A DNA stretch of 58,076 nucleotides from Mizuhopecten yessoensis (GCF_002113885.1 NW_018408763.1:327007-385082), one strand, 5' to 3'. Positions 1-58,076 are shown, counted from the first letter of the stretch. Numbers and translations are program-made. The notes: generated by a model not told the origin, from the sequence alone.

Positions 1-1245
1 TTTTTTGAGAGAAAACAACTTTCTCATGTAACGGGCACACAGGGAAGGTCTCAGGGATATGCTTCAAAGAAATCTACAAAATTATCTAAATTGGACATAA
101 ATTAGTGGATACCGTAGTTGTTCCTATGGTAACTCTCTGCAGTAGATACTGTATCTATTCTCAGTTACCTCCCCTTGAACATGTACACTTGTACTGTATC
201 TACACTTGTACTGTACGTATCTTAATGAAACACCCTAACAAAAAGTATATGAAAAGACTCAGATAAAGTTTGGAAAGTGTAGACTTGTCTAAATAAAATA
301 TAAATACATAGGTACAAACTAAATTATCTACTCGAACCAACCCTTAATTTAACTTAATTTAAAAAAAGTATAAAAATTCAGCCCAGGTTGTAAAATCTCA
401 CAAATGTACACTCATACCTGCCATTGAGTACATTTTTATATTTAAAGAAAAACTGAACACGATATGATGGTAGATAGAATTCCTATGCCGTGATTTTTGG
501 TTTCTCTGACGTAAGCGGCCTTCAGTGTACTAGAACACACAAACACTGTAGCACATGTCGGACTCCTCTACATCTGTTGTCTTATCAGTCAAATTAATCA
601 CTTAACAGATCTGCTGATTCCTGCACCAATGTTGCACGAGCAAGCCAGACTTGGAGACAAGTGTAATTAGACCTCACTGATCCCTCCCCCAGAATGTAAC
701 CCACCCCCNGATACTCATTTACTTGATTGACAGAATGCCGTAGCATTACACATAGGGTCTGGTCTGAATGTGTGAATGTTTTTACGATGATAGTCCTTAA
801 CAGCAACAGGTTCATTATCAAAGTTCCTTTTCTATCAATTTCCAACCACAAGAACATAATTTGCATATGAAATATTGTTGATTGGTTGAAAATTTGAGAT
901 CCCTCCTAGCACCTTTAGACAAAATATGGCTGAAAATGATTCCAAAATGATTCCAAAAAGATTTTTTATTTTAAACTTATATAAATGTTAATTGATATAA
1001 CCATTTTCTTTATGCTGAAATAATGGACTGTTCAACCAATCACAAATTAAGTCTTTAAAATAATTACTTTTAATATCATTTACATCTCAAATCTGAAGCA
1101 TATTTTATTATTTCAAACAATAATTCTCATATCCAATATGAAATATATATCATATTAAATGAGCAACTTGATTGTTTGGTAAGATTTTATGACCATTTTC
1201 CTGCCGATAGAGAGAAGAGGTAAGAAATGGAGAGACGAATATTAC
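1..1245 (-). other. Downstream intron of the RBPMS/cpo-like gene (runs off the window)
   Basis: GT donor at 1245-1244. The expected next RRM exon (GYEGSL-like) is not seen in 1-1245. Confidence 0.75.
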
Positions 1246-1323
1246 CTCGTAGGTCCTAAATAACAGGTATAATTCACGGGGTTTTGCGTCCATGGGAAGA
1301 CCACTGACAAATAAGGTCCGCAC
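1246..1323 (-). CDS. RBPMS: Internal coding exon (78 bp, phase 0/0) of an RBPMS/couch potato/MEC-8 family RRM RNA-binding protein; start of the RRM including RNP2 (LFVSGL)
   Basis: Minus strand reads ttttcttttcttctgatttttcag|GTG CGG ACC TTA TTT GTC AGT GGT CTT CCC ATG GAC GCA AAA CCC CGT GAA TTA TAC CTG TTA TTT AGG ACC TAC GAG|gtaata = [26 protein letters not shown]. This is the family signature (vertebrate [28 protein letters not shown]; cpo [23 protein letters not shown]). It has a polypyrimidine tract, AG acceptor and GT donor. Confidence 0.95.
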
Positions 1324-1373
1324 CTGAAAAATCAGAAGAAAAGAAAATATGACATATAATTCAACACTTTTGA

Positions 1374-1461
1374 TAAACATTCACCCCTGAAATTCCAAAT
1401 GAGCTATTCCAACCTTTGAATCGGAGGATTACAAATGTGTCTTCAGGGGTGAATGAGTTAA
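1374..1461. mobile_element. 83-bp TTAA hairpin MITE, subfamily A (left end degenerate)
   Basis: cattcacccctgaa...ttcaggggtgaatgagttaa; lies about 50 bp from the splice acceptor. Confidence 0.85.
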
Positions 1462-2549
1462 TCAGATTTTGAACAATATAATTAACTCTTTATCTTTTGG
1501 AAAATATTTCCATTTTAGATGATTTTAATTTGATTGATTTTTTTCCAGATTTTGATTTGGAAACTAAGATGATTTATAATAAAACTGATAAATTAACGTA
1601 AAAGTATTAGAAAACAATTATAATGAGAACTGGTAACGGTAATACTTTAGATTTAATAACGATAATATCAACATTGTGCATCATGGTACCATACAACAGA
1701 CAGACAAGCCTAAGACACCAATGCTGGATCTCGTCTTAGAATTCTAAATATTAAACTGTTTTAGGAATTTAACAAGTCAGATCTGTAAAGTGCAGATTAT
1801 AAGTAAGCCCTTCACAAACTACATTTATAAAGCAGGGTTATACTGGTGTTTACTATTATTTCAGATTTTTTGGATAATTTTGTCCACAGTCATTCAATCA
1901 ACTACCTGTATTACCATTTCTTCAAATTAACGTTTTATATCAAAGCTTTAGAGGAGATGAAGAAAACAATAGGATATCTTACACTAGAATTCTTCAGTCC
2001 TAGATTTTCACTAACAACCATTCAGCATTTCTATTAATGTGGCATAAATCAAACTCAACAAGAAGCTTTCTTCCAAGATTCAGAAAGACACAGAGTAAAA
2101 CAGTGACACGAACCAACGTATTAAATCTTGCTAAAACATATACAGCATTATAACTCTATCATCAAAGTCTGGTAGTGTTGTCTGGGCATTTATTACAAAC
2201 ATTTCGGCCCCTGTATTAGTCAATGTCACAGAGAAGCTTTACTTAAAGACACACACGACTAACAAGCAATACATTTGGTAACGAAATGTAACACGAAACA
2301 ACAATGTCGGCATAAAATTGTCGTTTGTTCGTCGGATCTCCATGGTGATCCTTTTATTCTCAATGATGTTGTAACCACATGTTTTCGTTAATTGAGCGAT
2401 GAAGCTTTCAACATGATACCGACATAACTCTTGTTAATTATACCTATAAAAACACTACTGTGCTTTCTCTCAAGTTACGGTGAATACTCTCCAGCTTATT
2501 CTCTGCTTACCATTGTACTATAAAAATATCAAATCCACCTAACTTTATT

Positions 2550-2715
2550 ACATATGACCATCTGGTGCATTTAGATGGGGCCCAAAGAACCACACCCACC
2601 ACACTTTTTAAATGTGACCATGTATGCTATAGATTTGGACCAAAGAATCACATCCTGAAGACTTTTTAAATGTGCATGACCATGTGGATTTAGAGGGGCG
2701 AAAAGAGCAAATTCC
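2550..2715. repeat. Degenerate ~60-bp tandem repeat, 3 copies
   Basis: tgaccat...ttaga..ggg.ccaaagaa...actttttaaatgtg recurs. Confidence 0.6.
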
Positions 2716-3435
2716 TCCTCAAATCCTGGATTTTTTTAAATTTTTGGTCTCGCAGGTATTTTCTGGATATCTTACTATATATCTGTCCCTTCTAATTGAC
2801 AGATTCTAATTACCCGCTAGTACTAGACTGTGTTGAGTATGTGGTACTCTTCTACTTATGTTTGTAACAATGTAATGATAATTACTTATAATTATCACTC
2901 TAACCTTCCATCCTCTTGTGTCGATTTATATTCTATATCGCAGAACAAAGTCTTAAAATATCCAGAAAGTCATCTGACGATACAGACGGCGCAATTAACT
3001 GTCCAGAACTAGGTCACAAAGACACTGAAGAAAAATCTGAGATAAGTCGCGTTACGAACAAGTCTTCAATTTGCCTTCGTAATATTGCGAACCTTTACTG
3101 TAATTCTGTTGCTTCACATTGCAGCACAATGTTGATGGCAGCGGAGTGACACCTCCGGATGATTGCTACACGAGTGGATCACAATACTAACACTAACCGC
3201 CATAGCCTTCCCATTGGACCAATAGAATGCTGCTCTAAATCCCCCATTGTTCGATTACCTCCAAATTTGATTTAGAACGGAAAACCACAACTAGACAATT
3301 CCCAGCGTTTGTTCCAGTACGTAAAATGGTTCGCGGTGTGGAAAGACAAAAGAAGTTATTCAATTATCTCAAGTCTAGCTAATTTGTAAGAGATCATCTC
3401 ACTGTTATTGAGTTCTGTTGTAGTAAGGTTTATAA

Positions 3436-4720
3436 AGGGACTAGGGGAAACAGGAACCACAGACACTAAAGGGTACAGCCCACTTATACAGAGTATACAC
3501 CAGATTTGCATAGGGACTAGGGGAAACAGGAACCACAGACACTAAAGGGTACAGCCCACTTATACAGAGTATACATCAGATTTGTATAGGGACTAGGGGA
3601 AACAGGAAACCATAGACACTAAAGGGTACAGTCCACTTATACAGAGTATACACCAGATTTGTATAGGGACTAGGGGAAACAGGAACCACAGACACTAAAG
3701 GGTACAGCCCACTTATACAGAGTATACATCAGATTTGTATAGGGACTAGGGGAAACAGGAAACCATAGACACTGAAGGGTACAGCCCACTTATGTAGGGA
3801 GCTGTGTTAGGGGAAACAGGAACCACAGACACTAAAGGGTACAGCCCACTTATACAGAGTATCCACCAGATTTGTATAGGGACTAGGGGAAACAGGAACC
3901 ACAGACACTAAAGGGTACAGCCCACTTATACAGAGTATCCACCAGATTTGTATAGGGACTAGGGGAAACAGGAAACCATAGACACTGAAGGGTACAGCCC
4001 ACTTATGTAGGGAGCTGTGTTAGGGGAAACAGGAACCACAGACACTAAAGGGTACAGCCCACTTATACAGAGTATCCACCAGATTTGTATAGGGACTAGG
4101 GGAAACAGGAACCACAGACACTAAAGGGTACAGCCCACTTATACAGAGTATCCACCAGATTTGTATAGGGACTAGGGGAAACAGGAACCACAGACACTAA
4201 AGGGTACAGCCCACTTATACAGAGTATCCACCAGATTTGTATAGGGACTAGGGGAAACAGGAAACCATAGACACTAAAGGGTACAGTCCACTTATACAGA
4301 GTATACACCAGATTTGCATAGGGACTGGGGGAAACAGGAAACCATAGAAACTGAAGGATACAGCAGACTATATAGGGATCTGTTTTAGGGGAAACAGGAA
4401 ACCATAGAAACTGAAGGATACAGCAGACTATATAGGGATCTGTTTTAGGGGAAACAGGAAACCATAGAAACTGAAGGATACAGCAGACTATATAGGGAGC
4501 TGTGTTAGGGGAAACAGGAACCACAGACACTAAAGGGTACAGCCCACTTATACAGAGTATACACCAGATTTGCATAGGGACTAGGGGAAACAGGAAACCA
4601 TAGAAACTGAAGGATACAGCAGACTATATAGGGAGCTGTGTTAGGGGAAACAGGAAACCATAGAAACTGAAGGATACAGCAGACGTATACAGAGTATACA
4701 CCAGATTTATATAGGTACTC
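3436..4720. repeat. Composite satellite of 76/77-bp and 60-bp units
   Basis: Unit agggactaggggaaacaggaaccacagacactaaagggtacagcccacttatacagagtatacaccagatttgtat (3436, 3512, ...), interleaved with a 60-bp variant. Confidence 0.95.
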
Positions 4721-4924
4721 ATGGATACAGTAGTCTTATATAGGAAGATACAGCAGGCTTATACAAGAGACCCAGCAAACTGGGGATACAGGATATTTCT
4801 GACAAACAGTGAAGAATACAGTAGACTTGAAATATATACCAGGTCTATATCGGAAGATACAGGAAAATTTATATAGAAGCATACAGGAGATTCATGAAGA
4901 GGGGGATACAGGATATTTATATAG

Positions 4925-6912
4925 AGGGATACAAGAGATTTATAGAAAGGGATAAAGGAGATTTATAGAGAGGGATACAGGAGATTTATAGAGATGGATA
5001 CAGGAGATTTATAGAGAGGGATAAAGGAGATTTATAGAGAGGGATACGGGAGATTTATAGAGAGGGATAAAGGAGACTTATAGAGAGGGATAAAGGAGAT
5101 TTATAGAGAGGGATACGGGAGATTTATAGAGAGGGATAAAGGAGACTTATAGAGAGGGATACGGGAGATTTATAGAGAGGGATAAAGGAGACTTATAGAG
5201 AGGGATACAGGAGATTTATAGAGAGGGATAAAGGAGACTTATAGAGAGGGATAAAGGAGATTTATAGAGAGGGATACGGGAGATTTATAGAGAGGGATAA
5301 AGGAGATTTATAGAGAGGGATACGGGAGATTTATAGAGAGGGATAAAGGAGACTTATAGAGAGGGATACGGGAGATTTATAGAGAGGGATAAAGGAGACT
5401 TATAGAGAGGGATACAGGAGATTTATAGAGAGGGATAAAGGAGACTTATAGAGAGGGATAAAGGAGATTTATAGAGAGGGATACGGGAGATTTATAGAGA
5501 GGGATAAAGGAGATTTATAGAGAGGGATACGGGAGATTTATAGAGAGGGATAAAGGAGACTTATAGAGAGGGATACGGGAGATTTATAGAGAGGGATAAA
5601 GGAGACTTATAGAGAGGGATACAGGAGATTTATAGAGAGGGATAAAGGAGACTTATAGAGAGGGATAAAGGAGATTTATAGAGAGGGATACGGGAGATTT
5701 ATAGAGAGGGATAAAGGAGATTTATAGAGAGGGATACAGGAGATTTATAGAGAGGGATACGGGAGATTTATAGAGAGGGATAAAGGAGACTTATAGAGAG
5801 GGATACGGGAGATTTATAGAGAGGGATAAAGGAGACTTATAGAGAGGGATACAGGAGATTTATAGAGAGGGATAAAGGAGACTTATAGAGAGGGATAAAG
5901 GAGATTTATAGAGAGGGATACGGGAGATTTATAGAGAGGGATAAAGGAGATTTATAGAGAGGGATACGGGAGATTTATAGAGAGGGATAAAGGAGACTTA
6001 TAGAGAGGGATACGGGAGATTTATAGAGAGGGATAAAGGAGACTTATAGAGAGGGATACAGGAGATTTATAGAGAGGGATAAAGGAGACTTATAGAGAGG
6101 GATAAAGGAGATTTATAGAGAGGGATACGGGAGATTTATAGAGAGGGATAAAGGAGATTTATAGAGAGGGATACGGGAGATTTATAGAGAGGGATAAAGG
6201 AGACTTATAGAGAGGGATACGGGAGATTTATAGAGAGGGATAAAGGAGACTTATAGAGAGGGATACAGGAGATTTATAGAGAGGGATAAAGGAGACTTAT
6301 AGAGAGGGATAAAGGAGATTTATAGAGAGGGATACGGGAGATTTATAGAGAGGGATAAAGGAGATTTATAGAGAGGGATACGGGAGATTTATAGAGAGGG
6401 ATAAAGGAGACTTATAGAGAGGGATACAGGAGATTTATAGAGAGGGATAAAGGAGACTTATAGAGAGGGATAAAGGAGATTTATAGAGAGGGATACAGGA
6501 GATTTATAGAGAGGGATACAGGAGATTTATAGAGAGGGATACGGGAGATTTATAGAGAGGGATAAAGGAGACTTATAGAGAGGGATACGGGAGATTTATA
6601 GAGAGGGATAAAGGAGACTTATAGAGAGGGATACAGGAGATTTATAGAGAGGGATAAAGGAGACTTATAGAGAGGGATAAAGGAGATTTATAGAGAGGGA
6701 TACGGGAGATTTATAGAGAGGGATAAAGGAGACTTATAGAGAGGGATACAGGAGATTTATAGAGAGGGATAAAGGAGACTTATAGAGAGGGATAAAGGAG
6801 ATTTATAGAGAGGGATACGGGAGATTTATAGAGAGGGATAAAGGAGACTTATAGAGAGGGATACGGGAGATTTATAGAGAGGGATAAAGGAGACTTATAG
6901 AGAGGGATACAG
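4925..6912. repeat. 23-bp purine-rich minisatellite (~86 copies) with a 9-mer (207-bp) higher-order period
   Basis: Unit agagagggata(aa/ca/cg)ggaga(t/c)ttat. Confidence 0.97.
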
Positions 6913-7279
6913 GAAATGTATATAGAGGGACACAGAAGACTATATAGGGCAGTGATATAAATGGGAGTGCCTTATAAATGATACAGCAGACATTGTATAG
7001 AGGTTGTTGAACTTGGTCATGGTACTGGTTGTAGACACATACAAATGTTTGGTTATTAATTGGATAAAACAGATATATACTTTAAACGCTGTTATACACA
7101 ACCAAATGTGATGACGTCTATTGATTTTAAATACTGTCAATGCTGCCTGATCGGATAAAAACGGATAAAAACATCATCAAAGACGACAAGAGCTGGAATT
7201 AGAGTCAATGTCTGGTCTGTCATCAATAAACATTACAAGGAATCTCCTTGCAGTAAAAATAGATCTAGGTCACCAACGG

Positions 7280-7630
7280 GGACGGAAACGAGAATGAGGC
7301 AGACAGAGACGGTGACAGGGATAGAAAGAGAGATAGAGAGATAGAGAAAGAGGAGCAAAAAGGAAGGACAAGACAAACAGAGAGGGAAAAGAGAAGGAGA
7401 CAGATAGATAAAGGGAGGAAAGACGGATGAAATTGAAAGGAACGGAGATACACACAGATATAGAAGAGAGATGGAGAAAGAGATAGAAAGAAAGACAGGA
7501 AGAGAGGGGGAAAGACAGAGACGGAAAGGAAGAAAGAGACAAACAGAGAGGGAAGAGAGATGTGAGACGGGGATAGAAAGATAGGAAGAGATCAGGAAAG
7601 AGAGAGAAGACATTAAAAGAGTTAAGGACA
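7280..7630. repeat. GA-rich low-complexity tract
   Basis: Almost entirely A/G on the + strand. Confidence 0.85.
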
Positions 7631-8284
7631 AATCTTCTGGAATGTTTTCTTAATTACAGTAATGCTTTTACTAAGGAAAATTTTAGTGCAAAAAAATAAA
7701 TTTCTTCAAGTTATGGAAGGGTTTGTAAAATTGGGGTCATTGTATGTGTTAAACATTATAAGTAAATTACAGCAAGACTACAGATGAGAGAACTAATACA
7801 CTGATAATTGTAATACACAAACATTGTTTAACAATGAATTAAAGTACATCAAGACATCAATATCTTTATAATCAGAGATGGAATATACTGGGATTTTTTC
7901 TTGGAAGGTTAAACAAATTTGTCTTGTTGAATTTAATCAATCACCGATATCTTTCTTTGAATGAATAGAACTGATGGGAATAATGTACTCGGAAACCCAG
8001 CTTGATAAATCACGAAAGTATAAACATACATTTCCCTAAAGAACGTAAAACAAAACTGCGACCAAAACACATTAAAAAATATAGATTTCTCAATACACTG
8101 TATGTTTTAAAATCGATTTTTGGCACAATTTCCCAAGCATGTAAAATTGATAATCTGAGAAAATGTTTAGAAGCAATATAAGGTTTATCTGAATTTGGAA
8201 GTGGAACCTCATTACAACGATACATTGATTTTATCTTTACTGGGGGAGTTATTTCCCTTAGAGGGAATTTCTAGTATCTATATA

Positions 8285-8375
8285 TTAACCCATTCACCCC
8301 TGAAGACACATATGAACTCTTCCATTTCAAAAATTGGAATAGTTCATTATAAAATTTCAGGGGTGAATGAGTTAA
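8285..8375. mobile_element. 83-bp TTAA hairpin MITE, subfamily A (reverse orientation)
   Basis: ttaa-cccattcacccctgaagacaca...ttcaggggtgaatgag-ttaa; 91 bp including both TTAA. Confidence 0.9.
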
Positions 8376-8940
8376 AGAGAACATTATAGCTTACCGTTTT
8401 ATTCCCATATAAGGAATGCAGAGACTCATTTGTATACAAACTCAAGAATATTTACCACAACAATAAAAATAAAAATTACGATATTTTCAAGGTTTACACA
8501 GAAATATCATAGCTGGCATGGGAATGTTCATCCATTTTTTTAAATCAGATCAGGGTATGTATACAATCTCTGGAGTCTACCTTCGCCCAAAGACGTCCCC
8601 TTCAAATTTGTCCATCCTTCCTTAATATTGTTATAAAATCCCAAAACATTGGCAAGATCATGAAAGATAAAGAATAATAAAAAAATTGCGATATCTTGTT
8701 GCGTCCTCGGAGATTTTTTTGAAGGAAATAAATACGTATACCTAGTCCCCTACGTGTCGTCGACTCCTTCAACTCACGAATGTAGAATTTTATCCAATCA
8801 ACAGAAGTTCTGATGTCTGCTCCCGTGGGAGTGATATCGCTGGCGAGTACAGAGTTTGGCATAAGAACAATAACCACAGAGAGAAATTTGGAGGTATATG
8901 GTCCGTATACAATTGAAATACAATAATAGATACATCATGT

Positions 8941-9072
8941 TACATTGTAGTGCCTTGTGATCGTAACCTCTCTACACCAACGTCACATTGTAGTGCCTTG
9001 TGATCGTAACCTCTCTACACCAACAACACATTGTAGTGCCTTGTGATCACAACCTCTCTACACCAACGTCAC
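8941..9072. repeat. 43-bp tandem repeat, 3 copies
   Basis: cacattgtagtgccttgtgatcgtaacctctctacaccaacgt. Confidence 0.9.
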
Positions 9073-9254
9073 AATCAACGGCATGGGTGTGTTAATTCTC
9101 TCTATACCAACTACCAGTATGGGTGTGTTTATTCAACACCATGCAATGTTTTCTATTATATTTTAATAAAGTTTATATTTTTATCATATGGATAATGTAA
9201 ACTTAAATATTTTATCGGTAAAGTTATTTTAACGCTTAATGTATTTTAAAAATT

Positions 9255-9396
9255 ATTTAAATTATGACGGTGCTAATCTAAGTTAAATTATAATTGTGTT
9301 AATCTAAGTTAAATTATAACTGTGCTTATCTAAGTTAAATTATGACGGTGCTAAATCTGAGCTAATTTATAACTGTGCTTATCTAAGTTAAATTAT
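9255..9396. repeat. ~26-bp AT-rich tandem repeat, ~5 copies
   Basis: tgctaatctaagttaaattataactg variants. Confidence 0.8.
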
Positions 9397-10139
9397 TCAT
9401 AAAAGTTCAATTCTTTTCCTATGACTTCAAGTTGTTGAAATGTAGAATGACTTAGCATCAGAAATTATCTTCGAAGACGATGATTATACAAAGCCCCCTT
9501 TTTCATAGGATTTCCACCGTAGCATTGAACAGTTAGCTAGGAGAGGAAAAATTGTACACTAATTTAAAAATGATAATATATTTGTTTGTGATTATAAATA
9601 AATAGCCTCCCCCAGACCCAAAGAACAATGATCTCCTATGTTTAATTGAAAATATTGATTTTACAATAAATGTATCGTGTCATTTCGGATTCTCTCAGGA
9701 CTTTTCCTGTATCTCCTACTCTATGTATTACAATTATGAACGTGTGACGTGGGAAATGAAGACGTATGCCGTGTGTTAGACACAGAACCCATGGCTATAT
9801 ATATGGGGGGATGGGAGGGGGAGGGGGTGGGGGAGGGGGCATGGGAGGAGGAAATTCCCAATGTGAAGCAATTTCGGTCTCGGTCATCAGCCCAAATGAA
9901 TATTTATTTCAAGGTTACCTATTGTGTTGTTTTTATCCTGCTTTGATGAGAAAGAAACAAAATGGAGGCAGTGCTCAATGACAGACATCTTGTATCCGTC
10001 TCCCGATTTGGTTCCCCTTGTTTGATGAGAACAAAGTAAGACGGAGGCATTGTTTATTTACAGAGGTACTGTTTGACCATAAAATAGGTAGGGAATACAG
10101 ATCCCTGATTACAAACAGCCATTGATTCATATAAATATA

Positions 10140-10362
10140 AGCTGTATTCCTTTTACAACAATTACGAGACAACTTATTACAACTAAGCAATATTAATCAG
10201 TCTTGTTGGCACGGATGTTAGCATGCTGGTGGTCTTAATGTGCCCACGTAGTCGGGCAGTTGAACCCATACCTTCCATCACGCCCGATCGTCCGATCATG
10301 GAATCAAACCCCTGCCGCCTTGGTGAAGGGCGAGGGCGATATCCACTGCCTCACCTAACTAT
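10140..10362 (-). mobile_element. Degenerate tRNA-derived SINE
   Basis: The minus strand begins ggtgaggcagtggat (A-box-like), then cccttcaccaaggcggcagg, then ggtttgattcc (B-box-like, 10300-10310). A GC-richer body and an AT-rich tail follow. Confidence 0.65.
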
Positions 10363-11266
10363 CCAGTGAATCCATATGCTTTAGTTCATTTCGGTTTCAG
10401 GATACCTTATGGTATACTGAGAATATACTTTATGGAAAGATTAGGCTTAAGGAGTTGCTACTATTCATTTTACTTCAGTTATTGACTTCTGCTGGCGTGA
10501 TTGAATGCAATTATTAGATAAGAAAGAAACAGATATGGTTTGCTTAAGGCGTTGCTACACTTCGTTTTATTTTAATTTTTGATAACCTGTTTGTATGATT
10601 TCCCTACGCTTGTCAGTTAACAGAAGAGCAGAGTTTTAAATCATTAAGTTCATGTCCTTATCGGGTATATGTTCTAGGTAAATAAAAACGAAATTTTCGT
10701 GATATTGGATTTAACAGGTTAAACAAAAACTCCATGTAACGTATTAGGCAGGCCTGAAGTGTTCACTAAGTGTTTTGATAGTTACCTCTGAGGTAAAATA
10801 CCACTGTAACAAACGCCTTGTCAGGACATTGTAGTGTTTTAACCCAAACTCTCTTGACATGTCGTCAAGGACGACTTAACTATCGTAAAACTCTGGTGAG
10901 TAAGTGTAAAGAACGTAATGAAAGTTTTTATGTCGATAAATCCACAAAGTAAAAATAAACCCCACTTTCTAACACATTAAAATCCCCGGGATTACACGAA
11001 AAGCTGGTCGTAAATACCACCGTCCATCACTCGTCTGAAACTTTAAAGGAGTCAAGTTATTTAGACCAAAATGTTTGACATTATATCACGCCATGGAAAC
11101 TTTTAAGACAGATGTCAACAAGGTGCCATCTTGTTTCACCATGGTGACAAGACTGTCAACCAAAACTCCTTAAAACCAGCTATAAACAATTTAATGCAGT
11201 ACTTGATTGTTTAACTCCCCAGTGCTTTAGTTTTTGTTTGGAAGAATTAGTGCGGCACTTAAGGAT

Positions 11267-11357
11267 TTAACTCATTCACCCCTGACATTTCATAATGAAC
11301 TATTCCAACCTTTGATTTGGGAAAGTTCAAATGTGACTTCAGGGGTGAATGGGTTAG
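11267..11357. mobile_element. 83-bp TTAA hairpin MITE, subfamily A
   Basis: ttaactcattcacccctgacatttcataatgaactattccaac...ttcaggggtgaatgggttag. Confidence 0.9.
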
Positions 11358-11779
11358 TGTTACTCGTTTAATTAGTTATTTATCAAGGCAACAAATTTTG
11401 CACAGACTTGATTTATGTTCTACTTTAATATTCTAAACATTTTTAATTGCTTGATTTAATGCAAAATGAAGAAAAAATAATTTTTTTTCTAAAATTCTTT
11501 TATCTAATTATTCATTAAAGTACATACAAAATTTATTGGATGATTCTTTTAATTTAATGCTGATTGAAGAAACAAAAATTTGAAAACAGTCGCCTAAGGT
11601 TGGCTAAGGAAATATATGGCGTGGAAATTAAGTATATCACAGTTTGAGAATACTTCAATAGTACATAAGATGTGCTATAGTGCAAAGTCAATCTCGGAAT
11701 AATTAATGTCTGATCCTGTATAAAGGATAAGTTATTAGCTTACAGGGACCATTAGGACTTTAGGAGAACATTGATAGGA

Positions 11780-12170
11780 GGGGCAGGACTTTAGTTTTTG
11801 GCTACACAAAGGGTTTGGGGGTGGTAGGGGACAGAAATCGAGTTATTGGCTACACAAAGGGTTTGGGGGTGGGAGGGGACAGAAGTCGAGTTATTGGCTA
11901 CAAACAGGGTTTGGGGGTGAGAGGAAATCGACAGAAATCGAGTTATTGGCTACAAACAGGGTTTGGGGTGGGAGGGGACAGAAATCGAGTTATTGGCTAC
12001 AAACAGGGTTTAGGGTGGGGGTGGGGAGGGGTCACAAAAGTCAAGTTATTGGCAACAGAATGCATTAGTAAAGACAGAACTCAAGTTGTTGACTACACAA
12101 AGGGTTTTGGGAAGAGGGGACAGAGTTTATGTTGTTGGCTATAAAATTTCATCAGGAGAAAGACTGAAGT
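11780..12170. repeat. ~48-bp G-rich tandem repeat, degenerate toward the ends
   Basis: gagttattggctacaaacagggtttgggggtgggaggggacagaaatc. Confidence 0.85.
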
Positions 12171-12880
12171 TGATGACTTCCACCCCCAATGATAGGGGAA
12201 CAGAACCTGGCCTCACTTATAAAAACAGACACCCAAAAGAAAGTTAATGATCCTAAGCCAACACTGGTAGCTGTCGTGTTAATAATTCCACTGGTAACCA
12301 AGACAAACCTTTAAGTCTTCCTTTGTGAATTTTAAATTGTGCTCAAGTGACCATTGTGTTGCCCATTCTCGTTATATTCAATTTAAAAATGTGTAAACAT
12401 AATGCCATCGTCGGTGTGGTAATATAATCAAATTGATTGGCGTTATCAGATCATCTTTTTATCTAGGACAATATTGACGAGTTTCTATAGAGAACAGTTT
12501 ATTAGAAAGTCAATAATGTTCACAAGTCCTCATACACGTGGCCAGAATAACAACGATCTTATTCAAATGGCAGATTTCTTTCAAATAGAAATTTTATCTA
12601 CGGTTTACTTTGATTCTAATTTCAACAGGTAACTGAAAACTGGGGTAATCAATTTTGTCAATGCATGGATAACTATATATCCCAACAAAATATACAGGGA
12701 AGCCTTGACAAATTCAGTCAATGGATGTCTGCTTTGGACCGTAAATATGTTCAAGGTTTGTTGTCATGCCAATTTATATATTGGTAGGAGGTAAGGGGAT
12801 ATGAGGAAGAGGCAAAGGTTGGAGATAGTGTGTTGGGTATAGGAGTTAGTTGGGGACAGGAACAGGGTTGGTGGGGGGGG

Positions 12881-13126
12881 NNNNNNNNNNNNNNNNNNNN
12901 NNNNNNNNNNNNNNNNNNNNNNNNNNNNNNNNNNNNNNNNNNNNNNNNNNNNNNNNNNNNNNNNNNNNNNNNNNNNNNNNNNNNNNNNNNNNNNNNNNNN
13001 NNNNNNNNNNNNNNNNNNNNNNNNNNNNNNNNNNNNNNNNNNNNNNNNNNNNNNNNNNNNNNNNNNNNNNNNNNNNNNNNNNNNNNNNNNNNNNNNNNNN
13101 NNNNNNNNNNNNNNNNNNNNNNNNNN
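12881..13126. other. Assembly gap flanked by poly-G
   Basis: 246 Ns between G runs. Confidence 0.99.
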
Positions 13127-13365
13127 GGGGGGGGGCATGGGGCATGAAATAGAGGCTATAATCGGGGTTAGGGGTTTAGAACATCTTAGGTTTCGGGACA
13201 AAAATATGTGTTTAAAAAGAAATGAGAGGTATAGAGCTACTGTGAGGATGAATAGAAAATGATTGTCAGACCTAATGCTTTTTTCATTTTGATGTCGTGA
13301 CATGATTTTTGGTTGATTTCTCTCTAAATTTCTTCATAGTTGTATTAACTTCAATATGTTTTAAT

Positions 13366-13553
13366 TACAGTAAAACCCCAATATAAAGCCCTTCATGCCA
13401 TGTGCCACCTTCCTTACTGCCAACATGCTTCAAGGTACTTTTTCCTCATATACTTAAGAATCCTTGTACATTTCCCATATTAACTATACCAAATCCTTTT
13501 ATAATGCCATTTGTCTATATAAATGGTGGCAGTATAACAAGGATTTCCTGTGC
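13366..13553. mobile_element. Degenerate pogo/Tigger-type (TA-CAGT) MITE
   Basis: Starts tacagtaaaaccccaatataa and ends tataacaaggatttcctgtgca; imperfect terminal inverted repeats. Confidence 0.4.
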
Positions 13554-13951
13554 ATTACAATCTATTTAGTAGGCTAACAGGTCCTATATAAATATTGTGA
13601 TATACCCTTCATTAATACAACCCAATCAACATGTCACACATGACAGTGAGTGGTCAGTTCGAATCCATCATGGCCAGCCAACACTGCCGATCATTGACCC
13701 CACCTAATGGACACTGCTCGGACAATAATGGGGATGACAGGTAAGATTGACCACTGACCGACAGGTAAATCATAGACTGACCACTGACCGGATGGTATGA
13801 CATGTTTAACGTCCACTTGGTAATAAACGGTATATCAAGTAGGGATAACTATAGGATAACATCAGGTCATTGTATACTTCAAATATTGGTTTATATTTAA
13901 AGGGACGTCTGACTATCATGTCTGTTCATTGACCAAAACCTTTAGGTGACA

Positions 13952-14177
13952 GAGTAAGGCAAACTGTCCAGATGATGACAGTTAGGTTAACTAAGTTACA
14001 TGAGAGTTAGGCAAACTGTTTAGAACATGGGAGTTAGGCAAACAGTCTGTTCATTATAATCACCAGAGTTAGGCAAACTGTTTCAATACTAAATCAAAAA
14101 AAGTTAGGCAAACTGTCTAATCATCAGAGTTAGGCAAACTTTCTACAGTGCTAGATCACCTGAGTTAGGCAAACTGT
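13952..14177. repeat. Cluster of seven 16-bp GAGTTAGGCAAACTGT motifs with variable spacers
   Basis: Copies at 13952, 14004, 14031, 14066, 14101, 14127, 14162. Confidence 0.85.
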
Positions 14178-15104
14178 CTAGGTATCAGCCAACAGCAACA
14201 GTATAAAAATAGTGCTTGTCAAAAACATGATTGTTGTCCTACTTACGTATAATTATAAAACTTGTAAAGTTTGACAATATCAAGCACCTGTATATAACCC
14301 TGACATGGTGATTAAACATTTCTCAACATCCAATATAAAATATTATAGCATTAACTAGTTCAAATGATTAATTTCAAATCGCTGGCAAAGGTGATAAGTC
14401 GGTTACCGTTTATAAATAACATGATCATGGTAGCATTTTACGAGGACTGAAGAACTCCTAATCGAAAAATGTAAATTTAGAAGTTATCCAGTACAAATAT
14501 CAAAGCCCTTCAAAACACCCTGTGTATACCATCGGAAGCTTGGAGTTTTGAATGAGGAAAATGAACTGACAAATCTAACCAGTTGTTGTCACTTGAAAAG
14601 CCATCAGCTCACCTGTTAACGAGATTCTCTACAGGTGAGACAAGTATTATATACATGTATGCGTGTAAACGTGATGAACTCTGTGGCTTGCATGCTATGT
14701 ACAGTGTGCTGATAAATATTCATGACTGCAGTGCTCCGGTATGTTAGGCCTTTGCCATCTGATGGAGTTGATGCACACAATCTCGTGACCTTGTGTCTCA
14801 TTATGCTGACCCTAACATGTCGTACATGTTGTGACAACTTCACAGCAAATTACACACTCAAGCTTTGAACATTGTATGCTATTGTACTGATCTGTTCAAA
14901 AGTAATTTTGAAAAAAATATTTAAACCATTTAAAAACAAGTCTTTGTATACCAATGTTTTATTCTTCAATTAAATAAAATAAATTTTGGACAATGAGGTG
15001 TTATGTATATTGTTTATTGTGATTGTATGTAATGTATAAAATCTACATCAAAGACATATCCTTGTATATCATATAATTCTTCACTCCAGTCCTCAGTGAC
15101 TCGT

Positions 15105-15820
15105 ATCATGGTTCCTGGTAGGTTACGAAGGTTTGTGATGGTCACCATGGTTCCTGGTGGGTTACCATGGTTTGTGAGGGTTACCAAGGTTCCTGGTGGG
15201 TTACCAAGGTTCCTGGTGGGTTACCATGGTTCCTGGTGGGTAACCAAGGTTCCTGGTGGGTTACCAAGGTTCCTGGTGGGTTACCAAGGTTCCTGGTGGG
15301 TTAGCATGGTTCCTGGTGGGTTACCATGGTTCCTGGTGGGTTACCAAGGTTCCTGGTGGGTTAGCATGGTTCCTGGTGGGTTACCAAGGTTCCTGGTGGG
15401 TTACCATGGTTCCTGGTGGGTAACCATGGTTCCTGGTGGGTTAGCATGGTTCCTGGTGGGTAACCATGGTTCCTGGTGGGTTAGCATGGTTCCTGGTGGG
15501 TTACCAAGGTTCCTGGTGGGTTAGCATGGTTCCTGGTAGGTTACAAAGGTTCCTGGTGGGTTACCAAGGTTCCTGGTGGGTTAGCATGGTTCCTGTTGGG
15601 TTACCAAGGTTCCTGTTGGGTTACCAAGGTTCCTGTTGGGTTACCAAGGTTCCGGGTGGGTTAGCAGGGTTCCTGGTGGGTAACAATGGTTCCTGGTGGG
15701 TTCGCATGGTTCCTGGTAGGTTACAAAGGGTCCTGGTGGGTTAGCATGATTCCTGGTGGGTAACCATGGTTCCTGGTGGGTTACCAAGGTTCCTGGTGGG
15801 TTACCAAGGTTCCTGAGGGT
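15105..15820. repeat. 20-bp minisatellite, ~35 copies
   Basis: ggttcctggtgggtta(c/g)ca(a/t). Confidence 0.97.
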
Positions 15821-16435
15821 CACTGAGGTCCTATTTGTACAGCCTACTCTGAATATACTGTACTACGTACGTTAGACATGTTCTGACCAAACTGCACCTC
15901 GTAGAAAGTTCAGTATAGCTTATAGATAGCTTAATTAAAATCATTCAAATATCTGTACATTAAACATTTTTTAAATCCCGATAGAACATGTAGGTTCCAA
16001 ATAATCTGATATATCAAGTCATATTTGAAAACAGAAATAAACCAATTTGCATACCCAAAATACTTAAAATTCTCTTTGAATTTGTTTATTAAATCTATAA
16101 GAATTGTCAACATTGTAGTGTCGTGACTATAATTAGCTCCTACAGAGTTATACCCCCTGGATGACTAGCCAAGCAGGAAATTAAGTAGCTGTGAGCAGCA
16201 GAGCCGGTTAAGTAGATATTGGCTGTGAAAGTATAGACTATTAAGTCTCTAGCTTCATTTGTGCGTCAGGCTCTACTTTGGACAGGTGAGAAAATATAGC
16301 AGAAATGTATGCCTAGTCATTACCAGACAAAATTGATCACATTTTAAATAGCTTGTGTAACACAGTGCTGTCCTGTACAGTAAGTATATCAGGGACGTCT
16401 ATATGTTCTAGTCTTCAAATAACAAGTGTTCTCTG

Positions 16436-16637
16436 TTTACAGGTGTCTATACAGGTGTTCTGTTAAGACAGGTTTGCTCTGTATACAGGTTTTCTTTGTA
16501 GACAGGTATTCTATGTAAACAGGTATTCTATGTAGACAGGTATCAACTTATACAGGTTTTCTTTAATGACAGGTATCTACTGTATACAGGTTGTCTTTGT
16601 AGGCAGATATTCTCTGTAGACAGGTATCCACTGTACA
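16436..16637. repeat. Degenerate ~20-bp ACAGGT repeat, ending in a TIR-like gacaggtatccactgta (probable pogo-type MITE end)
   Basis: About 10 (t/g)acaggt cores; the terminus reads tacagtggatacctgtc on the minus strand. Confidence 0.55.
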
Positions 16638-16825
16638 GATCAGCAAAGTTCAACTAAGAAATTCACAACAAATTCCTGTTTTCAAATGTGGATGCGACGT
16701 ATGAGTGAGAGCCATCCAATACCTGATGAAGGGCTGTAAGCGTCACTTGGACGCAGAGTGACTGTTGCTTTTTATCATTTTTTTCTCTTAACACTTAATA
16801 ACCAACCTGACTGATACAGTATCAA

Positions 16826-17563
16826 TACATTACAGCATGTCTATATCTGTTTACATTACAGCGTGTCTATATCTGTTTACATTACAGCATGTCTAGATCT
16901 ATAGCTGTTTACATTACAGCATGTCTATATCTGTTTACATTACAGCATGTCTAGATATATATCTGTTTACATTACAGCGTGTCTAGATATATAGCTGTTT
17001 ACATTACAGTGTGTCTATATCTGTTTACATTACAGCATGTCTAGATATATATCTGTTTACATTACAGCGTGTCTAGATATATAGCTGTTTACATTACAGC
17101 GTGTCTATATCTATTTACATTACAGCGTGTCTATATCTGTTTACATTACAGCATGTCTATAGCTGTTTACATTACAGCATGTCTATAGCTATTTACATTA
17201 CAGCATGTCTATATCTGTTTACATTACAGCATGTCTATAGCTATTTACATTACAGCGTGTCTATAGCTATTTACATTACAGTGTGTCTATAGCTATTTAC
17301 ATTACAGCGTGTCTATATAGCTATTTACATTACAGCGTGTCTATATCTGTTTACATTACAGCATGTCTATAGCTATTTACATTACAGTGTGTCTATAGCT
17401 ATTTACATTACAGCGTGTCTATATAGCTATTTACATTACAGTGTGTCTATAGCTGTTTACATTACAGCATGTCTATAGCTATTTACATTACAGTGTGTCT
17501 ATAGCTATTTACATTACAGCACGTCTATAGCTGTTTACATTACAGCGTGTCTATAGCTATTTA
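16826..17563. repeat. 26-bp minisatellite, ~27 copies
   Basis: tttacattacagc(a/g)tgtctata(t/g)ct(g/a). Confidence 0.95.
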
Positions 17564-20500
17564 CCCAATGTCCTTCCGTACAATAACCAACCTGACTGAT
17601 ACAGTATCAATACATTACAGCGTGTCTATAGATATTTACACGTACCCAATGTCCTCCCGTACAAGTGGTGCCTTACTAACATTAGCCCACAGAATAATAG
17701 AATGACTTCCTGTCTTGTATGGTCACAATACTCCCCGTGTCAACATTTATCATTACTTTGCCTCGTATTATCCCTCTTCCCGAGCTATGTAACAATGTGG
17801 ACGCCCCCCTCATACACAGTCCCGTCGGCCGTTCATCCCCAGGTGAGTTGATAATAACAACTTAATCATTTTGTCACGATGTCAAATTGATTCCAATGTT
17901 CATTCCGGCCTAGAGCGCTCTAGCGTGGGTAAATCGAGGTTTTATTGACAACGTTTTGTATCGAGTTGAAAGTGACAAAATAAACACAGAGGAAAACAAC
18001 ACTGAATTTTGTAAGGGTTCATTGAACAGCGACCAGCCTTCCTGCACGGTTGACTGATTGGATGGTTTAAAGGTAGGCTGATCATTGCCACATCAATACG
18101 GAGCCCAGCATCTGCGGGTCGCAAGGAATCGATCAGCGGAATGTACGGGAGGACGACTTTATCGGAACGCCTGAGCGCAAGATGAGGGTAGTTACAACGT
18201 AACGCACAATTATTACTATTATCTATGGGACCTTCCCGACATCAACGGGCGGTAATTGAGGAAAATTTATTGCCAAATGTCGAGAGAGGAGGGGACAAAA
18301 TGGTGAAAAATGGAGGAAAAAGTGAAAACGAACCGCGAGTTGCTGTACTCCATTATACAACCACCGATATTTGACAAGGCTATTCTACACCAGGGTTTTA
18401 AATTATTTGTATTTTTCCGTCTTGAGAACAGCACGATGGTTGAAGTAATGGTGCTTCATTCTGGTTACATATGGGTTTAGTAGCCAACAGACAATAAATC
18501 AAATATTTACATTAAATTCTGTGCTGCTGTGCAAGTCACATTAGTCTTAAAACGCATTATGTTAATCTGTTACAGTATTGACCTAACATGAGATCCGTAT
18601 TAAAACCCACAAATAAAGGAATTTACAATTAAATATAAATATTAAAATATTAACTTTCGTTTAAATTACGTAGCTGTAAAAACAAGGGAGACTATACGCA
18701 GGAAGAAGGCGTGAACCAGCAGATCGTCGATATGTAGTTCAATAGACAAGAAAGGCTTAAAGCAAACAAAACATTAAAATATCTGTTACTTGCCTAAGTA
18801 AACACTTCAATATCTTCAAATGAAAAGTAAAAATAAAAATATTTAGATTAAATGCCATATTTATCTGTGCTTATAATAGCTTTTACAATGTCCGACACCT
18901 CAATCGAAATTCTGTTCAATATATGTCTCAAGGGCCTGAATGACATTAACCCTAGAAAATGCACATAGACCAGTCCGCATATAGACTGGACAAGTCTACA
19001 GGACTAGATAAAGCGGAGGTAGGTAAGACCTGAATACAATTGTGTCTGTCATTTAGAAAGTATTATCGCTTAATATTGATATCATTGTTGAATATTTTCC
19101 AAGTGGTTTAAAAACCTACATTCCTACAGACCTACAATGAACTGCACCAAACAATACAGAAGGTGATTCCAAAACAAAGAACAAGGGATGATGGCAGAAA
19201 ACAGCTGTACATAGCTGTCAAAATATCAGCATTCATTTCAAGGAGACAAAATTATTGATTCAGATTAACTAGACTCTTCCCAAGTCCTTATAGCATATGG
19301 ATTTTTTTATTCTCACTTTATGATATATTTTTTTTTTAGCCATTATACATACAAAATATGGGAAAAGAAATAACTCATCTTTTCAGTCTAGAAGCAATGT
19401 TGAAACTTATTTAATACAGAATTCTACTGTGGTATAAATCGACCTGGCCCGAACCACGTGTCTGGGAGTCGATGACAATAAGCTTAACTTTTGCTCTAAT
19501 GATAAGTTGGAGTGGTCTGGTGCCTGTCAAAGATTTCGAGACAGATCAGAATCCTTCAAGTGTTTGATTCATATGGTAAATGGTCTGCATGTCCTTGACA
19601 GCGAGGAGTGACTGTCTGGGTTCCACCGTAGCAGACCTGGGGGGGTGTAACGATGAAAGGTAGAAACAGCTCAAACACGTCACACCTACCATTCACGTAG
19701 CCAAACCTGTTACAATAGATGTTGTCAAACTAAACCGAGAAACAATTTAAGAATATCTTTTTTTTTTGAGTTTCTAAAAATATATTAACAAGATGAGCTA
19801 CGGTGTTACCGATTACTATTTGAGACAACCTTAGAATAAGCATGTTTTCAATAAGAGTAACTCTAATGAGGCGACTACTGCGGTGCTGCCTGCAAAGTGC
19901 GGTTATTCCTGCGTCTTCAGATTAGGAAATTACCAAAATTGAATCTGCAGCCCCATTGCAGCACTAGGGACCTCATTTTTCCTACAGTGCTATATAATGC
20001 TGTTGAACTGTCTGCCAATGTTCCTGGCCCAAAGTTCTGTTTGGCATCTACGTTACATGGAGTATTCACAAAGGGTCACTGTGTAAATATCACTACAAAG
20101 AAATTATGAAGAATTGCAAGTACAACCCTTTGGCATGTTATTTTCCTGTTAGGACAGACTCTTTCACCTCTAAATAGCAAGCCTCATTCTGTTTTCTTCA
20201 GGGCTGATAAAACCATACACAGAATTTTCCTGGAAAAAAAACTTTGGCATAATTTCTGGGAGAATTTCTTCTCACTGAAACAGAATCTTAGGATCATCAG
20301 GATAAAAATGTACAAAACATTTCACAGGACGTCTTTATTTGGGCTCTGCAGCCAGAGCTCGAGGGTCAATGTCTGAACTTGTCCCAGGACAAACAGGTAT
20401 AGGGACTGTTTGATTTATTATTCGCCTTCAATGTTCCAAAGCCTGCTTGTCCCGTAAATCGCAAAACAATTCCGAAGTCGAACATAAAGCTCCCCACACC

Positions 20501-22837
20501 AGTGTTACAGAACAAGTGTTGTAAGTACCACACTGTCACGAACGACACAATTCTTAATTAAATTTCTCAATAAATGTGGAAAAAATTTGACCAGAGCAAT
20601 ATTTGTTCTTTTAAACCATCAACCAAGGAAAACCTGACAGTGTTCTGCAATTCTTACTCATTAAATGTAAGCCTTTAAACCATTTTTCAATTTTAGCACA
20701 AATTTGATCCCTAAATATTTATCATTGATATTCTTAAGTTTAATATTATTAATCAATGTTAAAAACGGCAACAAACTTTGTGAATTATCTTTATTCTAAT
20801 AACAAAATCAAATTTGAAAACAATTATAGACATGCATGGATTATTGACTTTTTTAATTATATAGATTATGGAATATGGAAAACAAATATTTTTTAAATTA
20901 TCCATTTTTTCAACTGAAATATATTACTACTGTTAATAGATAATCAGAAAGATCAACAAAAAAAAATGTAAAGTCTGTCTATAAAATTTAATTAAGTTTG
21001 ACAAAATTCAAAAGACATTTACCGTCGATATTCTGAAGTTTACGGATCAATAGGAAGAATTGTACTTCGTACTTTGCTAAATTATTCATGGACCATGGTT
21101 ATTGAGTAAGCGTAAATTGCGCCTCCCTGCCTGTGTTATGACCCGCTGGCCGATGGCCCAGGATCATAATTACTTATTGTTTCTATACGTACACAGACGC
21201 CCTGTTTCGTTTCGCACCAAACACGACTCAAAGCAATTCCGTTTTGGACAGGCCTACCTGCAGAAGGTGTGCATCGGGCCGACGTAGACTATCCCAGCTG
21301 GGTGTAATAACTGGGCTGCAGACAACGTGATCGCTGATTGGTCGACACAAAAGACTTTGTACATTTTATAGATTCACACATACTTACCACAAGTTCGGAA
21401 CTAAACTAGATAAGAACATTCGCTAGTTGATTAAATGAAGAAAAAGAACCAATATCCCTTTAAAGAAGATCTGAAATCAGTAAATATATAAAGATTGGTC
21501 AGGATTTGCTAGTTTCCATAGCAAATACACTTGAATTAAGATGAAATGCTAGTACCAGGTACCGGCCGCAGTTCTGTGGTTTCCTCGGGGTATTATGTTG
21601 TAGGCATTATAACAAGTGTCTGTACCCTCTTGGTATACCTATTTAGATCCCCCCCCCCCCCCCCCCCCCCTAATAACTGTTAAATAAATATAAAGAGATA
21701 TGATTAATTGTAAAAACACGAAATTATGAGACAAATGGAATAACAGCATTACAGCGGGAGGGTACATCCTATTTCATCACGATTTCTGACATCCTGTGTC
21801 ATTCTCCCCGCACCCTCCGTAAATCTCCCGACCACAATTGATCAAATGTATATCCATGTAATCATAAATCAAAAGAATATCTTTTCACCTTTTTAAGCAT
21901 CGAACAAATTTCTATAAAAAGAGAAATTTTCTAAATGGTCTTTTGTGATGCAGAATATCCACCAATCAAAAACAGGGAAGTTTTCACTGTGTTATCGATG
22001 TCTTAAATGTGGGATTTCTATAAACAGGAACCTTTCCCTGCCTCTATAGTGATGCTGGCATTAGATTTCCACACATATCAAAATCGGAGTTCCAAGGTTT
22101 TTCGTACAGTTGTTCCATGGGAATGGCAATTTTTTGAAGTTTAAAAATGTGAAAAATTGATTTTCATGACATTATCATGCACGTTTTTATATATATAGTT
22201 GCCATGGTGCACTTAATGCACTCAATGACCTCAGTAAACCCTTACGATCAATTCGCTGGCTTATTCATCAGTTTTTTAGCGTGAAGTAGACGACTTATTG
22301 AATTTTCCAATAAAACACATCTTAATCTAGGAAACCCACTTTCTATCTAAATATAATACGAACTTTGTTTCATATCTCCAGATGGAATGACTGTTCTGTA
22401 GGTCATCATAAAAAATCCTAATTTTTCCAAAAGGGTGATAAAGTAGTGCATACCTATAATGGTACAATACAGTAGCAATTCAGATGTGTTTAAGCATGGA
22501 ACCAACAGACAAAAACTTCACGTAAAAAAAAAAAAAAATGATTAAAATATAAATCTCCTATAAACTGCTGTTACGAATCACAGCCCGACCTACATTCAAC
22601 AGTTTAATTATTTTGTTTTCAACTTTTCAACTTTAATCTAGTTTTTATCTCAATTTTATAGTTCAGGATTTTGAGAAAAATTACTGAAGGGACTGTTTAG
22701 TAGGATGTGAAGGAGCTTGTTCTAAAAGCAATTCATTACCAGTCCATTTGGGATGAGGACGGAGGTAAGAAACGTTCAATTTAACCGTTAGAAATGTGTA
22801 ATGAGGTCAGACATACCACGGTTTTCCTATATAATTT

Positions 22838-23070
22838 TTGTTCCTATCTGGATATAGCGAGAGAGGGAATTTTAAATGTATGGCCCCGACGGCATTTGCA
22901 ACAAATTGAATCTCCAAGACATTTTTTGACACGGATCACACTGTAAATCAAGGTCCTTGTTTGTTCCTATCTTGATATAGCGGGAGAGGAAATTTTAAAT
23001 GTATGGCCCCGATGGAATTTAATCTCTAAGACACTCTTTGACACGGATCACAATGTAAATCAAGGTCCTT
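22838..23070. repeat. ~120-bp direct tandem duplication
   Basis: ttgttcctatct...aatgtatggccccga...gacacggatcaca.tgtaaatcaaggtcctt occurs twice. Confidence 0.9.
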
Positions 23071-24792
23071 AAAATGTTTTATGACCCCCATCAGAGATCA
23101 TTATTGTTGATAGCAATGAGAAAGTATATTCTGTATCTTTATTAATGGTTTTTGTTTTTTAAAAATGTAAATATTTTATCAATTCTGATAATTTCGCTGA
23201 AAACGTATGGCGACGTTTTAATCATGTGTATGTAACTATAACAGGGTATTGATTAAGCTAGTGTTTGCCATAATTTCAGTCTTTGACATCAGGCCCTTCA
23301 TTGAGACAAACAGATACAACAGAACTCACGCCAAGCCCAGACAAATATAAATCTGTATATAAGACTGTTCTTAGCACAGTGTTGGATTTCTAAGCAGATA
23401 ATTGTTTTCAATTTAATCCTGCCATCCCTTGAAGTGCCTAAACAAATCACCCATTCATTGATAGTAGACCGTTCCATTGCTCCTAAGAGGTAAACATTGG
23501 TAAAATGTATCTGTCCATTTTTCTTGACATTGATCATTGGTTTATCACCCAACCCCCTGTCAATATTGGCGTCGGACAGAACTGATGAGTAATTATTGTT
23601 TTTCACGATAAGCTGATACAATTCATTTAGAACTGAGAATATTGCTCAATAATAGATAAGTTTGATTTTTAAATTGAAATTTTATGTTGAGAATACCCAA
23701 TAGTTTGGAAATAAAACAGATACGAAACATTGAATCACCCTGATGAAAAATAGATCATGAAAAGCAGTAGTAAGGCTAGAGAAAGCAGGAGAGGCAGGGC
23801 TGGATGTTTGATGGAAGGACAGCCGGGTCAAGGAACTAACAGAATGGATTGTGAAGGAGTCAGTGCTGTAAGCTTGGTGGTAAGAGGATGAGGTGGGGGG
23901 TATAATAGGCTCTGGAAAGTGGAAGACACAGGAGTCTGCATTGGGTTTGTGGAAATGAAACGGGTAGACCTGTGACCAAGGGTTTAATGGAAGGAGAATG
24001 ACGTTGAGGACAGTCTCTGAAGATCTTTGTTTAATCAGAAAGCACAGGAAATAGACAATTCCATAAAGTAGCAATGTAGAGGTGTCTATAACAAAAATCA
24101 CCCAATAAATGTCAACACATTCCTCATAAACTACGCCCTCATAGATAACGGACAGGCGAGCCACCATCACATATTAATGAACATTGTAATATTAATTACA
24201 CGACAATGCCAATTTTTCCACCATAATGTTGCCTTAATTACAGTTATTTGTACCTGGCTAAATTAATTAGACACACCTTTACTTCATATTGCACAAACTA
24301 ATTAGTTGATCTCAGGTTTCTAAACAACGAGTGTTTTTATCGTAATTACATTTGAACTTATCTTTATGTTACACTGTACCATGTCTAAAAATTTACAGAT
24401 AAAATAAACGTTTTTATCATTTTAACAATTTGAATTGTGTCCTAACATTCAAATTGAGGTTTCAAACTTTGAAAATCTAAAATCTAAATTTAAAATCTAC
24501 ATATCTATTGAAATGTCATTCATACTTATACATCATTAAGATAGAGGGTAGAGGGATATAAACATTTTATTATAGAGGATATTTCCTGCTAATATACAGC
24601 TGTATCTTAACAGAAATATTTGTTCCAAAGACACAATGACATAAACTGGAAAAGTTTGGATAACAAGTTAAGAACTAAACTCCAACTGAATTATGCACTG
24701 TAGGGATAGAATTTACAGTTATTTCCCCATGAATTTTTGTATTATTTCCTCAATAGTCTTATTATATGACAATTAGGAGTTGCAGGTGACTT

Positions 24793-24883
24793 TTACCTCA
24801 TTCACTCCTGAAATTTCATAATGAACTATTCCAAACTTTGAATTGGAAGAGTTCAAATGTGTCTTCAGGGGTGAATGAGTTAA
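24793..24883. mobile_element. 83-bp TTAA hairpin MITE, subfamily A
   Basis: ttacctcattcactcctgaaatttcataatgaac...ttcaggggtgaatgagttaa. Confidence 0.9.
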
Positions 24884-26028
24884 AGGACAAAATATACAAT
24901 AAATGTTCTAAAAATATACAATAAATGTTCTTTAAAGGGAAAAATATGACCCAACAATAGGAACTCTTTTTCACTGAAGATACAACACATAGTGCTCTGG
25001 ATTCTTAAACTTGAAACATATTTACATGTGAACTTTATTTTATCATTACAATAATATATAACACCTAATCGTTTTGAATTATTTATTGAACAACAAATTT
25101 ACATCTAGATTACGTTCTGCACTGTCCTGCTGAAGTGATCAACCGCCTACGTTACGACTAACTCCGATGCTGCTCCATCTCCGATCGATTTACGAACTGA
25201 ATCGAAAGTTTGTTACTTGACTCTATATATTCATTAATATTGCAAGTCCTAAAACGGTCGCTATGACGTCAGTGGGAGATTGAATGTCCCCGTGATGACC
25301 TAATGGAACTGTGATTTTTACGTCATGTGGTGTTCTGTGAAAGCAAAAATTAGCTATAAATAACGAGAATACACTTAAGACTTATTTTTCATCATTTAAG
25401 CACGATTTCTGTTCCCACGGCAACAAAGAGATGTCTTGCATGTTACCGTGCTGTAAGAGTCTTTGTGGTATAATTTCTATGGCTTAAGTCTCGTAGTTCT
25501 GCAGACGAAGGGATGGATTTTATCATTGTTAAACCTCTAACATAGCATGACATTGCACAGTTTCCTAGTCCAGAAATGTACAAAGAGAAAACCAGGTCAG
25601 CTTGACACCAAAAAAAATAAAATCAATTTTATCAAATATTTCTGTTTAGTTCAACAAAGTTCAATTAATTTTTACAGAGTTAATAATTCTATTTCAATAA
25701 CTTAATTTTGTTTAATCTATTTTTTGCTTTTTGTTTTTAATTTTGTTTTTATTTTAGTCAACAGTTTTAAAGGTTGGCCTAACCATGCTTCTGCTGACAG
25801 GTAAAGTACTGCCCGAAGTCAGCTATACACACTAAATGTAGGCACATCCGGGACTAATACTCTGACATTACACTGTCTGGACCGACAACCAACCCATCAT
25901 ATCTCCACCATGTAACTCCAGACTACACAACCATTTAACTTCCGCCATTTAACTCCGCACTACACCATGTAACTTCAAACTTCCAAACCATTAAACCTCA
26001 ACCATGTAACTCCTGATTCTCTCATAAA

Positions 26029-26385
26029 GGTTCCCTAGCAACCAGCCTAGAATTGCTTCAGTCTTGTAAGTTCCCTAGCAACCAGCCTGGAATTGTCCCA
26101 ATCTTGTAAGTTCCCTAGCAACCAGCCTGGAGTTGTCCCATCCTGGTGAGGTTCCCTATCAACTAGCCTGGAGTTGTCCCATCATGGTGAGGTACCCTAG
26201 CAACTAGCCTGGAGTTGTCCCATCCTGGTGAGGTTCCCTAGCAACCAGTCTTAAGTTGTCCCATCCTGACGAGGTTCCCTAGCAACCAGTCTAAAGTTGT
26301 TCTATCTTGGTGAGGTTCCCTAGCAACCAGTCTAAAGTTGTTCTATCCTGGTGAGGTTCCCTAGCAACCAGTCTAAAGTTGTTCC
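26029..26385. repeat. ~40-bp minisatellite, 9 copies, each carrying GTTCCCTAGCAAC or a close variant
   Basis: ggtgaggttccctagcaaccagcctggagttgtcccatcct. Confidence 0.92.
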
Positions 26386-28589
26386 CGTCTATCCTATCCT
26401 TCTTTTATGTTACATATGGTCTATTATATTCAGTTTATCTAACCGTTTATTGACGAAGGTGACTATCATCAAAACATGAATAGTAAATGAACAACTCGTG
26501 GATGAAACTTTTCATTAGATATTTATATCATGCAAACATGAAGACGTTTGAAGACATCATAAATATCTCACGTTTACATGTTAAAATCTGAACATTTTCG
26601 ATGACATTTTATGATTATAAGACGTGGTACCATTAAGCTCACTAGGAGCAGTAGAACTGGATTTAAGTTAGCAGTGTAAATGTGGCTCATCCTGAACACA
26701 CCAAAGAATGACAGGCCTACATGACGAGTCCTATCCTAAATTATTGATACGTCGTTTCCTGGTTTTTGTGTAAATCCAATATTTGTTCGACATTGGTGTG
26801 ATCCCCGGGAACTAGCTACACTTAAGCTTAACAACACCAGGTGGTAATTTCATTTCCCTCCTCATCTTTTCCCAGTGTCTGAGCGCAGTGTTTAACTTAA
26901 TACCCCCACAGATTGGGATAGGTTGGGCTGGATCAATACACAGGGAGAGTTGACAACCAAGATATAGGGTTGACAGGCAGTAAATCTCACAAATCTTCAC
27001 AGGAACCTATTATTCCAGAAGCAAGAACGTCTGATTACGGTAATCGGTTCTCGAGACTTATGGTTCCAGCTCTACCTCCTTCCGATATTTCGGGTAAATA
27101 GTGTCGGAAAAGTGTAAACATCCTCGTGATTTTTTTAAGTTTTTCCCATTTGTAGTTTAATTGTATACAATTATTGACTTGATGTGAGATGGCCATACAT
27201 TTTTACAAACACATTTAGTGTTGATGTATGATATCTCTGTAGGGTTCAGGTAGGAAAAGGTTCAGGTACTAAACAAGTTTTATTTATCTTTATTGTTTGA
27301 TCCTTAAAGAATTTTTTTATCTCAAAGTTCTCGAATTTCAAATTCAAAATTTGAAACTTAACAAACCGATATCAGTAAAAAAAAAAAATACCTACAGAAC
27401 AAAGTGAATTTTTTGGTAACATATTTTTCAGATACCACAAACATTTTAGGAAAAAAAACATGAAATACCTTCAGTACATCGTGATTGCTTTTGTTACCTG
27501 GTACATATTTTTCACCAGTAATTTTTTAGTAAAAAAAATATGAAATACCTTCAGATAAAAGTAATGTTTTGTTACAAATTCAAACCAATTTTTCACCATT
27601 AACTCATATTAATATATCATATAATTGATTTAAAATTTAAAAAAAAAAAAAATGTTCCGGTCTGATCTGATGAATCTTCTTCTTACTTTAGCAATGTAAA
27701 GCACAACCAGCAGATAACGCAAAAAACAATACATAGAATAAACGAGAATGATGAAGCAGTTTAAGTATAATACAGTGTATTACATCACGTCTGGTCCGGT
27801 CCTCATTCTGATACGCTGTAACACTACAATACGGTTTGACTCCTATGTGCCATTTTTATTGTACTTTCATCAATGAGTTTCCCACTAAATTTTAGGTTCT
27901 TGTAATCGTGAGGCTGTAAAATGTACTTTAAAACAAAACGTTTTTACACTGATGGGATAAATTCACTGTCAACACTTACTCTTTAGTACAGTCGCGTACT
28001 CTAACAAAAAAGTATACAAAACAAAAGTCATTTCTAAACTAATCTACTTCGATAAGTATATTTCATCGTCAGAGACACAAAAACCTTCCCATGATGCTGG
28101 GTGGTTTTTTTCAGAGTACTCCATTAATTGTCTACCTCACCGAGATGGCAGCTCGGCAGTGGTATAGATGGAAATAAGTACAATCGGCAGGCTATACATA
28201 TCCTCCGGGTTTAATTGGAAAAAATGGGCAGAGGTGCTGGTGACTAGGGTTCCGTGTCTGATACGGAGCTGTAACAACAGACCACAGCATCATCAATAAT
28301 CCGATGGCCATTTGTGATAGAATATTTCTACATGCGACAGTAGGTTGAGCCCGTTGGGGTGTATCTACGGGACATAAAACGGCCATTTTATTTGTATCTG
28401 CAAGTCAGATGGCTTCTTTTTAATTAAATTAACCCCATCCGATGTTCTGTACAACACAAACTAATATCAGCAATTGTACACGAATATCACGTAGCCACCG
28501 ATTATTGGGTCCGGTTCAACTCTTATGGCCGAGAGGTGAACGGAGAGTGTAGCAATACCATATATAGAATAACATATGACAGAGAGGCT

Positions 28590-29025
28590 GAGAGGCGATC
28601 GTCAGATACTGTTACTATATATAGACATAGTTTGGAGTGAGAGGCGGCCATTAGGTACTGTTACTATATATAGACATAGTTTGGAGTGAGAGGCGGCCAT
28701 CAGGTACCGTTACTATATAGACATAGTTTGTAGTGAGAGGCGGCCGTCCGGTACTGTTACTATATATAGACATAGTTTGGAGTGAGAGGCGGCCGTCCGG
28801 TACCGTTACTATATAGACATAGTTTGGAGCGAGAGGCGGCCTTCCGGTACCGTTACTATAAATAGACATAGTTTTGGAGTGAGAGGTGGCCGTCCGGTAC
28901 CGTTACTATAAATAGACATAGTTTGGAGTGAGAGGCGGCCGTCCGGTACTGTTACTATATATAGACATAGTTTGGAGTGAGAGGCGGCTATCAGGTACCG
29001 TTACTATATATAGACATAGTTTGGA
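28590..29025. repeat. 47-49-bp minisatellite, ~9 copies
   Basis: gagaggcggccgtccggtac(t/c)gttactata(ta)tagacatagtttggagt. Confidence 0.95.
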
Positions 29026-29280
29026 TTGAGAAATCAATGAATACACTTTGACATATTCAAATTTGAAATTAACTTCATTAACATAATGTTGAATCTTTGT
29101 TTTACATGTTTTTGTATATTAGGTCTCTCATGGAAATGAGTTAGGCTCTCTCAGTAAAACGCAAAAGAACCAACTCAAGGCATTAATATTTGTGCAAAAC
29201 AAAAATTGAGTATAGATCGGGTTGTGATTTTAAGATATACCTGACTATTTAAATATAAATATGATGTCACCAAAACATGA

Positions 29281-29371
29281 TTCACTTATTCACCCCTACA
29301 TATTTAAACTGGATTTGCCCAGTCTTTGATTTGGTATGTTTCAAATGTGACTTTAGGGGTAAATAGGTTCA
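29281..29371. mobile_element. 83-bp hairpin MITE, subfamily B (degenerate ends)
   Basis: cttattcacccctacatatttaaactggatttgcccagtctttgatttgg...tttaggggtaaatagg. Confidence 0.8.
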
Positions 29372-31630
29372 GAATTGAAGAGAAAATTCTAGTTATACTG
29401 TCTTTCCTTAGGCTGCCGATTTTCTATTTAGCCTAATTCTAGGTGTTGCTTTATCAAAATCTCTAGGGTATCTAAGGCACGCCTCTTGACCAATGGTCAA
29501 TAACAAATCTATGGTCAATCTAAGGTTTGGTTGAGGACCATCAGATTAGTCCCATTAGGGATGTATCATTGCTTGACCATTAGAGATATCTTGTCACTTG
29601 ACCATTAGGATTTTAGTCGCTTGACCAGACTTGACCTCTGAGACTCCTGTTTGCTTGACATTTCAACTTTAGACCACTTGACCACAGAAACTACATGCAA
29701 ATTTTACAATGGCCAATTGAAATTATTGTTTAACTAGTGGTGACACTGTCAATTGAACACAATATTTAGTAGGTGACGGTGAGCTTTATCAATTGTTTCC
29801 TTATCTAGATAAAACCTTGACTTTTCCAAATGAATTTTAAATCAAAAATATTTGTGAATATTAACCGAAAAAAACCTAACTTTCCTAATAATTTTTGAAG
29901 TCTAAAATTCCACGATATTCACTCAATATCAGTTTCCATTGTATATATATACATCTATCAGTAAAACAACAGTTATTGATGGATTCTTATATTATTTATA
30001 TATATATCTATAGCATTTATATATATATTCTAAATAGTACTAATTCACATTTAATATAATTTTCCTAGGATGTTCATTATTATGAGATTATAAAATAAAA
30101 AATAAAATCTCCTCTATCGTGTTATTAATAAATTAATGAAGACAACTGTATGATTATACTATTAATTCATTAATGATCCACTAATCTGTTATAATGGGGT
30201 GTCTGAGATATTTATTTTGCCTCAACTCAAAGATAATGACAAGATTACGAGGTAACGATTCGGCTGGTTACCCAACATCACTTAACACCTTTAAAACCTG
30301 TCTAGTAATCAAGTAAATTTCTATCATCCCACAAATTCTGTTAATGGTTTTACAAATTATTTATTATGTTGAACTTTTTAGAGCAAGTCTGAACGTCTTT
30401 TCTAAACGACGTAATATTTACATTAGACATGAAAAAAATATGTCTACTCCCATTTCTAAACAATATCAAGGATTATACAATCACGTTTATGTGGTTTTCA
30501 ATTAAGAAGAGCTCTTCACTCATATTGAGAACTCTCCTGAAGAGAAACAACATTTGGTGGATAGCCTTAAATCAACAGAACACATCTAATTTAGACAGTA
30601 AAACACATACGTACACCTGAAATCTAAATACTCTGTAAAACAGCCCGCAGCGGAAAAACTCTTAATCAAACAATAAACTTGACTCAAGTAGTTTTCATAT
30701 GCCATCCATATTTCTGATGTAACTAAGTGAGGATTGGTCTAGTTCAACGAGGTAAACCCATTAAACGATTATTTTCCACTCCAGCTTTTTCGTCAATGGA
30801 TCCCATTTTTCACCGCCTAGTGTCAACATCATTCATAACCCTATGATTAGGTAACTCGTATAATCAGGCATGCGTCCCTGTTTTACCTAATGTCTGCTTC
30901 CTGTATTCAATAACCAGGAATTGTGCGGAACATTTCAAGAGATAAAATAAGGGGCTCACAGCCCTGATGATGGTGATAAAGACAGTTGTATATACAAGAG
31001 GTCCATGTATTTACTGCAAGCTGTTAACTGATACAACAATTAACTGTAATACACCCCAAACATCTTACATCATCATTCTCCGACGACGACACGATCACAC
31101 ACTCAAACCTGTCAGCTTAACATCGATATAAATTGCAACATGTTTTTTTGTATCTTCAAGCTAACAATTCTTTAAATATTTTCAGGATGAACAACGAAGT
31201 ATGAAATTCACTTAATACTTGTATAAATTATGATGTTGCAACCTAACAATGCTTTGCATATTTTGAAAGCGAATGGTAAGGCATCAGATATCACTCTTGT
31301 TAGCTTAATATGTGTATAACTTGAATGGATGTTGTACCTACAATGAGATATCTTTCATTTTTATTATATCGTCAAGTTGACAATTCTTCCAAACATTATC
31401 AAAATGATAAACAAGGTATGACATTTCACTAGTCAGCTTCGCATCCTGTATTGACACTACCTACTTTTAGACATTCTTCAATCTAACAATGCTTTTAAAC
31501 ACCATCAAATCAAATGATCTGATTTTCATTCTTTTAAATGAAAAATATGCTACAAAAAAAAAAAAAAAAAAAAAAAAAGTTTAAAGTTACTGAGGCATTG
31601 CAGAGTTTATTAGAAACTTATAACTAGTTA

Positions 31631-31725
31631 TTAACTCATTCACCCCTGACGACACAATTGGACTCTTCCAATTCAAAGGTTGGAAAAGTTCATTATGAAA
31701 TTTCAGTGGTGAGTGAAGGAGTTAA
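31631..31725. mobile_element. TTAA hairpin MITE, subfamily A (reverse, 4-bp insertion)
   Basis: ttaactcattcacccctgacgacac...ttcagtggtgagtgaaggagttaa. Confidence 0.85.
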
Positions 31726-32000
31726 TTAAGTGGAGCTCTCTAGTATTTTAGTTTTCTGTAACTAGGCAACTAAATGTACAAAGTCTGCATCTTTACATTT
31801 TTGCACTCGGCATATGTGATATAAACAATTTTTATTTATCGTCCCTTACATCGAAGGGAACCAATATTATATAACTTCTGATTGGTTAATGATAGACAGC
31901 CGAAAGTGCTCAAAGAAAATCTGCTGCATGCCTGAAATTGTTCTCGGTAACAAAGAGCTACAAAATATTGCAGTATTGTTTTCGTTTAAGTATGACTGGG

Positions 32001-32091
32001 TTAATTCATTCACCCCTGAAATTTCATAATGAACTATTCCAACCTTTGAATTGGAAGAGTTCAAATGTGTCTTTAGGGGTGCATGAGTTAA
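32001..32091. mobile_element. 83-bp TTAA hairpin MITE, subfamily A
   Basis: ttaattcattcacccctgaaatttcataatgaactattccaacctttgaattggaagagttcaaatgtgtctttaggggtgcatgagttaa. Confidence 0.92.
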
Positions 32092-32696
32092 AGCCCCCGT
32101 CATTATCGCAGGGCTATATGACTTTATTCATATACAAATTCAAGATATTTCAGGATAAATTAAGCAACTCAAATATACTCGCCTCGACTTTCATTACAAT
32201 TTACTGACATACTGACATAGGACAGTAACCCAATCAGATGTTCATATTGTGTTTATCTGTCAGCTAGATAACTTTCAAACTTCAAAACAAAAGAGTTCCC
32301 ATGAGGGTTAGATAATCCATCCTTCCTTTCTATGTATCAGAAAGTGTTTTTATACATGTCTTTGATATAAGTTCCCCCGTCTGCCAAGCCTCAGTTATCA
32401 CCGTAGGTCTGTTACTGTGTAGTACCTCACAACAGACAGACAGACTTACCGCATTTCAAAAACTGATATCCATAACTAGTTAAGATTTCTATCTGCTGAT
32501 ACAATCTCAGTCATTGATCGAATTCTACGTGATGTCTGCAGAGTTCAGACATAATGAATAAGAAATTTATTCTGTACCACATGACTATAGGGGATCAATC
32601 TGGAGCCTTACTGGAGGTAATGTAAAGGTTCCTAAGGGAAATAACTCTTTTACTGTTAACTTTCAAAGTCACAGCAACCTACTTTGAAGAAGAGAT

Positions 32697-32757
32697 ATTC
32701 ACCCCAATTCAAAGGTTGGAATAGTTTATTATGAAATTTCAGGGGTGAATGAGTTAA
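32697..32757. mobile_element. Internally deleted subfamily A MITE (reverse)
   Basis: attcacccc joined directly to aattcaaaggttggaatag...ttcaggggtgaatgagttaa. Confidence 0.8.
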
Positions 32758-32811
32758 AAATTTTAAAAGAACTTGTACAAGTACTTGTAATAATAAATCT
32801 TGTAATATCAG

Positions 32812-33151
32812 ATCCATGGTAACGGACAGCAGTGACCTACTTTGTACCATATCCATGGTAACGGACAGCAGTGACCTACTTTGTACCATATCCATGGTAA
32901 CGGACAGCAGTGACCTACTTTGTACCAGATCTATGGTAACGGACAGCAGTGACCTATTTTGTACCATATCCATGGACACAGACAGCAGTGATCTACTTTG
33001 TACCATATCCATGGTAACAAACAGCAGTGACCTACTTTGTATCAGATCCTTGGTAACAAACAGCAGTGACCTACTTTGTACTAGATCCATGGTAACAGAC
33101 AGCTGAGACCTACTTTGTACCAGATCCATGGTAACAGACAGCAGTGACCTA
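32812..33151. repeat. 39-bp minisatellite, ~9 copies
   Basis: tccatggtaacggacagcagtgacctactttgtaccata. Confidence 0.95.
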
Positions 33152-33309
33152 GATATCTACTCTGTACCCCTCTTATACACAGCCGTTGTACAGTACCAAT
33201 CAGCCCCTATCGTTCATGACAGCAAAGTCCACTTACCTACAAAGACAAAAAAGATCAAGAACATTAGTTTCATTGAAATACTGTATGTTTGGGACATGGT
33301 TATACTATA

Positions 33310-35248
33310 TATTGGTGACATCATGATTATACAACATAATCATGATGTCATAATTATAAAAACAAAATTGTGACATCATGATCGTACAACATAATCGTGA
33401 AATCATGATCGTATAACAAAATTGTGGCTTCCTGATTACAGAGCATAATTGTGATTTCATGATTATACGACAAAGTCGTAACGTCAGAACACTACAAGAT
33501 ATCTGTGATGTCATAATTATACAACCTCAGTGACTTCATGATTACAGTAGATATCTGTGATGTCATGATTACAGCAGATATCTGTGATGTCATAATTATA
33601 CAACCTCAGTGACTTCATGATTATAGTAGATATCTGTCATGTCATGATTATACAACCTCAATGACTTCATGATTATAGTAGATATCAGTGATGTCATGAT
33701 TACAGTAGATATCTGTTATGTCATTACAGTAGATATCTGTGATGTCATGATTACAGCAGATATCTGTGATGTCATGATTACAGTAGCTATCTGTGATGGC
33801 ATGATGACAGTAGATATCTGTTATGTCATGATCATAGTAGATATCTGTGATGTCATGATTACAGCAGATATCTCTGATGTCATAATTATACAACCTCAGT
33901 GAATTCATGATTACAGTAGATATCTGTGATGTTATGATTATACAACCTCAGTGACTTCATGATTATAGTAGATATCTGTGATGTAATGATTACAGTAGAT
34001 ATCTGTGATGTCATGATTACAGCAGATATCTCTGATGTCATAATTATACAACCTCAGTGACTTCATGATTATAGTAGATATCTGTGATGTAATGATTACA
34101 GTAGATATCTGTGATGTCACAGATAACAGTAGATATCTGTGATGACATGCTTACAGTAGATATCTGTGATGTCATGATAACAGTAGATATCTGTAATGCC
34201 ATGATTACAGTAGATATCTGTTATGTCATGATTATAGAGATATCTGTGATGTCATGATTATAGTAAATATCTGTGATGTCATGATGAAAGTAGATATCTG
34301 TAATATCATGAAGACAGTAGATATCTGTGATGTCATGATTCCAGCAGATATCTGTGATGTCATAATTATACACCCTCAGTGACTTCATGATTACAGTAGA
34401 TATCAGTGATGTCATGATTATACAACCTCAGTGACTTCATGATTACAGTTGATATCTGTTATGCCCTGATTACAGTAGATATCTGTGGTATCATGATTAC
34501 AGTAGATATCTGTGATGTCACAGATAACAGTAGATATCTGTGATGACATGATTACAGCAGATATCTGTGATGTCATGATTACAGTAGCTATCTGTGATGG
34601 CATGATGACAGTAGATATCTGTTATGTCATGATCATAGTAGATATCTGTGATGTCATGATTATTCAACCTCAGTGACTTCATGATTACAGTTGATATCTG
34701 TTATGTCATGATTACAGTAGATATCTGTGATGACATGATTACAGTATATATCTGTGATGACATGATTACAGTAGATATCGGTGATGTCATGATTACAGTA
34801 GATATCTGTGATGTTATGATTATACAACCTCAGTGACTTCATGATTATAGTAGATATCTGTGATGTCATGATTATAGTAGATATCTGTGATGTCATGATG
34901 AAAGTAGATATCTGTAATATCATGATGACAGTAGATATCTGTGATGTCATGATTATACAACCTCAGTGACTTCATGATTACAGTAGATATCAGTGATGTC
35001 ATGATTATACAACCTCAGTGACTTCATGATTACAGTTGATATCTGTTATGTCATGATTACAGTAGATATCTGTGGTATCATGATTACAGTAGATATCTGT
35101 GATGTCATGATGACAGTAGATATCTGTGATATCATGATGACAGTAGATATCTGTGATGTCATGCTTACAGTAGATATCTGTGATGTCATGATTACAGTAG
35201 ATATCTGTGATGTCATGATTACAGTAGATATCTGTGATGTCATGATTA
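33310..35248. repeat. 27-bp satellite with an interspersed 25-bp variant and a degenerate left flank
   Basis: atgattacagtagatatctgtgatgtc punctuated by at(a/g)attatacaacctcagtgacttc. Confidence 0.95.
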
Positions 35249-35480
35249 GTTTAGATGATACTGTCATTAGTGCTTTAGTTCTGTGGGGTAAAACTTTTGC
35301 ACATTTGTTAATAATCCAAAGTCTTACTAACTCTTCACAATTAAGATAAACAGATTCACAACAGATTCCTGACCTGCATATTTTGCGTATTTTTTTAAAC
35401 TGCAAACTTAGAAATAAATACAGCTTCTTATGACAGCTCTCCTGCGGTTTATAGATCAGAACCAATACTAATTTTAGTCC

Positions 35481-35570
35481 TTAACTCATTCACCCCTACA
35501 TATCTAAACTGGACTTGCCCAGTCATTGATTTGGTGAGATTCAAATGTGACTTTAGGGGTGAATGATACA
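35481..35570. mobile_element. 83-bp hairpin MITE, subfamily B
   Basis: ttaactcattcacccctacatatctaaactggacttgcccag...tttaggggtgaatga. Confidence 0.85.
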
Positions 35571-36721
35571 AGATTATCCTGTACTTTTGATAGATTTCCT
35601 TTGCTGTCTTGATATGAAGGATTCATAACTGGCATTTTTTTAGGCAGCAAACTTAGCAAAAATACTTCAACTCCTAATAACAGCTTTATTGCAGTTTGTA
35701 AATCAGAAACTTCACTAACTTTAGGCCTGAAACAAGCAATTCATTTAGACTTGATAGCCTCCCTGCGTATTGTTTTGATAGGGAGAAGATTTCTCCAGGA
35801 GTTTTGCTCTACATGAAAATGTCTATACAAAACTTTAATGGAATCAGATCAAAAGAATGCAATATTAATCAACATTGAAAGGCCGGCGTTCGTGTAGCAT
35901 GATAGCAGACGGACAAAAATAGCCAAGTTCTCTTGGAACCTCGAATTTCAAAGAAAACCTGAGGTGGGTACCGAGTACAAAACCTCAATGTAACAAGCTT
36001 TAGAGATTTTGTTAAAGAATTACATTATCCACACAAACCTACAAACAAGCCACAGAGACCATGAGAGGATGGCAAGTCTCTAAGTCTGAGGTTCGTCTTA
36101 GTTCCGTATTTTCTGATCTATCTGTTCAGGTCTGTTCACAGGTATCAGACAACTTTGTTTGTTTTCTATGTTTGCCGTGCATGCCAAAAAAAACACCTTG
36201 CAAACAAACGGAAAAAAAGGCTAACACATATCATCGTAATAGGTCTGTAGATTCCTATTCGTACGATGTTAGCGACAGACGCCTGGATATTTGAAGTACA
36301 TTATAAGCATCGCAATGCCTGTACATGCAATAGTACTTTCTGGGGATTTATTTCAGTCTTTGACATGAAATTGAAGCAAACAAAACGCAAATACATACAA
36401 AAACGGCCAATATCATCTGTAAGTCTAGGTTTCCTGTCCAAGCGTTGATCATACCTTGTTGGACGTTTGAAGAACTTAGAAACCTGTGGCTCTACATACG
36501 TGGCCATTATGGGTTGTATTACAGCATTTTGACATGCAAATAAAAACTAATTTCACGTTGCATCATTTTCACATGTAAATGTTACACGATGCCGTCATTT
36601 CCAGGCCGCAGATTTCTATGTACATGGTCATTATGTTTCCATCACTGTGTGACACACACGTCTCATACTTCAGCTATATTGTTCTGTGATTTATTCACAA
36701 ACTATTTAGTCTGTAAGGTTT

Positions 36722-36812
36722 TTAACTTTTTCACCCCTGAAAACACATTTGAACTCTTCCAATGCAAAGGTTGGAATAGTTCATTATGAAATTTCAAGGG
36801 TGAATATGTTAA
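36722..36812. mobile_element. 83-bp TTAA hairpin MITE, subfamily A (reverse)
   Basis: ttaactttttcacccctgaaaacacatttgaactc...ttcaagggtgaatatgttaa. Confidence 0.88.
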
Positions 36813-36917
36813 TACACTTTAACTCCAGACTAACATTCCTTAACCATAAAACATTGCAACAGAGAGTATAAATCGAGTTCTGATCAATACAGCTTTTTAA
36901 AATGAGAAAGAATATCA

Positions 36918-38218
36918 GAATTCAGTCAGGGCAACAAGGAATCAGTCAGGGCAACAAGGAATCAGTCAGGGCAACAAGGAATCAGTCAGGGCAACAAGGA
37001 ATCAGTCAGTACAACAAGGAATCAGTCAGGGCAACAGGGAATAAGTCAGTACAACAAGGAATCAGTCAGGGCAACAAGGAATCAGGCAGGGGCAACAAGG
37101 AATCAGTCAGTACAACCAGGAATCAGTCAGGGCAACAAGGAATCAGGCAGGGGCAACAAGGAATCAGTCAGTACAACCAGGAATCAGTCAGGGCAACAAG
37201 GAATCAGTCAGTGCAACAAGGAATCAGTCAGGGCAACAAGGAATCAGTCTGGGCAACAAGGAATCAGTCAGGGGCAACAAGGAATAAGTCAGTACAACAA
37301 GGAATCAGTCGGGGCAACAAGGAATCAGTCAGTACAACAAGAAATCAGTCAGGACAACAAGGAATCAGTCAGTACAACAAGAAATCAGTCAGGACAACAA
37401 GGAATCAGTCAGGACAACAAGGAATCAGTCAGTACAACAAGAAATCAGTCAGGACAACAAGGAATCAGTCAGGACAACAAGGAATCAGTCAGGACAACAA
37501 GGAATCAGTCAGTACAACAAGGAATCACTCAGTACAACAAGGAACCAGTCAGTACAACAAGGAATCAGTCAGGTAAACAAGGAATCAGTCAGGACAACAA
37601 GGAATCAGTCAGGACAACAAGGAATCAGTCAGGGCAACAAGGAATCAGGCAGTACAACAAGGAATCAGGCAGGGCAACAAGGAATCAGTCAGGGCAACCA
37701 AGAATCAGTCAGGGCAACAAGGGATCAGTCAGGGCAACAAGGAATCAGTCAGTGCAACAAGGAATCAGTCAGGTCAACAAGGAATCAGTCAGTCCAACAA
37801 GGAATCAGTCAGTACGACAAGGAATCAGTCAGGGAAACAAGGAATCAGTCAGGGGCAACAAGGAATAAGTCAGTACAACAAGGAATCAGTCGGGGCAACA
37901 AGGAATCAGTCAGTACAACAAGAAATCAGTCAGGACAACAAGGAATCAGTCAGTACAACAAGAAATCAGTCAGGACAACAAGGAATCAGTCAGTACAACA
38001 AGAAATCAGTCAGGACAACAAGGAATCAGTCAGGACAACAAGGAATCAGTCAGTACAACAAGGAATCAGTCAGGTCAACAAGGAATCAGTCAGTACAACA
38101 AGGCATCAGTCAGTACGACAAGGAATCAGTCAGGGCAACAAGGAATCAGTCAGTACAACAAGGAATCAGTCAGGGCAACAAGGAATCAGTCAGGGCAACA
38201 AGGAATCAATCAGGGCAA
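36918..38218. repeat. 20-bp minisatellite, ~65 copies
   Basis: ggaatcagtcag(gg/ta/ga)caacaa. Confidence 0.97.
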
Positions 38219-38367
38219 GAAAGAAAAAAAAACATTTCATGAAGTTTCCCATTATAAACTGTTATATTTTTGTCATTTTTTAAACAAATAAGTGAGAGAG
38301 AAAAAATGAGTTTTATGCAAGTGAACTTTTGTTCAGTGTCACAATTCCTTCCACAAAGTGCATCCTT

Positions 38368-38826
38368 TTCCAGACAGTGATCTGAGCCCCTGGACATTCC
38401 AAACATTGATTTAACCACTTCTAAACATTTTCTACTCAAAACAATTATTTTTCAAAAAGATTCTTTCACACAGACTTTTTTTCTGAGTCCCTGGATATTC
38501 TTGACAGTAATTCCAGATAGTGTTATACTATTTTTTCCGGAGCCCCTGGATATTCCAGACAGTGATTTAATATTTTTGAGCGTCTCGTGTTCCAGACAGT
38601 GACTAAACTATTTTTGAGCGCCTCCTTTTCCAGACAGTGTTTTATTATTTTTGAGCATCTCCTATTCCAGACAGTGAAATTGACAATTTTTTAGCATCTC
38701 CTATTCCAGACAGTGTTTTACTATTTTTGAGCGCCTCCAATTCCAGACAGTGTTTTACTATTTTTGAGCGCCTCCTATTCCAGACAGTGTTTTACTAAAT
38801 TTGAGCGCCTCCTATTCCAGACAGTG
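38368..38826. repeat. ~37-bp tandem repeat, more homogeneous toward the right
   Basis: ttccagacagtgttttactatttttgagcgcctccta. Confidence 0.85.
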
Positions 38827-39763
38827 ATGTTGATAGTGCTACAGTAACTATCACTAGATTGTATCGTTAGACAGATCAGGATGATGGGAAGATAGGGACT
38901 GCAGATAACAGTCTCATTGGTATACGGACTAAAACATAATAGCATACAGGCCTTAGACTGTAATATCAAAGATTCGTATAAACAAGTAAAGTATCTTTCA
39001 AGTTTATTTGATTCTGACAACATCAGGAGAAAAATAAACGATAAATACGAAAAAAAACATTTTCCTACAATTTGATTCCAATATATGTTGTGGTATATCA
39101 TGATAAGTTCAAGATATAACTATCTTTTTATGAAATAACAGAAACTGAAAATCTAACAGATAGCAAAGATGAAAGACAGACAGATTCATTATAGAACCCG
39201 TACAATTCTGAATAAATCAAATAATATAGCGACCCTTTTAGCATACATCTCTCTGTGGTTCAATTTGTAGGAGTAAAGATCTGTTATTGCTATGAAATGT
39301 GTATCCATGGCAACATACTTATAATTTTGTCCTATTAGCAGAAATTCTCTCTCAATTATCAACTTCCCTTCACCCTTATCTCTAATGTGTAGTGACCCAG
39401 ACCCCGTAATTTCACAAATCTTTATTCCGCGACTGTACCAGATTATGATGTATGCATGCGAACCGAAGTCTTCCCCTTCCATGATATTTATTTCTTAAAT
39501 ATGTTTTTATTCTCCAAAATATATTTCAGTGCTGGACTTAAAAGTAATGATACCTTTATGGAGGGCAGTAATATATCTATAAGGAACATTGTTGTTAATA
39601 TATATTGAATGGCTGATTATTTTCTTTTCCCGCAAAACAAAGTGACAGGACTTTTGAGAAACTGATCTACAAAAGATACCAAGTGACTTATACTAATTTT
39701 AATATTAAGCCCTGGAGGTGGGGAGACAACACATAATCTCCGACTCCAAGTAGCCTGGCTATT

Positions 39764-39945
39764 CTGTCTTTGCATATTGCAGAGTTATCTTCTCTTGTGA
39801 GCAGGCATTGATTGTTACGTCATTGGTTTGTGAGAGTAACGTCATCAATTTTTGAGAAAACGACGTCATTTTCTCACACAAACCAATGACGTAACAATCA
39901 ATACCTGCTCACAAGAGAAGATAACTCTGCAATACGCAAAGACAG
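39764..39945. mobile_element. 182-bp foldback MITE with ~69-bp arms
   Basis: ctgtctttgcatattgcagagttatc...cattggtttgtg is the reverse complement of cacaaaccaatg...gataactctgcaatacgcaaagacag, with 2 mismatches. Confidence 0.9.
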
Positions 39946-39978
39946 TACAATGTAACAGTACTTGCTAATATTTCTTCT

Positions 39979-40069
39979 CTAACTCTTTCACCCCTAGGTA
40001 ACTTGAGTAGACTCTACCATACATTCATCTGGATGAGTCCACTATGATTTACAGTGGTGAAAGGGTTAA
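39979..40069. mobile_element. 83-bp hairpin MITE, subfamily C (reverse)
   Basis: Its reverse complement aligns without gaps to 54644-54734. Confidence 0.88.
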
Positions 40070-43000
40070 ACTGTAATTGATTTGGGTGGGCTTATTACCA
40101 GGCGAGGACTTATTACCAGGCGTGGGCTTATTACCAGGCGTGGACTTATTACCAGGCGTGGGCTTATTACCAGGCGTGGGCTTATTACCAGGCGTGGACT
40201 TATTACCAGGCGTGGGCTTATTACCAGGCGTGGGCTTATTACCAGGGGGCTTATTACCAGGCGTGGGCTTATTGCAGGATAAATACAGTAATAAACACTC
40301 TAATGAGAAATAACAATGATCTCCACGCTGCATTACCTTGAGAGGAAACAACAAACGGTTTTTATTTCATTTTACGTCCGTCATTAATCAAATCACAGCT
40401 CGCAAATTTAACTCGGCTCAAGCTAAAAATACAAATCCTGCCGATAAATCTTCATTAACGTGTTCTCAAGGCGTATCACTTCTAACTCGACCACCTCAAC
40501 TCCGGGATATACACACAACCTTGAAAAACATCACAGAATTCACTGCAGGTTTCATTAATGATAACTTCCAGATTCCACGAAATAATCTCCATTCATTAAA
40601 AAAAATAAAAATCAATGCCACAGAAACTGGTTATACTTAAGGCTGTATGTTACATTAGTGTAAAATTTATCTCCTTTTCCGAAGATTTCCGCACTAAGAA
40701 AACTGTTGATTATATAAATGATAATTTTTACATGGTTCATACAAAAATTCAAATGTTGGGCCTTCGAACCTAAGGCCTCTTCAAGCTTGTGCAAACCTTA
40801 TATTAACTTAAATGTGATGACACATTTGAAAAGTACACAGTAACATGTACATTAATAGCACTATAGGTTAACTCTGAATCAAAACATAATTCTGAACAGA
40901 AATAATATAATAATTCTAAAAACAAAAAGATTTAAAACGTTTATAGCACAAGTGATCTCTATTGATGCTTGTGTTGTTGTCGAAAGAATCCAAAAGGTGC
41001 TGTTCAGCTTTATATATAACCAATTACCACCCTACAACAAAAAACCTCGGTCAAAACCACATTTTGAATTATTTTAAGAATTCTTAAGCTGAAATTTTTG
41101 AAGGGCGTCAATATGATTATATTTCATTGTCCGATCAAATCTTACCTATTTTGTTATAATTATCCTCTACTGTTACAAATGTCAATGACAAACTCATACT
41201 TTCTACAGCGTCAATTTGGCCGAAAATTGAATCTACAGACCATCAGATGGATTTTTAATTCAATTTTTGGCAGTTTGACTGAAGTGACTATGACAACCTT
41301 GACCCAGGTGGAGGGCGAGCCTTATAATGATTAGTAAATACAGAACGCCCACGGGGCACGGCACTAAAGAAGGAATTCCCTGCTCCATCGGTAATCTGCT
41401 TCTACGGAAATCAATCAGATAATTTCATAAAGATAATGGCATCCCGACAGATTGTGTGCTTTTTAGCGAAGTATCCAATCAAATTAGTTATTACAATAAT
41501 AATTAGTCAACAAATCTTGGGGTTCTTTTTGGCAGAATATCCAATCAAATTAGTTGTTACAATCATCCAGGAAATAACTGACCAATCATTTGTTGTGTTA
41601 CTTTATACCAATTATAAATATCATATTATTTGTATTATTGATGTTCAATTATAAGCAAATACACTTTATAGTTCAGTATTAGATTTCTATAGTTCAGTAT
41701 TAGATTTCAAATCACATTATTTGCACGAAGCATCAATCAATTCAAACACTCTATCAGAATTCCTTTTCCCTTCCTGATTTTTTTTCTGCCTAAATGCCAC
41801 TTAAAACATAACAAAACTCCTGGAACAGCTCAATGTCACCTAAATGTTTGGTTCTCATGTCAGTCTAACACTAAACAGAAGCATCAAAAAGACCCTGATC
41901 TCATTGCATTCATTAGCCTTAATATAAATGAAATTTCATTTGCTAGTGTAAACATTTGTATATATAAGGTTTATCAAGTGATGAATTTTCACGATATTTT
42001 CTGTATGTAATGAGAAGGATGCGACGAGGGGCTGCACTGAGTGACTGCTGAGCCTGGGGAGACACAGTTGACATGCATGGTCACCATCAGCGGGATCTCG
42101 CAGGCAAAGCAAGCCGTCTCCAGCCTCCGAACCATGCAAACCACATCACAATGCATGTAGCAGACGAGTAGGAGAAGAGATTAATTAATCATTTTATAAC
42201 TAGACAGAGGAGATGCATCTCGGGCTTGGTAATCAACCAACGGCAGTCCGCCTACCTCAATAAACGTCAACCGTGGGACGCAGGTAAATAAAAACCTCCG
42301 GGGGGACAACAAATAAAAGTCATCATTGCGATGCGGGTAAATAAAGTCAGATCTACAGGATCCCACTAAACGTGTGGAGCAGAGAGAATTATAGACTCAC
42401 AGGAAAAACATGTCTGCCGGACGTTCTACAATGTACTTACTGTTTAAGTATATACCACATACTGTAGCCTTTACTTGTAAATATTATCATGTTTAATATT
42501 TCTTACGGAGTTCATTGTTTAACACAATTAGGCCAATTCTACCTAAACTGACATTGAAACATTGGGATGAATTTGATAAGGAAGTTGATATCCGAGACCA
42601 AATTGGCATTATTATCTTATACATGTATTTATGATTATGTTTACATCAACCTATATCAACTTAATATGTTGTTCAGAATACTACAGAGTATTAAACACAA
42701 CTATTTTCCAATCGAAAACTGTTCTCCTTTTTCTGTCATACTGTTAAGAGTAATAAGGAACAACCATATTGTGACGTGAAATTTAAACTCTGACAAAAAA
42801 TCCTGAAAGACGTCTGTTTGATGTTTGTTACCTGACGGAACGGTTAGCACTGCAGTCACTTGTTCACACAAAAACAGCCATTCTTCTATATGGTAAAAAC
42901 AGTTTGTACCAAATGTATCATGAACTCCTAGAAAGAAAATGTATCGCCTTTGTTGCTTTTTACTTATCGTAATCAGGGAAATATGTTTGAAGTTAACGGA

Positions 43001-43536
43001 TATCATAAACGATAAAAACATGCTTTTCAGTTCTTAGATCAAGAAAAGTGTGTTTTTTAATAATTAACCTTGATAATTTCAGTATATTTCTGAGATAATG
43101 GTCACTTGTGGTCAAACAGTATTATTATGTGTTAATGGTGTGTTCTCTGTAATGTAGCAATGATTTACCGCCAAATCTTGGGATATTCTCATAATGTTTG
43201 AGATAACGAAGTAACCAAAGATGGTTTCCATACAATCTCTCTTGTACAATTAGGGAAAATGTGGAGAATTATCAAAGAGATTCCAGACCCATTATATACT
43301 GTAGGTCATAGGTCATCTTTAGAGTTAGATACTCTCTCATCACAACTTACAGGTTGTATCTTAATGAACAGGAATGATCCATTTTCACACGTTTATAGGG
43401 AAGACAGGTAATAAAGGAATCTGGGAGACTCTATTCTCACAACTCCAGAAGGCCAGGTATTTTATACCTCAGTGAGAGCGCTAAAAAAGCTGTATATTCA
43501 ACGTAATTATGGACACATATTTGCGATACCATCCGT

Positions 43537-43600
43537 GTATACATTATGTATGGATCCTGTATACATTATGTATGGATCCTGTATACATTATGTATGGATC
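43537..43600. repeat. 22-bp tandem repeat, 3 copies
   Basis: gtatacattatgtatggatcct. Confidence 0.9.
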
Positions 43601-44221
43601 GGTATTATTAAATGACAATAATTTGCCAATTGTAATCATTACCAATAAATCACCTCCACAATACAGTATAACCCAGACTCCCGTTGTAGCCACAGTCTCC
43701 CCCAAACCCTCCATAACAAATATATTCAAATTCGCTGCGATAAAGCTTCCGAGTACTTTTACAGAAAACGAAATTGGGCCACTATAAAAAAAATCTATAC
43801 ATTTGCACACAAACTCCTGGGGTTTTGCATCACAGTTGCCTTGTCTCCCGAAGACGGCTTATGAACAGAGATGTTAGAATTTCTCAAATAAATCAATAAC
43901 TGAATTCATTGCCATGTAAATACATGCACATTGTATACAATAAATACGGGAAATGTGATGAGCCTGCATTTGCATGTTGTTTGGCGCTTTCTTAATGGAG
44001 TTCCGGTATCCGTTACTGTAAACACCCTATCTTAAAACCACGGAATACCCACAAACCAATATCTATATTATCTAGTACAACTGTACCGGGATTGATGACC
44101 TTGCATGGATTCTAGCTGTCTGTTTGACTCTCTGCACATCTCCTGTCCTTCAACCAGGCCTTATATCACCAGAACATCAGGCCCCGTTTAATCATTTGAA
44201 GGTCTTTTGGTCAATCGTGGC

Positions 44222-44312
44222 TTAACACATTCAGCCCTACAATTACATTTGAACCTTACCAAATCAAAGACTGGACAAGTCCAGTTTCAAACTGTAGGGG
44301 TGAATAAGTTAA
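44222..44312. mobile_element. 83-bp TTAA hairpin MITE, subfamily B (reverse)
   Basis: ttaacacattcagccctaca...ccagtttcaaactgtaggggtgaataagttaa. Confidence 0.85.
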
Positions 44313-44944
44313 CACATATAGGTAATGTTAACTGAAGGAGAACACCATCAAAGAGTATGGAGAGCGGACTACCTCATTAGGAGGTAAAACACAAAATGCA
44401 TCAAGCTACCACTATCAATAATAAAATCGGTCTCTCCAGATATTCAGTTTCAATAAAACTAGAAATAATATTGACCCTGACAAAAGAGACCACTTGCTCA
44501 GCAAGTTAATTGTGGTCTCTGTAGACAGGCGGTATTTTTATATTTATGTTTTCTCATGTCAGATGGTCTCTCTAGACAGATAATATTGCAAGATACTTCT
44601 CTCTAAAGAAAATGATCGGTCTAGTTTAGCTCATGGTCTAGTATAACTGATGGGCTTCCTCTGGGTGAATTGGGAAAAGGCCCATAGGGAAAACTTATCG
44701 ACCGATTAGCTTGGTGCGTTTTGATAAAAACCAATATACAACACTGGTTAACCACTTTGCTCCTTATTCATATTCAAAGATCCAACTGTATGGTCTTCTT
44801 AAGATTGGAAACGGGGCAGAATTTGGACCCTAAAAAGTACCCCTGTATTAACCCTGGTCTCTTAATACAAGTGATCTCTGATGCAGAGCGTTCTGTGTAA
44901 CAGGTTTTCTCTCTCATTTACACAAATGGCTTTGTTTTACATAT

Positions 44945-45420
44945 TGAGACAGGTAAATAAGAACATCTCACATAGCATGAGACAGGTAAATAAGAACATC
45001 TCACATAGAATGAGACAGATAGCTAACATCTCACATAGAATGATACAGATAGCTAACATCTCACGGAGGATGAGACAGATAGTTGAATGTATCAAAGGGG
45101 ATGAGACAGATAGTTGAATGTATCAAAGGGGATGAGAGACATAGATGTGAATATCTCACAGAGGATGAGACAGGTAGATGTGAATTTCTCATAAAGAATG
45201 AGACGGGTAGCTAACATCTCACAGAGGATGAGACAGGTAGATGTGAATTTCTCATAAAGAATGAGACAGATAGCTAACATCTCACAGAGGATGAGACAGA
45301 TAGTTGAACGTATCACAGGGGATGAGCGACATAGATGTGAATATCTCACAGAGGATGAGACAGGTAGATGTGAATTTCTCATAAAGAATGAGACGGGTAG
45401 ATGTGAATGTGTCTCACAGA
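44945..45420. repeat. ~30-bp minisatellite with several variant units
   Basis: atgagacag(a/g)tag...atctcacagagg. Confidence 0.9.
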
Positions 45421-45895
45421 CAAGTTTCCATTTCATTAAGTATGTCACCTTGTAAGTGAACATCAACCCTGTACATCTGATAGATTGAACACGCATGATA
45501 TGTCTGCCGATAAGAAATATAGATATAACGGAACAGTCAATGGGACCCAAATATAAACAACAAAATAACGGTTTCCTATTCAAAATGGAGGATAATGTAT
45601 TTGAATGTGTCAATTTCTTTTCACATGTCGTTTTTCTTCTCTTTTATATCCTTTAATGTGGTGTCTCCATGGGAACGATTTCATCAACTGGAGTAGTTTT
45701 GTGATCAGATTGACGCTCCGAAGGATATATCTAGCCTGACATGCAACAATGCCATAGAGAGAAAACACAGCCCAGATAATCCCATCATAGCTGTAAGGTG
45801 ACATCCATGTTGTTATTCTCATACCAAAGTGCATCCATACTCTCAAACCAAAACATTTTTTCTACCTTTTAAAAGTAAGCAGTTTGTATCACCAC

Positions 45896-45986
45896 TTATC
45901 TCATTCAACCCTGAAGACATATTTGAACTCTTCCAAATCAAAGGTTGGAATAGTTCATTATGAAATTTCAGGGGGGAATGAGTTAA
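45896..45986. mobile_element. 83-bp TTAA hairpin MITE, subfamily A (reverse)
   Basis: ttatctcattcaaccctgaagacat...ttcaggggggaatgagttaa. Confidence 0.88.
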
Positions 45987-47744
45987 TACTGAGAAAATTT
46001 TGGTTTTTTTGTAAAACCTACTTTCATGACACAATACTTACTTACCATAACTTTAGTATGCATAAAATGTACCTATATATTCAGCTTTGTAGCCAAAAAA
46101 ACAAAGGATTTCAAAAATCCCACTTCAATAAGTGAGATCTTGTATGACAAATACATTTAAAGGTTCCTACATGACTCCATGAGATTGAAACACAACAACA
46201 AATTATTACAAGGCTTTGAACTCTGAAATATTCTTCACACTCTTGAAACTGTCACGCGTTAAACACTTAAATTGCTGTGACTAGACAAGCTTGTAGTGTC
46301 AGCAGCACCCCCTAGGGAAGTTCTAAAATCAAATCAAAGGGAGGCAATGAGGGTTTCCATCACCGTGGTCAAGGTCAAAGGAATGCATCATGAGGGAAAC
46401 CAGGGCTTTTTTATACAAATTGATTTATTGTGTAATGACCAACTATGTGCATCCCATTCAAACATCTTTGAGATTAAGATCAGTCAATGTGTTCATTATG
46501 TTTGATAGCTTTATGCTGAACACTTGGGAACAGAGTGGGCTCCAGGTTGGCATGTCCAACTTCTGTGGCAAGGGTTGGGAATTCTGTCACAGCAACACCG
46601 TCAACGTGTCAAACCTTATGAAATACTTTAAATTTTCTCATACTGAGATGAAAATTTAATCTTTGACCTTGACACTACCAGACAAACCAAATACCTTACA
46701 AACATCGTATACTGTTCTCAATCTTCAAGTACAGAACTTTTGACATTTTGGACAGTGATGTTTAAAATAGCGGTCCCTTAATCGTTGTTATAGTTTCAGG
46801 ATCCCCATACCACTGCCAGAAACTGTAACTTAGTATTGGAATCTGGGGTTTTATAGGAAAAACCAGTGCAGTGGGACAGGGATCCTGCAAGGAAGTTTAG
46901 GGGAGGTTACTGTGTATAGGAAAAACCACAGTGCAATATGGGACAGGGATCCTTAACAGTATTGGTATATAATTCTGATAAACTGAAGCAGTGCCCCAAT
47001 TCTATGTCCCTGACTGAAAGCAGAGACATACCAGTGACAGACCGAACAAATATCTACATCATAGTCAGATCAATAAATTGCCTTTTTCCTTTTTTATTTT
47101 ATTCTATTTACTATTTTATTACAAATCTTCTGATAGCAGTGACACAAATGTGTTTATTTTGACAAGCCATCACATTTATACTTCATATTAGCATAACTTC
47201 TCTTTGAATTCCATTTCCATTCTATTTAACAGACTTTTTATTCATATATTTCCTCATTAGGGATGTAAATTAATTGGGGCCATTCGGCGATAATGTATAA
47301 AACTTGAATTTTATAACACTGGACTGTGGCACAAACAAACATATATACTTTTACTGCCTACGACTTTTAATCAGACACTCGACCAGAAATGTGCCTGGAA
47401 TGTATGGGTCTGCATAACATCTCACCATGAAAACTTAATAAATTGCTTTATCAAAATTTCTTATTAAATTTTCTTTTTTATTTCTTTTTTAATCGAAATA
47501 ATTTCAAAAAATTGCAGTCATTTGAATATTTCTTATATTCACAGGGAGGCTTGAAGTCCCCATATGTACATTATTATTTACAAGTTAATCATTCTTTAAA
47601 ACTAGAAAACATCAGTACAGAATGTATTGAAATTTATTATTTTTTCCATACGGTTATGACTTCTATTTGTTTACTGTCACTCTGCTGTGACACAGGAACA
47701 CAGAGGATGACTTGACCTTTATAGGATGTATCATTCCTTTATAA

Positions 47745-47880
47745 CCGTATTTATCCTGCAATAAGCCCATGCCCAGAGATAAGCCCACCTAGGTATAATG
47801 CAATTTAAAAGAAATTCAAACAAATGAAATTTCATCTTTCCTGTCCTACCTTGGAGATGATATGTTAGAGCACCCCCAAA
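47745..47880. mobile_element. Inverted partial copy of the Tc2/pogo-like MITE with an unexpanded subterminal repeat
   Basis: ccgtatttatcctgcaataagcccatgcccagagataagcccacc, followed by body sequence matching the reverse complement of 52190-52295. Confidence 0.7.
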
Positions 47881-48405
47881 CAATTCAGCAAAATTCAGCA
47901 TCTGTAGAAACTGTGTAAGCAATGGTTCAGCATCTGATTTTAGTTTCAGCAAAATTTCAGCAACAGTTCAGCAAAATTCAGAAGAAAAAAATCTGCATTT
48001 CTTTTTGCAGGATGAATTCAATGAAACATGTACTTACATAATTAATACAACTATTTCCCTTTGAAGTTTTTAATTTCAAAAGATGTCAAAGCATAAAAAC
48101 TTCAGAACCTAGAGTCATTTATTAGCTAATTTATTACCATAGTCATTCAGAAAATCATATCCGTCATCCACTATTTCCAAAACACTGACATACTGTCCGA
48201 TTGGTGAGGAGGGGTTAAGCGTAGGTACAGTGGATCAAAAACAGTTTATGTATAAGTCGGGAATCTTCAAACAACTTTGGGATCACAGGGGTCATTCAAG
48301 CACCTACATGACTACGATTTACAGTGACAGCCATTTTAATGAGGTGTTGTTACTTCCCTAATGATAACCATTAATGTGTAATTCCAGTAGTTAAAGTACC
48401 TTTAA

Positions 48406-48618
48406 GTCAATATATACATTTCTACACTAAAACCTCTTCATTAGCTGTCAATATATACATTTCTACACTAAAACCTCTTCATTAGCTGTCAATATATATA
48501 TTTCTACACTAAAACCTCTTCATTAGCTGTCAATATATACATTTCTACACTAAAACCTCTTCATTAGCTGTCAATATGTACATTTCTACACTAAAACCTC
48601 TTCATTAGCTGTCAATAT
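48406..48618. repeat. 41-bp tandem repeat, 5 copies
   Basis: gtcaatatatacatttctacactaaaacctcttcattagct. Confidence 0.95.
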
Positions 48619-49329
48619 GCTTATAAGTTACCAGCAGTTAGCTTTTACTGCATTGAAGGACCTGGACCTATACCATCAGAGACTTGTTAGCTTTATCAAA
48701 CACAAATATCAATCTTATTTGTAACATGTTTTCATCAGTGATACTAACAATGCTAAAACTACAAACTGTATGTCATTGGCATACCCACCTCAAGCGGCTA
48801 ACATCAAACTTTATAAATAAAACTACAAACTGTAGATAGTTGAAAAGAATATGAATAATAAAAAAAAAATCATGAGCAGTTGTAACGAAATTAAACAGGC
48901 TTGAATTTTTATCTGATCTTTATATTAAACATTCATTTGAAATATTCTTCTAATAAGAAACTAAATAAAACATTTTATCTCTCATTTGAAAAACAGGATA
49001 TTATTTAATACAAAAAATATCACAGGTTCTAACACAAAAGTTATCATAAACATTGCTTTTCTAAAATATATGATTTGGTTTGAAAGACAACTTCTGATTG
49101 GATACTTGTTGGTTATATTGGTGTTTACACTTGACAGCTAGGGTAACATTTCTATACAGAAGGGGCTGATACAGATACTATCTCAGTAAATCTATGCATA
49201 TATATGTTTACAAAATGCCACCTTGCATCAGTCAGCCAACTGTATGGGACCCTGTACTCCATCCCTCAACACATCAACTCTATACTGAGGGGGCACATTT
49301 CAGATGAACATTTAGTATTATGGTCACGG

Positions 49330-50357
49330 TTTAGCTCCACGCAAGCTCTACTCGCAAGCTCTACTCGCAAGCTCAGTAGAGCGAGGAACTGGGAAGCTGG
49401 GGGTCAGGTTTGATCCTAGATGGAAGCACACTACTATCTTCCTCTAACAAATGGTATCCGTGGCTCATATCCGTGGCTCTCCCTTTGGTGACAGGGAATT
49501 AGAACCTGGTTTTTGTGGTGTTCAAGAAGCGCAGATTTGTAACAGTACATGGGATCATGCCCCTTCACCTTATAGCTTCCCGCTAGAGGGAATTTCCATT
49601 TCGGTAGACCGGTGCACTGTTAAGCTAGGGGTCACAGGTTCGATCCCCAGCGTTACCACACTGCTCTCTTTCCTTACACAAATGGTTTCTATGGCCTTCC
49701 CTGTGGGGACAGGGTGGTCTCTGTGGCCTTCCCTGTGGGGACAGGGTGGTCTCTGTGGCCTTCCCTGTGGGGACAGGGTGGTCTCTGTGGCCTTCCCTGT
49801 GGGGACAGGGTGGTCTCTGTGGCCTTCCCTGTGGGGACAGGGTGGTCTCTGTGGCCTTCCCTGTGGGGACAGGGTGGTCTCTGTGGCCTTCCCTGTGGGG
49901 ACAGGGTGGTCTCTGTGGCCTTCCCTGTGGGGACAGGGTGGTCTCTGTGGCCTTCCCTGTGGGGACAGGGTGGTCTCTGTGGCCTTCCCTGTGGGGACAG
50001 GGTGGTCTCTGTGGCCTTCCCTGTGGGGACAGGGTGGTCTCTGTGGCCTTCCCTGTGGGGACAGGGTGGTCTCTGTGGCCTTCCCTGTGGGGACAGGGTG
50101 GTCTCTGTGGCCTTCCCTGTGGGGACAGGGTGGTCTCTGTGGCCTTCCCTGTGGGGACAGGGTGTTAAAACCTTGGTTGTTCATTGTGATATTCACAGGA
50201 GAACACATTTAAAATGGGGAGAGTATAGTCAGGCAGATTTTGATCATACATGGAATCACCTTCTTGCTTCACACTAGAGGGCTAGAAAGTTACGTTAACC
50301 CGACAATCTGGGGGTCACTGGTTCAATCCCCATAGGTACTGCTCTCTTACCTATAGA
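49330..50357 (+). mobile_element. Tandem array of short tRNA-containing LTR-like units with PBS/PPT-like signals (non-autonomous TRIM, Ajax-like)
   Basis: Three tRNA-like segments carry B-boxes (49407, 49637, 50320), each followed by ct(g/a)ct(c/a)tctt. Two end CA-AA-TGGT (49448, 49679). A purine tract aaaatggggagag (50211-50223) precedes the third. The two inter-LTR segments are homologous. Confidence 0.6.
49683..50162. repeat. 32-bp minisatellite, exactly 15 copies
   Basis: tggtctctgtggccttccctgtggggacaggg; contains the hairpin ccctgt-gggg-acaggg. Confidence 0.97.
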
Positions 50358-50974
50358 GCCCCTCAACATATAGACACGGGATGGAAAATAGTACCTAATC
50401 GTTAAACACAGCATCTGTGTAAATCTTAATGAACCTCAACATTTATAGTTACTGAGGACTGAAATTCCACCTCCAAGCCAATCTGTTATTTCATACACAA
50501 AAACTACATGCATTTCATTTTGCATTCCATTCATCTCATAATAAAACAATTATAAATTCCTATCTTGTGTCATTTCTAGTTAAGCTCTTCATTCATCCGT
50601 TAAATTAAAAATTGATATATTTTTGACAATTCCTGTATAATTCAAACCAGTCTAAATTTACCTCCACAAAGGAGAGTTCCACATATTGTAACAGATGTAT
50701 AGTTTAGAACATGAGGTATTAATTGTTTCAAGCTCCGGGGAGATTAGTGGTAGGGTAACTTCTACATCCACACATCGTCATAGACAAGGGCTGGTTAGCT
50801 TGATAACCGCAATCAGATGCCCTTTCAACGTTTTCATTTATTCAGATTATATCGATCCTTTTCTTTCAATAATGCAGTTTTGAATTAAGACATTTTATTT
50901 CCTGCAAATTCATATTTTTCTTAATTTAAACATGATGTGTATTACACTTTGGAATACAAGGAAATCAATCCCCT

Positions 50975-51322
50975 AGGAACCATGAACTACCTGCAACAGT
51001 CCCTGAAACCGCAAACAGCCCGGTAACCATGAACTACAAAAGTCCCCGAAACTACTAACTGCCATTACAGCTAGTCCCCAAAACCCTGAACTACAAAAGT
51101 CCCTGGAACCACCAACTGCCAACAGCCCCCAAAACCACAAACTTAAGTTCCTGAAACCCCCAACTGCCAACAGTCCTTTGAAACCAAGAACTACAAACAG
51201 TCCCCGAACCCACCAACTGCCAACGCAGTCCTTTGAAACTATGAACTACAAACAGTCCCCGAGACCACCAACTGCCAACAGCCTCCAGAAACCATGAACT
51301 ACAAAATTCCCCGAAACCACCA
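50975..51322. repeat. Degenerate ~52-bp tandem repeat
   Basis: gaactacaaa..gtccc.gaa.ccaccaactgccaacag. Confidence 0.8.
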
Positions 51323-51361
51323 TTATCTTCCCCCAGACCAAACAACAACTATAATATAACA

Positions 51362-51810
51362 TCCTAACACTACCAACCACTTCCTGACTGCTACCCCCCA
51401 ACCCCTACTGTGATACAGTGTCAGACCTATCACTACCAACCACTTCCCAACTGCTACCCCCCAACCCCTACTGTGATACAGTGTCAGACCTTAATCACTA
51501 CCAACCACTTCCCGACTGCTACCCCCCATCCCCTACGGTGATACAGTGTCAGACCTATCACTACCAACCACTTCCTGACTGCTACCCCCCAACCCCTACT
51601 GTGATACAGTGTCAGACCTAACACTACCAACCACTTCCCTACTGCTACCCCCCAACCCCTACTGTGATACAGAGTCAGACCTAACACTACCAACCACTTC
51701 CCGACTGCTACCCCCCAACCCCTACTGTGATACAGTGTCAGACCTATCACTTCCAACCACTTCCCTACTGCTACCCCCCAACCCCTACTGTGATACAGTG
51801 TCAGACCTAC
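51362..51810. repeat. 63-bp minisatellite, 7 copies
   Basis: cactaccaaccacttcctgactgctaccccccaacccctactgtgatacagtgtcagacctat. Confidence 0.95.
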
Positions 51811-52169
51811 CACTGTCAGTGAGAATCTCGTTATATTCCTGTAAAACTCACACAGCAAGCTAACAAGGCCGAGGATAAAACCATGCTGAAGAACAACAGC
51901 TAATAATTACAACAAACTGTTAACATTTCATAGCCACGACAAAGGCAGCCAGCCTTGTAGCATTGTAATACCAGGTTTATAGCCACCATCTGCTTCTCAC
52001 TAAACACCATTTCAACATTTACATTTCCACATGAAATGATGATGCTTTATTTTACAAACATCTCACTTCATATTATGATGCACATAACATAAATACCGCT
52101 GAAAATTTGGGTAGATGTCTTGAAATTATGATGTCAGTTAATTTCCAATTATTTGATAGATGACAACAT

Positions 52170-52444
52170 ACCATCTGTAATAAGCCCAGGGGGACAACAT
52201 GTATCTCTCACTCACATCACCAGAATTGGTTTATATCAGCAAAATGAAATAAAATGAGCTCGCATTTCTGAACAACTGCAATATATTTGGGTGGGCTTAT
52301 TACCATGCATGAGCTTATAACCAGGCATGGGCTTATTACCAGGCATGGGCTTATTACCAGGCATGAGCTTATTACCAGGCATGGGCTTATTACCAGACAT
52401 GAGCTTATTACCAGGCATGTGCTTATTGCAGGATGATTACGGTA
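52170..52444. mobile_element. Tc2/pogo-like MITE with ~8 copies of the 18-bp subterminal repeat
   Basis: Left end taccatctgtaataagccc; right end (gggcttattaccaggcat)n..gcttattgcaggatgattacggta. Confidence 0.7.
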
Positions 52445-53631
52445 GATAGGATACCCAAGCAATTCAACTACATTTGTAATCGTACCTCGATTTAAATGTT
52501 ACATTGCTTTGAATGTAAACTGTTTTTCGAAAACGGTTCAATATCATTCAACTATCGATGTTGATGGGGTGGGTGTTAGCGGTGGGGAAGGGGGCCTCAA
52601 CTTTCATTGTAATTTGGAGAGATTAACAGATTTGACCAGTATCATCTGAGCAAGGAGTGGGTAAAGGTTGTAAGTGGGTTTGTGTGTGTTAAGAAGGGGT
52701 TGGATGGGGATTCATTGTAATATGGAGAGAAGAAAATAATCTGTTCCAAAGTATCATGTTACCATATAGCCTCAATTTGATTCTAACAAGAACAACCGGA
52801 TACAACATATACAAAAGACACTTCAAAATTCCAAAAAACTTTTCGTATGAAGCTAGCATATACAGATGGCAGTTACCGACACATATACACAAATTCTGAG
52901 CCAAGGAAAAAATTAAACTGTCAGATAAAAGTCTGGGTGATATTCATAAAAGTTCAAAATTTTACAACAACTTAATTCAAAATTGAAACACAAGCTATCC
53001 TGAAGTGCTTAGTAGGGTTCACTTATGTCAGCTCTTCATTATTTACGGCCTTGTGTTTTCATGCACGAGTTCCTAGCTATTACGTTTCTATGGTAACAAT
53101 GTAAACACTCGGATAACTTGTGAGGAGAAATTTGCAATAAATTCTGGCCCTGGTTGGGTGAACTATAAATTCCATCAGATGGTAACGAAACGACTGAATC
53201 AGTGTATATATAAAAGTAAGCACAGAATTCATACAATACAGAAACAGAGTGTCTATATAGCAGGCAAAACAGAATGCATACACGTGGAACAGAAAGTTTG
53301 AGGACGAACCTGTCTGTAAGTCAGAAAAGAATTTTGGGTAAGATGCTGTCTATATTATAGTCAAAATAAGATATAGACGATGGCAAACTTGTGAAAGCTT
53401 GTTAATGAACTCCAGATTACCATGACCTTACCTGACCTATAATTACACTGACTTTAATCAATCTAACAATGACCTTAGCGACCCCCATAACCTCTCACCT
53501 TGCCATTAGATTTACCTCCCTCTTATCTCCCTACTCAACCTTGACTGTTAAAAGGCCAGAACTACCTACAGAGCTCTTGACACTATCAGCTTCATCAGCA
53601 GCTATCCCTGTTTAATTACTGAGATCCATGT

Positions 53632-53722
53632 TTAACTCTTTCACCCCTGAAGACAGGTTTGAACTCTTCCGATTCAAAGGTTGGAATAGTTCATAATGAA
53701 ATTTCAGTGGTGATTGAGTTAA
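53632..53722. mobile_element. 83-bp TTAA hairpin MITE, subfamily A (reverse)
   Basis: ttaactctttcacccctgaagacagg...ttcagtggtgattgagttaa. Confidence 0.9.
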
Positions 53723-53973
53723 AAGTTCTACCTCTTTGCCTGATGGTTATCAGTGGACATCAATGATAGTGTTTAATGTGTTTTTTACTTACATCCCATA
53801 CTGCTGTCTATAAAACACCATCACCACAGGGCATGGTGTCAAACATGGACTCCAATACTTACACCACAGAATACATGTATATATATGTATCTATATGGTT
53901 GCTAGGGAACTATGGTCAGTAAGGAATAAAACAGAACAGAAAGTGAGAAAACAAATAATTAGTCACTGCTGAC

Positions 53974-54511
53974 TTAAGGAGGTATGCTACCATATACACT
54001 GTACCTGTGGTATGCGATAGAGTTATCTCCACTAAGAATATATGCTACCTTACACACTAAATCTGTGTTTTTTGATAGAATTATCTCCCCTAAGAATATA
54101 TGCTACCTTACACACTAAATCTGTAGTTTTTGATAGAATTATCTCCCCTAAGAACATATCATACCTTACACACTAAATCTGTAGTTTTTGATAGAATTAT
54201 CTCCCCTAAGAATATATGCTACCTTACACACTAAATCTGTGGTTTTTGATAGAATTATCTCCCCTAAGAACATATCCTACCTTACACACTAAATCTGTAG
54301 TTTTTGATAGATTTATCTCCCTTATACTTAAAATTTGTGTTAAAAGTTATCTCCCTTAAGGGTGTCTGTTACCTTATTGTTATTCATAAAGCATTTCCTA
54401 TCCGAAAGAGTTTCACACTAAAGCATAATGTGTTAAGTAGCATATATCCTTAAGGGAGACAACTTTTACAGCAAACATAAATGCAAGACATAAGGTAGCA
54501 TATACCCTTAA
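53974..54511. mobile_element. 58-bp TTAA-bounded mini-element present as a tandem array (~6 copies) plus inverted copies
   Basis: Array unit taagaatatatgctaccttacacactaaatctgtagtttttgatagaattatctcccc. The inverted copy at 54450-54511 reads ttaagggagacaact...aaggtagcatatacccttaa. Confidence 0.7.
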
Positions 54512-54643
54512 GTCCTCATAATCCATATTTGATTGCAAGGATTAGATTCATCATATTTTCCAATGATTTTGGAAAGCAATCATATTTCATATAGTTATAT
54601 TTTAACTGATGCATTTTTTAAAAGAAACCAATGGCAATGCTCC

Positions 54644-54734
54644 TTAACCCTTTCACCACTGTAGACCATAATGGACTCATCCATATCAATGCATGGTAGA
54701 GACTACTAACGTTACATAGGGGTGAAAGGGTTAA
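54644..54734. mobile_element. 83-bp TTAA hairpin MITE, subfamily C
   Basis: ttaa-ccctttcaccactgtagaccataatggactcatcca...taggggtgaaaggg-ttaa. Confidence 0.9.
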
Positions 54735-55082
54735 TAACAAAACATCTCTATATAAATTACAGAGGTGACATGCATATGACAACAAAGCTAATTTGTAACA
54801 TGTCTGCTCGTCTCAATTTACTGACACTAGAAATCGTGTAGTTCCTCAGACAAAGATTGTCTCCTGTCTCGTACATACTTTCCCAAACTGAGATTGTGCT
54901 GTACACTCAGACAAATCAATTAGAAAGTATCGGATAGCTGTTGTAAATGTGACAAAACAACATCCGCAACCTCTTCATGGATTTTCTTCAGTACATGTTT
55001 TGAAATGCAACAGATCGCTTTCCTTAACGAGGGATCATTAACCAATCCATAGGTTAACGAGGGCTTCCAACATTGATGTGTT

Positions 55083-55100
55083 TTGTTTCCATGGAAACAA
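55083..55100. promoter_or_regulatory. Perfect palindromic RFX X-box-like motif
   Basis: ttgtttccatggaaacaa (core GTTTCCATGGAAAC). Motif match only; no functional evidence. Confidence 0.3.
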
Positions 55101-55534
55101 CATCGCCTTCTACATCAATGTTAAGTTTTGTCTTGTTATTTTTATATTATTTTCATGTCAAATTTCATTTGATTCACTTAAAACATATTTTTTTTATTTG
55201 AATTGTTGTCTTGTTAAATGCTGTTTTAAAAACAGTCAAATTTGTTCCTCGTTACCGTAGAAGTCCTAAAAAACTGTTGGCTTTGTGCAGGTAACAACTT
55301 CTAAGGGGAGAACATCTGAGTTCATTCATTATGACTTGAATAAAGCATTAATTAACAGCTACTGCGACATCGCAATGATATTGTTATGATGTCGTATATT
55401 CTGGGTAAAGGCAGAAACACGGAAATTTATATTGCTTTCCTTTTTGACAATTTGTAATGTTAAATGTTTCTGCAATGTATTTGATCAAAACAAATCATAT
55501 GAGTTCTCATTATATACCATATCTACAATACTTT

Positions 55535-55760
55535 TCAATACCAAAACTTGGACACTTGTATTCAACACTAAAACATAGAAACTTGTATTCAACACTAAAA
55601 CTAGGACACTTGTATTCAACACTAAAACATAGAAACTTGTATTCAACACTAAAACATAGAAACTTGTATTCAACACTAAAACATAGAAACTTGTATTCAA
55701 CACTAAAACTTGGACACTTGTATTCAACACTATATCTTGGACATTTGTATTCAACAATAC
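55535..55760. repeat. 27-bp minisatellite, ~8 copies
   Basis: acttgtattcaacactaaaac(atagaa/ttggac). Confidence 0.93.
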
Positions 55761-56157
55761 AACTGTGATACTTGTATGTGATGTGAAATAATTCAAAATG
55801 AGATTTTGTTCCTTTTGTGCTTTGTAAAACTGATTATACCCGATACTTGACATCGAGTTAAGGTGCTGTTTGTGTTACACAGAGTTTTATGTTTTGTGGA
55901 TGAACTATACTAAACAGAGGAGGTTCACCCTTATGCGGACTCTTCCCTATGGGGGTGAAACAGATCACATCAACAATTATATAATCAATGTCAATTTCAG
56001 TTTTACATTATGCACATCTTGCGATACTTTAAATTTTGTAATTAGCCAATGATCTCCTACCCCCCCCCCCCGGGGTAAAGAGCGGTATAACGATTCCAGC
56101 AGGTTTGTAATCTGGAGATTTTCTATACATTGTCGAAGATGTCAAATGTTTTGTAGC

Positions 56158-57412
56158 TACATATGTTTACATGTGTGTACATGTGTGTACATGTGTTTAC
56201 ATGTGTGTACATATGTTTACATGTGTGTATATATGTTTCCAAATGTTTACATGTACATGTGTTTATGTGTGTGTACATGTGTGTACATGTGTTTATGTGT
56301 GTACATGTGTGTAGATGTGTGTACATGTGTTTACATGTGTGTACATATGTTTACATGTGTGTACTTATGTTTACAAATGTTTACATGTACATGTGTTTAT
56401 GTGTGTGTACATGTGTGTACATGTGTTTATGTGTGTGTACATGTGTGTGCATGTGTTTACATGTGTGTACATGTATGTACATGTGTACATGCGTGTACAT
56501 GTGTGTACTTGTGTGTACATGTGTGTACATGTGTGTACATGTGTTTATGTGTGTGTACACGTGTGTACATATGTTTACATGTGTGTACATGTGTTTACAA
56601 ATGTTTACATGTACATGTGTGTACATGTGTTTATGTGTGTGTACATGTGTGTACATATGTTTACATGCGTGTACATGTGTTTACAAATGTTTACATGTAC
56701 ATGTGTGTACATGTGTTTATGTGTGTATACATGTGTGTACATATGTTTACATGTGTGTACATGTGTTTACATGTGTGTACATATGTTTACATGTGTGAAC
56801 ATATGTTTACAAATGTTTACATGTACATGTGTGTACATATGTTTACATGTGTGTACTTATGTTTACAAATGTTTACATGTACATGTGTTTATGTGTGTGT
56901 ACATGTGTGTCAATGTGTTTATGTGTGTACATGTGTGTACATGTGTGTACATGTGTTTAAATGTGTGTACATATGTTTACATGTGTGAACATATGTTTAC
57001 AAANNNNNNNNNNNNNNNNNNNNNNNNNNNNNNNNNNNNNNNNNNNNNNNNNNNNNNNNNNNNNNNNNNNNNNNNNNNNNNNNNNNNNNNNNNNNNNNNN
57101 NNNNNNNNNNNNNNNNNNNNNNNNNNNNNNNNNNNNNNNNNNNNNNNNNNNNNNNNNNNNNNNNNNNNNNNNNNNNNNNNNNNNNNNNNNNNNNNNNNNN
57201 NNNNNNNNNNNNNNNNNNNNNCATGTTTGTACATGTGTGTACATGTGTTTACATGTGTGTACATGTGTGTACATGTGTGTACATATGTTTACATGTGTGT
57301 ACATGTGTTTACAAATGTTTACATGTACATGTGTGTACATGTGTTTATGTGTGTGTACATGAGTGTACATATGTTTACATGAGTGTACATATGTTTACAT
57401 GTGTGTACATGC
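56158..57412. repeat. 10-bp (ATGTGTGTAC)n-type satellite spanning an N gap (57004-57221)
   Basis: atgtgtgtac / atgtgtttac / atatgtttac units. Confidence 0.97.
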
Positions 57413-57805
57413 AGCCTAACACAAGTCAAGTTGTATTTAAATTTCAGATGGCATGAATCACAATCCTAGTGCGACATCTGTTTTCACATGTTATTGGATC
57501 AAGCTGTTTTGTAATGACACGATAGTCTAATTTGAAATGTATGTTGTGTGGCGGAGGGACCCAATGCTCAGGTAAACAGAAGTCAATCGACACACACCTG
57601 TACTTAATAAGTACACCTGTAATACAGGTATTCTAACCAGGTGTACAGCTTTATACCTGGATGATTGATGTGAAATAAGTTTTGTGTTGTGATTGAGTTA
57701 CCTCCATCAAGTAATATTTGTTGATGTAAGTGAAACACACATCATTGTATTGTCATATCAACTTTCTTATTGAGTTATATCAACTGAAGTTGTTTGTAGA
57801 AACTA

Positions 57806-58076
57806 TCTTCCCTGTTGTCTAGTATACTGGACAAGGTTTTGGGTACTGGACAAGGTTTTGGGTACTGGACAAGGTTTTGGGGTGCTCCCTTCCCTGTTGT
57901 CTAGTATACTGGACAAGGTTTTTGGTACTGGACAAGGTTTTGGGTACTCCCTTCCCTGTTGTCTAGTATACTGGACAAGGTTTTGGGTACTCCCTTTTAA
58001 TTCCCTGTTGTATAGTATACTGGACAAGGACTTGGGTACTCCCTTCCCTGTTGTCTAGTATACTGGACAAGGTTTT
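57806..58076. repeat. Composite repeat (~44-bp unit with an internal 19-bp sub-repeat), runs off the window
   Basis: cttccctgttgtctagtatactggacaaggttttgggtactcc. Confidence 0.9.

What the first reader, a model, noticed from the sequence alone, without database searches (positions are those of the whole stretch)
1374..54734. Fifteen tiny TTAA hairpin elements: three diverged subfamilies that keep an 83-bp length and a two-stem fold
Seen: copies at 1374, 8285, 11267, 24793, 31631, 32001, 32697 (deleted), 36722, 45896, 53632 (A); 29281, 35481, 44222 (B); and 39979, 54644 (C). That is about one per 4 kb, in both orientations. Intact copies measure 91 bp from TTAA to TTAA in all three subfamilies, even though C needs two compensating 1-bp indels to align with A. 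The architecture is TIR (~13-16 bp) / ~10-bp spacer / internal inverted repeat (tgaactattccaa...ttggaagagttca in A; tggactcatcca...tggtagagtcta in C) / 8-10-nt loop. Subfamily substitutions are mirrored on both arms (cctgaa/ttcagg vs cctaca/tgtagg; ctcattcacc/ggtgaatgag vs ccctttcacc/ggtgaaaggg). Established: TTAA targets, C-starting TIRs and bipartite terminal plus subterminal inverted repeats are typical of piggyBac. Inference: these are minimal ends-only elements below the DNA persistence length. The fixed size suggests a geometric constraint (transpososome helical phasing) or mobilisation through a folded single-stranded or cruciform substrate. A tyrosine-recombinase (Crypton-like) partner is an alternative.
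Basis: partly seen in the sequence, partly recalled or inferred. Interest (0 to 1): 0.7.

Follow-up and report, generated by a model that had tools for sequence, protein, structure and literature searches.

The report
Scallop piggyBac miniature transposons (83 bp)
The fifteen tiny hairpin-like elements are real: they belong to one very abundant family of ends-only piggyBac "jumping gene" remnants in a scallop genome, an ordinary kind of element already described in corals and humans, and shared ancestry is enough to explain their uniform 83-bp size.

Summary
All 15 copies are at the stated coordinates, and a profile search finds no others in the window. They belong to one dispersed family with three subfamilies (A, B, C). 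Genome-wide, 4,064 copies have both 14-nt ends perfect, which scales to very roughly 34,000 copies in the 988-Mb genome. The modal length is 91 bp from TTAA to TTAA.

It is a piggyBac MITE family.
- **Target-site duplication:** an A copy nested in a B copy proves it. Removing 87 bp restores a 91-bp B copy with a single TTAA.
- **Parent element:** a 2.6-kb TTAA-flanked element carrying a DDE_Tnp_1_7 transposase shares its 13-nt TIR with subfamily C. It also shares the end-specific bases next to the TIR: 7 nt at the 5' end and about 26 nt at the 3' end.

Placed in the piggyBac orientation, the three consensus sequences align without any gap. Equal length is therefore inherited. About 2.5 indels would be expected, so finding none has P of about 0.08.

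The two-stem fold is strong only in A, weak in C and lost in B.

Coral CMITEs (about 100 bp) are the closest known parallel. First readers noted the same family in at least seven other windows of this genome. Verdict: a new member of a known kind. No active partner for A/B was identified.

The parts
1372..1461 (-). Subfamily A copy, 90 bp, one TTAA/terminus degraded
8285..8375 (+). Subfamily A copy, 91 bp, TTAA at both ends, 6 differences from the A consensus
11267..11357 (-). Subfamily A copy, 91 bp, 7 differences from consensus, one TTAA mutated
24793..24883 (-). Subfamily A copy, 91 bp, 3 differences from consensus; folds as a two-stem hairpin (z -6.3)
29281..29371 (-). Subfamily B copy, 91 bp, 9 differences from consensus, both TTAA mutated
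31631..31725 (+). Subfamily A copy, 95 bp because of a 4-bp insertion inside one TIR
32001..32091 (-). Subfamily A copy of the young A1 variant (A instead of G at position 18); at least 40 genomic copies are 96-98% identical to it
32697..32757 (+). Subfamily A remnant: first 7 nt lost and about 23 bp deleted internally
35481..35571 (-). Subfamily B copy, 91 bp, one terminus degraded
36722..36812 (+). Subfamily A copy, 91 bp, TTAA at both ends, 7 differences
39979..40069 (-). Subfamily C copy, 91 bp, 9 differences
44222..44312 (+). Subfamily B copy, 91 bp, TTAA at both ends, 9 differences; its fold lacks the A-type inner stem
45896..45986 (+). Subfamily A copy, 91 bp, 5 differences
53632..53722 (+). 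Subfamily A copy, 91 bp, TTAA at both ends, 7 differences
54644..54734 (+). Subfamily C copy, 91 bp, TTAA at both ends, 3 differences; its two ends match the 5' and 3' ends of the autonomous piggyBac in L064

Best explanation
These are copies of one high-copy family of piggyBac-derived MITEs. Each is 83 bp of element plus a duplicated TTAA. They carry no gene and consist only of the two transposon ends.

Shown:
- They insert at TTAA and duplicate it.
- Their termini (C[T/C]C[A/T]TTCACC...) are the TIR type of a clade of autonomous piggyBac elements in the same genome.
- Subfamily C carries, on its two different arms, the bases that lie next to the TIR at the 5' and 3' ends of one 2.6-kb piggyBac lineage.
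- Subfamilies A, B and C are homologous along their whole length and align without gaps.

Inferred:
- A piggyBac DDE transposase supplied in trans binds the 13-17-bp TIRs and subterminal bases. It excises the double-stranded element and reinserts it at another TTAA (cut and paste).
- The family grew from a few master copies in successive waves. B predates A at one locus, and the A1 variant is the youngest.
- The uniform 83-bp size is mainly inherited from a single ancestral internal-deletion derivative. It may be reinforced because almost every base of so small an element lies in or between transposase-binding sites, so shortened copies cannot move again.
For: - The 15 window copies are confirmed.
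- Genome-wide there are 4,064 copies with perfect 14-nt ends at 76-106 bp, against 46 at 46-75 bp and 14 at 107-137 bp, with 0 in the controls.
- Of the first 50 listed, 36 are exactly 91 bp and the rest are 89-95 bp.
- Nested insertion in L138: an A copy sits at the internal TTAA of a B copy. Removing 87 bp restores a 91-bp B copy with one TTAA and 6 differences from the B consensus.
- The genome has at least 123 PF13843 matches.
- The full-length piggyBac copies L064 (2,623 bp) and L065 (2,592 bp) are TTAA-flanked with the TIR CTCTTTCACCACT. A 509-aa ORF of this family, read from a 5'-truncated third copy of the family (locus L061), hits PF13843 at 4e-71.
- C left arm against the piggyBac 5' end is 22/24 identical. 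C right arm against the 3' end is about 33/42.
- In the 11 nt just inside the TIR, the matching arm-to-end comparisons score 7/11 and 10/11, against 4/11 and 4/11 for the crossed comparisons (my in-register hand count on the end sequences printed).
- The consensus sequences align ungapped: A-B 72/91, A-C 59/91, B-C 58/91. One hundred copies align in 91 columns without gaps.
- piggyBac lineages with this TIR type form one clade, SH-aLRT 93 on a quick tree.
- The literature gives TTAA TSD, 12-19-bp TIRs and the C[C/A/T][C/A/T][T/G/A].. start as piggyBac hallmarks (PMC5381638). The minimal functional T. ni ends are 35 + 63 bp (PMC7351741).
Against: - No copy of the C-type parent sampled is fully intact. 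The two with both ends have broken ORFs (305 and 413 aa), and the one with a 509-aa ORF lacks its 5' end.
- No autonomous element with the exact A/B subterminal sequence was found. Only TIR-level matches exist, for example L042/L043 with 12/13.
- The central part of the MITE (about 35 nt) has no counterpart in the autonomous elements. Internal similarity outside the TIR is not significant in an unrestricted search of the 2.6-kb element.
Confidence: 0.85

Rival explanations
1. This is the same piggyBac MITE, but the 83-bp length is actively maintained by selection on transposition. The constraint would be helical phasing or spacing of transposase-binding sites, or the geometry of looping so short a DNA in the transpososome. 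Only copies of this size would be re-mobilised.
For: - There are no indels among about 42 substitutions separating the three consensus sequences, whereas dead copies show 0.06 indels per substitution.
- None of the 60 off-size copies with perfect ends has amplified. Each is unique apart from probable haplotig duplicates.
- Coral CMITE families are also uniform at about 100 bp (PMC2872659).
- Inserting 5 bp into the T. ni right end halves transposition (PMC7351741).
Against: - P(0 indels) is about 0.08, which is not significant.
- All three subfamilies share one ancestor, so there is only one independent observation of this size.
- No other ~75-105-bp family with these termini exists to serve as a replicate.
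- Elements of 2.6 kb with the same ends were also mobilised. Several dispersed TTAA-flanked copies exist.
- A master-copy model explains the lack of amplified variants equally well.
Confidence: 0.25
2. The element is mobilised or stabilised through a folded form. This could be cruciform extrusion or a single-stranded hairpin that brings the two ends together, or a transcribed hairpin RNA with a function of its own. The palindromic interior would be selected for pairing.
For: - Copies fold far better than shuffles, with z from -5 to -8.
- There are two compensatory double changes and one G-C to G-U change in the inner stem between A and C.
- Four of five double-changed pairs between A and C stay complementary (one search counts; the P of about 0.045 is my own binomial calculation from them, at 1/3 per pair).
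- Many deletion derivatives remove the central palindrome symmetrically, as expected if it folds during replication.
Against: - Most of the folding energy comes from the TIRs, which are inverted repeats by definition.
- The inner stem is lost in B and weak in C. Seven of its 17 pairs are broken in B and/or C, and seven are invariant and so uninformative.
- The spacers are non-complementary and reflect the left/right asymmetry of piggyBac ends.
- Known piggyBac chemistry acts on double-stranded ends (PMC7351741).
- The window has no Rfam match.
Confidence: 0.1
3. The elements belong to another TTAA-using or TIR-less system: Kolobok or Sola3 DDE transposons, or a tyrosine-recombinase Crypton-like partner.
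For: Kolobok also makes TTAA duplications (PMC6004289 title and abstract; details from my own knowledge). Other first readers noted Kolobok-like TTAA elements elsewhere in this genome.
Against: - The termini match the piggyBac TIR motif and specific piggyBac elements of this genome, including subterminal bases.
- Cryptons have neither TIRs nor target-site duplications (my own knowledge), yet both are present here.
Confidence: 0.02

Closest known systems
Coral CMITEs (Acropora millepora / A. palmata; Wang, Zhang, Meyer & Matz 2010, PMC2872659)
   Same: - Both are about 100-bp piggyBac-type MITEs with TTAA duplications and 13-14-bp TIRs starting CCCTTTC.
- Both have several families or subfamilies of uniform size.
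- In both, one family shares its TIR and a little adjacent sequence with an autonomous piggyBac (AmiPB1), while the internal region has no known origin.
- Both show occasional adjacent or tandem copies.
- CMITE family VI and scallop subfamily C share the first 9 TIR bases.
   Different: - The scallop element is shorter (83 against about 98 bp without the TTAA).
- It is far more abundant (tens of thousands against about 1,600 copies).
- Its TIRs are better conserved than its interior, the reverse of CMITEs.
- Homology of the internal regions could not be tested, because the CMITE sequences are not in the held text.
Human MER85 (piggyBac PGBD3-derived MITE; PMC2268245, PMC3459987)
   Same: It is an internal-deletion, ends-only derivative of a 2.5-kb piggyBac, dispersed in many copies and flanked by TTAA.
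   Different: MER85 is about 140 bp with hundreds of copies (from my own knowledge of those papers). It is ancient and immobile and has no subfamily structure like the one here.
Minimal engineered T. ni piggyBac ends LE35 + RE63 (Chen et al. 2020, PMC7351741)
   Same: The total of about 98 bp of end sequence is close to the natural 83-bp element. The left and right ends are asymmetric. The terminal ~16 bp are bound by the catalytic part of the transposase, and a palindrome-like subterminal site lies beyond them.
   Different: The scallop arms are nearly equal (about 45/45). The binding sites are not mapped. The conserved central motif (TGRAC-N4-CCA and its complement) is absent from the scallop autonomous elements examined.
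Made1 / hsa-mir-548 (80-bp mariner-derived palindromic MITE in primates)
   Same: It is an ~80-bp, near-palindromic, fixed-size ends-only MITE that folds into a hairpin (from my own knowledge).
   Different: It has a TA duplication and belongs to the Tc1/mariner superfamily. It is known to give rise to microRNAs, and no RNA evidence was obtainable here.

Membership tests
piggyBac superfamily (non-autonomous member / MITE) | Insertion at TTAA with duplication of the TTAA | tested here: met
   In L138 an A copy interrupts a B copy at its internal TTAA. Deleting 87 bp restores a 91-bp B copy with one TTAA. Of 122 collected copies, 99 keep TTAA at both ends, and their flanks are unrelated.
piggyBac superfamily (non-autonomous member / MITE) | TIRs of 12-19 bp that start with C, motif C[C/A/T][C/A/T][T/G/A][T/A/G][T/G/A] (PMC5381638), often CC[C/T]T (PMC2872659) | tested here: met
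   A and B start CTCATT or CCCATT, and C starts CCCTTT. The complementary outer stem is 16-17 bp beyond the TTAA. The strict CCYT form holds only for C and one B arm.
piggyBac superfamily (non-autonomous member / MITE) | Ends derived from, or shared with, an element encoding a DDE_Tnp_1_7 (PF13843) transposase in the same genome | tested here: met
   For C, the L064/L065 elements share the 13-nt TIR plus 7 nt (5') and about 26 nt (3') of end-specific sequence. For A and B only TIR-level matches were found, such as the L042/L043 5' end at 12/13, so the test is inconclusive for those two subfamilies.
piggyBac superfamily (non-autonomous member / MITE) | Precise excision restoring a single TTAA; mobilisation in trans by the transposase | not testable with these tools
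No allelic empty sites were available, and this needs an experiment.
Coral CMITE group (homologous family) | The shared, highly conserved ~75-nt internal region that defines CMITEs | not tested
   CMITE sequences are only in a figure that is not held. The supplement holds protein sequences only. Only the first 9 TIR bases could be compared with family VI.
Structured hairpin element / RNA family | A secondary structure conserved across subfamilies with compensatory changes | tested here: not met
   In the inner helix, 7 pairs are invariant, 2 are compensatory and 7 are broken in B and/or C. B folds differently. The window has no Rfam family at gathering score.
Crypton-like (tyrosine recombinase) element | No TIRs and no target-site duplication; a tyrosine-recombinase partner | tested here: not met
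   TIRs and a 4-bp duplication are present, and the matching partner is a DDE transposase element. The family definition is from my own knowledge.

The most novel reading that the evidence does not exclude
The 83-bp size may be a true optimum for piggyBac mobilisation, not just an inherited size. Scallop and coral lineages would then have independently arrived at ~85-100-bp ends-only elements. In each, a conserved central palindrome of non-transposon origin (here TGRAC-N4-CCA and its complement) would act as a shared subterminal binding or bending site. That site would let the transposase synapse two ends only about eight helical turns apart. On this reading the family is a natural experiment on the minimal piggyBac transpososome.
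Probability: 0.15. Interest if true: 0.45.

Novelty: new member of a known kind. Interest (0 to 1): 0.25.

Why it matters
It resolves a pattern that first readers flagged repeatedly in this genome (at least seven other windows). The "length-locked TTAA hairpins" are one piggyBac MITE family of very roughly 30,000 copies, about 0.3% of the genome.

Practical value:
- It gives a named repeat family for masking and annotating scallop genomes.
- It gives a set of dated insertion waves (B before A, with A1 youngest) that could serve as markers.
- It offers a naturally minimal piggyBac substrate that could inform the design of very small piggyBac vectors, if a cognate scallop transposase proves active.

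It does not reveal a new transposition mechanism.

Tried and rejected
- **Unbiased genome sampling.** I used pattern counts and about 130-bp fetches instead.
- **Partner for A/B.** The 30 fetched piggyBac loci gave only TIR-level matches. The other ~90 transposase matches could not be fetched. A pattern with 'not' codes was considered and dropped, because indel-shifted MITE copies would swamp it.
- **Independent MITE families of similar size.** None derive from the young L032-type piggyBac at 62-92 bp. No other family with CYCWTT termini exists at 75-105 bp: the 14 hits are mutated A/B/C copies plus 4 singletons.
- **Conserved inner motif as a transposase site.** The motif is absent from six autonomous elements.
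- **Internal similarity between MITE and piggyBac in an unrestricted search.** It is not above shuffles. Only the in-register subterminal match is convincing.
- **Rfam at gathering threshold.** No match.
- **Literature.** The terminal sequences appear in no paper. No paper describing this scallop family was found.
- **Rejected ideas.** The Crypton and Kolobok partners, and the 'two compensating indels'.


Full report
**Observation.** Reading the 15 stated positions shows a TTAA-bounded element of about 91 bp at each one. BLAST with the copy at 32001-32091 recovers all of them on both strands, as expected for a near-palindrome. A profile built from 12 copies finds exactly these 15 in the 58-kb window. 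Three copies are damaged:
- 31631-31725 is 95 bp, with a 4-bp insertion in one TIR.
- 1372-1461 is 90 bp, with a degraded end.
- 32697-32757 has lost its first 7 nt and about 23 internal bp.

The window has three runs of N: 709, 12881-13126 and 57004-57221. The 246-N gap lies inside a poly-G run with nine G on each side. It is more than 1.5 kb from any copy, so the finding does not depend on continuity there. I did not try to fill it.

**Genome context.** The window is G000:C5436:327007-385082 of a 987.6-Mb assembly in 82,659 contigs. An earlier follow-up note of this scan calls the genome a scallop (s1-528034). From memory, the size and contig count fit Mizuhopecten (Patinopecten) yessoensis. 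First readers flagged the same 'fixed-length TTAA hairpins' in at least seven other windows.

The window has no convincing coding ORF and is dominated by minisatellites.

**Abundance and length.** I searched with the pattern TTAACYCWTTCACC, a gap, then GGTGAAWGRGTTAA. The reversed controls gave 0 hits throughout.

| Total length | Exact hits |
|---|---|
| 46-75 bp | 46 |
| 76-106 bp | 4,064 |
| 107-137 bp | 14 |

Among the first 50 listed in the main class, the lengths are:

| Length (bp) | 89 | 90 | 91 | 92 | 93 | 94 | 95 |
|---|---|---|---|---|---|---|---|
| Copies | 1 | 4 | 36 | 3 | 3 | 1 | 2 |

The short copies are unique internal deletions, many of them centred on the palindrome. The long copies are internal duplications or composites. 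None has amplified; the few duplicates lie on tiny contigs that look like haplotigs.

Only 3 of 25 copies collected without selection on their ends satisfy the strict pattern. That scales to very roughly 34,000 copies, with a wide interval of about 13,000-160,000, or about 0.3% of the genome. The window, at one copy per 3.9 kb, is therefore several-fold enriched. About 136 kb of piggyBac loci (L031-L062) held none.

**One family, no indels.** I collected 122 copies from the window, from 3-kb loci around near-identical A copies, from 50 pattern hits and from 20 B hits. Because the element is a near-palindrome, either orientation aligns.
For the interior alone the figures are 35% and 53%.
- In the corrected orientation the three consensus sequences are all 91 nt and align without gaps: A-B 72/91, A-C 59/91, B-C 58/91.
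- MAFFT aligns 100 copies of all three subfamilies in 91 columns with no gap.

The 'two compensating 1-bp indels' were thus an orientation artefact. A, B and C descend from a single 83-bp ancestor.

In dead copies the ratio of indel events to substitutions is 0.06 (14/229 and 10/176). The three-branch tree between the consensus sequences has about 42 substitutions. That gives about 2.5 expected indels and P(0) of about 0.08. This is a hint of purifying selection on length at most.

No second, independent family with these termini exists at 75-105 bp to replicate the observation. The young L032-type piggyBac has no 62-92-bp derivative.

**TTAA duplication.** In L138 (G000:C942:1242441-1242780) a 91-bp A copy (81-171) sits inside a B copy, at the TTAA that B carries internally. 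Removing the 83-bp element and one TTAA restores a 91-bp B copy with a single TTAA and 6 differences from the B consensus. This result:
- serves as an internal 'empty site';
- proves the 4-bp TTAA target-site duplication;
- shows A moving after B at that locus.

Of the 122 copies, 99 retain TTAA at both ends. Flanks are unrelated and have background composition, 65% A+T.

**Autonomous relatives.** The genome has at least 123 matches to the piggyBac transposase domain PF13843. Several lineages end in TTAA-C(T/C)C(A/T)TT....

One lineage is informative. L064 (2,623 bp) and L065 (2,592 bp) are TTAA-flanked and have the TIR CTCTTTCACCACT at both ends. A 5'-truncated third copy (L051/L061/L063) carries a 509-aa ORF that matches PF13843 at 4e-71. 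The ORFs in the two-ended copies are broken, at 305 and 413 aa.

The two ends of this lineage differ just inside the TIR, and so do the two arms of subfamily C, in the same way. The C left arm matches the 5' end 22/24. The C right arm matches the 3' end about 33/42, with one gap. In the 11 nt just inside the TIR, I counted identities in register by hand on the end sequences printed:

| | piggyBac 5' end | piggyBac 3' end |
|---|---|---|
| C left arm | 7/11 | 4/11 |
| C right arm | 4/11 | 10/11 |

The non-complementary 'spacers' of the MITE are therefore the left/right asymmetry of a piggyBac. C is an internal-deletion-type derivative of this lineage or a close relative.

The central part of the MITE (about 35 nt) has no counterpart in the autonomous element. 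In an unrestricted search the non-TIR similarity does not exceed shuffles.

For A and B only TIR-level matches were found, for example the 5' end of L042/L043 (CTCATTCGCCCCT, 12/13). L043 has an uninterrupted 593-aa ORF. The lineages with this TIR type cluster together on a quick tree, SH-aLRT 93. Further transposase loci could not be fetched.

**Fold and covariation.** As DNA the free energy is -23 to -26 kcal/mol, with z from -6.3 to -8.2.
- In C, only the TIR stem is stable in the centroid structure.
- In B, the inner stem is replaced by a local palindrome in one arm.

I counted pairs of the A structure on 100 copies.
- **Outer helix (the TIR):** subfamily-level double changes at 6-86, 8-84, 18-74 and 19-73.
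- **Inner helix (17 pairs):** 7 are essentially invariant, so they say nothing about structure. Two show compensatory changes (26-66, 31-60) and one shows G-C to G-U (30-61), all from the single A-versus-C contrast. Seven are broken in B and/or C.

Between the A and C consensus, 4 of 5 double-changed pairs stay complementary (one search counts). The P of about 0.045 is my own binomial calculation from those counts, at 1/3 per pair. Arm-to-arm co-evolution is thus modestly supported.

It is expected for TIRs read by one protein, and B shows it is not obligatory, being asymmetric at position 6. What is conserved in the interior across all subfamilies is sequence: TGRAC-N4-CCA on one arm and its complement on the other. 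That points to recognition by a protein rather than to pairing alone. However, the motif is absent from six autonomous elements, so its role and origin are unknown.

Rfam has no match in the window.

**Mechanism.** The best-supported reading is ordinary trans-mobilisation by piggyBac transposase: double-stranded cut and paste at TTAA. The uniform size is mostly inherited. A real constraint is plausible, because the element is about as small as the minimal functional T. ni ends (35 + 63 bp). In that system a 5-bp insertion in one end halves activity (PMC7351741). The data here cannot show a constraint. The cruciform or single-strand idea is not needed and is weakened by the loss of the inner stem in B and C. 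The Crypton idea is contradicted by the TIRs, the TSD and the DDE partner.

**Comparison with known elements.** Coral CMITEs are the closest parallel. They share these features with the scallop family (PMC2872659):
- a size of about 100 bp;
- TTAA duplications;
- CCCTTTC... TIRs;
- six families of uniform size;
- an internal region of unknown origin;
- one family sharing its TIR and adjacent bases with AmiPB1.

Human MER85 and other piggyBac MITEs are further precedents. The terminal sequences occur in no searched paper, and no paper describes this scallop family. Automated libraries, such as MITE Tracker in PMC10294476, probably contain it unclassified. Repbase and Dfam could not be checked.

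**Verdict.** This is a real, abundant and well-behaved piggyBac MITE family: a new member of a known kind, of modest interest.

Noticed in passing
window 3429-7000, 15107-15815, 16826-17564, 33295-35248, 36922-38218, 49683-50164, 56158-57411: The window is packed with minisatellites (58 TRF rows). Examples are a 46-bp unit x45, a 27-bp unit x66-73, a 20-bp unit x65 and a 10-bp TACATGTGTG array that runs into the second N gap. No convincing protein-coding ORF was seen.
   Followed up: no
window 12872-13135: The 246-N assembly gap is flanked by nine G on each side, so it probably marks a homopolymer that failed to sequence. I did not fill or test it.
   Followed up: partly
L032-L037 (e.g. G000:C2206:881230-885345): Six dispersed piggyBac copies have identical, uninterrupted 591-aa transposase ORFs. 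Four of the six (L032, L034, L035, L037) show 2,347-bp TTAA-flanked ends (TIR CTCTTAGACTGC). This looks like a very recently active autonomous piggyBac, and it has no 62-92-bp MITE derivative.
   Followed up: partly
46 genomic places listed (e.g. G000:C5578:423670-423724): Short derivatives (46-75 bp) keep both TIRs but have lost the central palindrome, often symmetrically. This is the pattern expected from hairpin-stimulated replication slippage, and each deletion is unique.
   Followed up: no
L140 78-266 (G000:C15:737777-737965): Two C copies lie 4 bp apart, each followed by the same CAGTTTA. This suggests duplication of an element together with its flank, or side-by-side insertion, and is reminiscent of the tandem CMITE arrays in corals.
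   Followed up: no
L061 7300-7790 (G000:C5465:33300-33790): The 5'-truncated piggyBac copy abuts a ~500-bp repeat that matches dozens of loci at about 70% identity, often in tandem. It may be a satellite-like or SINE-like family.
   Followed up: no
G000:C942:1553661-1553731, C75588:728-798, C81242:964-1034: Identical deleted MITE copies recur on very small contigs. This suggests that unmerged haplotigs are present in the assembly.
   Followed up: no
L064 (rc) 1004-1090 and 3540-3626: Each end of the autonomous piggyBac repeats part of its own TIR about 45 bp inward. CACTGCAGACCGC is repeated at the 5' end and CACTAAGTAACTTT at the 3' end. The 5' end also has a palindrome (GACCGCT..AGCGGTC) just inside the TIR. 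These are likely subterminal transposase-binding sites.
   Followed up: no
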